Of a stretch of DNA of 64,000 bases, positions 1 through 64,000 are shown piece after piece. Within the stretch, counting starts at the first letter, position 1, and every line of letters begins with the position of its first letter. The DNA is taken from assembly GCA_017533505.1 (NCBI GenBank), contig JAFXIB010000109.1, positions 3,752-67,751 on the forward strand. Reading direction: 5' to 3'. The position numbers were made by a program, and so were the translations under genes. The DNA comes from Clostridia bacterium. Lineage in GTDB: Bacteria > Bacillota > Clostridia > Christensenellales > DTU072. Under the pieces are notes generated by a model. That model saw only the letters and a program-made list of their open reading frames with translations. It did not search any database and had not been told where the DNA came from.

Positions 1-1
1 G

Positions 2-697
2 CAAACAGCTCTCAACCTTGCTCTCAATCCACTACCATTTGAATATAGCTGGGCACTTATTCTTTTGGGTGTCGTATGTGGTGTGTTGAGCGCCTTATTC
101 AACAAAGCCCTTTGTTTGGTAGGAGAAATCAATTTCTTAAAGCGTATCCCTATGCTCGTAAAACTAATTGCCGTTTTCCTTATAACTGGTGTTGTAGGTT
201 TGTTTGTAACCGAAACGCTTGGTGGTGGTATGCTTCTTGTAAAAAGCCTAACCGAAATTGACTTTACTTGGTGGGCACTCCTAATTTTATTGGTTGTAAA
301 GGCTTTCTTAACCGTGCTTGCTCTTGGCTCTGACTCATCCGGTGGTATCCTTATACCCTTGCTAACTATCGGTGCTCTCATCGGTGCTCTCATGGGAAAA
401 GCTTTTATCGCCATGGGCATCAGCGAAGAATATTATGTAACATTTATAATAATTGCTATGAGCGCATTCCTTGGCGCAACCTTCCGTACACCAATCACAG
501 CAATAGTGCTTATGGTGGAAATCACAGGATCTCTATCTGGCGTATTGACAATCGGTATTGAAGTTCTCATTGCCTTTATCGTTGCCGAATTAATGATGCG
601 CAAGCCCATTTATGATGTCATTCTTGAGCGCGATATGGAAGAAGAACAAGCCATCACTGCACCATTCAAATTCAAGCCCAGATCAAAAAAATCATAA
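2..697 (+). CDS. ClC-family chloride channel / H+-Cl- antiporter, C-terminal part (5' end lies outside the window)
   Basis: The frame is open from the window edge, with no stop before the listed TTG at 65. GSDSSGGILIPLLTIGALIG and FRTPITAIVLMVEITG match the conserved GxFxP-type and C-terminal filter helices of ClC proteins. The whole segment is hydrophobic helices. Confidence 0.75.
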   Translation, partial: QTALNLALNPLPFEYSWALILLGVVCGVLSALFNKALCLVGEINFLKRIPMLVKLIAVFLITGVVGLFVTETLGGGMLLVKSLTEIDFTWWALLILLVVKAFLTVLALGSDSSGGILIPLLTIGALIGALMGKAFIAMGISEEYYVTFIIIAMSAFLGATFRTPITAIVLMVEITGSLSGVLTIGIEVLIAFIVAELMMRKPIYDVILERDMEEEQAITAPFKFKPRSKKS

Positions 698-884
698 TTT
701 TATGCAAAAAATTTATTCTACCCACTTGAATTATGCAAAAAGGAGTGCTATACTACTAAAAAAATTAGTTGCAGGATACTATGAATTATTTTAAGACTAA
801 CAGCAAAACATCCTCTTTGATAGACCTTAAGAGCAAGGTCTTTGCTGTTGTATCCATAATTGCAATAATTATTTCCATTATTAT

Positions 885-908
885 TATCCCCTAGGGGGAT
901 AGATTTTT
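885..908 (+). terminator. Possible rho-independent terminator downstream of the ClC gene
   Basis: Palindrome TATCCCC-TAG-GGGGATA at 885-901, followed by a TTTTT run at 904-908. The stem is short and lies ~190 nt after the stop codon. Confidence 0.35.
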
Positions 909-996
909 AAGCGCTCAGTCCAGCAGAACAAAAGACAAATTAATAGTAATTTTCGCACTTCCCTACGGGTGGTCTTTACTTTTGTGTTTAGAATTG

Positions 997-1025
997 TTGC
1001 TCATCCGTGGCAAAAGGTATATAAT
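997..1025 (+). promoter_or_regulatory. Candidate sigma-A promoter for the HTH-cupin-acyl-CoA synthetase gene
   Basis: TTGCTC (997-1002), a 17-nt spacer, then TATAAT (1020-1025), ~40 nt upstream of the ATG at 1067. Confidence 0.4.
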
Positions 1026-1066
1026 TGATAAGAATTTTATGGTTGCAACACCGATAAGGATATAAT

Positions 1067-3334
1067 ATGTATAATAATTACGAAATCAAACAAATTGCAA
1101 ATCGTCTCAAGTTCCTACGCGAATCACTTGATGTTAGCGTAGAAGAAGCAGCTAAAGCTGCTCAAGTATCCATCGCTGTATATCGTGATGCAGAAGCTGG
1201 CAAAGTTGACTTTACTTTCAACTTCCTACAAAAGCTCGCAAAACACTTTGGCGTTGATATTATCCAACTTATCACCGGTGAAACTCCAAGACTAACCGGC
1301 TTCCAAGTAACCCGTAAGGGCGAAGGCAAGAGCTTGGAACGCGAACATGGATTTGAGTACATCCATAGAGCTGCTATCTTCAAAGACAAGAGCGCAGAGC
1401 CCTTTATCGTAACAGTAAAATATGACCCCGAAGAAGCAAATAAACCCGTGCAAGTTAGCACCCACGACGACCAAGAATTTGACTATATTCTAAAAGGTAA
1501 GCTTCGTGTTACCGTTGACAACTACACAACCATTCTCACAGAAGGCGACTCCATTTATTACAATGCAAACCTTCCCCACGGCATGGTAGCTTATGACGGC
1601 GATTGTGAATTTTTGGCTGTTGTTATCAAAAACAGCAAAACTCTATCCGAAATCAAAGAAGTTACAGCTGAAGAAGCTGAAATGGAAAATAAAGAATACA
1701 AGGAAATCTTCCACAAGTTTGTTACCCCCACTCTTGACGAAAAGGGCAGACTTGTTAAGCTTGACTTCCACCCTGAAGACAACTTTAACTTTGGCTACGA
1801 TGTAGTTGATGCTATTGCCGAAAAGACACCGAACAAAACAGCTATGGTTTGGCTCGACAACGACAAGAATGAGCGCATCTTCTCCTTCCGTGACATCAAG
1901 GAGCAATCCAACAAGACAGCAAACTTCTTTATGTCACAAGGTATCAAGAAGGGCGACACCGTTATGGTTGTTCTAAAGAGAAGATATCAATTCTGGTACA
2001 CCATGGTTGCTCTACACAAGATTGGTGCTATTGCAGTACCTGCATCACACCAACTTACTGCACACGACTATGACTATCGCTTTAACACAGCAAAAATCAA
2101 GGCTGTTGTTATGGTTGGCGACGAGCATATGCAACACGAGTGCGAAGAAGCTCTCAAGATTTCACCCACCGTTGAAAAGCTCATCCAAGTTGGTGGTGTA
2201 ACTCGTGATGGTTGGATAGATTTTGACTCTGGAATTGAAAATCACTCTTCCGTTCTCCCAAGAATGGATACCCAAATTGATGAGTTGATGCTCATGTACT
2301 TTACATCAGGTACAGCTGGTTATCCAAAAATTGCAGCACACTCACACAAGTATGCACTCGGCCACTTGGTAACAGCAAAGTACTGGCACAATGTTGACAG
2401 AAACGGACTTCACTTTACCATTTCCGACACAGGTTGGGGTAAATCCGTTTGGGGCAAGCTCTACGGTCAATGGCTATCAGAAGCTGCAGTATTCACCTAT
2501 GACTTTGATAAGTTCAAAGCAGAAGACATTCTCCCACTATTTGCAAAGTATCACATCACAACATTCTGCGCTCCACCCACAATGTTAAGATTCTTCTTGC
2601 TTGCTGACATCAACAAGTATGATCTTAGCTCACTTAAATATGTTACTACAGCTGGCGAAGCTCTCAATCGCGAAGTATTTGACCAATTCTACAAGACTAC
2701 TGGCCTAAAGATAAAGGAAGGCTTTGGTCAAACCGAAACTACCCTTACCATTGCTAACCTTGTCAACAACGACATCCGTCTTGGCTCAATGGGTAAGCCC
2801 ACTCCACAATATAATGTTGACATCGTTGACGAAAACGGAAACACCTGTAAAGATGGTGAAGTTGGCGAAATCGTTATCCGTCTTGACGAAGGTCGTCCAT
2901 TCGGTCTATTCCAAGGCTACTACCTAAACGAAGAATCCACTGCAAAGGCAGTTAGAGATGGCTTATATCATACTGGCGATATGGCTTGGCGCGACGAAGA
3001 AGGTTACTTCTGGTACATGTCAAGAATTGATGATGTAATCAAGTCAAGTGGTTATCGTATTGGACCATTTGAAATTGAATCAGTTATCATGGAACTCCCC
3101 TATGTTGTTGAATGTGCAATCACAGGTGTACCTGATCCTATCCGTGGACAAGTTGTCAAGGCAACCATCGTTCTCAAGGAAGGCGTTGAAGGCAACGATG
3201 CTCTCAAGAAGGATATCCAAACCTATGTTAAGACACATACAGCTCCATACAAGTATCCAAGAGTTATTGACTTTGTCAAAGAGCTCCCACGCACCACTAA
3301 TGGTAAGATAAGAAGAGTTGCCCTTCGTAAGTAA
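1067..3334 (+). CDS. Fusion protein: XRE-type HTH plus cupin (PuuR-like regulator module) fused to an AMP-forming acyl-CoA synthetase
   Basis: 755-aa ORF with an AAGGA RBS. Residues ~1-70 resemble HTH_3 (IKQIANRLKFLRESLDVSVEEAAKAAQVS). Residues ~110-190 resemble a cupin barrel (DQEFDYILKGKLRVTVD...GDSIYYNANLPHG). The rest is a complete adenylate-forming enzyme with core motifs YFTSGTAGYPK, GYRIGPFEIES and PRTTNGKIRR. There is an in-frame internal ATG at 1682. Confidence 0.85.
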   Translation: MYNNYEIKQIANRLKFLRESLDVSVEEAAKAAQVSIAVYRDAEAGKVDFTFNFLQKLAKHFGVDIIQLITGETPRLTGFQVTRKGEGKSLEREHGFEYIHRAAIFKDKSAEPFIVTVKYDPEEANKPVQVSTHDDQEFDYILKGKLRVTVDNYTTILTEGDSIYYNANLPHGMVAYDGDCEFLAVVIKNSKTLSEIKEVTAEEAEMENKEYKEIFHKFVTPTLDEKGRLVKLDFHPEDNFNFGYDVVDAIAEKTPNKTAMVWLDNDKNERIFSFRDIKEQSNKTANFFMSQGIKKGDTVMVVLKRRYQFWYTMVALHKIGAIAVPASHQLTAHDYDYRFNTAKIKAVVMVGDEHMQHECEEALKISPTVEKLIQVGGVTRDGWIDFDSGIENHSSVLPRMDTQIDELMLMYFTSGTAGYPKIAAHSHKYALGHLVTAKYWHNVDRNGLHFTISDTGWGKSVWGKLYGQWLSEAAVFTYDFDKFKAEDILPLFAKYHITTFCAPPTMLRFFLLADINKYDLSSLKYVTTAGEALNREVFDQFYKTTGLKIKEGFGQTETTLTIANLVNNDIRLGSMGKPTPQYNVDIVDENGNTCKDGEVGEIVIRLDEGRPFGLFQGYYLNEESTAKAVRDGLYHTGDMAWRDEEGYFWYMSRIDDVIKSSGYRIGPFEIESVIMELPYVVECAITGVPDPIRGQVVKATIVLKEGVEGNDALKKDIQTYVKTHTAPYKYPRVIDFVKELPRTTNGKIRRVALRK

Positions 3335-3353
3335 TCGAATCTCAAACAAAAGC

Positions 3354-3381
3354 AAAGCCCCGATAAAATCGGGGCTTTTTG
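3354..3381. terminator. Bidirectional rho-independent terminator between convergent genes
   Basis: Stem GCCCCGA (3357-3363) / TCGGGGC (3369-3375), with an AAA run before and TTTTT after. It sits between the plus-strand stop at 3334 and the minus-strand stop at 3383. Confidence 0.75.
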
Positions 3382-3382
3382 T

Positions 3383-3817
3383 TTAAACAATATTTTTATA
3401 TGAAATATAAATATGCGTGGGCGCAAACAACAATGTCGATACCCCCAACAAAGTTGAGCCATACATGATTCCACTAAACAAAAAAATTATAGATGGTATT
3501 ATCGAAAGCGACAGCGCCTTGAAAAGATTATTTTTTCTCCAGCAAAGCATCCATATAATGCAATACAATGCTACCAAAAAGCTATTGATTACAATATATA
3601 CTACAATCGCACTCTTAAACCATAGACCAAAATAAGTTGCTGGAATGTTAAAAATCATAAAGCCAAAGCATCCATATCTGCCTATTTGTTCTATAATCTC
3701 TACAGTTTTATTGTGGAATTTACCATTTGAAGTGTCCTTCTGCTTAATAGCAAATATAATGTTTGGAACCATAATTATCACTATGAATACCAAGCCATAA
3801 ATGTTAAACCACTCCAT
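3383..3817 (-). CDS. Small integral membrane protein (about 4 TM helices), function unknown
   Basis: 144-aa ORF with an AGAGGA RBS just upstream. The sequence is strongly hydrophobic with helix-length segments. I recognise no family. Confidence 0.6.
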   Translation of the reverse strand: MEWFNIYGLVFIVIIMVPNIIFAIKQKDTSNGKFHNKTVEIIEQIGRYGCFGFMIFNIPATYFGLWFKSAIVVYIVINSFLVALYCIIWMLCWRKNNLFKALSLSIIPSIIFLFSGIMYGSTLLGVSTLLFAPTHIYISYKNIV

Positions 3818-3862
3818 ATCCTCTTTTATATCTTCTTTTAGTTAAAGTATTATAAATGTAAA

Positions 3863-3884
3863 GGGAGCCTTTGTAAGGCTCTCT
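3863..3884 (-). terminator. Weak terminator-like hairpin after the GPH transporter gene
   Basis: Stem GAGCC / GGCTC with a 7-nt loop, 14 nt downstream of the stop at 3898. The T-run is better on the plus strand than on the minus strand. Confidence 0.3.
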
Positions 3885-3897
3885 TTTTAATGTTAAT

Positions 3898-5433
3898 CTA
3901 TTCTTGTACAGCTTCTACTATCTCTTCAGCAACAACTTCTTGAGTGGCTTCTGCTTGCGCCTTTGCCATGCGTTCTTGGCGCATAACTTCGAGCTCTGCT
4001 CTTATCTTCTCTTTCTTCTTGCCGGTGTAGTCAAAGAAGAGAATTGGTATACATGTCAGCAACATACCAGCTGCTGGAATGAGTGTAACCATCAAGAACA
4101 TACCATCACGAGTTGCTGTGCTTTGAGCTTGCTCAACCAAAATTCCGTTTTCTTCAATTGGTTCTTGGTACTTGATTATAGTTAGCATAACTGATGTAAT
4201 GAGTGTTGCAACACCAGCTGATGCCTTGGAAATCAATGTTTGTGCTGCAAAAGATACACCTTCTATGCGTTGTCCGTTTTTCCACTCTGCGTAGTCGGTA
4301 CAGTCTGCTACAAAGTTATATGTGATGCAGTTGAATACTCCAAGTGGAATACCTATTAGAATAAGGAAGAATAGTAGTACAAAAATTGATGCTACACCAA
4401 GCTTATCATAGCCAATAAAGTAGAGAACAACAGATGCAACCACACCAAAGAGCATACTTGCAATGTAGATTTGCTTTAGGCTGAACTTCTTTCTTGCAAG
4501 TGGTACAAGTAGCATTGCAGGAACCATACCGATACCTATCATAACACTCATGACGGTTAGGAACATACCCTTTGTGATAAAGGACCTGCCACCATCTGGA
4601 TAGAGAATATAATAGGAAACAACACCACTTTCGCTGACAACCTTTTCGGTATCATATAGATACTTGCTGATATATGTGCCAGAGGTTTGAGCCATAACTA
4701 CGGTTGATGCAAGGAGCGCTGCAAGGATAAATATAAGGAGTGGCTTGTTGGTAACAAAGCCCTTGAAGATATCCTTGATTGACTTTGGCTCAACCTTGAG
4801 AATGAGCTTTTCTTTGGTACCAAAGAAGGAAAGAAGACTGATTGCACTACCGACGCAACCAAACACGATACCAGCGATAAGATATCCCTTTTCAAGTCCA
4901 AGAGAGTCGGTAATCATTGGTACAACAAGGGTGGGAGCAATACCACCGATGGTTGAACCGATACGAGCAATAGAAATAAAGCTTGAGCGCTCGCCATCGT
5001 TTGGTGAAATTGCACTTGACAAACTCCAGAATGGTACATCTTGAACGGTAAAGCACATTCCCCAAAGGATATATGTAAAGTAGCAGAATACAAGTTTGCC
5101 AGCATCACTCACTATGCCAAGATACTTTGGAGAAAGGAATAGTAAGCAAGTGGATACTGCTATTATTGCTGGAGAGAACAAAAGGTATGGTCTAAATTTG
5201 CCCCACTTTGTTTGTGTTTTGTCAACAGCAATCCCCATGATAGGATCGTTGAAAGCATCAAAGATACGAGCAACCAAAATAAGTATACCTGCTTGGATTG
5301 GGTCAATGCCAACAGCATCGGTAAAGAAGATGAGTGCAAATGTTGACATCAATGTGTAAATCATTGACCTACCAAAAGCAGATGCAGTAAATGATGCATA
5401 CTCGTGTTTTGCAATGTACTTGGTTTCAGCCAT
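3898..5433 (-). CDS. GPH-family (glycoside-pentoside-hexuronide):cation symporter, MelB/YicJ-like
   Basis: 511-aa ORF with about 12 TM helices and a GGTGGAG RBS. It carries the family signature DAFNDPIMGIAVDKTQTKWGKFRPYLL near the N-terminus. The C-terminal tail is charged. Confidence 0.85.
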   Translation of the reverse strand: MAETKYIAKHEYASFTASAFGRSMIYTLMSTFALIFFTDAVGIDPIQAGILILVARIFDAFNDPIMGIAVDKTQTKWGKFRPYLLFSPAIIAVSTCLLFLSPKYLGIVSDAGKLVFCYFTYILWGMCFTVQDVPFWSLSSAISPNDGERSSFISIARIGSTIGGIAPTLVVPMITDSLGLEKGYLIAGIVFGCVGSAISLLSFFGTKEKLILKVEPKSIKDIFKGFVTNKPLLIFILAALLASTVVMAQTSGTYISKYLYDTEKVVSESGVVSYYILYPDGGRSFITKGMFLTVMSVMIGIGMVPAMLLVPLARKKFSLKQIYIASMLFGVVASVVLYFIGYDKLGVASIFVLLFFLILIGIPLGVFNCITYNFVADCTDYAEWKNGQRIEGVSFAAQTLISKASAGVATLITSVMLTIIKYQEPIEENGILVEQAQSTATRDGMFLMVTLIPAAGMLLTCIPILFFDYTGKKKEKIRAELEVMRQERMAKAQAEATQEVVAEEIVEAVQE

Positions 5434-5459
5434 ACTCCACCTTTCCTTATTATATAATG

Positions 5460-5475
5460 TTCGCGCGTGCGCGAA
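5460..5475. promoter_or_regulatory. Candidate operator palindrome upstream of the GPH transporter
   Basis: TTCGCGC-GT-GCGCGAA: 7-nt inverted arms with a 2-nt centre. On the minus strand it lies immediately 5' of a TATAAT box, and it is ~27 nt from the ATG at 5433. Confidence 0.25.
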
Positions 5476-5537
5476 TATTTGTTTGATTTGGGATTACAAT
5501 ATTGGCATTAAGGATACCCTATCAGCTAATTTTTGTA

Positions 5538-6533
5538 TTATTTCTTTTTTCTACGGAACGAGAAAACTTCCTTCCAACCAGAGTTCTTGTAGTTGTTGTA
5601 ACGAGTGATAAAATATCCAACGATTGCTGATATTACAACAGAGATTGCAACAACTATCCAGAAGCCATAGCCTTTGCCTTCAAATGGTACGCCTGTGTTC
5701 ATTCCCCAAAATGATGCAAACAGCGTTGGTACGCTGATGATGACTGTCATAATGGTCAAGGTCTTCATTATGGAGTTTTGGTTGTTGGAAATAACTGATG
5801 CATAAGTTGACATCGTTGAAGCCAAAATGTCTTGGTAGTTTTTACACATATCAATAGCCTGACGGTTTTCGATGGTTACATCTTCGAGCAACTCTTCGCT
5901 TTCTTCATCAAGCTTCTTTGCCATCTTGGTAACCCTTTCAATCACCACGCTGTTGCCACGGAGTGATGTTGAAAAATATACCAGAGATTTTTCAAGGTCA
6001 AGGAGTTGGATAAGCTCTTTGTTTTTTGTAGCCCTATGAAGCTCTGTTTGGATACGCTGAGATGACCTATCGATTTGGCGTAGGTATTGAAGGTATTTTA
6101 CATGTGTGTAATAAAGTAGTTGGTATAAGAAAAATTCCTTCTTTGAAGTATCAAGACCTTTGGCTCTACCAGCAAGCAAGCTATGGATAACAGAGTTTTC
6201 CTTCAAGCAAACGGTTATTATAGTTGTCTTTGTGAGCACTACGCCAAGAGGCATGGTTGAGTAGGAATAGTAATCTTCCTCTTCTTCAATCGTAGGAATA
6301 TCAAAAAGTATGAGAGTGTCGCCGTCGTCAATCTCAATACGAGCGCGTTCTTCTTCGTCCAGCGCAGCCTTAAGCAAATCTTCATTGACGCCTGTGACAC
6401 GCTCTATTAGCTCGATTTCGCGGTCTGTGGGGTTTTCGAGATGGATCCACTTATCCTTGATGTTGAGTCCACCACCAAATTCGGGACTCTTTTCTACAAT
6501 GCGCTTTTTTTCGGTTTGAAATAGTTGAATCAC
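5538..6533 (-). CDS. corA: CorA-family magnesium/cobalt transporter
   Basis: GMN signature (FWGMNTGVPF) before two C-terminal TM helices, with an acidic soluble N-terminal domain. I place the start at the GTG at 6533, preceded by GGAGGTG with 4-nt spacing. The 28 upstream codons of the listed ORF have no RBS and overlap the leader hairpin. Confidence 0.85.
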   Translation of the reverse strand: MIQLFQTEKKRIVEKSPEFGGGLNIKDKWIHLENPTDREIELIERVTGVNEDLLKAALDEEERARIEIDDGDTLILFDIPTIEEEEDYYSYSTMPLGVVLTKTTIITVCLKENSVIHSLLAGRAKGLDTSKKEFFLYQLLYYTHVKYLQYLRQIDRSSQRIQTELHRATKNKELIQLLDLEKSLVYFSTSLRGNSVVIERVTKMAKKLDEESEELLEDVTIENRQAIDMCKNYQDILASTMSTYASVISNNQNSIMKTLTIMTVIISVPTLFASFWGMNTGVPFEGKGYGFWIVVAISVVISAIVGYFITRYNNYKNSGWKEVFSFRRKKK

Positions 6534-6555
6534 ATTGCACCTCCTTCCTTTACGG

Positions 6556-6642
6556 CAATAATAAAGGGATATGTAAGCCATATCCCTTTTTATGAGCGTA
6601 AAATGGGAGCACCACAACTTTGCGTTGTGGTATATGGCTTAT
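6556..6642 (-). promoter_or_regulatory. Candidate terminator/antiterminator leader upstream of corA
   Basis: On the minus strand, a GGGATAT-GGCTTAC-ATATCCC hairpin (6566-6586) is followed by TTTATTATTG just 5' of the RBS. Upstream TAAGCCATAT (6633-6642) is perfectly complementary to ATATGGCTTA, which spans the 5' arm and loop of that hairpin. The two structures therefore compete. Confidence 0.35.
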
Positions 6643-6709
6643 CTGACTATTAAGTTTCTACTATAAGGGTCGTCCATTATTTTACCTTTTTAGTTTAGTC
6701 GATATAGTT

Positions 6710-6754
6710 TTAGCGCATAACAAAGATTTTTATTATGCGCTAATTTTGTTTTTG
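6710..6754. terminator. Hairpin immediately after the 371-aa gene, with its T-tract on the plus strand
   Basis: 11-bp stem TTAGCGCATAA / TTATGCGCTAA with a 12-nt loop. TTTTGTTTTTG follows on the plus strand. On the minus strand an A-tract precedes the stem and no U-tract follows it. Confidence 0.3.
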
Positions 6755-6755
6755 A

Positions 6756-7871
6756 TTATTTGTTGAACTTGTCGTCGTATACACCTGCGCAAACAGCCAA
6801 GCAGTCAGCAAATAGCTCTTCTTCTTCTGGAGAATAGTTGCCAGAGGTGATTTGGCTATCAAGATACTCTGCAAACTCAACCAAGGTGATTTCGTCAAGA
6901 GCGGGGTCTTCTGCTACTCTAACGGTTAGGTTTACGAGCTCTAATAGATGCATTGCGCGTTCTTCTTCGGGAGTTGCTGGAGCTTGATCTACAACAGCTG
7001 CAACTTCTTCTTCAACAACAACGGGTTCGATTACTGGAGCTTCTTCTTCGATAACGAGGCTTTCGTCTACTTTTGGAGTAGTAACGATTTCCAAGATTTC
7101 GGAGTCACCGAGCTTGGATGCAAGGATATCTTCGATAGCTGCATTGATTTCTTCGATGTTTTCGGAGATGAACTCGTCTTGGGTTTCACGGAAGATGATA
7201 ACATTGGTATCAAGAGCATCTTGGAACTTACGGAAAGATTGTTGTACCTTCTTGTACTCATTCTTGCCAGCAAGGTTTAGGAATGCGCCAAAGATAACAT
7301 AAACGATCCATGGAACAACCAATGTGCCAAGAACAGGGAGAACCAAAAGTACGATACCTTTGATGCCTTCTACACTTGCAACATCAATACCCTTTACAAC
7401 ATCATAGCAACTTACAGCAGAAAGAAGAATGCATGCAAGAATGATGATTGAGCTAACTACTTTGTAGAAGCCTTTGCCACCCTTATAGTTTGGGTTGCCT
7501 TTGCGTGCGCCAAGAACATCATTTTCGCTGATATAGTCTGATGGATAGCCGGTTTGTTGTTCAAGGAATGCGCCCCAGCCACGAGCAACAGCAACAGGCA
7601 TAACCTTTGCTTGGATGCGTGCGTTTAGGCCATCAACATTCTCTGCATCAACAGTGCCGTTAGCATTGAGGTATGCAACGGTGTCGTCGAGATGCTTTCT
7701 GAGCTTGTTAGCTTTGCTACCTGACTTGATAGCAAGTGCGATGAAGAAGGTAAGGATTACCAAAATAGCGCCGATTGCAAGAATGTAAACGGCAGGTGAA
7801 AGAGTGCCACCAAGATTAAGGAAATCAATTTTACCCATAATAGATTGGATGCTTTCGATAATTTTTTCCAT
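6756..7871 (-). CDS. Membrane protein with an acidic C-terminal domain, function unknown
   Basis: 371-aa ORF with an AGGAG RBS. It has one N-terminal TM helix, two to three central TM helices, and a Glu/Val/Pro-rich acidic tail. I recognise no family. Confidence 0.6.
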   Translation of the reverse strand: MEKIIESIQSIMGKIDFLNLGGTLSPAVYILAIGAILVILTFFIALAIKSGSKANKLRKHLDDTVAYLNANGTVDAENVDGLNARIQAKVMPVAVARGWGAFLEQQTGYPSDYISENDVLGARKGNPNYKGGKGFYKVVSSIIILACILLSAVSCYDVVKGIDVASVEGIKGIVLLVLPVLGTLVVPWIVYVIFGAFLNLAGKNEYKKVQQSFRKFQDALDTNVIIFRETQDEFISENIEEINAAIEDILASKLGDSEILEIVTTPKVDESLVIEEEAPVIEPVVVEEEVAAVVDQAPATPEEERAMHLLELVNLTVRVAEDPALDEITLVEFAEYLDSQITSGNYSPEEEELFADCLAVCAGVYDDKFNK

Positions 7872-7902
7872 ATCCCGCTCCTAATAGATAGTATGTAAGA
7901 TA

Positions 7903-7931
7903 ATTATAAATGCAATCGCCAAATTTTGCAA
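7903..7931 (-). promoter_or_regulatory. Near-consensus sigma-A promoter for the 371-aa membrane protein gene
   Basis: On the minus strand: TTGCAA (7931-7926), a 17-nt spacer, then TATAAT (7908-7903), ~30 nt upstream of the ATG at 7871. Confidence 0.5.
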
Positions 7932-7984
7932 CCCCTTTTTTTATAAAATTTTATATTATATATAAATATATGTGTTTTAGGGGG

Positions 7985-10900
7985 TTAAAATTCGATAACT
8001 TCGCCTCTGTTGAGCACAAAAACTGCCTTGCGAGATAGCTTTTTGCCACTCATCTCTTCATACGCCTTGGAATAAAGCTCTATTTGACGGGCATATCTTA
8101 CCCTCAAAGTGTCAATTGGAGCACCCGAAACCTTGTAATCAATCAAAATATTTTCTTCCCCTTCTACAAGAAGGTCCATAATGCCTTGCACAAGGGTATA
8201 ATCATCTGTTTGAACACCATCAAGCACTTCGCATGCAGGTGCGTAGTATATAAACTCCTGCTCGCGCCTACTTGTGCCCTTGCGCACATTGTCAAAGAGT
8301 GGATGATTCAAGCTCTTTTTGATTATCTCTGGCTCTACCACACCCTTGCCTATCTCGCCAGCACTCTCAAGTGACTCCACAAATGCTTGGATTGACTCAA
8401 TATCCCTCATATTGAAGTCTATGAGTTCCATAACTTTGTGGTAATCTATACCTTTTTCGATACTTTGGGTATCCAAAGTTTGTGTAAACGATATTTCTTC
8501 GCCCCTGTTTGCATTGAGACCTGTTACAGTATACTTATTAGACAGCAAGGTGCTTTCTTTGTAAGCATACTCCTTGAATGAGAGCTTGTCGCTTGCTTCA
8601 ATGGGGGATTCCTTTAGCTTTTGGGTAGCAGTTTGAAGCTCGTCGCACCTTGGATTTACCACGATTTTTATTTCTGGATTTTGGTTGTGGGCATATATTA
8701 CCCAATCCATAAATGTTTCAAGCTCACTTGGAAGAGCATACTTTGCACTACCTTTTAGTGCAATAGCATCATCTTCGAGCTTTGCTTTGCCACTAACATA
8801 AAGTCTGCATTTTGCACGCGTAAAGGCAACATACATCAAACGCAGAGCTTCGTACTTTTGCTTTTGCAGTATGCCCATTTCTATCGCCTTGCGACGAGTT
8901 GTCTTTATGGTTGCGCCACTTGCGTGGTCAAAATCGTTGGTACCAACACCATATCTTGAATCTATAACTATGGTTTGCTTTTCGGCACTCTTGTTCATCT
9001 CCGAGCCACAATGTGCCATAAACACAACAGGATACTCCAAGCCCTTACTCTTGTGTACCGTCATCATATTGACTGCATCAAGAGCGCTTTGTGGCTCCTC
9101 TATTTTGAACTCTACCCCACTATCCAAAAACTCAAGATAACTATCAAGACTTACACTAAACTTTTTGGCGCGTAGTGCTTGGATAAAAGCATTATAGTAA
9201 TTTATCCTATCGGCATTGCCACCAGCAAACAAGGTGTTGATGTATCCACTTTCTGTCATAATGGTGCCTATTAGAGTGGGAACATCAACAAGTGCAGAAA
9301 GCTTTTTGTAGCGAACTACCTTATCAAAGAAGTTGTCTATCTTTGAGCGTAGCACACCACTATATGCCAAAACAGCCTCGTGGAAAAATTTTAGCTTGTA
9401 ATTTTGTTTTCTTATTTCAGCAAGTTCGCCTTCGGTAAATCCACCAAAATATGATAGCATAGCACCAGACAAGTGGAAGTCTTGCTTGAAGTTGTCAATG
9501 GTCCTCAAGTAGCAGTTGATAGCATCAACATCCCCTGTTGGAGCTTCACCATCAAAACCTTCTGCGCTATAAGGGATATTGTACTCATCAAAGACTCTAC
9601 GCGTGCCCTTGGACTTGGATTTTGTACGATATAAAATAGCAATATCGCTATACCTCAATGGGCGATAACCTTTTATCGCTCTATCATATATTTGTTCTTT
9701 GCCAACAAGCTCTACTATCTTGTTTGCAATATAGTGGTCTTCGGCTTCCTCTTCCTTTATATACTTTTTGCCATCCTTAACCGAGTAAACAAAGTTATCT
9801 GCTTCCTCTTTTTCCTTTTGGTTTTCCCTAAAGACAGCAACTTCTACTTCTGGCTTCATGGCAATATTTTCGTCATCAAGACCTTTTACGCCAAACAAGG
9901 AGTCCTTCTTGTAGTCAATTCCACCAAAATCGTAGGTCATCAGTTCGGAGAATACCCTATCCACAAAGGTGAGCACCTCTTGAGCTGAACGGAAGTTTTT
10001 GTTGAGTGGAACATTTTTGCCATCTTCTTCCGTTTGATAGCGATTGAGCTTATCAAGGAAAATTTGTGGCTCTGCTTCTCTAAATCCGTAGATTGCTTGC
10101 TTTACATCGCCTACCATAAATAGATTGCCACGAGCAATCTTTTTGAAAATGGCTTCTTGGAGCTTGTTGGTATCTTGATACTCATCAAGGAAAATGTAGT
10201 CTATACTTTCGCTGAACTCTTTTGCTATGGCTTTGTTTTCAAAAATCTTGAGAGCACATCTTTCGATATCTTCGAAGTCTTGCTTGTTCTCTTCCATTTT
10301 GATTTCTTGATACCTTATGCGTACCTTTTCCACAATATCAAGAATTTTTGCTACAAGACGCTTGCTGTCATTGTCTTCGCGCCTCAACTCAACAATACCC
10401 TTGCCAAAATACTCTTTGGCTCCTTGGAGAAGCTCCTTCGCCCTATCGTTGATCACACCAAGTTCCTCAATGTACTTGAGATTTTCTTCGGAGCAACTCT
10501 TTAACTTGCGTGGCATCGAGCTTAATCCACCTTCTCCCTCTATTAGCTCCACAAATCCAAGGTCGTCTTGATGCATTATATCGGAGCATAGGTCGTCAAG
10601 CTCGGTTGCTTTGTTGTAGTTATCCTGCCTTTCCTTGTCAGTAGCATCCTTGACTTCAAGCGCCTTTTTGACCATGCTCTCTGTTTGTGAACGCATCTTG
10701 CCAAAAGCCTTACGATAGTAGGCAATATAATCTTTGACAGCCTTACTTTCCAAAAAGTCCTTTTCTGCCTCCAGCTTTGCAAAAGCCATAAAGGTTGCAG
10801 GGCTCTCTTGTGCAGAAAGGAAGTTAAGGACAAGCTTGATGGTTTCCTTGAGCCCATCAAAATTTTTAGACTTGCTATAAAGTGTGGCAAGCTCGTTGAA

Positions 10901-11356
10901 TGTGTCATCACCACTCTTGATAAGCTCAACAAAGACTTCGTCCATTGCGCGTGTTTTGAGCATGGTACCTTCTTCATCATCAAGCATATCAAGGCTGGGC
11001 GCACTGCCGATTTCTTCAAAATAGCGTTTGTATATCTGCCCACATATAGCATCAATGGTGCCTATGAATGCAAAGGGGAGCAATCTCAACTGTTCTTTGT
11101 AGTGCGTAGCACTCTCGCCACCTAAACGAATGGCATCAGAAAGCTTTTCAGTGAGTTTTTCGCGCATATCACTTGCGCTTGCTTTGGTGAATGTCAAAAT
11201 AATCAGCCTACTTATAGAGCCAGTCTTTAAGTAACGCATGATTTTTTCCACCATAACGGTGGTCTTGCCACTACCAGCACTTGCTGATACCAGCATATCC
11301 TTATCAATGAATTCAAGAGCAGGTGCTTGACCGCTTTTTACAAAATCAATAGCCAT
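7985..11356 (-). CDS. addA: ATP-dependent helicase/nuclease AddA (RexA)
   Basis: UvrD-type Walker A (SAGSGKTTVMVEK), helicase motifs (FLDEYQDTN, VGDVKQAIYGFR, MTVHKSKGLEYPVVF) and a C-terminal PD-(D/E)XK nuclease (LIDYKVSG). I chose the ATG at 11356 because it follows GGAG. The ATG at 11374 listed in the ORF track has no RBS. The gene overlaps the addB stop. Confidence 0.9.
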   Translation of the reverse strand: MAIDFVKSGQAPALEFIDKDMLVSASAGSGKTTVMVEKIMRYLKTGSISRLIILTFTKASASDMREKLTEKLSDAIRLGGESATHYKEQLRLLPFAFIGTIDAICGQIYKRYFEEIGSAPSLDMLDDEEGTMLKTRAMDEVFVELIKSGDDTFNELATLYSKSKNFDGLKETIKLVLNFLSAQESPATFMAFAKLEAEKDFLESKAVKDYIAYYRKAFGKMRSQTESMVKKALEVKDATDKERQDNYNKATELDDLCSDIMHQDDLGFVELIEGEGGLSSMPRKLKSCSEENLKYIEELGVINDRAKELLQGAKEYFGKGIVELRREDNDSKRLVAKILDIVEKVRIRYQEIKMEENKQDFEDIERCALKIFENKAIAKEFSESIDYIFLDEYQDTNKLQEAIFKKIARGNLFMVGDVKQAIYGFREAEPQIFLDKLNRYQTEEDGKNVPLNKNFRSAQEVLTFVDRVFSELMTYDFGGIDYKKDSLFGVKGLDDENIAMKPEVEVAVFRENQKEKEEADNFVYSVKDGKKYIKEEEAEDHYIANKIVELVGKEQIYDRAIKGYRPLRYSDIAILYRTKSKSKGTRRVFDEYNIPYSAEGFDGEAPTGDVDAINCYLRTIDNFKQDFHLSGAMLSYFGGFTEGELAEIRKQNYKLKFFHEAVLAYSGVLRSKIDNFFDKVVRYKKLSALVDVPTLIGTIMTESGYINTLFAGGNADRINYYNAFIQALRAKKFSVSLDSYLEFLDSGVEFKIEEPQSALDAVNMMTVHKSKGLEYPVVFMAHCGSEMNKSAEKQTIVIDSRYGVGTNDFDHASGATIKTTRRKAIEMGILQKQKYEALRLMYVAFTRAKCRLYVSGKAKLEDDAIALKGSAKYALPSELETFMDWVIYAHNQNPEIKIVVNPRCDELQTATQKLKESPIEASDKLSFKEYAYKESTLLSNKYTVTGLNANRGEEISFTQTLDTQSIEKGIDYHKVMELIDFNMRDIESIQAFVESLESAGEIGKGVVEPEIIKKSLNHPLFDNVRKGTSRREQEFIYYAPACEVLDGVQTDDYTLVQGIMDLLVEGEENILIDYKVSGAPIDTLRVRYARQIELYSKAYEEMSGKKLSRKAVFVLNRGEVIEF

Positions 11357-14300
11357 TTCCTTCTCCTTCTTCATCCATATTTACTGCAAGTGGTGTGTTT
11401 TGGGTGCGCTCTTCCCTTTCCATACCATCCTTTGCTCCACCACAAATTGCCTTGTAGCCACAATGCTCGCAACTGCCTTTGATGGGCGCACGGTCAATAT
11501 AGCCATCACCAATTTCCTTGATAGCAACTGGTATCACCTTTTGAACATATTTGAGTATGATGTCCATTTCTTCATCGGTGAGTTTGTTCTTTTTGCTTAA
11601 AGATGTTACCTCTCCACCCTTGACCTTAAAGTTGATGGGGATAATGTCCGATGTTACCGAATTCTTGCCGTCCTCGACAGCCCTTTGATAAGCATCTCGG
11701 TCGAGCGCTTTTACATTGTCGGCCGTAAGCACGATTTGCCCAGTAAAACGATAGTTTCTGCCCTTTGAAAAATATCCACTCTTTATTGGTAGATAGAATG
11801 AGCCCATAGGCTTGAGCCCTAAACTATCGCGAAGCACCAAAAGATATAGGTATAGTTGGAGCTTTTCGCCATAGTATACCTTGTGGATTTCGCTCTTTGG
11901 AGCGCCGGTTTTATAGTCAATAGCGATTGCTACATCTTCGCCACAAATGTTGCTGATGTCCACTCTGTCTATTTTACCGTGGAAGGTTATATCGCCATAG
12001 GGGGTATGGAAGCAAGCAGGCTTGACAGCTCCCTCTCTTGAACTAAACTCCAACTCAATATAGCTGGGCTCAAATGAGCCCTTTAGTACATTATCAGTTA
12101 GGTCCAATGCTGTTTGGCGCGTTTCCTTACGGAGTCGCTTGATAAGGTATCCAAGAGATGGGTCCCTTGTTAGATATGCAAGCTCTTCAGAATCAAACAC
12201 TTCGCTGACAGCTTGGTCGGCAAGCTTTTCCAAAGTTTCTCTGTCCAACACTCTCAACTTACCAAGTGTCTTTTTGAAGTATCTCTCCAACACTTCGTGC
12301 ACAAATGTACCTACATCTGCAACGCGAAGCACTCCAGATGGCCTTTCTTGGAGCTTAAGTCCAAATTGCAAATAGTGCCTATATGGGCAAGCAAAATATT
12401 GCTCTAATTGTGTAACCTTTGAGTGCTTGTCATCACCAAATGTGTAGACAAGTGGTACACTTTCAAGTGGCTTTTCTTCCTCTTCAAAAAGCTCCCTTTC
12501 TTCTTTTTTAAGGGTGGCATATATCCTTGAACGCATCTCGGGCGCAATAGCCTTTCTGTTGCTTTGCATAAATGTATAGAAGGCGTTTTGCTCGCTACCA
12601 ACTGCATCTTCAACTTCTTCAAGCGAGCTACTCTCATTGAGTGCAAAATCATCACTCAAGCGCTCTATTTTCTTGTTAAGCAAGCGAGAAATATCCTTCA
12701 ATGCTTCCGATGGCTTATTTTGGGTTGCATCAACCCCGATTTCTGGATACCCTATATACAATTTTTCGGTTTTTGTAAGCAAATCTATGAACGCAAAGCG
12801 CTCTTCCCTTATCCTATCAAGGGGTGTAGGATAGAGCCTTATGCCACTTTCTTCCAGCCTATCCATATCAAGGGGCGATACTATCGCTTGATAGCCATGC
12901 AATGTGGGAAGATTGTCACTCGTTGCGCCAATAACAAATATCGCTTTTTGACTTATGATACAGCTTTCACGCAATGAGCCTACAAAAACTGCATCTATAA
13001 ATCTTGGTATAAGTGCAACCTCTTCGGCTTCAGCTGAAGCTGAAAGCATCTTCCTAAAACCAGTTGCGTTTTCTTTGTCGTCGCCAAACAACCTTACATA
13101 CTCATCAAGAATTTGCTTGAGCCTATCCTTTGCTTGAATGTTGAGAGCAACAATAAGTGCATCTTGACCATCAAGTGTTTCTTGTAGCTTATGGTCCAAA
13201 GATGGGCTATCTATAATATCCACAATCCTTTCTGCAAAATATGATATTGACCTTTCTCTATCAAAAGGCGCGCAAATGGCAATCATTTTTTCTCTTATTT
13301 CTTCAAGCTCAACATTGTCAAAGGGCTTCAAAAAGTCATCATAGCTAAAGTTTTTGGCAAGAATATAGTTTTCAAAGTCGGTTATCTTTTGATAATCACT
13401 ATTAAACAATGGGCTCTTGACAAGTGCTCTTACCTTATCCAGCCTATATCCATACCTAACAACATCCAAAATACTGATGATGTACTTGTAAACAACAGAC
13501 ATCGTAAGTGGATATCTTTCGTCCATAAAGTGTGGAATGCCATATCTTGTCAGTATTTCTTTGAAATCGGTAGATGCACCATCAATGCAATCGATGACGG
13601 ATATATCCTTATATCTCAAGCCCTCTCTTCTCACAAGACGGAGAATTTCCCTTGCAACTGCATTATATTGCTCATAAGTGCTACTCTCTCTAAATAGCTT
13701 GATACAATTTTTATCATCGCTGGCAGTTGCTTTTGAAACAGCAAAAACATTTTGGTTGAGTGTCCTAAATGGCTCTTTGACAACTTCGTAGGCACTTTCG
13801 CCTCCATCAATTTCCACCTTTGCTTCTTTGAGCTTGTAGGTCAGCCTTTCCAATACGCCAATTGGATATAACTCGTGATTTGCTCCATAATTTGTATCAA
13901 GTAACGCAATAGTAACACCCTTTGAGTATTGTGAAAGAGCTACTATAATATCAATTTGCTTTTCGGAAAGTGAGTCAAATCCATATAGGTAAAAATAGCT
14001 TTCTTCCACCTTTTTGGATGTGGAAATCTCCTTTTGCAACATCTCAAGTCTTGTGGTGGAGTCGCTAAACTCGGTTAGCACCTCCATGTACTCGCGATAT
14101 AGGAGCAAAATATCCTTTGCTTTTTGGAGAGTGGTGCCACTCAACTTCAAAAGACTTTCTTCAAACTCGGCAACCGATATTCCATTGTTGCGAATGGATG
14201 CTATGACTGCATACATCTCCCCTGCAAAACCATCAGAAAGAGAGGCCTTTGCGTAATGTACAAGCTCATTTTGAACTTTGTTGATTACCTTTTTGAAAAA

Positions 14301-14615
14301 TAAAACTGCACCTTGCTTGCTCAAGGTATAACCGATTTTGCCAGCAAGAAGCTTTTTTGCAAAACGCATAAATGATACTACTTCAATATTCATAGAGCCA
14401 CGGAGCTTGAGCTTTTCAAGCACAACTTGCTCTGCGTTTGTGATATGTGAAGCATCTGGGGCGATTCTCTCAAACACAACCTTTTCTGCACTCAAAGCAT
14501 GTGCGTCCGGAACAATGACAATGTGACGGCCCTTGGTGTGGTCGTTTTTTGCAATTTGGTCTATGACAGCATTCATGCCAGCATTTGTTGTGTTTGATGT
14601 GATAATCTTTATCAT
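11346..14615 (-). CDS. addB: ATP-dependent helicase/nuclease AddB (RexB), with an Fe-S cluster nuclease domain
   Basis: The size and its position immediately upstream of addA fit AddB. It has a RecB-like nuclease motif (IDYKTG) flanked by the four AddB iron-sulfur cysteines (FACPYRHY ... CEHCGYKAIC). I place the start at the ATG at 14615, preceded by GAAAGGAAAA. Confidence 0.9.
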   Translation of the reverse strand: MIKIITSNTTNAGMNAVIDQIAKNDHTKGRHIVIVPDAHALSAEKVVFERIAPDASHITNAEQVVLEKLKLRGSMNIEVVSFMRFAKKLLAGKIGYTLSKQGAVLFFKKVINKVQNELVHYAKASLSDGFAGEMYAVIASIRNNGISVAEFEESLLKLSGTTLQKAKDILLLYREYMEVLTEFSDSTTRLEMLQKEISTSKKVEESYFYLYGFDSLSEKQIDIIVALSQYSKGVTIALLDTNYGANHELYPIGVLERLTYKLKEAKVEIDGGESAYEVVKEPFRTLNQNVFAVSKATASDDKNCIKLFRESSTYEQYNAVAREILRLVRREGLRYKDISVIDCIDGASTDFKEILTRYGIPHFMDERYPLTMSVVYKYIISILDVVRYGYRLDKVRALVKSPLFNSDYQKITDFENYILAKNFSYDDFLKPFDNVELEEIREKMIAICAPFDRERSISYFAERIVDIIDSPSLDHKLQETLDGQDALIVALNIQAKDRLKQILDEYVRLFGDDKENATGFRKMLSASAEAEEVALIPRFIDAVFVGSLRESCIISQKAIFVIGATSDNLPTLHGYQAIVSPLDMDRLEESGIRLYPTPLDRIREERFAFIDLLTKTEKLYIGYPEIGVDATQNKPSEALKDISRLLNKKIERLSDDFALNESSSLEEVEDAVGSEQNAFYTFMQSNRKAIAPEMRSRIYATLKKEERELFEEEEKPLESVPLVYTFGDDKHSKVTQLEQYFACPYRHYLQFGLKLQERPSGVLRVADVGTFVHEVLERYFKKTLGKLRVLDRETLEKLADQAVSEVFDSEELAYLTRDPSLGYLIKRLRKETRQTALDLTDNVLKGSFEPSYIELEFSSREGAVKPACFHTPYGDITFHGKIDRVDISNICGEDVAIAIDYKTGAPKSEIHKVYYGEKLQLYLYLLVLRDSLGLKPMGSFYLPIKSGYFSKGRNYRFTGQIVLTADNVKALDRDAYQRAVEDGKNSVTSDIIPINFKVKGGEVTSLSKKNKLTDEEMDIILKYVQKVIPVAIKEIGDGYIDRAPIKGSCEHCGYKAICGGAKDGMEREERTQNTPLAVNMDEEGEGNGY

Positions 14616-14724
14616 AGGTTTTCCTTTCGCGTGCGCGCAAGCGTACACATAATACATTAACATAGTAATGCGATTTTTTCAAGTCGTAATTTATTTTAAG
14701 GGATGGCTTGTCCCATTTTTGGGA

Positions 14725-16944
14725 CTAAAATAATCTTGCACAAATCATAGAGCAGTCATCTCTATGCTCGGGAGAAAGGCGTTCTATGTTATCCATAACC
14801 ACCGAGCATATTTCATCGGGATTGCGAGTATCTATTTTTGATAAAATACTCTCCAAATTTTCCTTGCCAAGACCATCAATTACGCCATCAGAACAAAGCA
14901 CCAAAAAATCTCGTGGTGTAAGCGTGTGCGTTTCGGCAATAGGACTTATGCCTTCAACAATGCCAAGTGGAAGGGAGCCTGCGCCAAGCTCAATCAAGCC
15001 ATCAGGCGTAATTATATACCCCTCTCTTGCTCCTTGCTTTATAGTATCTACTTCACCGGTGTTGGTATCAATAACGGCAATATCTATTGCGTTGAACTCT
15101 TCCTTGCTCCTGACTTTTAGCAATGTTTCGACACTTCTTAAAACAGTAAGATGGTCAAAACCAGCTTTGTATAAAGATGATATCAAAGTGATTGCTGAAG
15201 TGCTGTTTTCGTCAGCATCTCGTCCGTGCCCCATTCCGTCAGAAAGGCACAACATCACCTTGTGTGAGTTGAGCCTAATGGCAACTTCCTTGTCCCCAGA
15301 GCCTTGGTCGCTGACCGGTGACACCCTTTCGCCATATGCCACCCTATACTTTGGCTCTCTTTCCCAAAAGGTGCTAACCTTGCCATCAATGGTACTTTTG
15401 CTCTCATAAATCCACATTGGGTGTCCCATAATGCGCGAAACAATATCCCTTACTCTATTTTTGTGCGCATCACACTCTCTGATATTCATACATAGCTTGC
15501 CACCATCGTACACAACAATCTCATCTACACCTACCCCTGCATCATTGAAAGCATCCCTTAACTTTCTTTCGGTGGTTGGAGCATATAGTAAAGGTGTTCC
15601 TGTGTCCGTTGCCAAACATTCCAATATTTCACATAAGCCCTTTACTTGTTCGGTAAGCAACCTTTTGCTTTCCCCTATGGCGCTATTTTTCTTCAAGGCT
15701 TCCTGCCTTTCAAAAAGAATTTCATTTGCCTTTATGATTAGGCCATTGAGCCTAATACACCTACTGCTCAAAAAGGGAGATGCATCCAAAATACTTGCTT
15801 TGCCTATTGCTATTGCCGATGCCATAAGCTCTTGAATGACTATTTCGGTGCTGTTGCCACCAAGACTTTTTTTGCAACTTTGATAGTGCGAACACCTTTT
15901 GCATACCTTGTCAGCGACCTCCATAGATAGCTCCATTGCGTTTAGCTCCCCTTGATAGCTTTCTCCTTGCAACCCCATTACAATACCATCAAGAGCAGAA
16001 GATAGATGCATTAGTTTTTCCTTTGTTTCCATCCTATTATGATTGATTAGCGCACGGGTTACTTCTCCCCTTTCGATGTTAAAACGAGCATAAACCTTTC
16101 GTTTTATTTTTAGTGGTATAAATATAACTATCAAGGTGGCAAGGAGTGGTGCAATTAGGGTTAAATAATCCCTTCCAATGACACCAAGCAACATCAGTAT
16201 AGACCTAATTATTATGCCAAGTACTCCACCAAAATAGCTGTGTTCTTTGGGGAGTAATGTAGTAATTGTTGCATAGCAAATGGTAAACACTGCGCTTTCT
16301 ATCGAGTGGAAAATCGCTCCTATCCCAAGCCCTATCCCAACAGCTAAAGTGGGCATCAATCCAACAAAGGGCATGGATATTATAAGTAGCATGGCGACAA
16401 GGTCATAAAAGCTAAAAAATGCTATTTCCAAATACCCCATTCCTAATGCCACAATAGACATCACGCCCATAAACGAAAGCTTCTCTATGCTTGAGAGTGG
16501 GTAATTGAGTTTCTTTTTCAAAACAGCATATCCTACACTAATAAAAACCAAAAGTGCAATCATGCCAAGACTGATGCCAGCAACTTCGTAAATAAGAGCA
16601 TCGTTTAGCACGCTCCTGGTAACAGCCCTTGGCACATAGGATAAAATAGTATATAGCGCAACAAACACCACCTTGAGTGGCTTGCCAGCTTTATAGTGTA
16701 TAAGCATTGCAACAAGGGTTATAACAATGGGAGCAATCAAAAATACCAGCTTGAAAAGACTAAAATCAAAAATCAAGCCACTTGCAAAATAAAGGGGCGC
16801 AATGATTAGGATATTCTGTTTGTTGAACACAAGAGCATAAAAAAATGGTATAGCCAAAAAAGCAATACCTACTTTCCACTCTATAAAACTCAAAAGTACA
16901 AAGATTAAAGCAAATATACTATATTTAAGAATATCGGTTTTCAT
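14725..16944 (-). CDS. spoIIE: Stage II sporulation protein E (SpoIIE), membrane-bound PP2C phosphatase
   Basis: 739-aa ORF. The N-terminal ~300 aa form about 10 TM helices. The C-terminal PP2C domain carries LSDGMGHG and CSDGVIDGLG metal-binding motifs. Confidence 0.85.
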   Translation of the reverse strand: MKTDILKYSIFALIFVLLSFIEWKVGIAFLAIPFFYALVFNKQNILIIAPLYFASGLIFDFSLFKLVFLIAPIVITLVAMLIHYKAGKPLKVVFVALYTILSYVPRAVTRSVLNDALIYEVAGISLGMIALLVFISVGYAVLKKKLNYPLSSIEKLSFMGVMSIVALGMGYLEIAFFSFYDLVAMLLIISMPFVGLMPTLAVGIGLGIGAIFHSIESAVFTICYATITTLLPKEHSYFGGVLGIIIRSILMLLGVIGRDYLTLIAPLLATLIVIFIPLKIKRKVYARFNIERGEVTRALINHNRMETKEKLMHLSSALDGIVMGLQGESYQGELNAMELSMEVADKVCKRCSHYQSCKKSLGGNSTEIVIQELMASAIAIGKASILDASPFLSSRCIRLNGLIIKANEILFERQEALKKNSAIGESKRLLTEQVKGLCEILECLATDTGTPLLYAPTTERKLRDAFNDAGVGVDEIVVYDGGKLCMNIRECDAHKNRVRDIVSRIMGHPMWIYESKSTIDGKVSTFWEREPKYRVAYGERVSPVSDQGSGDKEVAIRLNSHKVMLCLSDGMGHGRDADENSTSAITLISSLYKAGFDHLTVLRSVETLLKVRSKEEFNAIDIAVIDTNTGEVDTIKQGAREGYIITPDGLIELGAGSLPLGIVEGISPIAETHTLTPRDFLVLCSDGVIDGLGKENLESILSKIDTRNPDEICSVVMDNIERLSPEHRDDCSMICARLF

Positions 16945-16949
16945 ACCGA

Positions 16950-16986
16950 CATAATAAAAGAAAACAAGCCGTATATTTTGGCTTGT
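16950..16986 (-). terminator. Rho-independent terminator ending the M6-protease...lepB operon
   Basis: On the minus strand, stem ACAAGCC / GGCTTGT (16964-16970 and 16980-16986) is followed by TTTTCTTTTATTAT, 21 nt after the lepB stop. Confidence 0.6.
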
Positions 16987-17006
16987 TTTGTCGTTTAACT
17001 ATTAAA

Positions 17007-17564
17007 TCAGGCTTTTATCCTTTTTACCACTTCGAGGTCGTCCAAAAATCCTTCGTCGGCATCATACTTTAGGATAACTCTACCAAGAATGGAATCAACT
17101 TCTCCAAGGAAGCTTGTGCGTGAGTCGGAAGAGTTTAGTCGGTTGTCGCCACAAAAATAGAATTTGCCTTCTGGTACAACTATGGGTGCATGAGCATCAC
17201 TTTCGCGTGCGCGTAGCATAGAGCCAAGATAGTTTTCTTCCTGCTTTTCGCCATTGACAAAGATAAAGTATCCTGCTCCATCTTTTTTGATTTCTACGGT
17301 GTCGCCAGGCAGTCCTATGATACGCTTGATATAGTAAGTTTCGCCACTTGAAGACTCGATGTGGGTGTTGAATACAACTATATCTCCACGCTTATACTTG
17401 CCTTGCTTAAATAGGATTACATTATCTTGGTCGTGTATGGTTTCTTCCATAGATGGTCCAGACACAGGGATGGTGTCAAACATCCAGTTGGAGAAGAAGT
17501 ATGCGCCTACCACACAGACGATAACAAGAAGTATATCAATTATAATTTTGACTGCTTTATTCAT
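17007..17564 (-). CDS. lepB: Type I signal peptidase (S26 family)
   Basis: N-terminal TM anchor followed by the S26 boxes SGPSMEETI (catalytic Ser), GDIVVF, YIKRIIGLPGD (catalytic Lys) and GDNRLNSSDSR. Confidence 0.85.
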   Translation of the reverse strand: MNKAVKIIIDILLVIVCVVGAYFFSNWMFDTIPVSGPSMEETIHDQDNVILFKQGKYKRGDIVVFNTHIESSSGETYYIKRIIGLPGDTVEIKKDGAGYFIFVNGEKQEENYLGSMLRARESDAHAPIVVPEGKFYFCGDNRLNSSDSRTSFLGEVDSILGRVILKYDADEGFLDDLEVVKRIKA

Positions 17565-17565
17565 A

Positions 17566-19245
17566 TTATATAAACAAAATATTTCCTACTATAATGCGTT
17601 TGCCCCTAATAGACAATGCCTTGATGCCATACCACGATGATAGTGGCATAAAACGCTCGTCTTTGAAGTCATTAAGTTTAAGTCGGGAGCCCATAAACAG
17701 TCCCTTGGTTCCTTGAACCATAATTTTTGCAGTATATGTTCTGCTAACTCCTTCTGAAGAGCCAAGGAGAACGATATCTACTTCGGTATCCTTTTCGGCA
17801 TATAGCTCAAGTTGAAGAATGCTTGAGTTGTCGGTGTTTTCTGGTGGGTCAAAACGATAGGTTGTAAGACCATCCGAATCACTTGTTAAGCCCACCATAC
17901 CAAGTGGTGTTTCGCTTAAACGAAGGGACCTCTCAAAAAGCACGGTGCCAGAGCAGTCTTCCACAAAACCACTTTCTTCTTCCCCTGCTTGGTATATTAC
18001 GCGAAGTTTGCCACCAGTTTTCTTTTCTGCTGGGCGAGTTGGCAAGCCTTTTAGGTCAACATACTCTACAAGAGATGATAGTGATAGTCCGTTTTCATAT
18101 TCAACAACAGCATAGGCAAAGAGTGGCTTCTTTTCATCATATTCTTCTGCCTCTGCGATATATTCATTGTAAGAGATAGAAAGTCCTTCTTCTTCGTGAT
18201 AGTCACGGATTTCGTGGTGATATTCCCCCTTTGCGTAGTAAACTGTTACCTTCTTAATCATAGATTGTGGGTCGCAGTCTACATTAAAGGTTGGTACTCC
18301 GTCATCACTCAACCTTATGGAAAGGTTGGGAGAAGTTGGAATTTCGTCCACCCTATCTTCCACAACAGCGCGCAACCATACAAGTAGCGTTTTGTAGGCT
18401 TCGGGTAGCATAAAGTCCGTTGCTCTTGGACTTATGGAAACATGGATGTCTTCTATATCCATGAGCGCAACAAGGTTAGATAATCTATCAATGTCGCTTG
18501 CGTGTGCATTGGAGCCTATGGCAATGAAGGTAGGTGCCTTGATATGCCTTGCATAAGCAACTGATGCAACCCCTGTTAGCCAGCACATTCTTTCTTCGTC
18601 TAAAGCAAGCTCTTTTTGCTCGCCATAGCGATTTTGTTTGATGTATTCACGGTAGCCTGCACCATTCAAACAACATAGTCCCTTGACCGATTGTTGTTCG
18701 GTTGCAGCAACCTGCATTGCAACTTCGACAGCGTCGCCTAAACCCATCAAAATAAGGTCACCGTCGCTGATTAGTCGCTTAACAAAAATTATAGTGCGTT
18801 TTACTATAATGGAATAGAGATATTGGCAGGTATCCTTTGCTGTTGGCATAACCTTTTTGATGTGGTCGCCAGCCTTTTGATACTCGCCATACTCAAGTGA
18901 TGGTGGGAAAGTGGTCTTGAACTCACCCACGCCACTTAAATCTGGTACTATGATGGTGTACCCTACCTTTGCAAGCTCTATGATGAGCTTTTCTTCTGGT
19001 GGACGATGATACTCGCCTACCATAATTATGACTGGATTATCGCTTGCACTATCCTTTTTAGAGATAACACGGACGGCAACAATAATGTCGCCGTCCTCTT
19101 TTCTCAAAGCAGTAAAATGGTGCCTCTCTTCTACGATGTCATCAGCAAGAGTGCCGACGAAGTCGGTTTTGAGGTTGTCAAGTGGCTCACTTGCCGAATT
19201 GTAACCCTGCCAAATTTGAGCAGGCACCATTACTTTATAATCCAT
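17566..19245 (-). CDS. Hypothetical cytoplasmic protein, possibly an alpha/beta-hydrolase-like fold plus a C-terminal beta-rich domain
   Basis: 559-aa ORF with no signal peptide. The N-terminal half has an alpha/beta-hydrolase-like strand-helix pattern, but the nucleophile-elbow position reads G-L-G-D-A rather than G-x-S-x-G. It is tightly packed between the ATPase gene and lepB (3-nt and 1-nt gaps). Confidence 0.5.
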   Translation of the reverse strand: MDYKVMVPAQIWQGYNSASEPLDNLKTDFVGTLADDIVEERHHFTALRKEDGDIIVAVRVISKKDSASDNPVIIMVGEYHRPPEEKLIIELAKVGYTIIVPDLSGVGEFKTTFPPSLEYGEYQKAGDHIKKVMPTAKDTCQYLYSIIVKRTIIFVKRLISDGDLILMGLGDAVEVAMQVAATEQQSVKGLCCLNGAGYREYIKQNRYGEQKELALDEERMCWLTGVASVAYARHIKAPTFIAIGSNAHASDIDRLSNLVALMDIEDIHVSISPRATDFMLPEAYKTLLVWLRAVVEDRVDEIPTSPNLSIRLSDDGVPTFNVDCDPQSMIKKVTVYYAKGEYHHEIRDYHEEEGLSISYNEYIAEAEEYDEKKPLFAYAVVEYENGLSLSSLVEYVDLKGLPTRPAEKKTGGKLRVIYQAGEEESGFVEDCSGTVLFERSLRLSETPLGMVGLTSDSDGLTTYRFDPPENTDNSSILQLELYAEKDTEVDIVLLGSSEGVSRTYTAKIMVQGTKGLFMGSRLKLNDFKDERFMPLSSWYGIKALSIRGKRIIVGNILFI

Positions 19246-19248
19246 CTA

Positions 19249-21957
19249 TTATCTTTTCTCCATTTTGCGCTCGATGAGCTTTTGGATTTCAACGAAAGGT
19301 ACAATTAGGAATGATGCACCAATAGCGATAAGCCATTGTGCCCAATCCAAAGGTTGAGTGCCAAACAAGGTTGTACCAACGCCAGGGATAGCAACTACTG
19401 CAACTACCATTACCAAGCCAACGATAAATGAAAGATTGAGGAACTTGTTGTTGAAGATGCCCTTGTTGAAGATTGACAAGGTTTGGCTCTTGAGGTTGTA
19501 GCTGTGGAATAGTTGGATGAAGCATAGTGTTACAAATGCCATGGTTTCGCTGATTGCGTGAGCAATAAGTGGGTCGGTACCATTTGCAAGAGCGAGTGGC
19601 TCAAAGTAGAGATAACCTACCAAGAATGATGCCATAACAAGTGCTGTTTGCATAATACCTTGGATGATGATATCAATACCAGTCTTGCCTGCGAACAAGC
19701 TTGAGCCCGTCTTTCTTGGTGGGTAATCCATAACATTTGCTTCGGCGCGCTCGGTACCAAGAGCAAGAGCTGGTAAGGAGTCGGTAACCATGTTTACCCA
19801 TAGAATCATAACTGGGGTAAGGAATACAACATTTTCACCAACAATGGAGCTGATGATGATAACGCTGATGAACAAGCAGAGAACTTCTGCGATGTTTGCT
19901 GAAAGTAGATATTGAACAGCCTTCTTGATGTTGGAGTAAACCTTTCTACCTTCTTCAACTGCTGATACGATGGTTGCAAAGTTGTCGTCTGCAAGAACCA
20001 TATCACTTGCGCCCTTACTTACATCGGTACCAGTGATACCCATACCGATACCGATATCTGCCTTCTTGATGGAAGGAGCATCGTTAACGCCGTCACCGGT
20101 CATAGCAACAACCTTATCAAGTGAACGATATGCTGTTACGATTCTAACCTTATTTTCGGGAGATACACGAGCGTATACGCGATATTTTTCGATGTTAGCA
20201 AGATATTCTTCATCACTCATCTTGTCGAGTTCAGCACCGGTAAGAACTTCTTGGTCGGGGCTGTCGATGATGCCAACTTCTCTTGCGATAGCTGCTGCTG
20301 TCTTTGCGTGGTCACCGGTAATCATAATAGCACGGATACCAGCTCTCTTACAGATTGCAACTGCTTCCTTAACTTCGTCACGAGCTGGGTCAATCATACC
20401 AGTTAGACCAACGAAAGTTAGGTCTTCTTCAAACTTTTCTCTGTCGGTTTCGTTTGTCTTGATTGCGTATGCCAAAACACGGAGTGCCTTTTCTGCCATG
20501 TCGCCGTTTGCCTTTAGGATTGCTTCCTTGTCAGCATCGGTGATAGCACGAACTTCGCCAGCTACCATGATGTTTGAACATCTATCAAGAAGAATGTCAG
20601 GAGCGCCCTTGATGTGGATGATGCTTTCGCCATCAACATTGTTTACGGTGCTCATGAGCTTACGCTTGCTGTCAAATGGGATTTCGTCTACGCGCTCGTA
20701 CTTTGCACTCATATCGCCAAGATTCTTCTTTTGTGCGTATGCTACAAGTGCTGTTTCGGTAGGATCGCCAAGGAGTTTGCCTTCGCTCTCTTGAGTGTCA
20801 TTACATAGTGTCATAACACGGATAAGAGTGATTTCATCGCCACTTACTTCATCAGCATCGGTCTTGATGCCCTTTTCGGTGGTGTAGATTTCTTTTACGG
20901 TCATTTGGTTGAGGGTGATAGTACCTGTCTTATCGGAGCAGATAATTTCACAGCAACCAAGAGTTTCAACTGCAGGAAGGTTCTTTACGATAGCGTTTCT
21001 TTCACTCATTCTTTGAACGCCGATTGCAAGAACGATGGTAACAACTGCTGGTAGACCTTCTGGGATAGCGGCAACAGCAATAGCAACTGCTGTCATAAAG
21101 CCATCAATGATGGTGTCAAGAATGTTATCAGTACCACTGGTTACACCAAGGATAACGGATGCAACAAAGATAACTGCGGCAATAGCCAAAACTGCGATGG
21201 AAAGGAACTTTGCAGTCTTTGCAAGTTGTTTTTGAAGAGGAGTTGTGGTGTTGGTTTCTTCGCTGAGCATCTTTGCAATCTTACCAACTTCGGTGTTCAT
21301 ACCAACTGCTGTAACAACACCTTCGCCTCTACCAAAGCTAACTGTACCACTGCTGAATGCCATACATGCACGGTCGCCAAGAGGTGCTTCTTCATTTTCA
21401 AGAGCATTAGTGTGCTTGTTTACTGGAACAGATTCGCCAGTCAATGCTGCTTCTTCGATTTGAAGTGATGAGCATTGGATAAGACGCATATCTGCAGGAA
21501 CCATATCACCAGCTTCAAGTACAACTACATCGCCAACAACAAGTTCTTCGGATGCAATCTTTTCAAGATTGCCATCACGGATAACCTTGGCAAATGGTTT
21601 GTTCATGTTCTTGAGCGCTTCAAGTGATTTTTCTGCTTTGCCTTCTTGAACAAGACCAATAATTGCATTTACTACAACAATCAAAAGAATAAGACCACTA
21701 TCGATAAGCTCGCTATACTCGCCTTGATAAATGGAAAGAGCTGCAGATACAAGTGCTGCAACCAACAACACAATGATCATAAGGTCTTTGAATTGGTCAA
21801 AGAATCTCAAAATCATTGGGCGCTTCTTGGCCTCATCAAGAGCGTTCTTGCCGTTCTTTTCAAGGCGGGCTTTAGCTTCGGCAGATGTTAGTCCCTTTGC
21901 TGTGGACTGCACTTCAGCCAAAACCTCTTCCACTTCGCTTGTGTAGAATTGTTTCAT
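19249..21957 (-). CDS. Calcium-translocating P-type ATPase (P2-type, YloB/SERCA-PMCA-like)
   Basis: 902-aa ORF with the phosphorylation motif CSDKTGTITLNQM, TGES, MITGDH and the hinge TGDGVNDAPSIKKADIGIGMG. It has ten predicted TM helices, an N-terminal cation-ATPase-N segment and an AAAAAGGA RBS. Confidence 0.9.
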   Translation of the reverse strand: MKQFYTSEVEEVLAEVQSTAKGLTSAEAKARLEKNGKNALDEAKKRPMILRFFDQFKDLMIIVLLVAALVSAALSIYQGEYSELIDSGLILLIVVVNAIIGLVQEGKAEKSLEALKNMNKPFAKVIRDGNLEKIASEELVVGDVVVLEAGDMVPADMRLIQCSSLQIEEAALTGESVPVNKHTNALENEEAPLGDRACMAFSSGTVSFGRGEGVVTAVGMNTEVGKIAKMLSEETNTTTPLQKQLAKTAKFLSIAVLAIAAVIFVASVILGVTSGTDNILDTIIDGFMTAVAIAVAAIPEGLPAVVTIVLAIGVQRMSERNAIVKNLPAVETLGCCEIICSDKTGTITLNQMTVKEIYTTEKGIKTDADEVSGDEITLIRVMTLCNDTQESEGKLLGDPTETALVAYAQKKNLGDMSAKYERVDEIPFDSKRKLMSTVNNVDGESIIHIKGAPDILLDRCSNIMVAGEVRAITDADKEAILKANGDMAEKALRVLAYAIKTNETDREKFEEDLTFVGLTGMIDPARDEVKEAVAICKRAGIRAIMITGDHAKTAAAIAREVGIIDSPDQEVLTGAELDKMSDEEYLANIEKYRVYARVSPENKVRIVTAYRSLDKVVAMTGDGVNDAPSIKKADIGIGMGITGTDVSKGASDMVLADDNFATIVSAVEEGRKVYSNIKKAVQYLLSANIAEVLCLFISVIIISSIVGENVVFLTPVMILWVNMVTDSLPALALGTERAEANVMDYPPRKTGSSLFAGKTGIDIIIQGIMQTALVMASFLVGYLYFEPLALANGTDPLIAHAISETMAFVTLCFIQLFHSYNLKSQTLSIFNKGIFNNKFLNLSFIVGLVMVVAVVAIPGVGTTLFGTQPLDWAQWLIAIGASFLIVPFVEIQKLIERKMEKR

Positions 21958-21994
21958 TCCTTTTTTACCTCACAATTTATTTTTTTGTTGTTAA

Positions 21995-23461
21995 TTATTT
22001 TCCGTATTTTTCTTTTAGTCTTCTCTTATTTTCGGCAACATTCTTTGCGTTACGCAATTGGGTTTTATCCCAAGCATTGCTGAAGAATTTAAGTAAACTT
22101 AAAACCTTTCCAAATGGATTAGGGTCCACTTTATTTATTGTAGCACATTTTATACCTACATTGTCAATAATCTTATAATTATATTTAACGCGCGCAAGGA
22201 AATCTTTGTAGTCGGTATGATAGTCACTCCAACCACGCTCTGCAACTGCAAGTAACCTTGGGAATGTTTGACGATGTATGTCTTCTTCGCACTTTACATA
22301 TTCTGCCCAAAGTGGAGCTTCTACGCCCAATATGTTTTCGGTTTTTTCGATACCCTCAATTTCGGGATTGAGCGCAAAGGTTTTCTTTAGTGGTGTCATG
22401 CCATATGGATAATCTAAATAATAGTTAAAAAATGGACTTATTATACCCTTTTTGCCACGATTGATTTCGCGTATAGCAGCTTCCTTGTTGACAGGGGCTG
22501 TTTGCCAATAGTGTACAATTATGCTGTCGTCAACATTTTTGCCCACCATGCCATCATTCCAATTTATTACCGTTTTGCCATTTTCCAAGCAGAAACGAGC
22601 AAGTTTTGCCATAAAGTGTGCTTGAAGCTCGTCTTCATCCTTGAGTCCGTTTTCAGCCATTTCGCGTTGACAATCTGGGCAATCCAACCAATGTAGTCGG
22701 AGTGCTTCGTCCCCACCCAAGTGAATGAGCTCAAAGGGGAAGATTTCAAACATCTCTTTTAGCACATTTTTGCAGAACTCTACACTACTCTCCTTGCCAG
22801 CACAAAGAACTTCGGGGTGTATACCAAAGCTATCCTTTACATCTATCTTTGTGTTGAAGCAATCAAGCTCTGGATAAACACTTATCGCAGCAGCAGTATG
22901 TCCTGGAATATCAAACTCTGGGAGTACATCAATGTGGTATTGCTTGCAATACTCCACAATCTCACGCATCTCTTCCTTGGTATAGTAGCCATGCACTGGT
23001 TTTCCGTCCCCACGAGTGCCATCACGATATGATGCAAGAGATGTTAGAAGTGGATATTTGTCCACTTGTATTCTCCAGCCTTGATCGTCAGTAAGGTGCC
23101 AATGGAAGATGTTGATTTTGAATCTTGCAATACCATCTATTATCTTTTTGATAGCATCAATAGAGTGATAGTGTCTTGCACAATCCAGCATATATCCACG
23201 ATATTGATATCTTGGATAATCCAACACTTCAACATTTGGGAGCGCTCCAAGCTCGCTCAAGTTTTTGAGAGTTACGCCGGCGTAATAAAAGCCCTTTTCA
23301 TCCGAAGCCTTTATGAGTATGCCATCGTCGTTTATTGTAAGGGCATATCCACTACTTGGTATGCTGTCATCTTGGAGCATACGCGCGCTACCAAGCTCAT
23401 AATCATAAGTCTTTTGTGAAAGGATTTTTTGCTCGCGTGGCTTTGGAATAATTGGTAACAT
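21995..23461 (-). CDS. GH20 beta-N-acetylhexosaminidase
   Basis: GH20 signatures HWHLTDDQGWR and the catalytic pair in HLGGDE. No signal peptide. I chose the ATG at 23461 because it follows GGAGG at 5 nt. The ATG at 23473 listed in the ORF track would overlap the upstream gene. Confidence 0.85.
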   Translation of the reverse strand: MLPIIPKPREQKILSQKTYDYELGSARMLQDDSIPSSGYALTINDDGILIKASDEKGFYYAGVTLKNLSELGALPNVEVLDYPRYQYRGYMLDCARHYHSIDAIKKIIDGIARFKINIFHWHLTDDQGWRIQVDKYPLLTSLASYRDGTRGDGKPVHGYYTKEEMREIVEYCKQYHIDVLPEFDIPGHTAAAISVYPELDCFNTKIDVKDSFGIHPEVLCAGKESSVEFCKNVLKEMFEIFPFELIHLGGDEALRLHWLDCPDCQREMAENGLKDEDELQAHFMAKLARFCLENGKTVINWNDGMVGKNVDDSIIVHYWQTAPVNKEAAIREINRGKKGIISPFFNYYLDYPYGMTPLKKTFALNPEIEGIEKTENILGVEAPLWAEYVKCEEDIHRQTFPRLLAVAERGWSDYHTDYKDFLARVKYNYKIIDNVGIKCATINKVDPNPFGKVLSLLKFFSNAWDKTQLRNAKNVAENKRRLKEKYGK

Positions 23462-23462
23462 C

Positions 23463-24191
23463 TTAACCTCCATAAGTGTAGGTTATTGCAGGAACAACAT
23501 AGTCCTGTTCACCATCTGACATCGACGCATTTTGTATGTTTAGAGTGCCTAATGTTGCTGGTTTGGTTGCCTTTAGTGTTACTATTGTTGCGTTATCTTC
23601 TATACTATCATATCCGTTTAGTGAGTAAACGACAATGACAGCCGAGCTAACAGATGATTGGTAGCACTCAAGACCGAATTTGTCGCTTGCAACCTTGATT
23701 TCACTTAAAGCAATTCCTCCTGTTGTAGAAACAGTAAAGCGCATTGCATATACTCCATTTGCTACCATGGAAGCATTTTTTGCTTTGACCGAAACATCAA
23801 GTGATGCCCCACCGTCAACAACTTCAAATTGATAACGGAAGGATGTATCAATGGAAACTGCATTTGTTACCTTGTAAATGAAGTTGGCGCTTTGTCCACG
23901 ATATGTTACTGTTAGTGTAGCGCCAGTTGTAGTCTTTGATGTATCAAAGCCACTTACCATTCCTAAAGTAATGTTTACATTTTCCGTTTTGCCATCAACA
24001 TATGTTACAAGGATTTTGGAGTTTGTTAAATCAAGGCTCTCGTCAAGAGCATAGCTTTCTTTGAATGCCCCTTTTACAATTTGTATTGATGATACCTGTC
24101 TTTCTGTCTTTGTGCAAGAAACAAGCATGCACAAGCAAAGGGCGCATATAAGGAGTGATAGCATTAATACTCTAAAAACTTTCTTACTCAT
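23463..24191 (-). CDS. Small lipoprotein: one Ig-like (Big_3-like) domain plus a ~135-aa candidate cohesin module
   Basis: Signal peptide with lipobox LVSC. Residues ~35-105 repeat the ...LD.S..KI.VTY.DG....V....VSGFD.S..G...LTVTY.G....F...V pattern seen many times in the upstream protein. The C-terminal ~135 aa is a beta-sandwich-like segment of cohesin size. The start overlaps the upstream stop (ATGAGTAA). The ORF is solid; the cohesin call is tentative. Confidence 0.6.
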   Translation of the reverse strand: MSKKVFRVLMLSLLICALCLCMLVSCTKTERQVSSIQIVKGAFKESYALDESLDLTNSKILVTYVDGKTENVNITLGMVSGFDTSKTTTGATLTVTYRGQSANFIYKVTNAVSIDTSFRYQFEVVDGGASLDVSVKAKNASMVANGVYAMRFTVSTTGGIALSEIKVASDKFGLECYQSSVSSAVIVVYSLNGYDSIEDNATIVTLKATKPATLGTLNIQNASMSDGEQDYVVPAITYTYGG

Positions 24192-27100
24192 ACTTGTCCT
24201 CCTTGCCCTTTAGTCGTGTGGGTGTTGTGATAAAGCTCCTTGCTGTATCGGTTAGTGGTACATTCCTTGGTGCGCCACCCGTCTTGCGTGCATATCCTAC
24301 AAGGTCGGTTAGGTTTGCCTTTCCATCTCCGTTACAATCCATAACTTCACTCTTTGCTGTGCCATCTGCAAGCATACCAGCCATACCAGAAATATCCGTT
24401 CTATCAATGACGCCATCTCCGTTTGTATCGCCATTGAGATAAATTTTGAACACAAAGACTTCTACGCCATCTTTGTTTACAAAGATGAGCTTGTCCCCTG
24501 TTGCTGTCTTCTTTGTGCCACTTGTACTTGGGTCAAGCATACCGAGCGTTACACTGTGATACTTTGCAGTGAGGTATGGGCTAACCTTTACTGATGCGTA
24601 AACTTGGGCAATCGTTGTAGGCTCACTAACAGCTATTTGTCGTTTTGATAAACTGGATTTGATGCCTTCTACTACCTTTTCTTGACAAGCAAGGGTTTCT
24701 TTACTTACGGTAATGTTAAAGAATGCACTCAAGCCACCACTTTCTACTGTTACTTTTTGGCTTCCAGCAAGAAGGGTGGAATAAGTGATGTTGAGCTTTT
24801 TGATTTCGTCGCCTTGATATATAACCTGTCCCGCCGCCGAATAGGTTACGGTAACCTTTGCGCCCGTCCAGTTTACAACATCGCCATATCCATATGCCAC
24901 AAGGTTTGGTGCCTTTGTGATAGATAGGTTTACAATGGTGTCACTTACACTTACTTCCACTTTGGCAGTATAGTTTACACCACTATATACATAGTTTATG
25001 GTAACAGTTTGCTTGCCTATTACTTTGTTATTAAATGTGGTGCTATAGCTCTTTTTGTCAAGATTGGTTACCATTCCGTTTGCGTATGTTGCGCGTACAA
25101 CGATACTCAATTCTTCACCATATTTATACTCTAACTTGGAGCCACTCAATACAACTTCCAAAAGAGATACATAGTTTGGTATCAAACAGCTTCCACTCCA
25201 TACTTGCTTTGGTGTTTGTACGCCTTCGCCCTTATAGTAGATGCTGATTCGTTGATATTCCCCTATCTTATCAACGGTTGAGTTGAGCTCTGGAGTATAA
25301 TAGAAGTCCTCGCTATTGTAGGATACTTCCTTTGTTGCGCCACTTATCATTATGATAGTATAAGTGGATGTTGGATCAAACTTATCGCCCTTGCTATATT
25401 GTGTCTTTGGAGCAGTTTTTAGGGTTATATCCTTGAAAGCATCCAAAACAACAAGCTTAAATGATGTTGTTACTTTGGGATTTGCAATATAGCTTACAGT
25501 TACGATTTGCTCACCAATTTGAAGGTTGCTATAACCGGATACACTATAAGCACCCTCATCAAGTAACTCTGCGCCATGACGAGCATATATACCATATACT
25601 TCAAATGAAACTTCTTCGCCCCACAAAATGGTTATATCGTCAATGGGACGGAATGCTGAAACATAGTCGTTTATAGTTATTTCAAGTTCAAACCACCTAT
25701 CAAGATAGCGTGCCATTAGTGTTTGAGTGCCAATATGCTCGCTGTCATAACGAAGTTCCATTGGCTCGATATCTTGCGTTTCGCCTGTTGTGTAGACAAT
25801 GGAAATATAAATATCAAGGCTATCGGGATTGCCATTTATCAATTCGCCATAGGTGTATTCTGTCCTTGCGCCCTCCTTGATTGCAACTGACTTTGCACTT
25901 TGGAAACCAAATGCCTCAATGGACAAATCCCATACTGCAATGGAGCTGTACGAAGCTGATTCGCCACTCAATGTTTGCATTGATACATATATCTTAATTA
26001 GACAGTCTTGCTTGCCCACCAATGTGTTATCAAAACTATCCAAGCTATACCAAATACTCTTGCTGTCGTCGCTTGTGATTACAACATCTTCTGCTCCACT
26101 TTGTACAAGAGTAAGTCCAATATAAACATCACTACCTACTTCGTAATAGTAGTATGATGTATCACTATCCTTGCCAGTTGTTTTATATTCGCCAGAAATA
26201 TAAACGGTAATTATCGTCGTTGTGGTGTGTGTTTGGTCGGTTTCGGGGTCAATATAGCTTACCTTGATGATGTGTGAGCCCACTCTCAAGCTATAAAGAG
26301 CATAAAACTCACTTGCTGGATTGCTTTCTTCGGAGTGGATATCCTCTACTTCAAACTCGGCAAGCTCCATTTGACGAGTTGCACCACTCATCATATTGAT
26401 GTCAACAAACTCGGATAAATCAAGTGCTTGTCCGTATAAATAGGCAGTTTTGACTGGTTGGAAACTTATTTCCCTTGCGTAATCCACAACAGTTACTTCT
26501 TCGGTTAGCACAAACTCTGTGCCCCATACAGCATCGGTATAGGTGTATGTCAACAGCTGGGTGCCAACCTTTGTCTTATCATATCCGGAGAAATGCTCTG
26601 CACTAAATACATTAGGACCACTTTGGTCGCCCGATGCGTAGTAGACCATATATCCACCACTAACTGCATCAAGGTCGTAATTGTATAGGTATCTCTTTGT
26701 GGGGTCGGTTACCTTTTCGATGGATACAACATAATCTTTGACTGATACGCTAAATGTTGTTTCAACACCCATATACTCAACTGTGAGAAGTTGTGTGATA
26801 GATGTCTTGTTGTATTTGTCGTATCCACTTATCATATCCTCGGTCATAACCATATCTTCTACCGAATCGCCAATGGTTACTTTGAGAATATATCTTGATA
26901 AATCCAAATCTTCGCCATATTTATAAAGGGTGGAGCCACCATTAAGGTCAACAGCGATTGCACTAACTTCGCCAACTATTGATATGGTTATGGTTGCGCT
27001 AAACTCTCCTACCTTTGCTGTGATGGTTGCCTTTTGTCCAACATTGCCCTTTGCTTGTATTACACCCATAGACGATACACTAACAATGCTATCGTCGCTT

Positions 27101-30100
27101 GATGAGTAAATGGGGAGATACTTGGAGCTATCAATGCCTTCGGGTAGATAGTTGAGTGTTAAATATGCTGTGCTACCATGCAAAATACTTCTCTTGCTTT
27201 CGCTGAATGCAATACCTTCAAGAGCCTTTTCTTCATAAACTTCGATGGTAAATGTTGTTGTTATTCCTGTACCATTATCCTTTATGGTTGCTGTTGTCTT
27301 GCCAACACTAACACCATATACAACAGCTATTGTATAGTCGGTTGCAGTTATGGTGGCAACAGAAATATCCTTGGAGCTGAATATCATCCTTGCATAAGTT
27401 GCATTTGTGGGAACATATAGCACGCCACCAAGTGTTACGCTTTCGCCTTTAGGCACTCTCATAACACCACCAGAAACATTGGTTAAGCCATTGATTGCAG
27501 TAACAGGAATGTACTTATCATACAAAAGGTTGCCAACACCAATGTTTGTACCGTACTTTGTAAAACCAGAGCCACGGAATTCTACAACACCATCTTCACG
27601 CAAGAATGCACTATGATACTCTCCACCTGCTATATCAATGATGTCGTATAGCTCACTTACCATGCTTTGACCATAAGAGTTATCGCCTGTTGCTATAACA
27701 GTGCCATCTTCCTTTATTCCCAAAAGATGATGTACCCCTGCCGATATCTTCTTGACCCCATTAAAGGCGCTCAAATCGGCACTTGGGAGCGTTCCAACAA
27801 TTTGTACACTGCCATCGTTTTTGAGCACTGCAACGAAGTTTAAACCCACTTCTACTTGTTTTGCGTTGGTTATATTGCTTAAAGCAGATATTTCGTCAGC
27901 AGTAAAGTTGCCTGTTGCAACAACGGTGCCTGTCAATGTAAGACCAACCACCCTTTTGCCAATTGCATCAATCGCCTTTATACCACTCCAAGCATCAACA
28001 TTCAGTTGTCCCTTGTCGTTTAGCCCTACTGAAAGCACGGTTCCATCTGTCCTCAAACCATAGCTACAATATGTGCCAGCTGAAATAGCTTTGATATCAT
28101 ACCAACCAGATACTTGAGTTTCGCCATAGTAATCGTCGCCAACTGCAAGTACATTTAGGTTTTTGGTTAAAAGTAGTGTTTGGGTATAGCCAAGCGCAAC
28201 TGATGTGATACCTTCATATCCCTCAATTGCCCATTGTCCTTCGCTTGAAGTGCCACTTGCATCAAGGGTACCATCACGCTTGATGCCTACAGTCATCTTT
28301 GTGGATGCAACAACTTGTGCGTGTAGCTCTGTCTTGGAGCCTACAATGGTATCCCAACCAATGTTTGCGCTGTCTTGAACTGCAAGCTCGTCAATAACCT
28401 TGCTGTCGCCATCTGCATCAGTTACTTTTAGCACAGCCTTTGTGGGCTTTTTGTCACTCAAGAATGCGCCACTTGTAAATACACCAACTGGAATATCATT
28501 TCCCTTGTCGGCATAGATAAAGTCGGATTTTATTAGGCGTGCCCCTGCATTGTACTCAAGCAAAAATCTGCCTTGATTGAGCTCATTTTCCACCAAAACA
28601 TCACCATTTTCGTCTTGTAGCTCAATGGTGAGCGCTGATAGATACTGTGGATTGATATCTTGGAACTCTACATTTGCAGTTACACCAGCAAAGGCTGTTG
28701 AATTTACCATATCAACATCCTTGAGTGCAATCTTGTCATCAAAGTAGTCGTCCTCAACCATATCTTGACCAAGACGAACGCTAAACTCAACACTGCTTTC
28801 GCTTATGGAAAGAGCTTCTATAACGATATCGCTGTTGCTACCATCACTATAAAAAATGGTGCTAAAATCATATAATCCTGTGGAGTTTTCCTTACCAACC
28901 TTGTTGAAATATTGGTTGTTGGGAGATAAATATGCATAGCCAATGTCGTATAAACTGTTGGAATACATCAGCTTCATGCTTTGTCCGTCCTTCATTTTGA
29001 TGGTTGGACGGAACACAAACACTTCGTCTGCCCTATTGCCTGTGCCCTTGTAAATACCGTTGACATTACCTTCTGATGTGCTAAAATCAGCTGGCTCCTT
29101 TACGCGATAAATTATAAGTCCACTACCTGGGAGCAAGGAGTCATAGCCCGACTTGGTAACACGACGATACTCTATCATAAAATACTCATCTTTTGATGTG
29201 GGTATTTTGTATGCGAGAACATCATTTACCGATGTTGCGCTACTTACAGGAGAAAGCGAATAAACACCATTGCCTGTGATATCCACAATTTGATTTTCCC
29301 CTATGCCACCAATATAGTTTTTGCGCATATAAGTCAAAAGATATTGTGGGGTGTCAAGGTCGTTTTCCATAAGGTCCCACTTGCCAACGGTTGCAATATC
29401 GGTGGATTGGTCTGCTGATGCGTAGTAGTGATATAGGTCTGGAGCGCCAAGAACATGGGCTGTCTCGTGACACAGCACACCTAAAGTGATATTTTTCTCA
29501 AAGTTAAAGGCATATTTGCCCACTTTTTTGCCGTTTATAACGGTATAGTTGTTGTCTCCGTCAATAGCATCAAGGCTGACACTATGTGGCCACAAAAGAG
29601 AGCCCCAAGTGGTGCTTGATTGTCCAGAAACTATGATGGAAACAGAGTCGATGTATCCATCGTTGTTGACATCAAGATTGGTGCCGTTTGAGAAAGTGAT
29701 ATACTCTGTTGCAGCCTTGATTGCGTTGGTAACAAGAGTTGACTCCCTTGTCCAACGGTTGGAGCTGTTGGTGTTATAGTAATCACGGCTCTTTGCGTCT
29801 TGATAAACAAATACTGTGTTGCTGTTGTAGGGAATAACGGAGTTGATGGTTATGGTATTGTTACTCATAACCTGATAGTAACTCTTGAGCGACATTGATG
29901 TGCCATTAAAAGTATTCAAAAGGTCTGTGGTGGGACTAAATTTATCTCCGTTGAAAGCTATAAAAATGGTAATGTTGCTTATATTTTTTGCGCTACTTGT
30001 GTTTCCAGCAAGCACAGGCTTGGTTTCAACCACACTCATGCCATCCAAACCCTTGGCATTTTCTTGCACTTCTTCAAGGGCAAAATCGACATCTCCTATT

Positions 30101-30471
30101 TGCATTCTCAAAGAAGATGCTATCTTTTGTGGTTCAGCATAGCTCACGCCACTTGTAACAGGCCTTCCTTGGTCGGAAATCGCATATTCAAGTGTGGCTT
30201 TGTCTTCATCTTTAAGGAGAATGTAGCCCCTATTATCGTGTAAATAAGAGTAGCTCTCATCACCACTTTCATAGTAGTAAGCCTTTTCCCCTGTGTTAAG
30301 AGTCATTTCTCTTATGAAGGTAAACTCGCCATAGTTATAATCCGAGCGAAGCTGACCTGCCTCAATAACTTTTTCCCCACTAAAATCTATGCTCAAGCAA
30401 GCTATGATAGCGCAAGCTACCACAACAAATGCTACAATCAAGATTTTACCATAATTTCCAATTCTTTTCAT
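24184..30471 (-). CDS. 2,095-aa secreted or membrane-anchored multidomain protein: M6 (InhA-like) metalloprotease, RCC1-like repeats, Big_2 and Big_3-like Ig arrays, C-terminal dockerin
   Basis: N-terminal hydrophobic anchor with a lipobox-like IIAC. HETAHVLGAPDLYHY zinc motif in an InhA-like context. About five RCC1-type blades. Two Big_2-like domains. More than 10 Big_3-like repeats. Two dockerin Ca-binding loops at the C-terminus. Confidence 0.85.
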   Translation of the reverse strand: MKRIGNYGKILIVAFVVVACAIIACLSIDFSGEKVIEAGQLRSDYNYGEFTFIREMTLNTGEKAYYYESGDESYSYLHDNRGYILLKDEDKATLEYAISDQGRPVTSGVSYAEPQKIASSLRMQIGDVDFALEEVQENAKGLDGMSVVETKPVLAGNTSSAKNISNITIFIAFNGDKFSPTTDLLNTFNGTSMSLKSYYQVMSNNTITINSVIPYNSNTVFVYQDAKSRDYYNTNSSNRWTRESTLVTNAIKAATEYITFSNGTNLDVNNDGYIDSVSIIVSGQSSTTWGSLLWPHSVSLDAIDGDNNYTVINGKKVGKYAFNFEKNITLGVLCHETAHVLGAPDLYHYYASADQSTDIATVGKWDLMENDLDTPQYLLTYMRKNYIGGIGENQIVDITGNGVYSLSPVSSATSVNDVLAYKIPTSKDEYFMIEYRRVTKSGYDSLLPGSGLIIYRVKEPADFSTSEGNVNGIYKGTGNRADEVFVFRPTIKMKDGQSMKLMYSNSLYDIGYAYLSPNNQYFNKVGKENSTGLYDFSTIFYSDGSNSDIVIEALSISESSVEFSVRLGQDMVEDDYFDDKIALKDVDMVNSTAFAGVTANVEFQDINPQYLSALTIELQDENGDVLVENELNQGRFLLEYNAGARLIKSDFIYADKGNDIPVGVFTSGAFLSDKKPTKAVLKVTDADGDSKVIDELAVQDSANIGWDTIVGSKTELHAQVVASTKMTVGIKRDGTLDASGTSSEGQWAIEGYEGITSVALGYTQTLLLTKNLNVLAVGDDYYGETQVSGWYDIKAISAGTYCSYGLRTDGTVLSVGLNDKGQLNVDAWSGIKAIDAIGKRVVGLTLTGTVVATGNFTADEISALSNITNAKQVEVGLNFVAVLKNDGSVQIVGTLPSADLSAFNGVKKISAGVHHLLGIKEDGTVIATGDNSYGQSMVSELYDIIDIAGGEYHSAFLREDGVVEFRGSGFTKYGTNIGVGNLLYDKYIPVTAINGLTNVSGGVMRVPKGESVTLGGVLYVPTNATYARMIFSSKDISVATITATDYTIAVVYGVSVGKTTATIKDNGTGITTTFTIEVYEEKALEGIAFSESKRSILHGSTAYLTLNYLPEGIDSSKYLPIYSSSDDSIVSVSSMGVIQAKGNVGQKATITAKVGEFSATITISIVGEVSAIAVDLNGGSTLYKYGEDLDLSRYILKVTIGDSVEDMVMTEDMISGYDKYNKTSITQLLTVEYMGVETTFSVSVKDYVVSIEKVTDPTKRYLYNYDLDAVSGGYMVYYASGDQSGPNVFSAEHFSGYDKTKVGTQLLTYTYTDAVWGTEFVLTEEVTVVDYAREISFQPVKTAYLYGQALDLSEFVDINMMSGATRQMELAEFEVEDIHSEESNPASEFYALYSLRVGSHIIKVSYIDPETDQTHTTTTIITVYISGEYKTTGKDSDTSYYYYEVGSDVYIGLTLVQSGAEDVVITSDDSKSIWYSLDSFDNTLVGKQDCLIKIYVSMQTLSGESASYSSIAVWDLSIEAFGFQSAKSVAIKEGARTEYTYGELINGNPDSLDIYISIVYTTGETQDIEPMELRYDSEHIGTQTLMARYLDRWFELEITINDYVSAFRPIDDITILWGEEVSFEVYGIYARHGAELLDEGAYSVSGYSNLQIGEQIVTVSYIANPKVTTSFKLVVLDAFKDITLKTAPKTQYSKGDKFDPTSTYTIIMISGATKEVSYNSEDFYYTPELNSTVDKIGEYQRISIYYKGEGVQTPKQVWSGSCLIPNYVSLLEVVLSGSKLEYKYGEELSIVVRATYANGMVTNLDKKSYSTTFNNKVIGKQTVTINYVYSGVNYTAKVEVSVSDTIVNLSITKAPNLVAYGYGDVVNWTGAKVTVTYSAAGQVIYQGDEIKKLNITYSTLLAGSQKVTVESGGLSAFFNITVSKETLACQEKVVEGIKSSLSKRQIAVSEPTTIAQVYASVKVSPYLTAKYHSVTLGMLDPSTSGTKKTATGDKLIFVNKDGVEVFVFKIYLNGDTNGDGVIDRTDISGMAGMLADGTAKSEVMDCNGDGKANLTDLVGYARKTGGAPRNVPLTDTARSFITTPTRLKGKEDKYE
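24283..24429 (-). other. Dockerin module (two EF-hand-like Ca2+-binding repeats)
   Basis: DTNGDGVIDRTD...ISGMAGML and DCNGDGKANLTD...LVGYARK both fit the D-x-N-x-D-G-x-x-x-x-x-D loop followed by a helix. Confidence 0.8.
27540..28290 (-). other. RCC1-like beta-propeller repeat region
   Basis: Repeated ~50-aa units of the type I.AISAG..HS..L..DGTV.A.G.N.YGQ. Examples: KAISAGTYCSYGLRTDGTVLSVGLNDKGQ and KKISAGVHHLLGIKEDGTVIATGDNSYGQ. Confidence 0.7.
29455..29469 (-). other. HExxH zinc-binding motif of the M6-like protease domain
   Basis: The codons for H-E-T-A-H, followed by VLGAPDLYHY. Confidence 0.7.
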
Positions 30472-30504
30472 AATCTACCCACCAATAGATAGTTATACAT
30501 ATTA

Positions 30505-30533
30505 ATTATACTATGGAATAGTATAATCGTCAA
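30505..30533 (-). promoter_or_regulatory. Near-consensus sigma-A promoter for the M6-protease operon
   Basis: On the minus strand: TTGACG (30533-30528), a 17-nt spacer, then TATAAT (30510-30505), ~35 nt upstream of the ATG at 30471. Confidence 0.5.
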
Positions 30534-30591
30534 TATGGGAAAAATTGCAAGGGACTACCCCTTTCCCCCTAAAAATTAAAACACAATAGTC

Positions 30592-30828
30592 TATATGAGA
30601 TACACGCAAAGAAAACACCCCGAAGGGTTGCTGTACTTTTGATGTACTGCGCCCTGACGGAGTATTGTTGTTTTATAAAGTAGGTCGCTGAAGAAAACGC
30701 GAATAAAACGCGATTATTTATATGAGATACGAGCAAAGAAAACACCCCGAAGGGTTGCTGTACTTTTGATGTACTGCGCCCTGACGGGGTGTTTTGCTTT
30801 GTGAAGTAGGTCGCTAAAGAATCGCGTT
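30592..30828. repeat. Two tandem copies (127-nt period) of a structured intergenic repeat
   Basis: The units start at 30592 and 30719 (TATATGAGATAC...). Each holds the box GATACGAGCAAAGA, the core AAGGGTTGCTGTAC-TTTTGAT-GTACTGCGCCCTG (30623-30656 and 30750-30783), and AAGTAGGTCGCT. The same family occurs at 60626-60880. Confidence 0.85.
30738..30796 (-). terminator. Strong rho-independent terminator of the giant gene, formed by repeat unit 2
   Basis: The outer stem AAAACACCCCG / CGGGGTGTTTT encloses the inner repeat hairpin. On the minus strand it is followed by TTTTCTTTGC. It begins ~35 nt after the stop codon at 30829-30831. Confidence 0.7.
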
Positions 30829-33800
30829 TTAGACGATATCGATAGAACAGAATACCTTTAGTACCGTGCCACTGCCGAAGTCCATATCAGTTACCAAGGT
30901 GTAACGACCGGAACGCTTGCTGGACTCGGTGCTGATTGCGCCGAAGCCTTCGGGAACCAAGGTACCGTATTGTCCGTTAACTGGGTTCCAACGGTTTGGA
31001 TCTTCCTTTTGGTTGGTCCAGTAGACCTTTGCGTTTTGCCATGGGATCAAGTACATGAGGTCGTACTCGAAGCCTTCAGATGTTTGTGATGTGAATACAC
31101 CACCTATTCCACCTGGGTTGTATTCAATGGTAGGTCTGTATTCGGTTACTGCGATGGTTGGTAGGTAACGGAGATCGAACATTGAGTTTACGGATACTCT
31201 GATTACTGGTGCGCCAGTTTGTTGCATTCTATTGTTCTTGTAAACAACGCGATAGCTTGTTGCATCCTTTGGCATTGTTACGGAGTTACCAACGATGTTA
31301 ACTGCGCCAAGTGCACTCATATCTTGTGGGTACAACCACTCTTCTGGGAGTAGAGGTCTGAGTTCGCTATAACCGAACATCGCATCTGGGTTGTGCAAGT
31401 ATGCACCGAATGACTTGAGGTTGTCATATGGGCCCTTGCCACCGTTTGCTTCCTTAACTTCTGGAGCATCCTCGGTTGCAGGATCTCTGTATACGGTAAA
31501 GACTATCTTGCCACCTACTGACTTGGTTGCCTTTGGATATGCACGCTCGCTTGTTGCGTCCCAAGTGATGAATGCGGAGTATCCTGAACCATCATCTGTG
31601 TAGTGGTATGATGGGGTGTGCATTGTGCTTGATACCATATAGCTTTGACCTTCTCTTGAAATACCAAGTGGGTAGGTGTCGCTATTGGTGCCACCTGATG
31701 AGTAGTAGCTGGTTACTCCTGATGAGTATTCAACTGGTATCCATCTGGATGAGCCAAGGGTTGAGCCTGCAAATAGTTGCTTATAGGTGCTTTCAAGGGT
31801 GATGCTTTCGCCAAGTCTCATGGAGTACAAGGTTGGGATGGTGTTGTTAACAAGTACCTTGTTGCTATTTACATAGAAGCCCCACTTTACTGTTTGACCA
31901 CCACGACCACCAAGAGTCATGTTAGCATATTGTCTTACTGTAGATGCTGCGCTCCATTGTACGGAGTCGAAGTTCCACTTGCCGTAGTTGTTGCTGTATG
32001 AGCCACTACCTGCTACACCTTCGAATGTGTACTTGCGTCCACTTGGGAATGTGATGGTGTAGGTGTCGTTCCTGTAGATGCCACTGCCTGCAACGATTTC
32101 TACATTACCAAGGGTTGATACTGTCAAGATATCCTTCTTGTATACGGAGCTGTTGCCTGGCATCAAGATTACTTCTTCCTTGCCATATTGATAGGTTTCG
32201 GAGAATAGGATGTCTTGTTGTTGTGCTGTATCCAATTGCCACTCATCGGAGATGTTGAACTTGAATGAATAGGTTTGTCCATCAAGGTCAAGTTGGAATG
32301 CAGTTGAGTGATCGAATACATTGTACTTAATTCTTGTACGGTTGTTTACGATGTTATCCCAGTTGGTTTCTGACATGAATGAGTAGGTTGCATAGTCTGT
32401 TGAAGCCATATCAATCTTGTTATCCATGTTCTTGCCAACATATACAAGAGCTTGTGTTGGCATTGGGATACCACCCTTTGTGATGTAGTAGTATGGGCTA
32501 TCTACAAAGTAGGTGTCATAGTAGTATTGACCGTATTGTGTTGGTGCCCATCTGATTGGTGCTCTGCCTGATGAATCTGCCTTGAATGAATTTGGATCGT
32601 TTTGCTTTAGCCACTCCATGTAATCCAAGGTGTAAGCAGTTGGATCGTTTTCGTCCTTATGAGAGTTCTTGTCGTAGAATCTTACGCCATGGATGTAGGA
32701 TTCTGCTACTGGAACATCAAATCTTGCGAGTTGTTGTCCCTTTGCACCAAGACCAAAGCCTGGGATGGTGATGTAGAATCTTGCATCCTTACCCTTATGT
32801 CCAAGACCTCTTGCTCCGTCAAGAACAAAGTTCATCTTGAGAGCAGCTTCTTCATCCTTAAACTCTAATTCATCTGCAAGAGATGCGCTGTTTGCACTTG
32901 CAAGTTGTCCAAGTGAGAAGGTGATGCTTCTTGTAGCAATCTCTCTGCCTTCTGGTAGGTTGCCGAATGCTACGGTGAATTGTCCCTTTGTGAAGTACTC
33001 TTCGGTTACTGCTGCGCTTACATCATCAACATAGCTGTAGAGATATGGTTGGATTTCGTCCTTGCCCTCTTGTAGTACATTGGTGAATGCTGTTGCAGTT
33101 CTGTCGTAAACGATTACCTTGTATCTCAATGATTGTTGGAAGGTGCCCTTGTAGCTTACGGTTGCAGTAACAAATCCTGTGGTTGAACCTGCATAAGTGC
33201 GAATTACCTTGCTGTCATCCCACTCTACGAGTACGCCACTGCCACTTGTAGCAAAGCTACCTACTGTGCCATCTGCGTATACAACATTGTTACCAACTTG
33301 TGGATATACATAATCCTTGCCGTATGCTGCAAATGGGTCAAGTTCGAAGTGCATTGATACTTCTACGCCTTCATAATCAGTGTCGTAAGCATATCTGCTT
33401 TCGTCTGCTGTGAAGAGTGATACAACCTTTCTGTTAGCGTAGTGAACTGGGATGGTGACGGTTTGATATCCACCAAGGTCGTTACCGATGGTTGCATATA
33501 GTCTTGCAGTACCACCTTCAACACCAACGGTTCCACTTCTTCTACCATGACTATCAAATGTAGTTAGTGCATCTACGCGATCGTACAAGATGTCGGATTG
33601 GAAGGTGTTGCCAGAAACTGTGTTGAATACACCAGCTTCGGTTGTTGTCATAACATCTGCTCCTTGTCCTACGAATGGGTCAAGCTCGGTTGCGAGTGAG
33701 CTATCTACACCATAGATATCAAGTTCGTATACTTCCTTTAGACCACTTTCGTAAGTCATATTGTGGATGGTGAGTGATACAGATGTTGTAAACTTGGTAT

Positions 33801-36800
33801 CCCTACTTGCAGATGCTGATGTTGAGCCATAATTGAAGATTGCTTCAACACTTCTACCTGTGTATAGGTTATTCAAGTTGGTGGGACGGTTGGTTGCTGT
33901 ATCCCTGATTTCATAGCTATCAGCAGTTAGGTTGAAGATGATTTCCTTATCATTGTGTTCAAAGATGTTGGATGATGTATCTTCGCCCTCGATGCGGTTT
34001 ACCATGAGCATTACTCTTCTGAAGAAGAAGAAATCGTCGGATGCAAAGTCTTCTGAATACTTGGTTTCATATGGGTTGAGTGCAAGTTCAGCTGTAAATA
34101 TTGTGAACTCTGCTCCTGCAACTGATGCACCAAGAGTATCAACAGCCTTTTGCCAATCTTCGTGGCTTGCATACTTGGATACATAAACTGCCCTGCTCTC
34201 ACGGTTGAGAACGGTTACTGGGATTTCGATTGGTTGAGCAGCTTGTCTGCCATCTTCTGATGGGATATAGATGGTTGCAATAGCTGCCTTGTTGTTATCT
34301 CTGTTGAATTCGCCACCAGCCATGGTCATTTGAGATAGGATTCTCTCATAAGACCAATCAACATCGATTTCAACAGGTGAACTATGATAGTTGAAGTGTG
34401 CAAGTACCTTGCTTGGTAGACCTTCGAATCCTACGAATGGGTCTACTACCAATCCGGTGATGATGCCATCGTCATTAGTTCTTACAACAGAGTTTTGTGA
34501 TAGACCAGCACTTGTTACGCTGATGTCGGTTAGCCATGTTGAATGTAGGTATACCTTGAATTGGAAGATTTGTTCGGTTGCTCCTGAACCAAGGGTTGCC
34601 TTTACATTATATGTGCCACCGGTGAAGTTGTAGGTTAGGCCGGTTGTATCGAAGGTGAGGTCATACTTTTCTTCTTCACCACTTTCGAATAGAACGGTTA
34701 CGCCTTCATTGAATGCCTTGACTTCAACCATTACATCGTCGCCTGTTACAAGGTAGGTGCCATCCTTAATTCTGGTGTATAGGCCACTTTCTTCAATCTT
34801 GTCGGTTAGAGCCTTAACATCTACGCTACCACGATATGCAATGTAGTAAGTATCAAGAGCTTCGTTGTAGTATACCTTTGCGATTTGTCCATTTGCCTTT
34901 GCATATTCAGTTGCTTTGTTCCAACCATTTACTGCGCTTGGCCATACGGTTTCTTCAACAAGGGTTGCTCCTTCGATTGCTTGTGCAAGACTTGTTGCAT
35001 CGCTAATCAAGGTGTTTGCATTGTTCTTACCATTGCCGATTGCAACGATAGTTGCAAGTCCAAGTGCGCTGAAGTCGATTGGCTCATAGATGCTACCTGT
35101 GATGTTGGTATTTGCATCGGTGTACCATGTCTTGATACCAACTGCAACACGGCTTTCTACGATTACCATTACTGGTAGTTCTTCTCTTACATCAAGAGCG
35201 CCTGTTGTAGAGCCAATGATGTTGCCTTCTTCGTCAAGGGTTACGATGCGCTCAACGCCACCAAAGTCAAGAGTTACACCAACTTCAAGGTCAACATCGT
35301 TTGTGGTGGTTACTCTGTAATCCATTGGGATGTCAGGATATCTTACATCAAGAGCCTTGTTGAGTCCCAAGCTGGTTTGAACATCAAGCATTCCGTTGGT
35401 TAGTCCAAGTAGATTGTCAAGTTCAGCTTCGATACCAACAACTGCATATGGGTTGAGTCGTACGGAGTTAGGCAATGTGTAGTTTACGATATGCTCTGCA
35501 TTGATGGTGAAGGTTACCTTCTTTTGGATGTAACCGAATACATCATCACCAATCCAAGCAAGAGCTTCGATTTCGCCACCATTTACACCGTAGCCTTCAA
35601 TGTACTTCCAGTATACATTGTATACATTGGTTTCAAGTGCGCCACCAACTGTGAGTTGAGCGAACTTTGGTAGTTCAAATACATCAAATGCGTTGTATGT
35701 GAAGGTGTTGAATTCTTGAGTTAGAGATTCATCTGAGTAGAATGTTACTTGGATGTCGCCTCTTGGGTTCAAGTTGACATAGTTCATGTTGAGAACTACT
35801 TGGTTGTTTGCCTTGTCGCCAAGTGTTACTGTGCCACAAATACCAGCAGTTGCCTTGTAGAAGTCGAACTTGTCATCGCCAAAGTCGAAGCTTACTGGTA
35901 CTGAACCAACTGTGCCGTCTGCGAATGTTACATCAAGTGCTGTTGGTAGTGCAAACTTGAATGGGTCGCCGATGCTCAAGATATATGCACCATTTGTGCC
36001 TTCGCCGTTGACTGCGTTCTCTTTATATTCTACAGAGTAGCCAGTTTCGGTGGTGTTATTGATGCTTTCGATGACCTTTGCAGGTAGCATTTCTTCGGTG
36101 AGAGTGAAGGTTACTTGTTGTGACCAGATGTGGTTGCCTTCCTTGTAACCAACATTGCCGATTTCAATGTTAATTTGTGGAGCATCTTCTCCTTCGTAGC
36201 TGTAGCTTGGCTTGAAGCCGTTAGCATCAACATAGCTCCAAGAAATGATTTCAAATGCCTTGGTGCCGATTGTGTTGTTTGCTACTTGGTGGATGGATGC
36301 TGTGATACCATCTTGAGCAAGAAGTGCATCGATACCTGCATCTGCATCGTATAGATATACTTCCATTGCTGGAATGTTCAAGCTGGAGATAGTTGACTTG
36401 CTGAGTACAATACGAACATGCTTGATGGTTACATAACCGAATACATCGTCGTGTAGGAGAACATCAGCAAAGTACCAAGCGCCTTCGAAGGATGGAGCGA
36501 TAAATCTTACATTGGTGAGATACTTCTTACCATTGATGATTACTTCATCGCCTTCAACTTCGTCTGCCCAATCGGTAGACTCAATGTCGAAGTATACTTG
36601 GGTTGACAAGGTTTGGTTGCCACTTGCTGTGCTGAACAATACCTTTTGTTCGTTTTCAAGAACGCTTGCGTTATCGTCGATTTCGGTATTTGTTCCGGTA
36701 ATGTAGTAGCTGGAGTATGGATATACTGTGATTTGATCTACACTGCGTGGGCTTCTTCTTTCGACAGTGAAGTCAACTGCAATTTCTTGGACATTGTCAT

Positions 36801-39800
36801 CTCTACCAACCACTGCAGTCCAAGTGTAGGTCCAGTTTCTATTGTCGCTGTAGTTGTAATCAAGCTTTGCTTGATCGTCTGCACGCCAGTAGAAGTCTTT
36901 GCCTTCAACCAATGTGGTGCGATAGAAGATGTTGTCTGCATCTACACCATAACCAACATCGATGGTATTTGGTAGGTTGAATGCGTTGACTGAACCTGAT
37001 GCAAGATAGATTGCTGTTCCAAGATCCAATCCAGCACCGATTGCACTCATGTTGTCAATATGCTTCTTGTTGAGCATTCTTGCTTCTTCAAGAATGGTTA
37101 CATATGCTTCGAAGTCTCTTTCGCTTACGCCACTTACTACGATATACAATGTACCATTTGTTGCTTCGTAAGCCTTGATGCCAGTGTTTGTTCTGTTGTA
37201 TTCAGCGATACCACCAAACTTTGCTACCTTGGTTGCTGGCCATAGAGCTGAACTTACTTCGGTGTTGTTTGCCTTGATAGCATTTACATCAAGATCAGCA
37301 ATGGTTGCTTCTACACCTGCTGGGTAGATAGCCATTACCATGTCATAGCCGATTTCGAAGCTTACGAGTAGAGTTGCATTTTGTCTTGCTTCAAATGGAG
37401 CAATATCACGATCAATAATGGTTTCTTCAAGGTTATGCTCAACAATCTTCTTGGGCAATACATTGATGTAGATGGTGATTACTTGCTTGTTGCCCATTGC
37501 ATCTTCAACGGTGAAGTATACTTCGTAAAGTGGGTGTGAAGTTGCTTCAAGGTCAAGATCTCTGATTGAGCTTGCATCAACACTAACTACATTCCAGTTA
37601 TTGATGGTTGTTGTCTTTGCATTGCCGTTTTCGTCAAGAACAACATTGTTTTCTCTATCAGTTTCATTTACGGTGATATCAATCCACTTGATACCCATGA
37701 TGTTGTTGTAGAGATTGCTGTTCTCAATTGGGTTTACGGTCAATACATTTTCTTGTAGTTGTGCTTCAAAGTTAGAGGTTGTGCCACTGTAGTGGTATAC
37801 TCTTTCGTTATCAGCAAGAACTGCATAGTTTGCAGAGTTGTTTTCGATCAAGCTATTTACGCCCTTGCCTACCAAGTAGTCGCGATATGACTCGAACTCA
37901 TCAAGAGATACACCTGTGTAAACAAGATATACTCTGTCGGTTGAGTTGTCACGATACATTGTCAAGGTGTTCATTGCGCCCATGTATTCTGGGAATGAAC
38001 CATACATTGCTGTTAGATCGGATACGGTAATGTTGTCAACAACTTGAGCAACATTGCTTACATATTGTGAATTGAAGCCAGCGATGGTAGCGTTTTCTCT
38101 GCCAACAGCTACTACCATTGTGCCACCCTTTTGATATACAAGGTTTACACCCATTACGGAGCTAATTCTATTGGTTGAAATAGCTACGCAGTTCTTTACC
38201 TTGATTGGTACTTGGATGGTGACTTCTTCAGAATCCTTACCAAGCATGATGTGATCCCAGTTGTCATAGGTACGCTTGAAGCTATATGTCAATGATGCAT
38301 ATGCGGTTGAACCATCATACTTGACTTCGGTTTCGCTCAAATCCCACTTGAGATCGTTGAATACATATCTCTTGAGGATGTAATCGGTTTCTTGTCCGTA
38401 GATGTTGAACTTTTGATATACACCTTGTTGCATGTAGCGTAGCTTTGCAGTGTAAACCAATGTGCTTGGGAGTAGCTTGATGTACTCATCTGGGTTGTAG
38501 GTGAGAGGATCAATTTCGGGTAGTGAGAGAACGGGCTCGGTGTTGTCCTCATCAATTACCCAGCTGATTTGTTGATTATTTCTTATGCCTTGTTCTTCAA
38601 GCTTCAAGGTAGAATCTGGGTCAACCATGATACCAGCTTCAACTTCAGCTTGGATGTATTGAACTTCACCATTTCTATCTTTAGAATAGGTTTCTTCTGC
38701 GCAGTAGCCAATGATGAAGCCCTTTGTTCCTTCCTTGCTTGGAGCAAAGCTGAGCATTGTGAAGTCCCAATATACTTCTACACCAGCAGATTCGGATGAG
38801 TTGCCGTCTTCGAAGTTAGCATAGTTACGGTTTGGTAGGATATCCTTGATGTCTGTTACAACATATGAACCATCAGAATTCAAGTTGTGACGGATACCTG
38901 CAGTTTCAGATGCCCATGTACCACCATAAGCTGTGAAGTCCAAGATATTATAAGGATCGTGGAATACAATCTTTGTGGGAGGAATCATCATGATTTCCCT
39001 CATACCTGTGCTACCATTTGCCTTTGAGTTGTAGAACTCGGAAGTCATGGTGGAAACAGATCTCATATAGATACCAGTATTGTTGATATCGATTTCTTGG
39101 AATCTGTCGTCCTTTGCACTCATGAGAGTCAATGCTTCTGCAAATGGTCCTACTGTATCATAATTGAGTCCTGTTGGGTTGCCTTGAGCATCTCTGATGA
39201 TTGGGTAACGGCTTACATATGAGAAATTGTAGCCTGAAAGAGCTTCGCTGTATAGTGCACTACCGGTTGCAAGTCCTGCCCAGTTGAAGTTTGGATCGTA
39301 CAAGTTTTCACTTACCATCCAGCTGATGTCACCATACAAGAAGTCTTCGGAGTCAAAGTGTCCGTAAACATCTCTTACATAGGTCTTACCAATCAAGGTC
39401 TTGGTTACTGCACCAGTTACAGGGTCAGCAGTATATTGATAATCGTTGATGATTACATAGCTGTTTACGATGTTGGTGTCTACCCAATCGTTTATCATCT
39501 CTTCAAGAGCAAGATACTTATCGTCGATTGGGGCGCCGGTTTCGGGGCTATAAAGGATGGTGTCAGCACGGAGAACGGTTGCATTTGGCATATAACCATC
39601 TTCTGTTTCAACAACAGAGTAGATTGGGTTGCCATCTTCGTCTGTGCCAGTTTGCTCATACTTGATACCAACTGCACCGAGAGTTGCTTCGGAGTAGCTT
39701 GCACCATTCAAGAACAATGTAATTCTATCAAGGAGTGTATCAACAGCATTGTTCAAGGTTACCTTTGCGTATACGCTCTTATCAATGAAGTCGATGTCAC

Positions 39801-42800
39801 GATAGTAACCGGTCTTGATGTTGCCATCATCATCAAATGTTGCGTCGATGTTTACAAGACCATCATGTTCGCCATCGATTACATTCTTTAGGGTTGAGTA
39901 ACCATATTGTGCGTAGTTGTAGTAGTTGTAACCAACAAGTCTATCGCCCTTTTGTAGCAAGCCTTGGTTGTTGATGAGATCCTTAACATCGGTATCAAGG
40001 TGGTCAAATCTTCCACCATTGAGTTCATGAGTTGGATCAATCAAAATCTTGGTGATGTCGTCATCAAGTCCAACCTCTTCGATTGTTGCAGCAGTACCTT
40101 CAACAACAGGCTCATATACACCTGTTTGCTCATTGTATTCACTATCAAGGAAGCCATATGCAGTGTCTGCTTCCCAAATTGTTGATGCAATGGCACTTTG
40201 TTGTAGTGGGCTTCCTGCCAAGCCTTGTTCTGCAATCATGCTGTATGCAGAGCTGAATGGCAACAAGTGTGATACCAATCTCAATGCTTGGTCGATGATA
40301 TCCATCAAGAAGTTGATTTCGTATAGTACCATTTGAACGATATTGAAGATACCATTCAAGTCGCCACCAAGAAGTGAGGATATGACGCCAGCAAGCAATG
40401 ATCCTACAAGACGGCCACCGGCTGTGTACAATGTGTTGGTGTACTCTGCTTGGTTTTCATATACATAGTCAAACATTCTGATATCAAGATCTTCGTTGTA
40501 CTCACCAATGAAGTTGAGCTTCTTGATATCCTTTTCTTCGGTGCCAGCTGGAACTGCACAAAGGTCAGCCATGTTGTAGCGTTGAGTCTTGGAGATTGGG
40601 CTATAACCAGAGTATCCAAGGAGTAGGTTATGTACCATATCGAAGACACCATTGATCATGTCAGAAGCAATCCAAACTTCAATGTAAGTGATGGAGTCGG
40701 AAGTATCTTCTCTACCCTCTTCAAATCCTGCAACATAGTTGGTCCATGGAACGAAGATAGGCTTGCCCATTGCATCAAGGTATTGTGATGTGGTGTCAAC
40801 ACCGGTTACGCTACCAAGTAGTGAGCCGAGTACATTACCTGCAAGACCGGATACGATAGAGCCACCAATGCCACCAATTGCATTGCTGATTGCGTTGGTG
40901 ATTGCGCTGGAAGCTTGACCTTTACCAATACTGATGAGCGCGTTGATGGTTTGGTCGCCAAGACTTGTTAGGTATGAGTATTGAGTTAGTGGGATGCCGT
41001 CTTGAGTGTAACCTGCGTCTTCAAGAGATTGATCGTTCTTGTCTACGCTGGATGCATCAGAGACATCGGCACCAAGACGAAGTCTTAATCCTTGTAGTAG
41101 AGCTGATGAACTCAAGTCTTTAGTCATCCACTCTGGAACAGGTTTAGGATCAAGGAAGATTTCGCCAAAGTTGTAGTAGTTTGCAGTTTCAGTCAAAGTG
41201 AAGCTACCAACATCGAAGTTTACATAGTCGGTTGCTCTTACCTTCAAGGTGTAATTTCTGTGGAGTGCAAGGTTGGGGATATCAAATGAACCGTTGCTTC
41301 TCAAGTTGTTAACATTCTTAACATTGATATCACTTTGACTGTTGTTGTTTTGAGCAGCTGCAAGGAAGTTTCTTGCATTGTTTGCCCAGTACCAGTCACC
41401 TTGCTCGGAACCAGTATTGTCAGGCTTCTTGTAGTGAACGGTATTTTGGTTGAGACCATTCCAATCGTCAGCCATTCTAATGGTTCTGCCATCAAGTTCA
41501 AGCCAGATTTCAACACCACTGAGAACAGGAGTTGTAACTGCCTTCTGCATTGCAACAACTACTCTGTATACAGGAGTGGTGATACCTTGCTCAAGTATCT
41601 TTTGTGAAATAAATCCGCGTACTTCAACAATAGCTCTCTTATCGTAGCTTACTGCATGATAGTACATATTGGGGATATTCTCGGTGATAGTGTAGTTTGC
41701 TTGAGTATCTGTCTTTAGAGTATTTTCAACAAGATTCTTGATACCAGTTGTTACTTTGTCTGCACTATCAAAGTCATATACATGGTAGAGAATGCCATTT
41801 TGTTCATATGATGAGTATACTCTGCCAGCTTGAGCTTCAAGAGCATCGTCAAATGTATCGTTGAAGATGCTGTCGATTTGGTTTGCCTTGCCGTCATCGT
41901 AAGTGTTGCCACCCTTTTGATCCTTTGCAAGCAATGTAAATACTTCAGTTGCTGTACCAGAGTCAAGCAAGGTTTCGTCCTTCAATGTGATGAGTATAGC
42001 ACTCATAGTACCACTTGTAGGCTCGTGATATACGGTGGTCTTGAAGTGCATTGTATATGGATTTTCGGCAGTCCTTGAGTTTGGAGTACCATCAGCATTA
42101 AGGTTAAGACCAAGAGTTTGGTTGATAACTTGACCATTTGTCTTTGTCAACCTAATAGTATGGTTGAATCCTTCAAGTGACTCAATAACAACTTGGATAG
42201 AACCACTATCTGGTGTTACACCAAGTTCTTGCCATGCACCATTTCTGTAAATTTCAACCTTTGCACCAACCATTGGACGAGTTGCAGTATTGTTCTCGAT
42301 GTATTCTTCTTCGGTGGTTACCTTGAAGTGTACATTCTTCCAAGTGGTTACGGAGTATGAGTTCAAAGTGAAGTTTGCTTCGGTGGAAGGTCTTTCGTTT
42401 GAACGAAGGATTGTTACATAAGGTTGAGTTTCGCCTCTTCTTGGTAGGTCATTATATCCAGTCTTTGTTATCTTGATTGGGTAAGTGTTAGGACGGATAT
42501 TGATGAATGAGTAGTAACCATCCTTATCGGTGGTGGTTGTATATCTACCATTATCAAGGGTTACAGTTGCACCTTCAACTGGTACATAAGCATTAGCATC
42601 AGCATCGAAGGTGTTAACATTACCATAGATTGAGCCATAGTTGGTGTCTTCTGCAACTGGCTTCAAGGATGCAACAAGGGTTGGTAGGAACTCTGGCAAA
42701 TAGAGGTTTACAAGAGCGATACCACCAGCACCACCACCAAGCAAGTCGTCGATGATTGCACCAAGGCGTAGTGGTGAGCCATAACCGGTTGCATCACCAA

Positions 42801-45800
42801 TCATATCGGCTATCCAGGTCGAGACATACGGTCCCGCAAGATCCCAGACCAGTCCAACTACCGTTCCTGCAATACCATTGATTGCACCAACGATGGTTTC
42901 CAGCAACCAGCCTGCGACCGTATTAATCAATCCACTGATATCCAGTACCAAGATGGATGCAAGACTCAAGTGCAATACATTGTTGCGTATGAATGCTGTG
43001 AGGGATTGTGGCTCCCAATCGTCTTCGTTGGAGAGTGAGCCTTGTACATTTGCTACTTGGGTAAGCTGGTTGATTGGAATTTCAACCTTGTTGGTTACAG
43101 TCTTGTTGAGTGCAAGTCTAATTCTTCTATAAGCATTGTCAAAGAAGATAGGTTCATATGCCTTGAGCAAGCCACCTACATCGATTGAGAAGCTACCAAT
43201 GTTGATAACCCAGTCAAATGCTCCGCCCTTTGATACGAATGCATGGTCGTATGGAGTCAAGCCATTTTCGTCAGCAAATGCTCTTACAACAGGGCTGAAG
43301 TAGGTAGGACCTGTGGTCAAGCTTACACCAAAGCCGATACCGAAGTCGAAGAATACACCCTTTGCCATACCATAGCCAAGGTTTCTCAAGAAGAAGTAAT
43401 CGTTACGCTTTTCAATATAAATTGTAAAGTCGCTCATTTGGATTACATCAAGGATACCTTGAGCAAGGGTTAGTACGCTGATGTTTGCAGCAAGGTTGCC
43501 AGCTGAATCCATACCAACGGTCAAGCCTTCGATACCACCATATTGACTTTCGTCGCCGATAGTTGTGAGCTTGTAGAGTTCGGCAGTCGAACCAAGTGCG
43601 ATTGCAAAGTTACCTTCGTGTACAGCAAGGTTGATGTAGTTGCCCTTTTGGTCAAGCTTTACACGGAGATTGAGGTTGTTTAGACCTTGATATAGGTTGA
43701 TTGATAGTCTAAGGTCTGTGAGGTTTGGTAGTACCATACTATCGCCAAGGAGAGTTTGTACTATTGCCATATTGGGGTTGATGATTAGTTCTTCGTTGGA
43801 GAGCAAAATCTTGAGGAGTGGTGCATCGGTTGATGTTACAAGGTCCATGATTCCGTTTTGAGCCTTGTCATTCAAGCTGATTGCGCCATCTTGAGCACTT
43901 GCAGTAGAGAGTGCGTTGTTTGCATTTACTGCTGCGTTTTCTTTGTCTTCAACGGTGAGAATGCCAGAGAGCATTTCGTTCAAGTTGATACCTTCGTCTC
44001 CAAGGAAGGAGCCAAGGAAGCTGTTGAGAATGCCAAGAACATCAACACCATTTAGTGCTGCTTGGAACAAGCCAAGTCCACTGAGGTTTACATAAGCTGT
44101 ATTGTTCTTACCAAGGAAGTATACACCAATGAGTTCTTCGCCGGTAAGGTTGATTGTGAGTGCCAATGTAGTGTTGGTCATATCTGCAAGGTCTGCAAAT
44201 ACTGTTAGACCAAGTGAGAATACCAATACTGTATTTTGAACATCAAAGTTGATGGTGTCAGCACTCATGCCAAGGAGATTTTGTAGTAGCTCTTGCATTG
44301 CAACAAGTTGTGGAGCTTTTTCGGTATCTCTGGTACGAACGCGTGCTTCAAGCTCAAGGTTGAGTGCAACCTTGCTGATTATGCCGATATCTTCGTATAC
44401 GATACCATCTTCTGCGCTACCTTCAACTTGCTCACGAGCAGTGATAGATGAGCCCTTGTTTTCATCGGTCCACATTTCGAACTTGCCTTGTCTACCATTG
44501 AAGCCGATACGGAATGCCTTTTCGTATGGGGTATCATCGGTCAAGCGCAAGCATAGTCCGTATACTCCGTCTTCGTTGGAGTAACCGACTTGAATATTGC
44601 GGAACATTGGGAGTAAGAGCTCTGCTCCACCCATAATACCTGCGATAGCATCATTCTTTGATGCGTTTGAAAGTAGTGAGTATACAAGAGCACCAGTAAT
44701 TGCAAGTGATGTTTCGTCTGCACCAAAGGTTAGGAGCAAGAGTCTTTCTGTCCAGCCATAATCCTTTAGGTATACTCTGTCGATATGTTGGTCTTCAATC
44801 TTATCAACGCTTTCAAGAGCATTGTCACCTTCTTGAGTTGCATTTTGAGCATTGAGAGCTGATGTATCAGATGCTGTGCTTGCATTGTCTCCACCAGCAA
44901 GACCACCAACAAGGTTCTTTAGTACTGCGCCAAGTTGGAGGCCTTCAAGTTTAACACTTGGGAAGCCAAGACCACTCAAATCAACATAAGCTGTGCTGTT
45001 TTCGTAAATACCATTTTCGTCTTGCTCGTAATTACCTACATAGGTGATAAGGATCATAGTCTTATCATTGTAGGTCATTTCGAGTTGCAATCTCAAAGGA
45101 GTGATGTCACCAAAGTCGATGAAGAGTCTTAAGTGTAGTCCTATTGCAATTGCAATGTCGTCAATGGGTTGTAGTGCAAGGTTGATTTGGCTAATCATGC
45201 TTGCGATGTCGCCACCAATCAAGCCACCTATTGTACCAAGAAGCTCACTCATATCAAAGAGTCCACCAACGGTGTCGTCAATGTTGATTTCAAGATTTAC
45301 TTCTGCTTCCATCTTATAATCGGAAAGTGGACGGAAGTTTTCTGCAAAGTATGCTTGGAAGTCATCTCTCATCATTCCATCAAGAGGAGTTTCTTCAAAG
45401 ATGTTGGTGTTTTCACCAAGACCGATGTCAAGGTTGTGGATGGACAACGAAACATTGTACATGCTCTTTGAGCTTGATACAACCATGAGTACCTTGTAGC
45501 ACTCTACCATACCTGTTCCAAGGTCAACAACTGGAGCAACCTTTAGTGATGCGTTGAGCATTGTACCATAGTGATATAGTGATATAACGCCATCTGCGTT
45601 TTCGCTCCATACATAGGTCTTGAGTTGCAAGAACTCGGAAATTGCATCTACTACCTTTTGAGCATTTGCCTTTGATGCTTGTAGATACTCATCACTACCA
45701 GGATTCAATGCAGGGTCGATTGCAAAGTAGATAGATGGGTCGTAGATGAAGTAGAATACATTACGGGTTCCGGAGTCTTCAAGAGCAAAGTCTTTGTCTT

Positions 45801-48800
45801 CGCTGATAACTTGTTGTCTTAAATAGGTGTTTTCTGCACGAAGTGCGATGTCGCCGTTATCGGTAGGAATGGTTGCGCCAATCAAGAAGCCAGCTTCGTA
45901 AGTTTCACGAATCTTTTCAAGAGCAGCTTGTTCGCTAACAACGCTAACGAGCTTTTCGCCAAGTGAAGAAATATTTATGCCTGCGATGTTGAGTGCAGGA
46001 GCATCAGCTGTGCCTACTACTACAGCAAGGAGAACATCCCCTTCTGATACCTTAATAGATACGCGTGTGTGTGCGCTATCATTAGTAAGTAGATATACGC
46101 CAGTAGCATCGTTGTATGCAACGCCATATCCACCACGGTTTGTCAAGCTATCTACAAGAGCATCCTTGACAGCATTTGCACGGTTGTTGATTTCTTCAGC
46201 TGTGTAATCAACATTCTTTTCAAGTGCAAAGATGTCTTCTGTGCTGTATACAAGATACTCAACATTTAGACCTGCGCCAACAGATGTGATGCCATATGCT
46301 TCGGAATCAAGTGCTGTGCCAAGATATCCGCGTGAAGCATATACGCTATATGAGTTTGCTTCAAAGGTAGCTTCAACACCATTCAAGAATGCTGCTACGC
46401 CACCCATTGTGTTCATAAGAACATCCACACTTTCGCTTGATGCGATTGTGGTGCTGATGTCGGCAATTTCTGTTTCAGATGCATCAATTGGTTCTTGATA
46501 GTCAAGACCTAAATTGAGTGACAAGGAGTTGCCAGTATTATCAAGAACAACTGCAAGGTTACCAATCTTTTCATCGAATGGGAAGCCAAATAGTTGGTCA
46601 AGTATGGTTTGGATTGCAGTTTGTGCTACTACGATAGAAATTGCACCCTTTGTGAATTGGATACTATCAAGTAGTCCAATGTACCACATGGTTTCTTCTT
46701 CTTTTTCTTCTTCCTCGTAGTCGTAGATGTTTTCGTCATCTTCTTCAGCTGCATTTTGTACACCATTTTGAGGTGCGTTTTCGCCTGCGTTTGCACCCGA
46801 ATTGTCGCCAGTAATATCTTCGTCAGCAAGCATACCATATAGGCTTTCAATCAAGTCGTCAAGGGTTTTAACGATGCCACTTGTTGCATTGCCAAGTGTA
46901 CCACCAAGACTATCAAGGACAGCCTTCAAGTTGAGGTTGAGGAATTGCTCAAATACGGCGCTGTTTAGGGTGATACCTGTTATGCCAAGTTCTTCAAATC
47001 CAGCCATGTTCAAGTATAGGCCAAGACCGTTTTCGTTGTAGTCGCTTTCGCTTTGGTTCAATGAGCCTACTACATAGAGAGCAAAGTACTCTTCAAGAAC
47101 ATCGCTTTCGCCTTCAGCATAAGTGCCGTCTTCTTTGAGTTTTACAAGTTGAATTACTGCGTCAATACCCCACTTATCAAGAGCTGTGAGCTTAACATCA
47201 GCCTTGATGCGTAGAGTTGCGTCGCCAATGATATCGTTGAGTGCTTGAATGTAGAATGCAGCACCAACTACATTACCATTTTCGTCAGCTTCGTTTTGGA
47301 ATAGTGAGCTCCAGTTCAAGATGTACTCACGAATGTCTGCGCCTACGGTAATATCAATACCAAGGTTTACTCTCCACTCAACATCAGATGTTGAGAAGCA
47401 TCCTTCATAGAACTTAACTTGTTCTTCGTCATTACGCATGAAGTCAAGGTACTCATTGAAGGAGTCGGTGTTGATGAGAGCAACGGAGTCGTGTAGCAAG
47501 CTTAATGTTGCTGCATAACCAGCACTCATATACTTGTTGCCATCTTCGGTTTCGATTTCTGTACTATTCTTTGTGATATTTATTTGTAGGCTTACACCAC
47601 CTGTACCTTCTTCGAAGAACAAGCCAAGTGAAGCGTGGTCAAGGACTAGGCTTGCGATACCATTGATGGTGTCTTCAGTTACTTCTACATCGCTGTTAGC
47701 AGAGCCAAGAAGTCCTGTCAAGATATCAACAAGAGCATCAGCAACACCTACCAACAATTCCTTGGTAATCATCAAACCGAAGCCTTCGGAGTTCAAGTAA
47801 ATGATAGGCTTCAAGAAGTTACCGATAGCATAGTCGCTTTCTTCATACATATCGATGATAGGATTGCGTGCTGGGCCATCTGGAACGGTGCTTGGTGCAT
47901 TTTGAACATTAGATTCATTGCCACCCGTTGAACCACCACCGATACCTTGGTCTTCATCTTCCATATCGAAGATGCCTGTCATAACATCACGGATAAGACC
48001 GGTAATATCGAACTCGTCGAGCTTGATGTCAAGGTTGGTGTCAAATAGTTCTACTCCAAGGTAAGCTACGTTGTCTACCATGTAAACTTGGAGTAGCTTT
48101 TGAGTATCGTAAATTTCCCCTGTTGTGTTATCGATAATGGTGTAACGGATAACAAGGTCGAGGATAAGTGCTGAATTAAATACTTCTGGGTCGGTGGAAA
48201 GCATTCTCTTAAGGTCAAGACCAGCCTTGAGGTTGATTTCCATGAATAGTGTTTCGTCACCACCAGCAAGAACGATAGAAGTATCAAGGTCTTCTGGTAG
48301 CTTGATGTTGAGCATACCAAATACCAAGTCGAGTAGGTCAACAAGTGATACATCACCATCTTCAAAGTCAAGTTGGATGCTTATGTTGGTACCGATTTGG
48401 AATGCCATTTCGTCATACTTGGTGTATGAACTGATTTCTTCTTGGCTGATAACAGGTTCCAATGTGGATTGAATACCATGTGGGGTATGAATCTTGGTTT
48501 CGTTCTTGATGTCAGCAGCAATTTGTTCTCCCAAAATTGCAATACCAAGCTTGATACCTGCATTGGAGTTATCTTCTTGCTTTTCTGGTACGATTTCGTA
48601 TTCGCCAGTTGCTTCGTTATATTCCCAAACATCACGGTAGTCCTTACCGGTATCAAGGTTGATGTCAACATGATACTCGCTGTTTGGTGTCATTCCCACG
48701 CCTGCACTTGGCTCAATTACGCCCTTCAAGTAGTCTTCAAGTGGTATATTGAGTCCTACCAAGCCAAGAACAACATTAATCATTTCAAATGTTACTGTTA

Positions 48801-51800
48801 GGAGTAAACCATCATCTTGTGATAGCAAAATCTTTACGATACCAACAAGTTGCTCTTCGTCACTTTCGTTGTTTAGACCAAGAACTTGTCCCCATGTTGG
48901 ATATGTCTTAGCAAAGAGTTGCTCGGTTTCTGGGGTAACAGCGTTTTGTGCGCCCTCATCTGGGTTGGTAACTTCGCCTTCTGGTGATTCTTCTTCAGTC
49001 TTACCACCATTAATCAAGAAGTTAATCATACCACCAAGCTCCCAGATTTCAATCTTGCCAAGACCTAATGTGGATAGGTCAAGATATAGGTCGCCGTTAT
49101 AATAGGTAATAACAATCTTAAATCTCTCTTGATCCTTGAGTGAATAGATTGCTACCTTGAGTTGGAGGTTGTCAAGTAGTCCTTGCAAGCCACCTTTGAT
49201 GAATACCTTTGCTTCAATATCGATACGGATAACATCACCAAAGCCATTTTCATCATCGTTCAAGAAACCAAGCATGATGAGGTTTGGTAGAGCTGTTGCA
49301 AGTGGGCTATCCTTGCTGAACAAGGTCTCAAATGCTGTGTTTGCAGCCATTTCTCCAAGAGGTCCATTTTCATCAAGAATGGTCTTATATAGGTTACCAA
49401 GGTCTACTACACCATCGTTAACCTTAAGTCTAATTTCAAAGCCTGCTTCTACTTCAATGGTGTTAACATTGTGAGCTGGCAAATAGTTTGCAGTTTGTGG
49501 GAGTAGTAGTTGGTCTGATGGATAACGCTCAAAGTTTACACGGTGATCACCGATAGCTATGCCAAGGTCAAGAACCTTTGCTGTATCGGAGATATCATCT
49601 ACGGTAGATGTTGCGCTGAGTTCCAAATCAATGCCAAGGTTGAAGGTGTTTGCCTTTGGAGCAATGGAGATTTGGAGTAGAACATCGCTGAATACCTTGA
49701 GATTTGCAAACTCAAACATACCAAGAATGCTGTTTACAGCAGTCTCGGTTACATATAGTGCCAAACCGTGTGTTGCTACACTACGGATTACCATTTGTGT
49801 TGCAAGGTCAATGTAGATTGGGGTTGATACGCCACTGCCAGTTGCATTTTGTACCCCACTTGCATTTTGTACGCCACCTTCTACTGTACCTTCGCCTTCA
49901 GTACCTTCGGTTTCTTCCTTCTTTTCGCCATCACCCATTAGGTCAAAGTCTTTTTCGCCAAGGAGAGTTTCCAAAACATCTGCTACGCTGAACTTTGGTC
50001 CGTTCAAGTAAGTAAGGTCTACATATAGGAATGAGTTGTGTAGGTTTACTTGAACAAGCTTATAGTTGTGGTTGCCGTCAATTCTTCTAATGGTAATTTG
50101 AGCTTCAACACCACGGTAGTTGAGAAGTGGGAAGTTTACAAGGATTTCAACTTCAACACTCATTTGATGCTCGCCTACAACTTCAAGGAGAAGTGAAAGT
50201 GTAGTATCAAGCATGCTTCCAAGAAGTGATGCAAGAAGTGATGTGATAGGTTCTTTGTTGAGGTCGTAACCAGAGTAAATCTTGTCGGTTAGTACGCCCT
50301 TGATACCATCGCCACTGAGAGCTTCGGAGCCAAGGTCAAGATATAGGTTGAGTTCCAAACCGATAACTGGGTCGGATTGGTCAAATTCTACATATTCTTG
50401 AGCAATATATTCTGTTACAACATTGCCCTCTTCGTCCAAAGTTTCGCCATCAAGATATGCGTATCTTGGTGCTTCAATATTGTGGTCAACATAGTGGCTT
50501 TCAATTCTGCCATCGCTATAATAGATGTCTTCCATCCATTGATAGCTGAGCGCAGCAACAAAGGTGTTGGAAATGCTTAAGCCTATACCAATCTTTCCAC
50601 CCTTCTTGTACTCGTGTACATTAGGATCGGTGGATAGGTCTACCCTTTCGTCACCACTGAACTCATAACCTTGGAATGTGATATCAAGTGCAAGCAAGGT
50701 TTCTGGGCCAGCCAAGCCAAGTTCAATTTCCAATTCGCCAATAGGCTCTACAAAACTTGAGAAGTCCATTGCTTCGCCACCGATAGCACGAAGAACACCA
50801 AATAGAGCTGTTGTGGTAAGGCTGATGATGAAGCCTTCTGGGCTGAATAGAATGTTGATGTATCCTGGGATGGCGGTTGCACCAGCAGGTAGATTAAACA
50901 ATGAATATGGGTCAAAGCCATTTACTGATTCATAACCAGCAAATCCAAGATTTTGAGCATTAACAGGCTTGCCACCATCGGGGTTCTTGTCGTTTGGAGT
51001 GTGTGGAACACCGAATGCAGGCAAGATTTCTTGTGTTAGGAAGTTCCAAGCATTGTCAATCTTAACAGCTTGTAGGTTGAAGCACTCTGCGTTGATGTAG
51101 ATAGCAGTATCAACATAGTAGACGGAAAGAACTTCTTTGAACTTTTCTTCGCCGTCATAATTTATAACCTTGTTTCTATCACGCAATGTGATTGCAAAGT
51201 TGGTCTTATATAGAGTGTTGAGCTCCAAGATTTCGTCAAAGTTGATGTTGCCGATGATTTCCAATCTGTAGTGAGTGCTTACAGTTGAAAGTAGTTGGAT
51301 GATTGGAGCAAGACCAAGTCCACCGATGGTATCCATGATGCCACCTGAACCAAGCATGCCAAGAGCACCAGCAACGGTTTCGTCAAGATTGAACTTGGCG
51401 TTGTTGTCACCATCGATATCAAAGTCCACATAAAGCTCTACATAAACTTCGGAAAGGTCGGTTGCTTCTGAATAAGCTTCGTCATCAAATGCAACGGGTG
51501 CAAGAGATGGGTTTTCTTCGGAGCTGTCCTTGAAGTCTACATCAAGACCCATTAGTGCAAAGCCTACCGTGTAGTTTGCAAGCTCTAATGTCAAGCCAAG
51601 GAGAGCATTTTCGTCTTCTGTAACAACGCCATTTTCATCGGGGTCGTTGGTCCAGAAGTCGTTCATATATGCAAGGTTTGCTATCAAGCCAAGTTGTAGT
51701 GCGAAGTGATCGTTTACGATAGCTGCAACAAGGCTACCAAGGTCGTCTACACCATCAATACCAAGGTCAAGACCACCCAAAATAGCAAAGAGTACAGAAC

Positions 51801-54800
51801 CCATTACATCAATGATGAATCCTGTGCCGTTACCAAATACAAGTCTTACATAAGGTAGGAGTTCTTCAGAATCAAACTTGCTGTCAATAGCATATTTAGC
51901 AAGATATTCTTCATCACTCATCTTTCCAGAAGCGCGCAACTCTGATGTGCTTGCGTTTTGAACAGAGGTGTCGCCTTCGTATATTTCGTCGTCGTCTTCT
52001 TCTTCCTTATCAAAGTAATCTTTAAGACCATCTTGACCGATTAGTCTGAAGATGTGGTCAAGGAACATTTCAACCTTGATTCTTTGTATGCCAAGCATAC
52101 GGCCATCAATGTATGCTGTACCGTCTGCATAATATAAGGATATATAGTCGATGATTGTTTCAGTATATGTTACTGTTTCGCCCTTGAGTGCGCTTTGCTC
52201 AACATCAATGTATTCGCGTTCGACCTCAACACCAATACGGAGCATAAGTTCTGCTCTAACAAGCAACCAGTTGATGTCACCAGTTGCAACAACCTTCATA
52301 AGGTCATGCATGTTAATATTGAGTGAAAGCTCAAGTAATAGCTCTTTGTCTTCTAAACCAGAGTTCTCAATGATAGCACCAAAATCTACTTCTGTGAAGA
52401 ATGCTTCAAGGAGTTCTTTGAAATCAATTGCAGTTTCGGGAGTGGTGTCCTCTGCTCTGAGCTTGGTCTTACCACTAAATGAAATGTTGATGTTTTGTTC
52501 AGCCATTTCTGCTGGGTTGAACCAGTAGTAATGGTTGTTAGGATTGAGAAGGCCTCCTTGCATGGTGCCGTATTCGTCAATAGTACCGGTGTAGTAAGTG
52601 TCGTCTGGGCTTACGGATACATTTATAGAACCGATTTCAAGTTGAACTTCAAGGAGTTCTGCAAGGCTAATGTTTGCAAGCAAGAATGCACTTCTATAGC
52701 CACTTTCTGCCTTTTCATCTGGAATCTTGGCTGCGCCAAGCTCGATGAGTAGGCTTGGCTCGTGAATTCCAAAGAATTTAGATAGGTCTATTGCACCATA
52801 TTTACTTATGTCTATTGGCAAACCTGTTTCCATGCTATGTAGCAAGCCATAGTAGAGATACTCATAGTTTGCTTGTGTAATTTCACCACTTGCAAGCATG
52901 TCATCAAGCTCTGCCTTACGAATAGCTGTTAGACCTTTCTTCAAATTGTTATATTGATCTTCTGCATATACGCCGTCAAGCGCACTTATTGATGTATATA
53001 GGGTTTCAACAGGAACCAAATTTGCATTCAATGTATTAAGTGCTTCTTGGCTGATGTTGGGGAAGAATTGTGCGTGCTTTTCGCCTATCATTTCCTTGTA
53101 TTGAGCAAGGAATGCTGTGAATAGTGCATGCATGTCTTCAATAGACATATCCATGCTTAAGCTGTCAATTAAATTTACCCATACTGTGTCGATAGCGTTG
53201 TAATCTTCAATTGAAAGATTTCCTTGGCCTTCGTTATATTGGGCACTCAAAGAGCTTCTGTAGGTTTCTATCAATCCTTGGATAGCATAATAGTACTCTT
53301 GGGCTGAATATACACCAGTATTTACATAGGTTGAAATCTTGCTTTCATCAATCTCGATTTGGAATTCTTGGTCTGTTGAAAGCAAACTATTGGCAAGTGA
53401 GTAAATTGCAGCAGCAGGTGCAACGATAGCAACAGGTGCTCCGTTAGGAATGCCAAATGTATCTGGATCTGCAGTAATTGCCAAAATGATGGATGTTGCT
53501 GTCATGATGGAAGGAGCTACCTTACCATCAGCATTTCTTGGGAGAACCAAGCCGTTGTTTGTGGAGTTGAGAGCAACAGGATCGATAGTTTCAGTCTTGT
53601 TGGTCATAACCTCGGCAAAGTTTTCCATATATTCGGTAAATGCGTTGAAGTTATTGATGCGAATAATGTCATTAATCTCAAGAACATCACCAAATACTTT
53701 TGTAAGGTCGGCGAATACATTGAGGTCTATTTCGCCTGTGACAGGATCTTCTACGCCCATCAAGCTTACCCACATGATGTCACCACGGTTTTCAAGCTTT
53801 GGTGATGTGGAGAAGAATACTGATGCCTTCAAGTTAGCAATGTTGGAAATATCAAGGATAACTTCAATATCGTAATAGAGTGAGCCACCAAATGTTGCTG
53901 TGCCGTTTGCAACATTGCCTACAACTTCTACGATAAGTGCAAAGTTGAGGAGTGCTTGGTAGTCAACATTTGTTCTGACTTCTTCGTGATAAATGGCCTT
54001 GAGTTCATCATCACTATAACCTGCATATTCGGGCTTCAACGATGTTTCTCTAATCCATTGCAACATCTCTTTTTCAGCGTTTTCGCCGAGAATTTTCTTA
54101 AGTTCTTCTAAAATGTGAGTAAGAACCGTCAAATTACCCGTTGCGCCCGTTTCTGGATCAACAACACCTTCAGGGGAAGTTATTTCAAATTTAGCAACGC
54201 CACCAAGGCTAACACCTATGGTATCAAGAGATTCGATTTCGTCGTATTTAGCCTTTTCCTCTTCATCAAGCTCAACCATCTTGTCCATGAGGATAACAAG
54301 CTTGTTGATAGATGCGCTAAGAGTTACGAAGTTCTTGTCGTTTGGAGTTGCAGTACCCTCTTCGTCTTCACCATCCATACCTATATCGCGTAGTTTGAGT
54401 GCAAGGAAGATTTCAAGTGGGCTTGCGTTGATTCCAACTTCAACACCAAGGTCAAGGCTCTTGAGATATTCTTCGATATTCAATCCAAGCATGTTGAGTA
54501 CGCCAACTACAAATGACTTTGCAATGGTTACACTCAAACCATAATCTGCAAGAGCAAGATTGATATAGTACTTGATTGTGTCAACTTCAACGGGGTTAAC
54601 TTCTGCGCCTTCGTTGTTAGCATAACCAATTTCAACGCCTTCATTTGATGCTATTGCACCAAGTAGACCAGCAATGAGCTCGTTTGCTTGTGGAATATGG
54701 ATATACTCAAGATTTGCAATAAATGTTTCAATGTGAGCATATACATCGCCTTCGATGTAGTAAATTTCCATTACTGGACGACGAGCGCGATTACCATTTT

Positions 54801-57800
54801 CGTCATAGTAATCTTCGTCGCTTGGGTCAGATGATGCATATGTAGAAAGGATAATTGCAGCACCTGTTTGTTGTAGGTTTGCAAAGTCAAATCCATTGTT
54901 AATGATGCCAATAACTTCTTGGAGATTGAGGTTTGCGTTGATATCAAAGAACAATGATTCGTCAACAAGACCCAAGAACTCAATGAGCATGCTGAGCTCA
55001 ACATCGCCAAGTAGTCCACTGAGTGCAGGAGATAGGTCGATAGTGTTTCTATCGCTGCCTTCAACAACTTGGCTGTTGATGTTTGCGTATCCACCAAGTT
55101 CAAGGTATACATTTGTGGGCAAACCACTATCGGATAGGAAGAATTCTTCATTTTCTGGTAGAGAAACCAAGAATTCAGCGCCACTCAATTCTTCGCCGTC
55201 AAGAGCAATCTTGAATTGGCTCAAGCCAAGGCTCAAGTTGAAGATTTCGATACCAGTTTCAATTTCGAGATATGCGCCCTTGTCTCCTAGACCAAGCTCA
55301 AGAGATGTTTCTTGTATTTCAATTGGTAGTTCGCTTGAAAGGAATAGTCCAAGTAAACCTGCGATAGCATCCTTTGTAAGGTTGATTGCTACCTTATCGT
55401 AATCAAGAATAACTTGGAGTGCAACGGCTGCAGGATTTGATGCGTCAGCAAATTCAGCTACTCTATTGAGATGTAATAGGTTTGCAGGAGCTTCGTCCTT
55501 GTCTGCTTCAGCAGAGCCAGTTAGCGTGCCAATATCATCGATGAGTGATGCAACATCGTTGATACCGATGTTTGGAATGCCAAAGAAGCTTAAATCAAGG
55601 TATAGGTTGCCATCAAGCAAGTAAATGCCAAGAATGTGTCCTGCATCTCCTGGAACCTTTCTATCAAACAGACGGATTGCAAGCTCACTTCCACCCAAAA
55701 TTGTTGGGATAGGATCAGCTGCTTCGGAGCCGTCAAGCTTGATGATGCCACCAAGAGAGAGTTTTGCAATGATTTCAAAGCCAAGTTCGATGTTGAGTCT
55801 TGATGTATCAATTACCAAACCAAGACCTTCAATTAGGCCAGAAAGCATTTCGTTTAGATATGCATTGGTGTACTCTTGTACACCTTGCATAACTTGGTTG
55901 CCGTCCTTGTCAAGAACAGGAATCTTGTTTCCTTCGCCGTCTACAACATAGTTGCCTTCGTCGTCAACTTCATATACTGGAGTTTCGTCAACAGTAAAGT
56001 CAAAGTGGCCTTCAAGCCTCAAACCAACAGTTAGGCTATCAAGGAATTCAGGAATAGATACGAATGATTGGATATAATCGTCTTCTTCAATGTCCTTGTA
56101 GAGGTTTTCCTTGCCAGCTCTCAATGCGATATCCTTCAGGATATCGATTTCAAGAGAAATAGCTTCGATTGTTTGATCGCCATCGTCAAGGAGTGATAGG
56201 TAAATGCGTAGATATCCGTTTTCTGGGAATATTGTACTATTGCCATTTTCGTCTTTGCCAAAGTCAAAGTTGATAGCTTTGATTTGTACAAATGCATTTA
56301 CATTTGGCATTGTGATAGTTTCGGGGTTACCAAACTCATCAACTGGAGCAAGGAGCATGGTGAGCAAGCTGGAAAGTACATTTGCTGCTACATAAACAGT
56401 CAAAGTGCCCTTGATTCTATCAATTTCAACTTCGCTGAGTGCCATGCCTACGATTTGCATGATATCAAGACCGCCGCCCTCTCCTTCTGGAGTTTCGCCT
56501 TCGGTTGTATCGCCAGTAGGCTCGCCGTCATTGAGTGCGTTAAAGAGCATTGCGCCAACTTCTTCGCCACCGATAAGGATACCACTTGCAAGGTACTCAT
56601 TAACTACCAAATATTGGTATAGGCCAAGCTTTGCTTGGTTCAAGAAGTTAGGATCGGATGTATCAATAGTAAGTGCGTTTTGTGCTCCACTATCTTCGCT
56701 TGTAAGCAGTCCTGCAATGATTGATGCAATATCAAGACCTGCAAGTGTATCACGCAAGCCTAAACCTTCGTATTTGAGTCTTGGGAGCTTGCCAAGAGAA
56801 GCAAATCCCATGTTCTTGAGTGGCTCAAGGTCAATGTACAATGTATCTTCGATACCAGAGTAAATAACACGAATGAATGGGTCGTTATTTGCACGATTGA
56901 AGATGGTAACCTTGAGTTCGGTTTGAGCCATATCAAGAAGGTCAATATTTCCTTGAATGGTGTAAGCAATGGTTGTGCTACCATCGTACTCTACGCCGAT
57001 AGAAAGGAGTAGATTGTCAACAAAAGTACCAATTAGACCACTTAAATCAAGGCCCTTGTCTGTTGTTTCGGATGCGCCAAGCGTTACATCACCTTGCAAA
57101 ATAACATTGTAGTTACGGTTTGCAGCGATAAAGTCGCCATTATCAGTCTTATAGATGGATAGGTTGGTGTACTTTGCGCGTTCTTCGGCAGTATCTACCA
57201 TTGAGTAGTTTTCCCAATCGGGCTCTCTCATGTATGTTAGGTAGTCAACAGCAAGACCAAGACGGAAGGTGTCGGATACATCAATAACCAAGCCAAGAGT
57301 GTCAAGAACATTCTTTTGGTTGAAGCTGAGTCTTACATTGAGCTCTTCGCCAAGGTTACCTTTTAGTGGCGTAATCATGCCAACGATTTGTGATAGGTCC
57401 TCGCTGTTTAGGTCAAGAGCGATATTCCAATCGTTTGGTATGGGCTTTCCATAAGCATCGGTCTTAACGGTACCATCTTCGTTATATAGATATTCTTCGA
57501 TACCAGGAAGCTCGAGATTGTTGAGAACAACCTTTATGATTGCCATGACATCGATGCTTGGTGCAGGTTCGCCACCCTCTTCGCCTTCATTAAACAAGCC
57601 ACCAAATAGTGCATTAGACGCTTGTTCTTCGGGAACAGCAGGCTTTACATAGTTGGGGTCAAGATATGGCAAAATGCCACCTAATACGCCACCAAGGAGA
57701 TTGTTGATATCAAAGCCTTGTAGAACTACATTTGGTAGCAATTGTCCACTATATGTTTCGAGGTCCTCAAAGTTGATGTAAAGGTTCATTCCTGTTAGGA

Positions 57801-59277
57801 ACAATCTCATAAGTGGTGAGTCGTTGAAGCTAATGGTAATTTCGGCTTGTGTCTTTGCGCCATCAAAGAAGTCAAGAGCAAGCTTTACATCAAGACCAAG
57901 TTCATAACGAGCTGCGTATGGAAGGCTGATGGGCATATCGCCAAGTGCGCCAAGGTTGAGGTCAAAAGCTTCACCCAGTACACGATTGATGGTTAGACCA
58001 CCATTTTCGTCATTTTCAAAGTATAGAGTTGCGCCCAAGCCAAGGTTGCCGATGCCACCTTCTGAATAAGTATCCTTTCTGCCTTGTTCGTTGAGTCCAA
58101 GTCCACCAAAGTTGATTTGGATCTTCTTGTTTGAGCCATATAGCAATGGGGTAAGACCGATGTTAACTTCGTATTCTTCAATGCGTTCGCCCTCTGCCAT
58201 GTCAGATGGATATGTATCAGCATATGTTTCACGAGTCTTTTCTACATCGTTTGCAGTTTTGATATCAATGCCAATGCCCTTCATAACATAGCCTTCTTCA
58301 TTTACAATAAGGCCGTCGCTATCGGTCTTTGTGAGTGTTTCAAGCTCTGTTCTTGCGCTCAAACGAGCATCCATCTTGGGCCAATCCTTTGCGCCAATAC
58401 GCTCAAGGTTAAAGCCAAGGAATTGTAGTAATACTGGGTCAAGGTTTAGACCAACAAGGTCCCAAATGCCAGCAAAGCTTATGGTGATAACGCCAGGAAT
58501 GGAAATACCACTACCTGAAAGCATGTCAATCAAAGTGTTAAGCTTGAGGCTGTATTCTAAATCTCTGTTTTCAAAGACTTCGTCTTCGCGTTGATTGTAA
58601 CTTGTTACATAACCATTGCTGTTGAACAATAGGGTTCCCACAAGACCCATAATGCCCAAATCGTCAAGAGCAGCTATACCTGTTTTACCACCTGCCATGA
58701 TAGCCGCAAACAATTGGTTAACATCAATACCGGCACTTTGTAGTACACCAAAGAGCGCTCCACCCACCTCTGTGAAGTTCAGCTCAGGCATATAATATTT
58801 TTGTGTGCCTACGCAAACATAAGTGTATCCACTTGCATAGTAGACTGCCATAACAGCCAAGTTATTGGCATTTCTAACTTGCATGAACAACTCACTTTTG
58901 TTGTTGTCCTTGAGGTGCAAGTTGCCCTTCATTTCGATAGTGAAAGCAGAAGACTTGTTATACTTCTCCTCGCTATCAAGCCAGAAGTGCTCAAATGCAT
59001 ATGTAAGTGTAAGGTCGATGATGAACCATTCTGGATCCTCTGGAGCTTCGTAGAAAGTCTTGTAGTTTGACAAAGCTTCGGTGGTCTCTTTCTTGAGGTC
59101 ATCGGTCTTGGTCCTTACGGATTGGACAACCTTGTCGGCAACTTGGTTTTCGTCACCAGGCAAGATTTGATCATCGGGGAGAGTTTCATCTCCACGAGGG
59201 GAACAAGCAAAAAGTGCAACTACCAATGCAACTACGATAAGTAGCAACATCAGTTTGTGGGCTAAATTGCGGTTCAT
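30829..59277 (-). CDS. Giant 9,482-aa predicted surface lipoprotein: ~14 tandem novel modules, glycine-zipper segments, CarboxypepD_reg-like domains, C-terminal Big_4-like Ig array
   Basis: 28,449 nt with no stop codon in an AT-rich genome. AAAGGAG RBS 8 nt before the ATG and a near-consensus promoter at 59373-59401. The signal peptide ends in LFAC. The internal architecture is described in the findings. I recognised no LPXTG, SLH, dockerin, RTX, Rhs/YD or enzymatic motifs. Confidence 0.9.
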   Translation of the reverse strand: MNRNLAHKLMLLLIVVALVVALFACSPRGDETLPDDQILPGDENQVADKVVQSVRTKTDDLKKETTEALSNYKTFYEAPEDPEWFIIDLTLTYAFEHFWLDSEEKYNKSSAFTIEMKGNLHLKDNNKSELFMQVRNANNLAVMAVYYASGYTYVCVGTQKYYMPELNFTEVGGALFGVLQSAGIDVNQLFAAIMAGGKTGIAALDDLGIMGLVGTLLFNSNGYVTSYNQREDEVFENRDLEYSLKLNTLIDMLSGSGISIPGVITISFAGIWDLVGLNLDPVLLQFLGFNLERIGAKDWPKMDARLSARTELETLTKTDSDGLIVNEEGYVMKGIGIDIKTANDVEKTRETYADTYPSDMAEGERIEEYEVNIGLTPLLYGSNKKIQINFGGLGLNEQGRKDTYSEGGIGNLGLGATLYFENDENGGLTINRVLGEAFDLNLGALGDMPISLPYAARYELGLDVKLALDFFDGAKTQAEITISFNDSPLMRLFLTGMNLYINFEDLETYSGQLLPNVVLQGFDINNLLGGVLGGILPYLDPNYVKPAVPEEQASNALFGGLFNEGEEGGEPAPSIDVMAIIKVVLNNLELPGIEEYLYNEDGTVKTDAYGKPIPNDWNIALDLNSEDLSQIVGMITPLKGNLGEELNVRLSFNQKNVLDTLGLVIDVSDTFRLGLAVDYLTYMREPDWENYSMVDTAEERAKYTNLSIYKTDNGDFIAANRNYNVILQGDVTLGASETTDKGLDLSGLIGTFVDNLLLSIGVEYDGSTTIAYTIQGNIDLLDMAQTELKVTIFNRANNDPFIRVIYSGIEDTLYIDLEPLKNMGFASLGKLPRLKYEGLGLRDTLAGLDIASIIAGLLTSEDSGAQNALTIDTSDPNFLNQAKLGLYQYLVVNEYLASGILIGGEEVGAMLFNALNDGEPTGDTTEGETPEGEGGGLDIMQIVGMALSEVEIDRIKGTLTVYVAANVLSSLLTMLLAPVDEFGNPETITMPNVNAFVQIKAINFDFGKDENGNSTIFPENGYLRIYLSLLDDGDQTIEAISLEIDILKDIALRAGKENLYKDIEEDDYIQSFVSIPEFLDSLTVGLRLEGHFDFTVDETPVYEVDDEGNYVVDGEGNKIPVLDKDGNQVMQGVQEYTNAYLNEMLSGLIEGLGLVIDTSRLNIELGFEIIAKLSLGGIIKLDGSEAADPIPTILGGSELAIRLFDRKVPGDAGHILGIYLLDGNLYLDLSFFGIPNIGINDVASLIDDIGTLTGSAEADKDEAPANLLHLNRVAEFADASNPAAVALQVILDYDKVAINLTKDAIAGLLGLFLSSELPIEIQETSLELGLGDKGAYLEIETGIEIFNLSLGLSQFKIALDGEELSGAEFLVSLPENEEFFLSDSGLPTNVYLELGGYANINSQVVEGSDRNTIDLSPALSGLLGDVELSMLIEFLGLVDESLFFDINANLNLQEVIGIINNGFDFANLQQTGAAIILSTYASSDPSDEDYYDENGNRARRPVMEIYYIEGDVYAHIETFIANLEYIHIPQANELIAGLLGAIASNEGVEIGYANNEGAEVNPVEVDTIKYYINLALADYGLSVTIAKSFVVGVLNMLGLNIEEYLKSLDLGVEVGINASPLEIFLALKLRDIGMDGEDEEGTATPNDKNFVTLSASINKLVILMDKMVELDEEEKAKYDEIESLDTIGVSLGGVAKFEITSPEGVVDPETGATGNLTVLTHILEELKKILGENAEKEMLQWIRETSLKPEYAGYSDDELKAIYHEEVRTNVDYQALLNFALIVEVVGNVANGTATFGGSLYYDIEVILDISNIANLKASVFFSTSPKLENRGDIMWVSLMGVEDPVTGEIDLNVFADLTKVFGDVLEINDIIRINNFNAFTEYMENFAEVMTNKTETIDPVALNSTNNGLVLPRNADGKVAPSIMTATSIILAITADPDTFGIPNGAPVAIVAPAAAIYSLANSLLSTDQEFQIEIDESKISTYVNTGVYSAQEYYYAIQGLIETYRSSLSAQYNEGQGNLSIEDYNAIDTVWVNLIDSLSMDMSIEDMHALFTAFLAQYKEMIGEKHAQFFPNISQEALNTLNANLVPVETLYTSISALDGVYAEDQYNNLKKGLTAIRKAELDDMLASGEITQANYEYLYYGLLHSMETGLPIDISKYGAIDLSKFFGIHEPSLLIELGAAKIPDEKAESGYRSAFLLANISLAELLEVQLEIGSINVSVSPDDTYYTGTIDEYGTMQGGLLNPNNHYYWFNPAEMAEQNINISFSGKTKLRAEDTTPETAIDFKELLEAFFTEVDFGAIIENSGLEDKELLLELSLNINMHDLMKVVATGDINWLLVRAELMLRIGVEVEREYIDVEQSALKGETVTYTETIIDYISLYYADGTAYIDGRMLGIQRIKVEMFLDHIFRLIGQDGLKDYFDKEEEDDDEIYEGDTSVQNASTSELRASGKMSDEEYLAKYAIDSKFDSEELLPYVRLVFGNGTGFIIDVMGSVLFAILGGLDLGIDGVDDLGSLVAAIVNDHFALQLGLIANLAYMNDFWTNDPDENGVVTEDENALLGLTLELANYTVGFALMGLDVDFKDSSEENPSLAPVAFDDEAYSEATDLSEVYVELYVDFDIDGDNNAKFNLDETVAGALGMLGSGGIMDTIGGLGLAPIIQLLSTVSTHYRLEIIGNINFDEILELNTLYKTNFAITLRDRNKVINYDGEEKFKEVLSVYYVDTAIYINAECFNLQAVKIDNAWNFLTQEILPAFGVPHTPNDKNPDGGKPVNAQNLGFAGYESVNGFDPYSLFNLPAGATAIPGYINILFSPEGFIISLTTTALFGVLRAIGGEAMDFSSFVEPIGELEIELGLAGPETLLALDITFQGYEFSGDERVDLSTDPNVHEYKKGGKIGIGLSISNTFVAALSYQWMEDIYYSDGRIESHYVDHNIEAPRYAYLDGETLDEEGNVVTEYIAQEYVEFDQSDPVIGLELNLYLDLGSEALSGDGIKGVLTDKIYSGYDLNKEPITSLLASLLGSMLDTTLSLLLEVVGEHQMSVEVEILVNFPLLNYRGVEAQITIRRIDGNHNYKLVQVNLHNSFLYVDLTYLNGPKFSVADVLETLLGEKDFDLMGDGEKKEETEGTEGEGTVEGGVQNASGVQNATGSGVSTPIYIDLATQMVIRSVATHGLALYVTETAVNSILGMFEFANLKVFSDVLLQISIAPKANTFNLGIDLELSATSTVDDISDTAKVLDLGIAIGDHRVNFERYPSDQLLLPQTANYLPAHNVNTIEVEAGFEIRLKVNDGVVDLGNLYKTILDENGPLGEMAANTAFETLFSKDSPLATALPNLIMLGFLNDDENGFGDVIRIDIEAKVFIKGGLQGLLDNLQLKVAIYSLKDQERFKIVITYYNGDLYLDLSTLGLGKIEIWELGGMINFLINGGKTEEESPEGEVTNPDEGAQNAVTPETEQLFAKTYPTWGQVLGLNNESDEEQLVGIVKILLSQDDGLLLTVTFEMINVVLGLVGLNIPLEDYLKGVIEPSAGVGMTPNSEYHVDINLDTGKDYRDVWEYNEATGEYEIVPEKQEDNSNAGIKLGIAILGEQIAADIKNETKIHTPHGIQSTLEPVISQEEISSYTKYDEMAFQIGTNISIQLDFEDGDVSLVDLLDLVFGMLNIKLPEDLDTSIVLAGGDETLFMEINLKAGLDLKRMLSTDPEVFNSALILDLVIRYTIIDNTTGEIYDTQKLLQVYMVDNVAYLGVELFDTNLDIKLDEFDITGLIRDVMTGIFDMEDEDQGIGGGSTGGNESNVQNAPSTVPDGPARNPIIDMYEESDYAIGNFLKPIIYLNSEGFGLMITKELLVGVADALVDILTGLLGSANSDVEVTEDTINGIASLVLDHASLGLFFEEGTGGVSLQINITKNSTEIETEDGNKYMSAGYAATLSLLHDSVALINTDSFNEYLDFMRNDEEQVKFYEGCFSTSDVEWRVNLGIDITVGADIREYILNWSSLFQNEADENGNVVGAAFYIQALNDIIGDATLRIKADVKLTALDKWGIDAVIQLVKLKEDGTYAEGESDVLEEYFALYVVGSLNQSESDYNENGLGLYLNMAGFEELGITGITLNSAVFEQFLNLNLKAVLDSLGGTLGNATSGIVKTLDDLIESLYGMLADEDITGDNSGANAGENAPQNGVQNAAEEDDENIYDYEEEEKEEETMWYIGLLDSIQFTKGAISIVVAQTAIQTILDQLFGFPFDEKIGNLAVVLDNTGNSLSLNLGLDYQEPIDASETEIADISTTIASSESVDVLMNTMGGVAAFLNGVEATFEANSYSVYASRGYLGTALDSEAYGITSVGAGLNVEYLVYSTEDIFALEKNVDYTAEEINNRANAVKDALVDSLTNRGGYGVAYNDATGVYLLTNDSAHTRVSIKVSEGDVLLAVVVGTADAPALNIAGINISSLGEKLVSVVSEQAALEKIRETYEAGFLIGATIPTDNGDIALRAENTYLRQQVISEDKDFALEDSGTRNVFYFIYDPSIYFAIDPALNPGSDEYLQASKANAQKVVDAISEFLQLKTYVWSENADGVISLYHYGTMLNASLKVAPVVDLGTGMVECYKVLMVVSSSKSMYNVSLSIHNLDIGLGENTNIFEETPLDGMMRDDFQAYFAENFRPLSDYKMEAEVNLEINIDDTVGGLFDMSELLGTIGGLIGGDIASMISQINLALQPIDDIAIAIGLHLRLFIDFGDITPLRLQLEMTYNDKTMILITYVGNYEQDENGIYENSTAYVDLSGLGFPSVKLEGLQLGAVLKNLVGGLAGGDNASTASDTSALNAQNATQEGDNALESVDKIEDQHIDRVYLKDYGWTERLLLLTFGADETSLAITGALVYSLLSNASKNDAIAGIMGGAELLLPMFRNIQVGYSNEDGVYGLCLRLTDDTPYEKAFRIGFNGRQGKFEMWTDENKGSSITAREQVEGSAEDGIVYEDIGIISKVALNLELEARVRTRDTEKAPQLVAMQELLQNLLGMSADTINFDVQNTVLVFSLGLTVFADLADMTNTTLALTINLTGEELIGVYFLGKNNTAYVNLSGLGLFQAALNGVDVLGILNSFLGSFLGDEGINLNEMLSGILTVEDKENAAVNANNALSTASAQDGAISLNDKAQNGIMDLVTSTDAPLLKILLSNEELIINPNMAIVQTLLGDSMVLPNLTDLRLSINLYQGLNNLNLRVKLDQKGNYINLAVHEGNFAIALGSTAELYKLTTIGDESQYGGIEGLTVGMDSAGNLAANISVLTLAQGILDVIQMSDFTIYIEKRNDYFFLRNLGYGMAKGVFFDFGIGFGVSLTTGPTYFSPVVRAFADENGLTPYDHAFVSKGGAFDWVINIGSFSIDVGGLLKAYEPIFFDNAYRRIRLALNKTVTNKVEIPINQLTQVANVQGSLSNEDDWEPQSLTAFIRNNVLHLSLASILVLDISGLINTVAGWLLETIVGAINGIAGTVVGLVWDLAGPYVSTWIADMIGDATGYGSPLRLGAIIDDLLGGGAGGIALVNLYLPEFLPTLVASLKPVAEDTNYGSIYGNVNTFDADANAYVPVEGATVTLDNGRYTTTTDKDGYYSFINIRPNTYPIKITKTGYNDLPRRGETQPYVTILRSNERPSTEANFTLNSYSVTTWKNVHFKVTTEEEYIENNTATRPMVGAKVEIYRNGAWQELGVTPDSGSIQVVIESLEGFNHTIRLTKTNGQVINQTLGLNLNADGTPNSRTAENPYTMHFKTTVYHEPTSGTMSAILITLKDETLLDSGTATEVFTLLAKDQKGGNTYDDGKANQIDSIFNDTFDDALEAQAGRVYSSYEQNGILYHVYDFDSADKVTTGIKNLVENTLKTDTQANYTITENIPNMYYHAVSYDKRAIVEVRGFISQKILEQGITTPVYRVVVAMQKAVTTPVLSGVEIWLELDGRTIRMADDWNGLNQNTVHYKKPDNTGSEQGDWYWANNARNFLAAAQNNNSQSDINVKNVNNLRSNGSFDIPNLALHRNYTLKVRATDYVNFDVGSFTLTETANYYNFGEIFLDPKPVPEWMTKDLSSSALLQGLRLRLGADVSDASSVDKNDQSLEDAGYTQDGIPLTQYSYLTSLGDQTINALISIGKGQASSAITNAISNAIGGIGGSIVSGLAGNVLGSLLGSVTGVDTTSQYLDAMGKPIFVPWTNYVAGFEEGREDTSDSITYIEVWIASDMINGVFDMVHNLLLGYSGYSPISKTQRYNMADLCAVPAGTEEKDIKKLNFIGEYNEDLDIRMFDYVYENQAEYTNTLYTAGGRLVGSLLAGVISSLLGGDLNGIFNIVQMVLYEINFLMDIIDQALRLVSHLLPFSSAYSMIAEQGLAGSPLQQSAIASTIWEADTAYGFLDSEYNEQTGVYEPVVEGTAATIEEVGLDDDITKILIDPTHELNGGRFDHLDTDVKDLINNQGLLQKGDRLVGYNYYNYAQYGYSTLKNVIDGEHDGLVNIDATFDDDGNIKTGYYRDIDFIDKSVYAKVTLNNAVDTLLDRITLFLNGASYSEATLGAVGIKYEQTGTDEDGNPIYSVVETEDGYMPNATVLRADTILYSPETGAPIDDKYLALEEMINDWVDTNIVNSYVIINDYQYTADPVTGAVTKTLIGKTYVRDVYGHFDSEDFLYGDISWMVSENLYDPNFNWAGLATGSALYSEALSGYNFSYVSRYPIIRDAQGNPTGLNYDTVGPFAEALTLMSAKDDRFQEIDINNTGIYMRSVSTMTSEFYNSKANGSTGMREIMMIPPTKIVFHDPYNILDFTAYGGTWASETAGIRHNLNSDGSYVVTDIKDILPNRNYANFEDGNSSESAGVEVYWDFTMLSFAPSKEGTKGFIIGYCAEETYSKDRNGEVQYIQAEVEAGIMVDPDSTLKLEEQGIRNNQQISWVIDEDNTEPVLSLPEIDPLTYNPDEYIKLLPSTLVYTAKLRYMQQGVYQKFNIYGQETDYILKRYVFNDLKWDLSETEVKYDGSTAYASLTYSFKRTYDNWDHIMLGKDSEEVTIQVPIKVKNCVAISTNRISSVMGVNLVYQKGGTMVVAVGRENATIAGFNSQYVSNVAQVVDNITVSDLTAMYGSFPEYMGAMNTLTMYRDNSTDRVYLVYTGVSLDEFESYRDYLVGKGVNSLIENNSANYAVLADNERVYHYSGTTSNFEAQLQENVLTVNPIENSNLYNNIMGIKWIDITVNETDRENNVVLDENGNAKTTTINNWNVVSVDASSIRDLDLEATSHPLYEVYFTVEDAMGNKQVITIYINVLPKKIVEHNLEETIIDRDIAPFEARQNATLLVSFEIGYDMVMAIYPAGVEATIADLDVNAIKANNTEVSSALWPATKVAKFGGIAEYNRTNTGIKAYEATNGTLYIVVSGVSERDFEAYVTILEEARMLNKKHIDNMSAIGAGLDLGTAIYLASGSVNAFNLPNTIDVGYGVDADNIFYRTTLVEGKDFYWRADDQAKLDYNYSDNRNWTYTWTAVVGRDDNVQEIAVDFTVERRSPRSVDQITVYPYSSYYITGTNTEIDDNASVLENEQKVLFSTASGNQTLSTQVYFDIESTDWADEVEGDEVIINGKKYLTNVRFIAPSFEGAWYFADVLLHDDVFGYVTIKHVRIVLSKSTISSLNIPAMEVYLYDADAGIDALLAQDGITASIHQVANNTIGTKAFEIISWSYVDANGFKPSYSYEGEDAPQINIEIGNVGYKEGNHIWSQQVTFTLTEEMLPAKVIESINNTTETGYSVEYKENAVNGEGTNGAYILSIGDPFKFALPTALDVTFADGTVGSVPVSFDFGDDKFDFYKATAGICGTVTLGDKANNQVVLNMNYVNLNPRGDIQVTFYSDESLTQEFNTFTYNAFDVFELPKFAQLTVGGALETNVYNVYWKYIEGYGVNGGEIEALAWIGDDVFGYIQKKVTFTINAEHIVNYTLPNSVRLNPYAVVGIEAELDNLLGLTNGMLDVQTSLGLNKALDVRYPDIPMDYRVTTTNDVDLEVGVTLDFGGVERIVTLDEEGNIIGSTTGALDVREELPVMVIVESRVAVGIKTWYTDANTNITGSIYEPIDFSALGLATIVAIGNGKNNANTLISDATSLAQAIEGATLVEETVWPSAVNGWNKATEYAKANGQIAKVYYNEALDTYYIAYRGSVDVKALTDKIEESGLYTRIKDGTYLVTGDDVMVEVKAFNEGVTVLFESGEEEKYDLTFDTTGLTYNFTGGTYNVKATLGSGATEQIFQFKVYLHSTWLTDISVTSAGLSQNSVVRTNDDGIITGLVVDPFVGFEGLPSKVLAHFNYHSSPVEIDVDWSYERILSQMTMAGGEFNRDNNKAAIATIYIPSEDGRQAAQPIEIPVTVLNRESRAVYVSKYASHEDWQKAVDTLGASVAGAEFTIFTAELALNPYETKYSEDFASDDFFFFRRVMLMVNRIEGEDTSSNIFEHNDKEIIFNLTADSYEIRDTATNRPTNLNNLYTGRSVEAIFNYGSTSASASRDTKFTTSVSLTIHNMTYESGLKEVYELDIYGVDSSLATELDPFVGQGADVMTTTEAGVFNTVSGNTFQSDILYDRVDALTTFDSHGRRSGTVGVEGGTARLYATIGNDLGGYQTVTIPVHYANRKVVSLFTADESRYAYDTDYEGVEVSMHFELDPFAAYGKDYVYPQVGNNVVYADGTVGSFATSGSGVLVEWDDSKVIRTYAGSTTGFVTATVSYKGTFQQSLRYKVIVYDRTATAFTNVLQEGKDEIQPYLYSYVDDVSAAVTEEYFTKGQFTVAFGNLPEGREIATRSITFSLGQLASANSASLADELEFKDEEAALKMNFVLDGARGLGHKGKDARFYITIPGFGLGAKGQQLARFDVPVAESYIHGVRFYDKNSHKDENDPTAYTLDYMEWLKQNDPNSFKADSSGRAPIRWAPTQYGQYYYDTYFVDSPYYYITKGGIPMPTQALVYVGKNMDNKIDMASTDYATYSFMSETNWDNIVNNRTRIKYNVFDHSTAFQLDLDGQTYSFKFNISDEWQLDTAQQQDILFSETYQYGKEEVILMPGNSSVYKKDILTVSTLGNVEIVAGSGIYRNDTYTITFPSGRKYTFEGVAGSGSYSNNYGKWNFDSVQWSAASTVRQYANMTLGGRGGQTVKWGFYVNSNKVLVNNTIPTLYSMRLGESITLESTYKQLFAGSTLGSSRWIPVEYSSGVTSYYSSGGTNSDTYPLGISREGQSYMVSSTMHTPSYHYTDDGSGYSAFITWDATSERAYPKATKSVGGKIVFTVYRDPATEDAPEVKEANGGKGPYDNLKSFGAYLHNPDAMFGYSELRPLLPEEWLYPQDMSALGAVNIVGNSVTMPKDATSYRVVYKNNRMQQTGAPVIRVSVNSMFDLRYLPTIAVTEYRPTIEYNPGGIGGVFTSQTSEGFEYDLMYLIPWQNAKVYWTNQKEDPNRWNPVNGQYGTLVPEGFGAISTESSKRSGRYTLVTDMDFGSGTVLKVFCSIDIV
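40801..40920 (-). other. Glycine-zipper hydrophobic segment 2 of the giant protein
   Basis: Translates to GQASSAITNAISNAIGGIGGSIVSGLAGNVLGSLLGSVTGV, with Gly at every 4th residue over about 25 aa. Confidence 0.6.
42440..42640 (-). other. CarboxypepD_reg-like (Cna-B-like) beta-sandwich domain in the giant protein
   Basis: SIYGNVNTFDADANAYVPVEGATVTLDNGRYTTTTDKDGYYSFINIRPNTYPIKITKTGY fits the G.V.d..g.Pv.gA.V.l......t.Td.dG.Y.f..l..G.Y.l...k.Gy pattern. Confidence 0.6.
42661..42950 (-). other. Glycine/alanine-rich hydrophobic segment 1 of the giant protein
   Basis: Translates to LDISGLINTVAGWLLETIVGAINGIAGTVVGLVWDLAGPYVSTWIADMIGDATGYGSPLRLGAIIDDLLGGGAGGIALVNLYLPEFLPTLVASL. Confidence 0.55.
59203..59277 (-). 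other. Signal peptide with a lipobox-like cleavage site on the giant protein
   Basis: MNRNLAHKLMLLLIVVALVVALFAC-SPRG has a positive n-region, a 15-aa hydrophobic core and L-F-A-C at residues 22-25. Phe at position -2 is atypical, so cleavage by SPase I rather than SPase II is possible. Confidence 0.55.
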
Positions 59278-59335
59278 TGTTGTTTCTCCTTTTTAGGTGG
59301 TGGGAGTATTGCGCCGGTATGCGCGTATTAAATAC

Positions 59336-59360
59336 AAAAAGGCAAGGATTTTTCCCTTGC
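59336..59360 (-). promoter_or_regulatory. Terminator-like hairpin in the 5' leader of the giant gene
   Basis: On the minus strand: GCAAGGG-AAAAA-UCCUUGC followed by CUUUUUG. It starts a few nt after the predicted transcription start and lies ~60 nt before the RBS. Confidence 0.3.
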
Positions 59361-59372
59361 ACTCTTGCCGAT

Positions 59373-59401
59373 ATTCTACTAAAATGGTCAAAAAAAGTCA
59401 A
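59373..59401 (-). promoter_or_regulatory. Near-consensus sigma-A promoter of the giant gene
   Basis: On the minus strand: TTGACT (59401-59396), a 17-nt spacer, then TAGAAT (59378-59373), ~95 nt upstream of the ATG. Confidence 0.55.
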
Positions 59402-59650
59402 CCCCCTATTTATAATATAAATACACGCGTTTTTAATGTTTGTTCACTCGGCGTTCACATTTCTCTCACACGCACACACAATAAGTTGTGGTCAATGGTC
59501 GCAACTACCACAAAATGTGGGATTTGGCTTATGGAAGATTGAGTTTCACGCGTTTAAGTGAAATTTTTGTGAACGTTTTTATTTATTAATATTATTTACT
59601 AAAATTTAACCCGCTCGCCTTCGCAAGCGTTCAAAATCACTACTTTTGCG

Positions 59651-59690
59651 CAAAAGAAAACGGGGTAAGGCCTGTTGCCCCACCCCGTCA
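59651..59690 (-). terminator. Rho-independent terminator after the PIG-L deacetylase gene
   Basis: On the minus strand: ACGGGGT (59688-59682) ... ACCCCGT (59666-59660) followed by TTTCTTTTGCG, 25 nt after the stop at 59713. Confidence 0.7.
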
Positions 59691-59712
59691 AAAACGGATT
59701 GATTAGTGATAA

Positions 59713-60519
59713 TTAAATGAGAATATCTTTTGCAAAGTGCATGATTTTATCAACGATAAATTGCTTGGGATCAATGCTGTCGTCCTCGATCAGAATGGTT
59801 AGGTCCATGCCATAAGCTACATGCTCTGCAACATCAACGCCATGAGATGCGCTAAATGTAGCATTGCCAGCACGACGACCAATAGCAGCTGTACAATATT
59901 CCTTGCCACCCGCGATTTGGCTTTCATATACATCCAAAACATCACGCATAAGTTGCTCATAGCCTGTTAGGTCAAAGAAAACCTTTTCTTCGTCAGCAAG
60001 CCAGTCAAGATTGCGCCATACTTCACAGCCATAAAGCTTTTTGGGGCGAGCTTCTTTTGGTAGCTCACGGAGTGCCTTGATGCAGTTTACAGCAGTACCA
60101 ACATGAGTAGGATGCTTGTCTGCAAGGTTGTGGATGTACATGGTTTCGGGCTTGTAGTTTAGGATGATTTCCTTGATGTCATCTTTTGGAGACTCATTGC
60201 TTCTATCTTTGAGTTCGCCTGAAGTATAGTTGAGCATAACGAGAGCAGAGTAATCGCCTATCTCTGCTGCCTTGATTTGCTCAAGGCGTCTAACCTTCAT
60301 CATTTCTTCATTTGTCATGTGTGCAAATGGGCCACTTCTTGGGCTTCCACTGCCGTCAGCGCAAACAACGCCAACCACACCATATTTGTCACTTTGGTAT
60401 CCCTTAATGATTGCTTGGGGACACATAATCTCAATATCGTCTTGATGCGCCGCAACGACCAATTCGGTATAAATTTGCTTTGAGCCGTTTACTACTTCGG
60501 CTTTTTTGTTGAGTTGCAT
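59713..60519 (-). CDS. PIG-L/LmbE-family N-acetylglucosaminyl deacetylase
   Basis: VVAAHQDDIEIM (the AHPDDE-type zinc motif) and DKHPTH (a second metal ligand). I place the start at the ATG at 60519, preceded by GGAGGA at 5 nt. The upstream 38 codons of the listed ORF run into the intergenic repeat. Confidence 0.8.
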   Translation of the reverse strand: MQLNKKAEVVNGSKQIYTELVVAAHQDDIEIMCPQAIIKGYQSDKYGVVGVVCADGSGSPRSGPFAHMTNEEMMKVRRLEQIKAAEIGDYSALVMLNYTSGELKDRSNESPKDDIKEIILNYKPETMYIHNLADKHPTHVGTAVNCIKALRELPKEARPKKLYGCEVWRNLDWLADEEKVFFDLTGYEQLMRDVLDVYESQIAGGKEYCTAAIGRRAGNATFSASHGVDVAEHVAYGMDLTILIEDDSIDPKQFIVDKIMHFAKDILI

Positions 60520-60625
60520 AACATTCCTCCTATGCTGAAAAGTTATATTGATTTTATGCTTTACAAGGGACCTTCCCTTGTTGAATAAACATGGAATTAT
60601 ATGGGTTAATATGAGCCAAGGATAC

Positions 60626-60880
60626 TGGTCCAAAGGGTTGCTGTAGTAAACCTACTGCGCCCTGCTATTCACTCACATAGTCCATTATGCGGAATAAACG
60701 AATTAGATACGAGCAAGACGAACAAACGACATTGGTCCAAAGGGTTGCTGTAGTAAACCTACTGCACCCTGCCATTCTCGCACATAGTCCGTTGTACGGA
60801 ATAAACGGATTAGATACGAGCAAGACGAGTAAATGGCGATAGCTCAAAGGGTTGCTGTAGCAAACCTACTGCGCCCTGCA
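60626..60880. repeat. Three tandem copies (107-nt period) of the same structured intergenic repeat family
   Basis: The cores AAGGGTTGCTGTAG-(T/C)AAAC-CTACTGC(G/A)CCCTG lie at 60633-60664, 60740-60771 and 60847-60878. The box AGATACGAGCAAGACGA lies between them. Confidence 0.85.
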
Positions 60881-60926
60881 GAGCTATTGACTTTTACGAA
60901 GTATTGCGAAGTATATAATTCGTTTA

Positions 60927-62249
60927 TTAGAGGCTGGCTGCTGTAAAAGACTGCCCCAACCTTCTGCTCATTTCGTCGGGTAAAACAATTTCAAGAGAGC
61001 TTCCTTCTTGAGAGATGATGGAGCGAGCGCGAGAAAGTAAAATCTCACCACCACGACCACTTGCTACACGACCAAGGAAGATTGCTTTTTTAATATTGTA
61101 AAGACAAGCAAACCAAAGAAGAGTGTAACCAAAGTAATCACCCATACGCTCATAAAGTTCTGTTGCCCTACTATCTCCATCGTTTGCCAAAGCTTGAACA
61201 ACTTTGAGCTTTTCTGCTGGGGATAGAGCCTCATCAAGTTCGATACCAGCTTCGGGAGCAAGTTTGATGACGGCATCTTGAGAGTGATACATTACGCCTA
61301 CACCGGCATCGCCACTCCACTCGTCAATGGCAGAATTCTCGTTTGCGTCAACTGGAACAAAGGCAAGTTCGTTTAGACAGCCACGGATACGCATTTCGCT
61401 GTCTACATAGCCGGCAGCAAGAGATGTTCCCATTGCAATACCAAGTATTTCGCCACCTTCAGTAAAGGCGCCAGCAAGCGCTGCGACATCACCGTCATTT
61501 GCAACTTTGACTGGGCAATTATATCTTTTTGCAAGGTTTTTGTAGATTGGGCGAACAAACTCATTTTGTTCTTTTTGGGATACCTTTCTAAATAAACTTG
61601 ATACCCTAACTTCATTATCAACAACAATACCTGCAGTTGAAACACCAAGTGCATCGACTCTGCCACCAAGGGCTTTGAGCGCATTGTCGATGGAGTCAAT
61701 GATTCCTTCCAAATGATAGTTTGGGTCGCTGTTAAGTTTTGGAAACCATATGGTTTCTTTCTCGTATACAACCTTACCATCTATGCATGCTGTGACCTTA
61801 CGGTCACTTCCACCTGCATCAAAACCGATGCGATATCCACCAGCTTTTGCGCTTGATGGCTCTGCCTTGCAAGTGGACAGGGGAAGCTCGTTTTCGCTAA
61901 CACAAACAAACTCCATTGGGCGCAAATATACATTTTGCATAAAGTTATAGTCAAATGCGCGTTCTCCGTTTGAAGAGTAAGCCTCTCTCAATCCAGCAAC
62001 CACACCTTCGCCACCATATAAATGGAATTTGTAGCCACCATAAGCCCATATCATTGTTTTGACAAGCTTCTTTGCGTAACGCAAATTCTCTTGCTCATGG
62101 CCTTCAGCATAGAGATATGTATCATATCTTTCGTATTCGCCTTCTGCCCTTTCAAGCACTAAAACAAAGGGTTTTGCGCCCTTATCTTTAGCATTCTCCA
62201 AAAAATCCTTTTGGTATAGATACATTGGATAGTAATTTTTATCTAACAT
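60927..62249 (-). CDS. ROK/ASKHA-type sugar kinase-like protein with a ~130-aa N-terminal extension
   Basis: GFDAGGSDRKV (phosphate-1), GVSTAGIVVD and ANDGDVAALAG fit ROK-type glucokinase/regulator folds. The ATG shares one nt with the upstream stop (TAATG) and is preceded by GGGAGG. Confidence 0.7.
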   Translation of the reverse strand: MLDKNYYPMYLYQKDFLENAKDKGAKPFVLVLERAEGEYERYDTYLYAEGHEQENLRYAKKLVKTMIWAYGGYKFHLYGGEGVVAGLREAYSSNGERAFDYNFMQNVYLRPMEFVCVSENELPLSTCKAEPSSAKAGGYRIGFDAGGSDRKVTACIDGKVVYEKETIWFPKLNSDPNYHLEGIIDSIDNALKALGGRVDALGVSTAGIVVDNEVRVSSLFRKVSQKEQNEFVRPIYKNLAKRYNCPVKVANDGDVAALAGAFTEGGEILGIAMGTSLAAGYVDSEMRIRGCLNELAFVPVDANENSAIDEWSGDAGVGVMYHSQDAVIKLAPEAGIELDEALSPAEKLKVVQALANDGDSRATELYERMGDYFGYTLLWFACLYNIKKAIFLGRVASGRGGEILLSRARSIISQEGSSLEIVLPDEMSRRLGQSFTAASL

Positions 62250-63094
62250 TATTTAACCTCCCAACGCTCAATGTGTGTTATATTATCGCCTGGCTCAACC
62301 ATTTTGAATGGAGAGAGGGTTTCTACTTCGTGGATATGCTCGTTTGTGTATGTTTCCATATTGGAGCAGTAGTCTGGATAATCATTAGGCTCGCCCTTTA
62401 CATCAACGGTCTTAATGAATGTTGTATTGTTAAGGGTATATTCTGTACGGAAGGGATTGATGAAAGCGCCCACCTTAAATGGACCTTTGCATACCTTACT
62501 GCTCTTGAGAATAATCTTGTCGTTTTGAAGGTCAAAGCGTGGGTCTTTGATGTCATTATAATGCCAAATTACAAGATTTCTGTTTGCGAGATATCCTGTA
62601 TCTTCCTTGGACAATGGAACTTCAAGAGTGCCACCACATTTCATAACTGTTAGCGCCCACAAGCAAAGCTTTTTGGTTTCGCTTGCAATATTGGTTAGGC
62701 TCATCTTGATTTCTGCTTTACCTTCGCCAACAAAGGTGATTTCAAGTTTGGGTTGTACTCCACGCTCTACCCATGCTGGTGGGGTAAATATGGCTCCATT
62801 TTCCTTTAATTCATAGGATACTGGGTTGTTGTCTGGATAATATGTGGTTTCGTCTTCTGGGGAAATCCAAATACGATGTCCACCATAGATGTGCCACCAT
62901 TTCCCATCTCCGTAGGTCAAAGAAACATCCTTGTTGACATTGTCGTCAACATCTTCATACATAAGAGATTCTTCCCCTACTTTGCCCATTTTTATGATTC
63001 TTGGGCCTACATCAAGCGTAACGGCAAGAAACATCTTGCCGTCTGTAAGTTCTAAAGTTCTGCCAAGAAAACAACTTCCAATTTTACTCTCCAT
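62249..63094 (-). CDS. Hypothetical beta-rich protein, tentatively galactose-mutarotase-like (DUF4380-like)
   Basis: 281-aa ORF with an AGGAG RBS. The motif GGHRIWISPE and the all-beta character remind me of mutarotase-like DUF4380 proteins. The family call is from memory only. Confidence 0.45.
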   Translation of the reverse strand: MESKIGSCFLGRTLELTDGKMFLAVTLDVGPRIIKMGKVGEESLMYEDVDDNVNKDVSLTYGDGKWWHIYGGHRIWISPEDETTYYPDNNPVSYELKENGAIFTPPAWVERGVQPKLEITFVGEGKAEIKMSLTNIASETKKLCLWALTVMKCGGTLEVPLSKEDTGYLANRNLVIWHYNDIKDPRFDLQNDKIILKSSKVCKGPFKVGAFINPFRTEYTLNNTTFIKTVDVKGEPNDYPDYCSNMETYTNEHIHEVETLSPFKMVEPGDNITHIERWEVK

Positions 63095-63096
63095 TA

Positions 63097-64000
63097 TTAG
63101 CTCCTAATAAACTCAATATATTTTTTGTCGCCAGAGCCATAGAGTGATATTTCTACGCCTTCTGGAGCAGCATTGTTGATTACAAGATAGATAGCTTCGA
63201 TACTACCCTTTGATGTAAGATACTCTGTATCAATGATAATTTCCGACCAAATAGTGCCAGCTTCAGCTTGCAATTGACTCAAGTATGTGCCTACATAGTA
63301 AACAAGTTCTTCGTCAGAATTGATTACTGAATCGTATGCTTCACTTGGGTCAATGGTTATGTTGTAAGCAAAGCTTAAATCATCTCTTGAAAGCTCTGGA
63401 TATACGCCATATGTGTCGCGCGTGTCGGAAGCAGAAACACCGATTGCGAAGAACTCTTTTGTCAACATTTCGAGTTTTTGGGCATCCGTTCCTGAACCAA
63501 TGGTTGCTGATTCAGAGCCCCAAGTTGCATCTACTACATACCACTTGCCATCAAGGAATATGGTGTTCCATGCGTGTCCAATGCCTGATGCTTCGCCAAC
63601 AATCTTGGTGCTTACGATACCTTCCATATTAGCAAGAAGGTTGTATGCCTTTGCAATACCATCACATACTGCAAGCTTGTCGATGAATACACCTTCAAGA
63701 TAGAAGCAGTTGTATGCTGTGGTATCTTGGTATCCATCTTGTCCTGCAACGGCAACAATCTTATAGTCATAGGTTACATTGATGCTCAACCACTCGTAAA
63801 TTGCAAGAGCTTTTTCTTGTTGAGTCATCTTGTCGGAGATGATGGTTTGTAGCACTTCGCGTGCCTTGAGATATACAACTTCTGCGATGGTTGGCTCTTC
63901 GCCCTCTGCCCTATCTGGGAACAATGGCTTGTAGCCCATTGCTACTGCAAGATATAGCTCGTTGGTAGTAGTTACTACCATGGTGCGTGTCAAACTATCT
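63097..64000 (-). CDS. Transglutaminase-core (Cys-His-Asp) domain protein, 5' end probably outside the window
   Basis: AVCDGIAKAYNLLANMEGI ... GHAWNTIFLDGKWYVVDATWG is the papain-like transglutaminase core. The frame remains open to the window edge upstream of the listed TTG at 63993. Confidence 0.75.
   Translation of the reverse strand, partial: DSLTRTMVVTTTNELYLAVAMGYKPLFPDRAEGEEPTIAEVVYLKAREVLQTIISDKMTQQEKALAIYEWLSINVTYDYKIVAVAGQDGYQDTTAYNCFYLEGVFIDKLAVCDGIAKAYNLLANMEGIVSTKIVGEASGIGHAWNTIFLDGKWYVVDATWGSESATIGSGTDAQKLEMLTKEFFAIGVSASDTRDTYGVYPELSRDDLSFAYNITIDPSEAYDSVINSDEELVYYVGTYLSQLQAEAGTIWSEIIIDTEYLTSKGSIEAIYLVINNAAPEGVEISLYGSGDKKYIEFIRS

Follow-up and report, generated by a model that had tools for sequence, protein, structure and literature searches.

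A conserved 9,482-codon gene of a Clostridia bacterium encodes a predicted megadalton surface lipoprotein

Results

The window (the whole 64,000-nucleotide stretch of DNA that was analysed) carries on its minus strand one giant open reading frame, which encodes a protein of 1.04 MDa (Table 1). The frame starts with ATG and has one terminal stop, and the window contains zero N. Given the base composition of the ORF itself, a stop is expected per ~17 codons, and therefore the probability that 9,482 codons stay open by chance is about 1e-250. The remaining five frames contain 355-768 stops each. An earlier note on this DNA had reported the single stop-free ORF, and its ends are exact; relatives are colinear and open, and dN/dS is ~0.05. 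The same note had stated that all other frames close within tens of codons, which is right on average but not strictly, since their longest open runs reach 96-211 codons. It had also called the DNA AT-rich, which is true only moderately (window G+C 40-44%). The near-consensus promoter, the good ribosome-binding site and the strong terminator that it described were all recovered. The promoter-like site sits ~96 nt upstream of the giant ORF, and the leader hairpin with its U-run, for which no Rfam family match was obtained, is a possible attenuator.

Table 1. Coordinates of the giant gene, its predicted parts and the neighbouring genes in the window
Feature	Position	Strand	Basis or remark
Upstream block: PIG-L deacetylase, ROK-family, DUF4380-like and transglutaminase-like (TG-like) genes, the last cut by the window end	59713..63993	-	Synteny
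Sigma-70-type promoter-like site, TTGACT-17-TAGAAT	59373..59401	-	10/12 consensus matches only
5' leader hairpin and U-run, between promoter-like site and ribosome-binding site	59342..59360	-	Fold -24.6 kcal/mol, z = -2.9
Ribosome-binding site AGGAG, 8 nt 5' of the ATG	59286..59290	-	Read from upstream sequence
Giant CDS, 9,482 aa, 1,040 kDa, pI 4.22, net charge -798	30829..59277	-	ORF, selection, colinear orthologues
Predicted lipoprotein signal peptide, lipobox LFAC (Cys25)	59203..59277	-	Sequence; family conservation
Array of ~15 highly divergent ~300-400-aa predicted alpha/beta modules, aa ~30-5295	43393..59190	-	HMM iteration, hhalign, composition
Inter-module insertion, aa ~4290-4600	45478..46410	-	Mostly missing from family members of 7-8 k aa
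Family-conserved Gly-rich hydrophobic segment, aa ~5430-5540	42658..42990	-	Hydropathy; conservation in relatives
Two tandem CnaB/transthyretin-like beta-sandwich domains, aa ~5548-5750	42028..42636	-	Pfam, PDB profiles, AF2, Foldseek
Mixed region without recognisable domain, aa 5751-6700; a stretch of glycine-zipper type lies at aa ~6120-6165	39178..42027	-	Pfam, hydropathy
C-terminal ~2,780 aa, non-repetitive, Big_4-like motifs	30832..39177	-	Composition, motifs, family alignment
Intrinsic terminator hairpin and U-run directly 3' of the stop codon	30730..30801	-	-37.9 kcal/mol, z = -6.2
2,095-aa protein: Peptidase_M6 (InhA-like), RCC1 beta-propeller, Big_3, C-terminal dockerin	24184..30471	-	Pfam; downstream partner
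242-aa Big_3 protein with its own lipobox (LVSC), overlapping both neighbouring genes	23463..24191	-	Syntenic in L013
GH20 beta-N-acetylhexosaminidase	21995..23473	-	Pfam; syntenic in L013

The genes around the giant gene keep the order TG-like, DUF4380-like, ROK, (PIG-L), giant, M6/RCC1/Big/dockerin, Big_3 lipoprotein, GH20. Among the loci of relatives (numbered with the prefix L), the upstream block is syntenic in L001, L002, L004, L005, L007 and L008, while the M6/RCC1/dockerin gene is syntenic in L009, L010 and L013 and missing in L014, where housekeeping genes lie downstream of the giant gene. The block is retained even where the partner protein is just 30-34% identical. Synteny reaches the flanking P-type ATPase, so that part of it may merely reflect genome relatedness. 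The Dockerin_1 match of the partner is at the threshold, the whole protein scoring 23.9 bits where the cutoff is 22.9, and the L013 orthologue scores 20.4 bits. A gene for an S26 signal peptidase lies 13 kb from the giant gene.

Orthologues of the giant gene at 14 other loci are colinear with it at 41-92% identity, and the protein aligns end to end with six independent full-length proteins at 25-46% identity. An exhaustive HMMER scan resolved the family into 46 clusters, including intact proteins of 7,125-7,879 aa, and such intact members recur in dozens of independent assemblies (7,879-aa copies in 9 NCBI assemblies, 7,264-7,268-aa copies in 19 Logan assemblies). Against the 88%-identical L008, dN/dS is ~0.05-0.055 and uniform over the first 4,200 codons; it is 0.10 against L003, and 0.16 for the C-terminus against L010. 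The giant gene is real, conserved and under purifying selection, and this selection is the sole sign that the ORF is translated. The ENA contigs L001 and L002 and the MAG L010 carry frameshifting indels; those of L001 and L002 (~40 nt) are missing from conspecific MAGs, which are intact. The remaining splits in relatives coincide exactly with 100-N scaffold gaps. Division of the region into several genes in relatives was thus rejected, every case being a scaffold gap or a local indel. The window's own aa ~4245-5750 are vouched for by distant relatives only. As far as seen, the family appears to be confined to uncultured gut-associated Clostridia.

The giant protein begins with MNRNLAHKLMLLLIVVALVVALFAC, followed by S. 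In this N-terminus a positively charged n-region (MNRNLAHK) precedes a hydrophobic h-region, LMLLLIVVALVVALFA, which is the strongest hydrophobic segment of the whole protein (Kyte-Doolittle 2.86). The LFAC motif with Cys25 fits the lipobox pattern [LVI][ASTVIF][GAS]C with Cys ~15-35 residues from the start, and x-x-[AGS]-C with Cys at residue 25-28 was present in 57/57 family N-termini examined, which bears out the signal peptide proposed earlier. No second hydrophobic segment of transmembrane quality was found elsewhere in the protein by hydropathy scan. The lack of a C-terminal anchor was likewise borne out: LPXTG, SLH, CWB and dockerin were not found by Pfam on overlapping tiles or by a C-terminal motif check, and no sortase motif lies close to the C-terminus. 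We therefore predict a lipid-anchored, surface-exposed lipoprotein, in which both lipidation and exposure are read from the sequence.

The tandem divergent modules that had been proposed for aa 1-5300 are supported by profile-profile comparison, in which ~15 copies were seen over aa ~100-5200. In the self-comparison of family profiles with hhalign, probabilities of 85-98% were obtained at offsets of 287-361 aa and their multiples. The array is visible only by this family-wide comparison; self-BLASTP and phmmer detected almost no repeats, and hmmsearch with orthologue profiles recovered just a few. A typical module is ~330 aa long, Leu-rich (12-16%) and very acidic, with the conserved core '...vYYxG..LY[IV]DLSxLGlP..ki..l...i..lL.G' and, after it, an acidic linker with xQNA as a frequent ending. 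No relative of the module was found in Pfam, NCBIfam or PDB, either with tiles or with a module-core profile. The module is predicted to be a new alpha/beta unit and its fold is probably new. AF2 on aa 26-1200 (3 sequences) gave an unusable pLDDT of 29.7, and on aa 4600-5750 (7 sequences) a pLDDT of 45, usable for the beta-sandwich pair only. Because pLDDT was 30 and 45 in these models, a rod-like shape of the module part, which makes up 56% of the protein, is assumed.

Near aa 5300-5400 the amino-acid composition shifts. The Gly-rich segment that follows reads '...GAINGIAGTVVGLVWDL...GDATGYGSPLRLGAIIDD...', and 'GDLTGYGNPL[KR]LG' within it is conserved in relatives. The glycine-zipper hydrophobic segments of the earlier note correspond to this segment and to the stretch at aa ~6120-6165. 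As transmembrane helices the Gly-rich segments were rejected: they contain D/E, their Kyte-Doolittle values are ~1.6-1.8 and in some relatives they are not hydrophobic. The segment at aa ~5430-5540 makes an unconvincing transmembrane helix because it is broken by D/E.

Pfam, NCBIfam and PHROGs were run on overlapping ~950-aa tiles of the giant protein, and the only domain above cutoff was CarboxypepD_reg (PF13620) at aa ~5565-5611 (Pfam 47.5 bits against a cutoff of 32.3), which is the first sandwich of the pair. PDB sequence and profile searches with both halves, aa 4600-5750 and the module core returned the same domain only, and PHROGs and Rfam gave no matches. The pair was modelled by AF2 with pLDDT 60-79. 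In Foldseek searches it matched pilins, SdrD B-repeats, the B. anthracis TIE protein and scaffoldin X-modules, the C-terminal domains of carboxypeptidases D and N (rmsd ~3 A) and a CnaB2 domain (target-normalised TM-score 0.70); the model of aa 4600-5750 gave matches of the CnaB/transthyretin type only. The X-modules (4u3s, 4wi0, 5k39, 4fl4) were found by profile search as well as by Foldseek. By Pfam score and fold, aa ~5548-5750 belong to the prealbumin-like CarboxypepD_reg/CnaB class, which as the sole Pfam-recognisable part covers ~2% of the protein and is uninformative on the remainder. The only annotated relative at NCBI is named after this domain. Of three such sandwiches claimed earlier, one stands by Pfam and a second by AF2 and Foldseek, but the third was not recovered. 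NCBIfam also gave a local match of this sandwich region to an S-layer model from anammox bacteria (34.6 bits; cutoff 1400), which was rejected as a sign of membership.

The C-terminal ~3,700 aa are aromatic-rich and showed no repeats in the profile-profile comparison. Trp makes up 1.3% of aa 5301-9482 against 0.45% of aa 1-5300, and Tyr, Thr and Ser are also commoner there than in the N-terminal part. The last ~2,780 aa rank among the best-conserved parts of the family, and their homologues are family fragments only. An array of Big_4-like Ig domains had been assigned to aa 6900-9482 through the motif LP.T..V.Y.DG.....V.WD. This exact motif has zero matches; a looser, family-conserved version of the type 'LP.R....F.DG.S...GV.V.WD' occurs at aa ~6810-6837. 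Thus the non-repetitive C-terminal part and a loose motif stood, but Big_4 (PF07532) itself is below threshold (18.2 bits against a cutoff of 22.1, at aa ~7775), and one of five orthologue fragments matched it (E = 0.0033). From the sub-threshold score, the one orthologue match, the motif and the composition we infer a beta-sandwich nature for aa 6900-9482; the C-terminal part is presumed to be a beta-sandwich array ending in a distal tip.

About 98% of the giant protein is without a match to any described family, in agreement with the earlier reading of it as mostly unassignable. No models of FIVAR/GA (Ebh), RTX, Rhs/YD, RCC1-type repeats or NRPS/PKS were matched on any tile in Pfam or NCBIfam, as had been expected for all of these but RCC1, and no tile matched a known giant adhesin family. 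In the literature searched, no description of the giant lipoprotein family was found.

Discussion

The giant gene probably, in our judgement, encodes a genuine, expressed 1.04-MDa lipoprotein of an undescribed family, which would form a giant fibre at the cell surface, held there by a lipid anchor, without enzymatic activity and of adhesin or scaffold type. The fibre is suggested by the ~15 modules, the CnaB/transthyretin pair and the extreme acidity (pI 4.2, charge -798), and a binding end in the distal part by the enrichment in Trp, Tyr, Thr and Ser and by the conserved Big_4-like motif. The word adhesin is an argument from architecture, because no known adhesive domain was detected and no adhesive Pfam family matched any tile. 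The protein would be exported through Sec, and its Cys25 would be diacylglyceryl-modified and the precursor cleaved, so that the N-terminus would stay fixed on the outside of the cytoplasmic membrane. From there the polypeptide would reach outward as a long, very acidic fibre without enzymatic activity. Its membrane-proximal rod would consist of ~15 divergent copies of the ~330-aa module, and beyond the rod would lie the conserved Gly-rich joint and then a short stalk of the CnaB/transthyretin type. The distal ~3,700 aa would form heterogeneous, aromatic-rich domains, probably beta-sandwiches, giving binding surfaces. Surface attachment or scaffolding is the likely role, with glycans or the M6-peptidase/RCC1/dockerin protein encoded beside it as candidate partners.

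The closest comparison is with fibrillar adhesins, the class defined by Monzon et al. 2021 (PMC8286594). Like SdrD, pilins, Ebh and SasG, the giant protein is very long, acidic, predicted to be secreted and multidomain, without catalytic signature; tandem repeats fill most of its length, and its sandwich pair matches SdrD B-repeats and pilin domains, that is, CnaB/transthyretin stalk domains shared with the class. However, its main repeat is the new ~330-aa alpha/beta module, which is not a listed stalk domain and not Ig-like, the repeats are too divergent for BLASTP, the C-terminal 3,700 aa are without repeats, and no known adhesive domain is present. The survey lists LPXTG, SLH, LysM, choline-binding and GW anchors, and its text nowhere uses the word 'lipoprotein' (PMC8286594). 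No Pfam family of these anchors matched a tile. Since the giant protein appears to be anchored by an N-terminal lipobox and not by the surveyed anchors, its polarity is reversed with respect to that of fibrillar adhesins.

Giant genes of gut Clostridia were described by West-Roberts et al. 2023 (bioRxiv 10.1101/2023.11.21.568195) and are built of RCC1, Listeria-Bacteroides and YG repeats, LRR and dockerins. They share habitat, class, predicted extracellular location and the RCC1/dockerin themes with the present locus. In contrast, none of their repeats occurs in the giant protein; here it is the product of the neighbouring gene that carries RCC1 and dockerin. Giants of the Omnitrophota type have many transmembrane regions and SecA-like domains (bioRxiv 10.1101/2023.11.21.568195), both of which are missing here.

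The role of the neighbour leads to a refinement of the surface-fibre reading, which we regard as rather unlikely. Cryptic cohesin-like domains in the C-terminal half would bind the dockerin of the neighbour, and possibly others, making the giant protein a non-cellulosomal anchoring scaffoldin that would display the protease or propeller away from the cell. The adjoining protein ends in a Dockerin_1 match, the pair of genes is kept in the window, L009, L010 and L013, and the CarboxypepD_reg-type domain resembles scaffoldin X-modules. With cellulosomal anchoring scaffoldins the giant protein would thus share a large surface-tethered scaffold (predicted here), an X-module-like sandwich and a neighbour with a threshold-level dockerin match; yet it has no detectable cohesin, SLH or sortase anchor, and the window shows no glycoside-hydrolase dockerin partners. 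The Cohesin model (PF00963) had no match at E <= 0.1 on the overlapping tiles, a search that divergent cohesins could escape. The dockerin scores only at threshold, and L014 has the giant gene without a dockerin neighbour. About equally speculative is a wider proposal, in which the new-fold modules would build a rod that passes through the wall and extends past it, and the protein as a whole would serve as the platform of a surface system not known before from gut Clostridia. Its distal domains would dock the dockerin-bearing M6/RCC1 protein, hold glycans of the host or of microbes, or do both. If this were true, it would be a megadalton lipoprotein-based analogue of the anchoring scaffoldin of cellulosomes, without detectable sequence relationship.

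Three further explanations fit the data poorly. The protein might be a polyprotein that is cut at the acidic xQNA linkers into ~15 subunits and a C-terminal piece, which would assemble a surface layer or sheath. The protein contains 10 copies of QNA where 1.3 would be expected, 8 of them in module linkers after Gly or acidic runs, the linkers of distant members carry the related motifs PQNA, SNAE and NAEG, and the S26 signal peptidase gene would offer a protease. This is highly improbable: QNA is not family-conserved as such (0-6 per member), xQNA misfits the AxA rule of type I signal peptidases, there is no dedicated protease, and the lipid anchor would hold the first module only.

An envelope-spanning bridge with a hydrophobic groove like that of the repeating beta-groove proteins AsmA, TamB and VPS13, built from Leu-rich beta-hairpin modules and moving lipids or polymers through the wall, would agree with the Leu content of the modules, with alternating hydrophobic beta-strand patterns and with the long hairpins in the low-confidence AF2 models. 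In mean-field DCA on 145 module copies (Neff 128) the signal was mostly noise, but the few weak pairs fit consecutive antiparallel hairpins. Such a bridge is hardly to be expected, as AsmA, TamB, DUF748 and Chorein models had no match on any tile, the acidity of the modules is extreme and their acidic linkers are long, and half of the protein is unrelated to the modules. Moreover, the host belongs to a clade of spore-forming Clostridia in which nothing points to an outer membrane as destination.

Cryptic catalytic domains in a secreted enzyme or toxin, such as a megaenzyme that degrades glycans or a polymorphic toxin, would suit neighbours that are glycan-related (GH20, PIG-L, ROK) or proteolytic (M6), and the ~98% of unassigned sequence leaves room for a cryptic domain. 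However, no catalytic family was matched in Pfam, NCBIfam, PHROGs or PDB profiles, including enzyme and toxin models on the tiles of the first three. In the 390 invariant columns of the family, G 74, Y 47, P 41, L 40, F 35, D 33 and W 15 predominate; these columns hold only 1 His and 1 Cys, the latter being that of the lipobox, and Ser, Lys and Glu are nearly absent. By this composition the invariant residues read as structural, not catalytic. The C-terminus is family-conserved and not variable as in a polymorphic toxin, no immunity-type gene follows, and the next gene downstream is that of the conserved 2,095-aa protein. We consider catalysis or toxicity very unlikely.

An assembly artefact, or a decaying pseudogene open by chance, is effectively refuted by the chance probability of ~1e-250, the dN/dS of 0.05, the intact conspecific MAGs of L001 and L002 with the other splits at 100-N gaps, and the full-length relatives in dozens of assemblies, even though indels occur in L001, L002 and L010 and a local error may be present at aa ~4245-5750, where distant relatives alone support the window.

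If the reading of a lipid-anchored surface fibre is right, the protein would be among the largest predicted bacterial lipoproteins and would represent a family without any domain-database description, in which ~9,300 of 9,482 residues would be under strong purifying selection without a known relative. The ~150 module copies available are enough for structure predictors to reveal the probably new fold. Giant surface proteins of gut Firmicutes would then not always be arrays of known repeats with C-terminal wall anchors, and lipobox anchoring with reversed polarity would be an option outside the scope of current adhesin surveys. The conserved pairing of the giant gene with genes for the M6-peptidase/RCC1/dockerin protein and for amino-sugar functions offers a concrete hypothesis on how uncultured gut Clostridia may interact with their environment.

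Integrity and expression signals of the giant gene

A listing of the ORFs in the window contained a single one of giant length (see table). Its translation has one stop, at the end, and the window contains no N. Given the base composition of the ORF itself, one stop per ~17 codons would be expected, and a run of 9,482 open codons has a probability of ~1e-250; the remaining five frames over it carry 355–768 stops each, with longest open stretches of 96–211 codons. G+C content is 40–44% across the whole window, without a break in composition at the gene. Each of the two copies of a tandem duplication 3' of the gene holds a long GC hairpin and a U-run, which gives two serial terminators behind it. 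The 5' leader has a terminator-like hairpin, downstream of the promoter-like site and upstream of the RBS, that could be an attenuator of the giant gene. Rfam gave no family match anywhere in the window.

Features of the giant gene and its surroundings (window coordinates)
Feature	Position	Strand	Remarks
Giant ORF	30829..59277	-	9,482 aa, ATG start
RBS AGGAG	8 nt 5' of giant-gene ATG	-	read from sequence
Promoter-like TTGACT-17-TAGAAT	~96 nt upstream of giant gene	-	consensus match
Leader hairpin + U-run	59342-59360	-	terminator-like
Terminator hairpin + U-run	directly after giant-gene stop	-	-37.9 kcal/mol, z = -6.2
Tandem duplication	30577-30800		two ~97-nt copies 127 nt apart, 88% identity
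Inter-module insertion, aa ~4290-4600	45478-46410	-	mostly missing from relatives of 7-8 k aa
Duplicated unit, aa 7045-7175	37753-38145	-	~130 aa, lineage-specific
Duplicated unit, aa 7304-7438	36964-37368	-	~130 aa, lineage-specific
2,095-aa partner	24184-30471	-	InhA-like Peptidase_M6 (at Pfam threshold), RCC1 beta-propeller, Big_3, C-terminal dockerin
242-aa Big_3 protein	23463-24191	-	own lipobox LVSC
GH20 hexosaminidase	21995-23473	-	downstream of Big_3 lipoprotein gene
559-aa ORF	17566-19245	-	no Pfam family; directly upstream of S26 gene
S26 signal peptidase	17007-17564
371-aa ORF	6756-7871	-	no Pfam family

When species-representative genomes were scanned with an N-terminal alignment, MAGs of gut Clostridia matched at six loci: Ca. 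Stercoripulliclostridium spp., a roe-deer colon MAG (88% identity), and Brazilian and other bins (~50%). In none of the six is the giant ORF closed before the available DNA runs out (at least 4,232 codons in three), and the orthologues are colinear at 41–92% identity. By the Nei-Gojobori method, dN/dS against the 88% orthologue was 0.055, ranging from 0.044 to 0.071 over all 600-codon bins; it was 0.10 against locus L003 and 0.16 against locus L010 (C-terminal 1,700 codons). For aa ~4245-5750 in the window species, support comes only from relatives at 30–40% identity. The open codons, the colinear open orthologues and the low dN/dS bear out the single ORF claimed in the earlier note. The gene is real, and it is unlikely that the ORF is an artefact.

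The earlier note had held that a split of the region in relatives would count against the single gene. Such a split was rejected, as the apparent ones at five loci (L001, L002, L009-L011) have trivial explanations. The breaks in L009 and L011 coincide exactly with 100-N scaffold gaps; a local duplication or deletion of ~40 nt sets ENA contigs L001 and L002 apart from intact loci of conspecific MAGs; and L010 has a single frameshift, 95 residues before the end of the protein. The frameshifting indels in these three public assemblies (L001, ~12,246; L002, ~9,028; L010, ~5,234-5,294) reflect either misassembly of a gene that is hard to assemble or its inactivation in particular strains.

A family of giant proteins

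A word-indexed search of 5.8 billion proteins gave two matches with aa 1-1200, two with aa 5750-6950 and four with aa 8283-9482, all of them fragments of orthologues. Exhaustive HMMER with the N-terminal profile against 1.84 billion cluster representatives found 46 family proteins; apart from obvious fragments, nearly all of them match starting at or near their own residue 1. The near-complete giants among them (7,125-7,879 aa) align end to end with the window protein at 25–46% identity. Nine NCBI assemblies contain the 7,879-aa form at identical length, the longest contig being 221 kb, and a form of 7,264-7,268 aa occurs in 19 Logan assemblies. The extra length of the window protein lies in few insertions (aa ~2001-2200, 4301-4600, 7001-7100, 7301-7400 and 8101-8200), two of which are accounted for by the ~130-aa duplication. 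By eye, the inter-module insertion includes two small alpha/beta-looking units, and some relatives (P0010, P0014, P0029) have similar-looking stretches at the same place. The only name for the family in any source is 'carboxypeptidase-like regulatory domain-containing protein [Clostridia bacterium]', and a literature search found no published description of it.

Architecture of the protein

The N-terminus reads MNRNLAHKLMLLLIVVALVVALFAC|S. The lipoprotein signal predicted earlier is supported across the family: a lipobox Cys stands at residue 25-28 in 57 of 57 N-termini (about 24 distinct sequences). BLASTP and phmmer detected almost no internal repeats. Family-iterated HMMs and hhalign of family-profile tiles revealed that a unit of 300-400 aa is repeated about 15 times in an array over aa ~30-5295, with module-to-module probabilities of 85–98% at offsets of 287-361 aa and multiples. 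The core is approximately 'IDL..LLg.Ll.gL ... l.l.IkanidL.Dl....L.L.I..n....l.vYY.G..LYiDLS.LGlpk.kI..l...I..lL.G', and the array is very acidic and contains 12–16% Leu. Low-confidence AF2 models show helices alternating with long beta-hairpins, and the few strong DCA pairs are compatible with consecutive antiparallel hairpins around the YY..LYIDLS core. Even at E <= 10, no PDB sequence was related to the module profile.

Behind the core lies an acidic Gly-rich linker, frequently closing with xQNA (QNA occurs 10 times, against 1.3 expected). Linker ends with xQNA were noted at aa 866, 2440, 3137, 3143, 3444, 3792, 4174 and 4811 (window ~44,800-56,700, - strand); in distant relatives the corresponding positions carry PQNA, SNAE or NAEG. 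The motif may serve as a processing site or cap the structure; that the protein is a polyprotein cleaved at these linkers is unlikely.

The array is followed by a family-conserved, Gly-rich hydrophobic joint at aa ~5430-5540 ('GAINGIAGTVVG...GDATGYGSPLRLGAIIDD'). A membrane-spanning role for it was unconvincing because acidic residues interrupt the hydrophobic stretch. The stalk (aa ~5548-5750) is the sole recognisable part of the protein, matching Pfam CarboxypepD_reg at 47.5 bits and, among PDB profiles, NOMO, C-terminal domains of carboxypeptidase D/M and scaffoldin X-modules. AF2 models it as two beta-sandwiches (pLDDT 60-79), for which Foldseek returned the B. anthracis TIE protein, streptococcal and lactobacillar pilins, SdrD B-repeats and CnaB2.

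In the ~3,700 aa after the stalk there are no Pfam, NCBIfam or PHROGs families and, profile level included, essentially no internal repeats. Trp is three times commoner in the C-terminal part (55 in 4,182 aa) than in the module array (24 in 5,300 aa); Tyr, Thr and Ser are also commoner. Of the Big_4-like domains proposed there earlier, family-conserved motifs of the 'LP.R....F.DG.S...GV.V.WD' kind were found, but Pfam Big_4 remained below threshold. As the earlier note had said of the C-terminus, no sortase motif, SLH, CWB or dockerin was found in the protein. The mature protein would have a mass of 1,040 kDa, a pI of 4.2 and a net charge of about -800.

Gene neighbourhood

The clade-conserved block runs transglutaminase-like, DUF4380-like, ROK, (PIG-L), giant, ~2,100-aa, ~250-aa, GH20 hexosaminidase, P-type ATPase, the ~250-aa product being a Big_3 lipoprotein. 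Across the clade the ~2,100-aa partners combine Peptidase_M6, an RCC1 propeller, Big_2/Big_3 and a C-terminal dockerin; the M6/RCC1/Big_3/dockerin combination of the 2,095-aa partner is an unusual architecture. The partner is kept beside the giant gene in several relatives. The 242-aa gene shares 8 nt with the end of the partner gene and 11 nt with the start of the GH20 gene, an arrangement that suggests translationally coupled genes in one operon. The block is kept in locus L013, though the partner there is at 34% identity, and is absent from L014. Since the P-type ATPase flank is also syntenic, its conservation may partly reflect plain genome relatedness.

Proposed function

Seven full-length members share 390 invariant columns, of which 285 hold G, Y, P, L, F, D or W; one is His and one is Cys, the latter that of the lipobox. 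This make-up marks a structural protein and not an enzyme, and a cryptic enzyme or toxin is unlikely. Taken together, the conserved lipobox without another membrane segment, the tandem modules and CnaB-type stalk domains, the extreme acidity and the aromatic-rich, well-conserved C-terminal part suggest that the protein is probably a giant surface fibre held by a lipid tether, adhesin- or scaffold-like, whose binding end is distal; its shape, exposure and ligand are what we infer. The dockerin of the adjacent partner points to a scaffold variant of this model, which seems rather improbable, and cohesin is undetectable by sequence in the giant protein. An AsmA/VPS13-like groove protein is likewise unlikely.

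The protein resembles Gram-positive fibrillar adhesins in function, yet it lacks two of the three features that define them, having neither a known adhesive domain nor a known wall anchor; lipoprotein anchoring was not considered in the survey of these adhesins (Monzon et al. 2021, PMC8286594). It is unlike the giant Clostridia genes of West-Roberts et al. (10.1101/2023.11.21.568195), which are built from arrays of known repeats, RCC1 or others, and unlike the Omnitrophota type, with many transmembrane regions and SecA-like domains. It is therefore a giant surface protein of bacteria in which an undescribed module makes up much of the chain and the anchor sits at the opposite end from the usual one.

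Follow-up and report, generated by a model that had tools for sequence, protein, structure and literature searches.

An undescribed protein module arranged in tandem in a giant lipoprotein of gut Clostridia

Introduction

What is the nature of a protein built largely of tandem modules that share little beyond short motifs? The question is raised by a 64,000-nucleotide stretch of DNA from a Clostridia bacterium of the Christensenellales (contig JAFXIB010000109.1, positions 3,752 to 67,751), referred to here as the window. A preliminary description placed about 14 highly divergent tandem modules between nucleotides 43,400 and 59,200, considered them an old duplication under selection, and suggested a loose resemblance to AsmA/TamB-type proteins, with a fibrillar stalk as the conservative alternative. 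Here we examine the array, its relatives and the explanations that can be offered for it.

Results

A giant ORF with a lipoprotein signal

The array is encoded within one very long open reading frame (ORF), and the ten module-end motifs quoted in the preliminary description all lie in it where they had been placed, for example at aa 498 (nt ~57.78 kb) and aa 5061 (nt ~44.09 kb).

30829..59277, minus strand: giant ORF, 9,482 aa, a single open frame
59203..59277, minus strand: lipoprotein signal peptide and lipobox Cys (MNRNLAHKLMLLLIVVALVVALFAC, aa 1-25), read directly from the translation

Both halves of the ORF are collinear with the relatives P0003, P0004, P0011 and P0007. Homologous ORFs are uninterrupted over ~21 kb in 30 genomes spanning 32-57% GC and dN/dS is 0.05, and a spurious ORF was therefore ruled out. 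The N-terminus reads MNRNLAHKLMLLLIVVALVVALFAC followed by S, and ends its lipobox in LFAC, so that the signal peptide and subsequent lipobox with invariant cysteine that define bacterial lipoproteins are both present. The full-length relatives carry the same signal, with the cysteine at approximately position 22-27 (IAAC, VVAC, LVGC or LLSC, for example). With a Kyte-Doolittle value of 2.86, the signal peptide is the sole segment above 2.5 in the 9,482-aa protein, and no other membrane-like stretch is present. Neighboring genes in the window include SpoIIE and AddAB, which are typical of Bacillota. At the locus of a relative (L001) the neighborhood differs from that in the window, and gene context consequently yields no functional hint.

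Organization of the array and of the distal half

Between aa ~244 and 5380, the protein contains 13 solid and one to two degenerate tandem modules of ~260-320 aa each. The E-values below come from an HMM of 231 modules of other proteins, none of which is from the window (external HMM).

57667..58548, minus strand: module 1 (aa 244-537), E 4.5e-12
56707..57456, minus strand: module 2 (aa 608-857), E 2.7e-42; leave-one-out 20.7 bits
55486..56451, minus strand: module 3 (aa 943-1264), E 3.5e-33
54628..55431, minus strand: module 4 (aa 1283-1550), E 1.7e-36
53596..54579, minus strand: module 5 (aa 1567-1894), divergent, E 1.3e-9; missed by the window-only leave-one-out HMM
52006..52854, minus strand: module 6, C-terminal part (aa 2142-2424), E 9.5e-25
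51028..51864, minus strand: module 7 (aa 2472-2750), E 4e-40
49906..50874, minus strand: module 8 (aa 2802-3124), E 1.4e-40
48979..49800, minus strand: module 9 (aa 3160-3433), E 2.3e-35
47947..48852, minus strand: module 10 (aa 3476-3777), E 9.1e-34
46855..47805, minus strand: module 11 (aa 3825-4141), divergent, E 9.2e-5
44875..46683, minus strand: module 12 (aa 4199-4801), split into two HMM pieces, E 3.5e-7 and 3.6e-28
43981..44754, minus strand: module 13 (aa 4842-5099), used for the single-module model, E 8e-39
43138..43830, minus strand: degenerate module 14 (aa 5150-5380), E 0.016 only; stretch conserved in orthologues
42643..43137, minus strand: most strongly conserved part of the family, immediately following the array (aa 5381-5545), Gly-rich and hydrophobic, containing GDxTGYGNPLRLGxIIDD
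42448..42585, minus strand: CarboxypepD_reg domain (prealbumin-like; aa ~5565-5610), PF13620, E 9.5e-11, the sole Pfam domain in the protein

The array is thus present over the interval originally proposed, and only its lower end had to be moved, reaching ~nt 43138, slightly beyond the earlier bound. The external HMM also gives a weak partial module match at aa 100-185. A lineage-specific insert (~aa 1978-2163), evident as a collinearity gap relative to P0003 and P0004, precedes and overlaps the start of module 6, and a second lineage-specific insert, ~330 aa long (~aa 4260-4595) and missing from the same two relatives, interrupts module 12.

Acidic linkers of 17-83 aa, low in complexity and rich in D, E, G, S, T, N, Q, P and A, connect the modules. 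These linkers are predicted to be disordered, and that between modules 9 and 10 has a pLDDT below 50 in a two-module model. Overall, the array has a net charge of -552. Beyond the array, aa 5381-5545 stand out when aa 5101-5620 are aligned for four sequences, with numerous invariant columns and 40% identity to the window sequence. The 4,100 aa that follow the array form a distal half in which CarboxypepD_reg is the only region recognized by Pfam and for which sequence searches of the PDB returned nothing but a chance-level gasdermin match (E 0.04). In three distant relatives, the distal parts gave only sub-threshold Pfam hints of MfA4_C and Big_4 (weak Ig-like).

The modules are highly divergent and ancient

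Self-BLAST of the whole array returned the identity match alone, and we therefore compared the modules by Smith-Waterman alignment with shuffles and by HMMs. The internal repeat signal is weak in pairs, with a mean z of 2.0, z above 4 in 13 of 78 module pairs and module-to-module identity of ~15-21%. At the profile level it is clear: 10 of 14 modules score 10-25 bits in a leave-one-out HMM of window modules, exceeding all 200 shuffles, and the external HMM detects 13 window modules with E-values from 4e-42 to 9e-5, bearing out the proposal of about 14 tandem, highly divergent modules. The start and end motifs originally noted are likewise reproduced by the consensus of 625 family modules, i.lg..gl.l.it..aL..LL..LgG at the start and iYy.dg.LYlDLsgLGlpKikI.giDL..lL..Llgg at the end, with Y (87%), D (67%) and Y (66%) as the best-conserved columns.

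Long DNA repeats are absent from the array, in which we found only 25-38-nt matches over conserved motifs and one 18-nt duplication, and recent repeat expansion was therefore ruled out. Modules correspond one-to-one and in order with those of relatives at 25-39% identity, and dN/dS relative to the closest relative is 0.048 for modules and 0.087 for linkers. Together, collinearity, dN/dS and the lack of DNA repeats support the earlier proposal of an old duplication maintained by selection.

A family restricted to Christensenellales-like gut Clostridia

Word-indexed homologue searches are nearly blind to this family, returning two matches for a 1,012-aa query and one each with alignments A4 and A2, and jackhmmer fragmented a two-module query. 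Family members were recovered only when 1.84 billion proteins were searched exhaustively with a profile, which yielded just 110 related clusters. Full-length relatives are lipoproteins of 5,600-7,900 aa in which 13-15 modules immediately follow the signal. The window protein shows the full arrangement that defines the family, namely 13-15 collinear modules after a lipobox signal and then the conserved GDxTGYGNPL region. All 30 genome loci belong to Christensenellales-like gut Clostridia or Christensenellaceae.

Searches for a known domain or fold

Pfam searches of the whole protein (E<=0.1) gave no AsmA, AsmA_2, TamB/DUF490, DUF748 or Chorein match, and 40 modules searched separately (E<=1) showed no recurrent family, with 17 singletons, none related to AsmA/TamB. 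Cohesin (PF00963) repeats were found by neither search, and within aa 1-5300 Pfam gave no match to Big_1-Big_9, SdrD_B, FIVAR, G5 or similar repeat families. NCBIfam returned 0 matches. One PDB sequence-profile search returned nothing at E<=10, and a second returned a single uncharacterised protein at E 1.4 and nothing else. The module family has not been described before and has no counterpart in Pfam, NCBIfam or the PDB; the module HMM search suggested in the preliminary description matched no characterised domain family.

Structure prediction and Foldseek comparison, also suggested there, gave a similar picture. An AlphaFold2 model of module 13 (pLDDT 79.4) contains ~12 long strands, two of them 13 residues long, and 4 helices; modules of this family would have 3-4 helices, which end in an L..LL..LLG-type motif. 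The predicted order is an N-terminal hairpin and helix, then two blocks of ~5 strands and a helix. Foldseek found no PDB match at E<=1e-3 for this model (best E 0.03, TM <=0.2). The model of modules 9 and 10, computed from a shallower alignment in which 22 rows combined orthologues and paralogues, is of low confidence (pLDDT 59, pTM 0.45), and its best match had E 0.0099 and TM <=0.1. TamB, VPS13 and ATG2 are not among the best 50 Foldseek PDB matches of either model, a groove-fold comparison made on Foldseek scores. One match to viral models (E 5.8e-4) was judged not meaningful given its TM of 0.22 and unnamed target. Mean-field DCA of 623 modules returned gap and short-range signals alone, from which no strand topology emerged. 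Comparison of the two module halves by hhalign aligned just 32 columns, a strand and the "DL..LL..LLG" helix (P 0.004, probability 8.6%), which is too little to establish that the module itself arose by duplication.

Discussion

A proposed extracellular stalk or scaffold

We consider it about 50% probable that the array is an extended extracellular stalk or scaffold of a giant lipoprotein of gut Clostridia, with a role in adhesion or cell-surface architecture. The signal peptide would be cleaved and the protein tethered by lipid through the conserved lipobox cysteine. Its membrane-proximal half, ~14 modules on acidic, predicted-disordered linkers, would act as a stalk or scaffold of roughly fixed length, tens of nanometers end to end at 4-6 nm per module, and would hold the 4,100-aa distal half outside the cell wall, where its probable role would be in adhesion or surface architecture. 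The stalk or adhesion function is one that we infer; the searches returned no homologue of known function. Adhesion has been proposed for other giant proteins of Clostridia (bioRxiv 10.1101/2023.11.21.568195).

The stalk alternative of the preliminary description fits this evidence. Like adhesin stalks, the window protein is a giant, presumably extracellular protein whose tandem beta-rich array would project a distal region, and Aap is among the non-significant Foldseek matches of the two-module model. Repeats of adhesin stalks (SasG/Aap B-repeats, Ebh, SiiE/BapA-type Ig arrays) are 80-130 aa long, near-identical, variable in number and members of known Pfam families, and the anchors of these stalks are LPXTG or T1SS. 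In contrast, the modules described here are 260-320 aa, ~15-21% identical, present in 13-15 copies, position-orthologous and unknown to Pfam, and the anchor would be an N-terminal lipid. Low identity together with fixed number suggests something more specific than a spacer, and since each module is specific to its position and cannot be exchanged for another, the contacts that it makes are probably its own.

Alternative explanations

If each of the 14 modules bound a different protein or glycan partner, the array would be a docking platform analogous to the cohesin arrays of scaffoldins, a possibility that we regard as doubtful. Cellulosomal scaffoldins also consist of tandem modules on flexible linkers at the Clostridium surface, and modules that are one-to-one orthologous, mutually diverged and fixed in number would suit such a platform. 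Immediately downstream lies a gene for a 2,095-aa RCC1/Big_3 protein that weakly matches dockerin. However, this match barely clears its threshold (23.9 bits, cut-off 22.9) and does so with no single stretch by itself, the neighborhood at L001 differs, and no partner was identified. The modules match neither Cohesin nor any other Pfam family and are twice the size of a cohesin, and the linkers are acidic and not Pro/Thr-rich.

We give somewhat less credence to the idea that the array is no passive stalk but a machine peculiar to Christensenellales, of fixed length, with position-specific units and spanning the envelope. It would be either a segmented conduit of amphipathic beta sheets for lipids or other hydrophobic molecules, evolved independently of TamB/VPS13, or a non-cohesin scaffold with 14 distinct docking sites. 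If true, either version would be a new protein architecture on a new fold, and the conduit would mean a TamB/VPS13-like system working in bacteria that stain Gram-negative and have no classical outer membrane.

It is improbable that the array is a bridge-like conduit functionally analogous to AsmA, TamB and VPS13, with amphipathic sheets lining an envelope-spanning groove. Like AsmA-like proteins, TamB, YhdP and VPS13, the window protein is very long and rich in beta strands, with an N-terminal membrane anchor and diverged units in fixed number. The repeating beta-groove unit of those proteins is a block of about five strands and a helix, which the two such blocks per module recall. Some Christensenellaceae also stain Gram-negative (PMC11448272). 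Nevertheless, AsmA, TamB and Chorein are unmatched in Pfam, profile searches of the PDB are empty and no Foldseek PDB match is significant. The acidic linkers interrupt the array, which is strongly acidic overall and is followed by a large non-repeat half. In place of the uncleaved N-terminal transmembrane helix of AsmA/TamB, the signal peptide ends in a lipobox cysteine. Christensenella minuta, the one cultured relative that the literature discusses, is reported to be without BamA, OmpH and the LPS genes LptA and LpxABCD (PMC11448272), and the clade is probably without the Omp85 partner (TamA/BamA) that goes with AsmA/TamB in diderm hosts. A TamB-like lipid bridge is thus not supported, and neither is the resemblance first suggested.

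Cleavage of a polyprotein within linkers to release module-sized proteins, for example at the QNA motif that recurs there (the array contains 10 QN[AG] where 1.5 are expected, 9 of them in linkers as defined here), is very improbable, as no protease gene lies nearby and the motif is clade-specific (5 in linkers of P0009, 0-2 in most family members) and so cannot be essential to a family mechanism.

Significance

Giant proteins of 10,000-30,000 aa and larger are found in Clostridia of the mammalian gut (bioRxiv 10.1101/2023.11.21.568195). The window protein, at 9,482 aa, is likewise a giant of gut Clostridia, but those proteins are composed of known repeats (RCC1, Listeria-Bacteroides repeat, YG, dockerin, LRR), whereas the modules of this family are in no library. 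A fixed count of ancient, non-interchangeable modules is unusual among bacterial surface repeat proteins, and the module is a clean target both for structural work and for the definition of a new domain family. Few health-associated gut taxa have been studied as much as Christensenellales, yet little is known of their cell surface. This clade-restricted family of giant lipoproteins, under strong purifying selection and with a ~5,000-aa array of a module outside Pfam, NCBIfam and the PDB, is a candidate for building the unusual Christensenellales envelope or for attaching the cells to partners or substrates.

An array of ancient modules in a giant lipoprotein

The entire finding lies inside a single ORF of 9,482 aa (30829..59277, minus strand), of which the span 43400-59200 picked out in the preliminary description covers residues ~26-5292. 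The N-terminus, MNRNLAHKLMLLLIVVALVVALFAC, is a signal peptide with a lipobox Cys at its end, and is the only strongly hydrophobic segment of the protein (Kyte-Doolittle 2.86). The protein is giant, extracellular and predicted to be lipid-anchored through this Cys. The neighbouring genes are those expected of a spore-forming member of the Bacillota; they encode SpoIIE, AddAB and signal peptidase I, besides a GH20 enzyme, a P-type ATPase and an RCC1/Big_3 protein of 2,095 aa. The last of these is the product of the next gene downstream (24184-30471, minus strand); it combines RCC1_2 repeats with a Big_3 domain and matches Dockerin_1 marginally. Genes for a Big_3 protein of 242 aa and a GH20 hexosaminidase follow. 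Giant RCC1-repeat proteins have also been noted in gut Clostridia (bioRxiv 10.1101/2023.11.21.568195).

Inspection of the sequence alone had suggested about 14 tandem, highly divergent modules, and motif positions, an external HMM, the family consensus and DNA-repeat scans all confirm this. Every quoted instance of the end motif was found where it had been placed. Similarity between pairs of modules is weak (mean Smith-Waterman z of 2.0 against shuffles; z > 4 in 13 of 78 pairs), but profiles give a clear signal: in a leave-one-out HMM analysis 10 of the 14 modules scored 10-25 bits, beating all 200 shuffled versions. The external HMM, for which 231 modules of other proteins were used and the window sequence was left out, detects 13 modules with E-values from 4e-42 to 9e-5, as listed here with weaker matches and inserts.

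Modules (external HMM) and inserts (gaps in collinearity with two family relatives, P0003 and P0004) of the giant protein
aa 100-185, (-), weak partial module match
aa 244-537, (-), module 1
aa 608-857, (-), module 2
aa 943-1264, (-), module 3
aa 1283-1550, (-), module 4
aa 1567-1894, (-), module 5
~52788-53343, aa ~1978-2163, (-), insert in module 6
aa 2142-2424, (-), module 6
aa 2472-2750, (-), module 7
aa 2802-3124, (-), module 8
aa 3160-3433, (-), module 9
aa 3476-3777, (-), module 10
aa 3825-4141, (-), module 11
aa 4199-4801, (-), module 12, insert-split
~45493-46497, aa ~4260-4595, (-), insert in module 12
aa 4842-5099, (-), module 13
aa 5150-5380, (-), weak module 14 (E 0.016)

Across 625 family modules, the consensus starts with i.lg..gl.l.it..aL..LL..LgG and ends with iYy.dg.LYlDLsgLGlpKikI.giDL..lL..Llgg, matching the start and end motifs first described; conservation is highest in a Y (87%), a D (67%) and a second Y column (66%). 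TRF and a repeat finder gave only 25-38-nt motif matches and one 18-nt linker duplication, in keeping with the reported lack of long DNA repeats. Each module contains three helices with a motif of the L..LL..LLG type, each behind a strand block (consensus columns 23-33, 145-155 and 240-250; for example, aa 4862-4873, 4989-5002 and 5080-5094). This hints that a smaller unit of strands plus a helix gave rise to the module itself; when its two halves were aligned with hhalign, a 32-column match was all that emerged (P 0.004, probability 8.6%). The two inserts are lineage-specific, without counterpart in P0003 and P0004, and by eye that in module 12 looks like small alpha/beta units that the distal half contains repeatedly (aa ~7040-7150, 7320-7400 and 8075-8170).

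Relatives and conservation

A word-indexed homologue search returned two fragments only. An exhaustive profile search of 1.84 billion cluster representatives brought up 110 proteins at E<=1e-3, or 28 when the limit was E<=1e-30; the best matches are 5,600-7,900 aa long with 12-15 matched stretches each. Full-length relatives have a lipoprotein signal followed at once by 13-15 modules with a period of ~250-350 aa, and the public names of family members do not go beyond 'hypothetical protein' and 'carboxypeptidase-like regulatory domain-containing protein'. By BLAST, both halves of the giant protein are collinear with the relatives P0003, P0004, P0011 and P0007 at 25-39% identity, and therefore the modules are orthologous position by position. 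Because orthologous modules are 25-39% identical and paralogous modules within the protein just 15-21%, the array is older than the radiation of the family. Compared with the closest relative, the modules have a dN/dS of 0.048 and the linkers one of 0.087. Positional orthology, low dN/dS and the lack of long DNA repeats bear out the old duplication kept by selection that had been proposed.

When one genome of each GTDB species was scanned, 30 loci emerged, all from gut-derived Clostridia MAGs. Among them are Candidatus Stercoripulliclostridium at 73-77% identity, a MAG from roe-deer colon at 92%, and Christensenellaceae and Christensenella sp., with samples from termite, ruminant and human. 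In almost all, the ORF is open over the fetched extent (up to 21 kb), at a GC content of 32-57%. Module number is fixed, and the family is confined to one clade. At one orthologous locus (L001, ENA scaffold ERZ16268046:scaffold_1172, 4212-21593, GC 54%), the giant gene is called in five pieces (1920, 1554, 175, 191 and 1908+ aa), against one open frame in 30 other genomes; the split could reflect an assembly error or a pseudogene. Upstream neighbours there are unlike those in the window; gene context is therefore not conserved.

Domain and structure searches

Pfam gave no match in aa 1-5000, CarboxypepD_reg (aa ~5565-5610) being the only Pfam domain of the entire protein, and NCBIfam gave no match. 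When 40 modules were scanned singly against Pfam at E<=1, no recurrent family emerged and the AsmA, TamB and Chorein models were absent; profile searches of PDB sequences with the module were also negative. None of these three sources gave a match to a characterised family that would take away the novelty of the module. An AlphaFold2 model of module 13, computed from a 40-row module alignment (mean pLDDT 79.4, pTM 0.49), runs from an N-terminal hairpin and two helices, through four strands, a fifth of 13 residues and a helix, to five further strands up to the YxDL hairpin and a terminal helix. Foldseek gave no match to this model in the PDB at E<=1e-3, and TamB, VPS13 and ATG2 were not among the top 50; matches to M23 peptidase, LnmK, MHC/CD1 and P47 were dismissed (best E 0.03, TM <= 0.2). 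Viral models supplied one unnamed match (E 5.8e-4, TM 0.22). The long-strand pattern recurs in a low-confidence two-module model (aa 3140-3790; pLDDT 59, pTM 0.45, with pLDDT < 50 in the inter-module linker), for which Foldseek returned porins, AlgE, ApoB100 and Aap at TM <= 0.1, none significant. On this evidence, the module is without a described relative in sequence or structure, as far as Pfam, NCBIfam, PDB and viral models go.

Linkers and distal half

Linkers in the giant protein are 17-83 aa long (median 43; 17-30 in more distant relatives) and enriched in D, E, G, S, T, N, Q, P and A. Across its 5,305 aa, the array has 847 D+E against 295 K+R, a net charge of -552. The array contains 10 copies of the tripeptide QN[AG], where 1.5 would be expected, and 9 of the 10 lie in linkers by the linker definition used. 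It appears as (V/A)-Q-N-(A/G) in acidic inter-module segments (window ~43858-56682, minus strand; aa 866, 2440, 3137, 3143, 3444, 3792, 4170, 4174, 4811 and 5140) and is visible in the DNA as the short repeats GCATTTTGTAC and GCGTTTTGTGC, a further trace being the 18-nt tandem duplication at 49838-49877. P0009, another relative, has 5 linker copies and most relatives 0-2; being clade-specific, the motif cannot be a family-wide functional site.

Just past the array, aa 5381-5545 (42643-43137, minus strand) form the best-conserved stretch of the entire family, Gly-rich and hydrophobic, containing GDxTGYGNPLRLGxIIDD and followed by CarboxypepD_reg; this could be a functional core or hinge. The distal half (aa 5300-9482, window 30832-43377, minus strand) holds one Pfam domain only, has no match in NCBIfam, and finds nothing among PDB sequences past a chance-level gasdermin match (E 0.04). 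Three distant relatives, examined over their distal parts, show no more in Pfam than sub-threshold hints of MfA4_C and Big_4. The 4,100 aa of the distal half are thus no less dark than the array.

Proposed function

The modules of the array, about 14 in number, are ancient, beta-rich, strongly constrained and specific to their positions, and the linkers between them are flexible and acidic. The most economical mechanism is probably an extended acidic stalk or scaffold (a fibrillar stalk was the conservative alternative of the preliminary description, and is plausible) that would hold the distal 4,100 aa beyond the wall, with a likely role in adhesion or surface architecture. Giant proteins of other kinds in Clostridia have likewise been interpreted as adhesion-related (bioRxiv 10.1101/2023.11.21.568195). 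Because strand lengths of 13-18 residues imply ~4-6 nm per module, the array would measure tens of nm end to end.

A scaffoldin-like docking platform is a serious rival, since diverged, non-interchangeable modules argue that each has contacts of its own; the weak dockerin match in the adjoining gene is compatible with such a platform but no proof of it. An AsmA/TamB-like mode of action, as opposed to family membership, is very improbable: N-terminal membrane anchoring, amphipathic beta strands, diverged units fixed in number and a '5 strands + helix' rhythm within the module recall it, but the likeness first suggested is not supported: there is no family match (Pfam, protein and 40 modules) and no significant fold match (Foldseek against PDB, one-module model and low-confidence two-module model), a lipobox stands where TamB-type proteins have an N-terminal membrane helix, the linkers are long, acidic and predicted to be disordered, and the protein continues for 4,100 residues past the array. 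Christensenella minuta is also reported to stain Gram-negative yet to be without BamA, OmpH, LptA and LpxABCD (PMC11448272).

The modules constitute a new domain family within a new family of giant lipoproteins. These are of the same kind as other giant bacterial surface repeat proteins, but are odd in that their modules are ancient, fixed in number and specific to their positions. The 9.5-kaa protein is functional dark matter throughout, in a clade of importance to gut microbiology.

Follow-up and report, generated by a model that had tools for sequence, protein, structure and literature searches.

A recurring Asn-Ala motif in the linkers of a giant lipoprotein of uncultured Christensenellales is probably recognised by another protein, perhaps a protease

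Why does a short motif recur in the acidic linkers of a giant protein whose modules are only 20-27% identical to one another? The protein (9,482 aa; positions 30829-59277, minus strand, of the window, the whole stretch of 64,000 nucleotides that was analysed) carries a lipoprotein signal ending in LFAC↓SPR. Its N-terminus reads MNRNLAHKLMLLLIVVALVVALFAC↓SPR and contains the lipobox L-x-[AG]-C by which bacterial lipoproteins are recognised, and the lipobox is kept in orthologues as (F/A/I/V)AC↓S. Residues 1-5400 form about 14 divergent beta-rich modules, and the C-terminal half holds a CarboxypepD_reg-like domain and further beta-rich regions. A Pfam search of the whole protein returned no match within the first 4,900 aa, and pooling the paralogous modules into a single deeper profile failed, as other modules matched it weakly and in their C-terminal third only. 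A literature search found no functional work on the host genus or on giant proteins of Christensenellales.

An earlier note on this DNA listed nine linker sites of the type QNA, all of which are present within this single open reading frame, on the minus strand. Numbered from the N-terminus, they are S1 (AQNA, residues 865-868; 56674-56685), S3 (VQNA, residues 2439-2442; 51952-51963), S4 (AQNL, residues 2774-2777; 50947-50958), the tandem S5a and S5b (VQNASGVQNA, residues 3136-3145; 49843-49872, with the two VQNA copies at 49861-49872 and 49843-49854), S6 (AQNA, residues 3443-3446; 48940-48951), S7 (VQNA, residues 3791-3794; 47896-47907), the double site S8a and S8b (PQNGVQNA, residues 4169-4176; 46750-46773), which lies in a 50-residue linker with a net charge of -17, S9 (AQNA, residues 4810-4813; 44839-44850) and S10 (AQNG, residues 5139-5142; 43852-43863). 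Two more sites, also on the minus strand, are gained when the motif is defined more widely as x-N-A: S0, absent from the earlier list (ASNA, residues 553-556; 57610-57621; ASNA also in most orthologues), and the variant S2 (PANL, residues 1264-1267; 55477-55488), where Leu replaces Ala and 12 of 13 aligned orthologues share the Asn. The motif occupies about a dozen acidic, predicted-disordered loops, in one or two copies each, between the modules of the N-terminal 5,200 residues.

The recurrence exceeds what composition would produce. The giant protein contains ten QNA tripeptides, whereas 5,000 residue shuffles averaged 1.30 and never exceeded 7. Linkers within the first 5,200 residues account for eight of the ten, the other two lying elsewhere (residues 7299 and 9414), and no tripeptide is more enriched than QNA in the N-terminal 5,560 aa. 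The dipeptide NA is far denser in linkers (4.2 per 100 aa) than outside them (0.45). Within the linkers of the giant protein there are 18 NA in 426 residues, where within-linker shuffles give 4.9 ± 1.9, ruling out chance from composition as the cause, and the same excess over within-linker shuffles, which needs no alignment, is seen in 16 of 17 orthologues. Among all 400 dipeptides NA is the most over-represented in hydrophobic-poor linkers (133 observed, 43 expected, z = 15.8). The motif is also essentially private to the giant protein within its genome: [PAV][SQ]NA has nine copies there and at most one in each of the other 1,121 ORFs. We rejected a general linker feature of the secreted proteins of this genome on the same count, together with the lack of any copy in the linkers of the neighbouring proteins.

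Comparison with 17 orthologues (28-89% identity, from four genera of one Christensenellales family) changed the definition of the motif. The recurrence in linkers claimed by the earlier note is real and Asn-Ala is held in orthologous linkers, but the Gln is not the conserved residue and the conserved unit is x-N-A. The single invariant residue is the Asn (N89 of alignment A1 is invariant), which at S3, S4, S5a and S10 is identical in 15-16 of 16 orthologues (15 of 16 at S3, S4 and S10) while flank identity is 0.3-0.5. Read across the orthologues, QNA is a local form of a family-wide motif, [P/A/V]-[S/Q]-N-A-[P/S/G/E], with the lineage forms [V/A]QNA[G/S], PSNA[S/P], P[S/Q]NAP, PSNAE and PQNA[E/D], the host lineage having VQNA. 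Thus S4 is PSNA or PQNA and S10 is PQNA in orthologues, and the double motif of S5 is kept genus-wide as PSNASGPSNA and like forms, with the Asn of S5a invariant in 17 of 17 sequences. The residues flanking Asn-Ala shift in concert, lineage by lineage, across sites. More distant homologues (lipoproteins of 7,100-7,900 aa, below 50% identity) retain xNA[E/P] after module ends, and searches for Q-N-A only would miss most family members. The least conserved site is S6, with Asn identical in 6 of 14 orthologues.

The same alignment columns use both AAC and AAT for Asn and all four GCN codons for Ala, a variation among synonymous codons which shows that selection acts on the protein. A DNA-level cause, such as a repeated oligonucleotide or a slippery site, was rejected since codons differ between sites and between orthologues. 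As judged from these alignments, purifying selection keeps Asn-Ala at the amino-acid level amid drifting, hypervariable loops.

The earlier note had argued for a recognition site rather than an element of the fold, and this view is upheld by the selected Asn-Ala, the predicted-disordered loops, the variable distance to the next module and the concerted lineage flanks. The structural part of this evidence comes from two AlphaFold2 models, one of two modules and one of a single module, built with 17 and 21 orthologues. Linkers scored a pLDDT of about 25-30 in both, but overall pLDDT was 51 and 53, and because both models are of low confidence the predicted disorder is weak evidence. Neither module model matched a PDB structure in Foldseek at E ≤ 0.001. 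From the motif to the next module or hydrophobic segment there are about 9 to 33 residues. Since selection has kept the motif in fast-changing, predicted-disordered loops, another protein, perhaps a protease, probably reads it, and a trans-recognised short linear motif fits the evidence.

If so, a single trans-acting protein would read all sites, its specificity having drifted along with them. This reader would most likely be an endopeptidase acting after the giant protein has reached the cell surface, where it would nick the exposed linkers at Asn-Ala or beside it and leave the giant precursor as module-sized pieces that remain together. The best candidate may be a surface-anchored M6 zinc metalloprotease, which is inherited along with the giant gene and in most cases encoded immediately downstream of it. 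In the window this is a 2,095-aa protein (24184-30471, minus strand) with an M6 metalloprotease domain, RCC1 repeats, a Big_3 domain and a C-terminal dockerin. The adjacent M6 protease named in the earlier note was confirmed by TIGR03296 (125.2 bits against a cut-off of 110.8, E = 4e-36), and its zinc site HExxH is present as HETAH at residue 335. The M6 gene is found in the four genera that carry the giant gene and, apart from one weak match, in no other family of the order, a co-distribution that is largely phylogenetic; in at least six genomes, from two genera, it is the next gene downstream of the giant gene (G004, G005, G006, G015, G016 and G024). Autocleavage sites of PrtV, another M6 enzyme, have small P1′ residues (F/A, E/G, K/V; PMC2613228), with which a cut between Asn and Ala would be compatible.

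Proteolytic nicking at Asn-Ala by an endopeptidase, with the M6 enzyme as its best candidate, is our leading explanation, to which we give a probability of roughly 35%. Several observations count against it. The lipid anchor is confined to the N-terminal module, so that after a cut in any linker the C-terminal part of 4,000 residues would come loose, unless the modules hold on to one another. The giant gene is never split at linkers in any relative (open frames of 7,000-9,700 aa), and some sites turn over, S6 being QNE in the closest relative. Against the M6 enzyme in particular, the clade of G001, G014 and G019 keeps the motif with an M6 gene that is not adjacent. A legumain-type (C13) asparaginyl endopeptidase would suit a conserved Asn but was rejected, as PF01650 is absent from seven genomes of the family, six of them at least 90% complete. 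Only tentatively do we entertain the more specific proposal of a surface polyprotein or scaffold whose dozen or so Asn-Ala motifs are cut or bound by a co-evolving, dockerin-anchored M6 protease, giving either a non-covalent chain of about 14 modules or a surface-recruited enzyme array.

A reader that binds and does not cut would also account for the lineage forms of the motif, which fit co-evolution with a binder. Here the giant scaffold's approximately 12 motifs would recruit copies of a partner domain, for example the RCC1-type beta-propeller of the M6/dockerin protein. Beta-propellers frequently bind short linear motifs within disordered regions, RCC1 repeats are found in the downstream M6 protein, and its gene co-occurs with, and usually adjoins, the giant gene. 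However, this partner is already anchored by its own dockerin and four residues make a small core for stable docking, and we consider such docking quite unlikely. It is also unlikely, in our estimation, that the motif is an intrinsic cis element with no trans reader, Asn-Ala latching onto its own or the next module or serving module export or folding. The fairly regular spacing after the Y-x-D module end (median 54 residues, 10-90% range 42-71) would agree with it, as would the several sites that lie 5-10 residues from strongly conserved module-start blocks (QNAPV-DLVTSTD at S10, TPIxIDLG at S5), and with shallow alignments the low confidence of AlphaFold is no proof of disorder. But the distance to the next hydrophobic segment ranges from 9 to 33 residues, at S0 and S1 the motif stands before the acidic stretch and not after it, S5 and S8 are tandem duplicates, and concerted lineage changes of the flanks are unexpected if the sites pack against modules as different as these.

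The Asn, as the sole invariant residue, could instead be modified or cross-linked, at or next to it, in a chain that stays uncleaved, either by a non-canonical glycosylation that shields the linkers or by Lys-Asn isopeptides that staple linkers to the modules or molecules next to them. In favour are the exposed, predicted-disordered position of the sites and the frequent glycosylation of linkers in clostridial surface proteins; Asn also serves as acyl donor when Gram-positive pilins and the HK97 capsid form their autocatalytic Lys-Asn isopeptides. A lipoprotein of about 1,015 aa with a Transglut_core domain, whose C-terminal 300 aa are in the window (63097-64000, minus strand), is encoded nearby, and synteny places its gene upstream of the giant gene in many relatives. 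Yet known Lys-Asn isopeptides sit in hydrophobic folded cores, not in acidic loops, the transglutaminase-like gene is found also in families without the giant protein, and no glycosyltransferase is encoded in the conserved neighbourhood of the giant gene. The canonical N-x-S/T sequon (x not Pro), which would have answered the earlier suggestion of glycosylation, is disfavoured by the sequences: Ser or Thr is at +2 in 28 of 132 non-redundant instances (21%) and Pro, which would block oligosaccharyltransferase-type glycosylation, in as many (28/132, 21%). Taken together, we regard a modification or cross-link at the Asn as not likely. Classical transglutaminases act on Gln, and the earlier idea that the transglutaminase-core protein makes cross-links with the motif's Gln as acyl donor, for which the nearby domain and its synteny speak, is contradicted by the orthologues and extremely improbable. 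Most orthologues have another residue (Ser, Ala, Lys, Glu, Val or Leu) in place of this Gln; among 232 instances of the -1 position Ser is found 59 times and Gln 56, with Ala, Glu, Asp, Val and Lys as well, and whole clades use PSNA.

A signal peptidase I site is likewise disfavoured, although there is some likeness to its A-x-A rule, which asks for small neutral residues at -3 and -1: the motif's Ala, present throughout, would be at -1, and many lineages have Ser at -3 and Pro at -4, as in a c-region. In the host clade, however, -3 is Gln, Lys or Glu (Gln, Lys, Glu or Arg outside the clades with Ser), Pro is the commonest residue after the Ala (21% of sites, enriched 3.6-fold), and upstream there is an acidic stretch of 15-50 residues and no hydrophobic h-region. 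The misfit pointed out in the earlier note holds, and for reasons beyond its own: Pro at +1, the missing h-region and a single housekeeping enzyme per genome. A dedicated signal peptidase paralogue was rejected, as each genome has just one signal peptidase I; the enzyme is present also in G007, a genome without the giant gene.

A close parallel to the proposed cleavage at recurring linker motifs is offered by the P97/P102 adhesins of Mycoplasma hyopneumoniae, which are cut at the short motif S/T-X-F↓X-D/E in disordered regions, the fragments staying on the cell (PMC3322551). Like the giant protein, these adhesins are large, belong to the surface of low-G+C, Bacillota-related bacteria and carry a short motif that recurs in predicted-disordered regions, but the motif of the giant protein is x-N-A and does not match the S/T-X-F↓X-D/E pattern, and the giant protein is about 10 times larger, has tandem beta-rich modules and shows no sequence relationship to them. 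It resembles the fibrillar adhesins and the giant repetitive surface proteins of Gram-positive bacteria in its N-terminal membrane anchor (here the lipobox), in tandem beta-rich modules that run over thousands of residues, and in an adhesin-like C-terminal region whose beta-rich domains include prealbumin-like ones. In contrast to their identical, tightly abutting repeats, its divergent modules match no Pfam family or PDB fold and are parted by acidic, predicted-disordered, motif-bearing loops. A short motif in each inter-module linker also recalls viral polyproteins with 3C-type Q↓G/S/A sites and fungal Kex2-processed repeats, but the giant protein has no internal protease domain and would be a candidate for processing only; 3C-like P1-Gln logic does not apply because the motif's Gln is not conserved.

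A motif conserved at about a dozen places offers a concrete handle on the maturation, decoration or assembly of a megaprotein. If these are cleavage sites, the protein would be a rare example of a surface polyprotein in bacteria that has its own dedicated protease, and a new specificity, for Asn-Ala, would be defined; should they serve modification or docking, they would be a new short linear motif of bacterial extracellular proteins. Were the polyprotein or scaffold reading true, it would amount to an Asn-Ala-specific recognition system not described before and limited to a single family of uncultured gut Christensenellales. The host is a Candidatus Stercoripulliclostridium-like uncultured gut bacterium; genomes of these bacteria are small (1.5-2 Mb), and the giant gene alone takes up about 2% of the genome.

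All motif sites reside in a single open frame of 9,482 residues (30829-59277, minus strand), and the lipoprotein signal at the N-terminus of its product (…VALFAC|SPR) is kept in all orthologues. Self-comparison of this giant protein indicated that its N-terminal 5,400 residues are made of tandem modules of 300-400 residues each, with only 20-27% identity between modules. Pfam reported no match in the first 4,900 residues and a CarboxypepD_reg-like domain at residue ~5,560. At the module ends a (L/A)Y(L/V/I)(D/N)L…LGL motif and a short helix are followed by an acidic Gly/Glu/Asp/Thr-rich stretch with a net charge of -3 to -17. Two AlphaFold2 models, both of low confidence (pLDDT 51 and 53), concur in predicting the modules as meanders of long antiparallel strands with a few helices, and in both the motif-bearing stretches are predicted to be unstructured (pLDDT ~25-30). 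A Foldseek search with these models found no relative in PDB. At one module end, LYLDLSxLGLGK (residues 3398-3408, window ~49054-49086), the Tyr, Asp, one Gly and Lys are invariant in an alignment of 17 orthologues, and most paralogous modules have a Lys in a hydrophobic-K-hydrophobic setting, 8-12 residues past the Y-x-D anchor. The array of modules is interrupted by what appears to be a different kind of region (51970-55470, residues about 1270-2435), as its ~1,170 residues are devoid of the x-N-A linker motif and part of it has helical propensity and a high content of Tyr, Gln and Ala, in contrast to the beta-rich modules. Neither the module family nor the motif has been described before; giant modular surface proteins with functional linkers are, as a general kind, already known.

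The nine QNA-type motifs that the earlier note had quoted from the linkers were all recovered in place. QNA occurs 10 times in the giant protein, where 5,000 residue shuffles gave 1.30 copies on average and never more than 7; eight of the ten copies fall in module-end linkers, and no tripeptide is more over-represented in the N-terminal region. We also delimited the linkers blind to the motif, taking stretches of 13 residues or more that have no more than one hydrophobic residue per 13. These contained 18 NA dipeptides in 426 residues, where 4.9 ± 1.9 were expected when each linker was shuffled by itself, and the density of NA per 100 residues was 4.2 in linkers and 0.45 elsewhere in the protein. 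Across the window's genome, [PAV][SQ]NA was found nine times in the giant protein and at most once in each of the other 1,121 ORFs, and there was no linker [PAV][SQ]NA in the products of the neighbouring genes. The recurrence of the linker motif is real and statistically robust. Its median distance from the module-end anchor is 54 residues, the next hydrophobic segment follows it at a variable distance (9-33 residues, 10-90% range), and at S0 and S1, the two sites closest to the N-terminus, it stands before the acidic stretch and not after it. The variable spacing and the reversed order argue against a fixed structural cap.

Of 21 genomes of the genus (the window's own not counted), 18 have the giant gene, as do three more genera of the family; it was not found in 16 other families of the order, and searching 1.84 billion representative proteins with a profile retrieved only 33 relatives. 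We aligned 16 orthologous N-terminal regions, which are 28-89% identical. The expectation that the motif would be conserved in orthologous linkers held for Asn-Ala, which persists, and failed for Gln, which is often replaced by Ser, Ala, Lys, Glu, Val or Leu. Across 232 linker instances, the residues enriched around N-A were P (6x), V (5x) and A (2x) at the first position, Q (7.8x) and S (2.7x) at the second, and P (3.6x) and S (2.1x) after the Ala; judging by these sequences, the correct form of the motif is [P/A/V]-[S/Q]-N-A-[P/S/G/E], with Asn-Ala invariant. The excess of NA over within-linker shuffles was significant in 16 of 17 sequences, and when the set was thinned to nine lineages, NA ranked first in enrichment among the 400 dipeptides (133 vs 43.2, z = 15.8), followed by QN. 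With the sites numbered S0-S10 from the N-terminus (S5 and S8 being double), S3, S4, S5a and S10 have the identical Asn in 15-16 of 16 orthologues, and S0 and S2 have it in 12 of 13, while the columns flanking the Asn show 30-50% identity. At the conserved columns the orthologues use both AAC and AAT for Asn, and for Ala each of the four GCN codons, and codons vary from site to site inside the window as well, which places the constraint on the protein and not on the DNA. Codon usage of the giant gene as a whole is extremely one-sided for glutamine (258 CAA vs 2 CAG), rare in GCG (8) and GCC (25) among 692 Ala codons, and favours AAC for Asn (422 vs 228); several orthologues frequently have CAG at the corresponding columns of the motif.

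More distant relatives, lipoproteins of 7,100-7,900 aa with <50% identity, keep xNA[E/P] 30-60 residues past many module ends. Sites are also gained or lost: the closest relative reads QNE at S6, and the S8a site is lineage-specific, a turnover typical of short linear motifs. The tandem VQNASGVQNA (49843-49872), with its six-residue spacing, is found genus-wide as PSNASGPSNA, PQNASGAQNA and similar, and is reduced to a single copy in other genera. The motif flanks come in lineage-specific flavours that are common to all sites within one protein: [V/A]QNA[G/S] in the window's clade, PSNA[S/P], P[S/Q]NAP and PSNAE in three others, and PQNA[E/D] in another genus. Co-evolution with a single reader would produce such a concerted change at about a dozen sites that lie in unrelated linkers; gene conversion is not a ready alternative, because the stretch of DNA common to the sites is too short, at most ~12 nt. 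We estimate the probability that this is a selected linear motif at about 0.75-0.8, and the inference that it serves for recognition and not as a structural element gains support.

As for its function, proteolysis is the mechanism best supported by context, from which we infer it entirely; nicking of the protein at these sites, with the M6 protein as the leading candidate, is a tentative proposal. The M6 protein (24184-30471, minus strand; 2,095 residues), encoded downstream of the giant gene, combines RCC1 repeats, a Big_3 domain and a dockerin with a genuine M6 metalloprotease domain, which scores 125 bits with TIGR03296 (cut-off 110.8) and has HETAH at residue 335. Its gene occurs in the same four genera as the giant gene and, except for one weak partial match, was not found in any other family of the order; two genomes, each 91% complete, are without both genes. 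In six related genomes (G004, G005, G006, G015, G016 and G024) the M6 gene immediately follows the giant gene. In the clade of genomes G001, G014 and G019 the two genes are on different contigs, and yet the motif persists; in G001 and G014 the contig with the giant gene extends well beyond the 3′ end of that gene. Synteny of the segment that runs from the M6 gene to that for signal peptidase I (17007-30471) is maintained even in these three genomes, and it seems that the giant gene, rather than the operon, moved in this clade. PrtV, an M6 enzyme, was reported to cleave itself at sites with Ala, Gly or Val at P1′ (PMC2613228), with which a cut between Asn and Ala would be compatible, and no more than that. 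Among documented systems, the closest analogue is provided by the P97/P102 adhesins of Mycoplasma hyopneumoniae, which are cut at S/T-X-F|X-D/E in disordered regions into fragments that remain on the cell surface (PMC3322551). The main argument against proteolysis is topological: only the first module bears a lipid anchor, so cleavage would release all distal parts unless the modules stay associated. In addition, the giant gene was never found split at linkers.

Glycosylation was one of the options raised in the earlier note; at a canonical sequon it does not fit the residue at +2, which is Ser/Thr in 21% of sites and Pro in 21%. Another Asn-directed modification, or cross-linking, is rather unlikely, and we hold an intrinsic role of the motif in cis to be similarly doubtful; docking of a partner seems less probable still. 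Cross-linking with Gln as the donor is highly improbable, because the Gln is not conserved. The enzyme that had been put forward for it, a transglutaminase-core lipoprotein of ~1,015 aa, is encoded upstream of the giant gene (63097-64000, minus strand, running past the window end, with only the C-terminal 300 aa inside) and is syntenic in many relatives; it and its paralogues also occur in families without the giant gene. Its ORF matches, below the curated cut-off, the NCBIfam 'MAG6410 family transglutaminase-related lipoprotein' of Mycoplasma, and a paralogue of ~850-900 aa is present in every genome of the family.

Among other candidate readers, the signal peptidase I of the downstream operon is unlikely: it is the sole such enzyme per genome and is also found in a genome that lacks the giant gene, the motif Ala is most often followed by Pro, and there is no hydrophobic h-region ahead of the sites. 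A legumain-type peptidase was set aside, as no C13 peptidase was found in seven genomes of the family. A SpoIIE-like gene (14725-16944), scoring below the equivalog cut-off, adjoins the operon and suggests that the uncultured host may be spore-forming or of spore-former descent.
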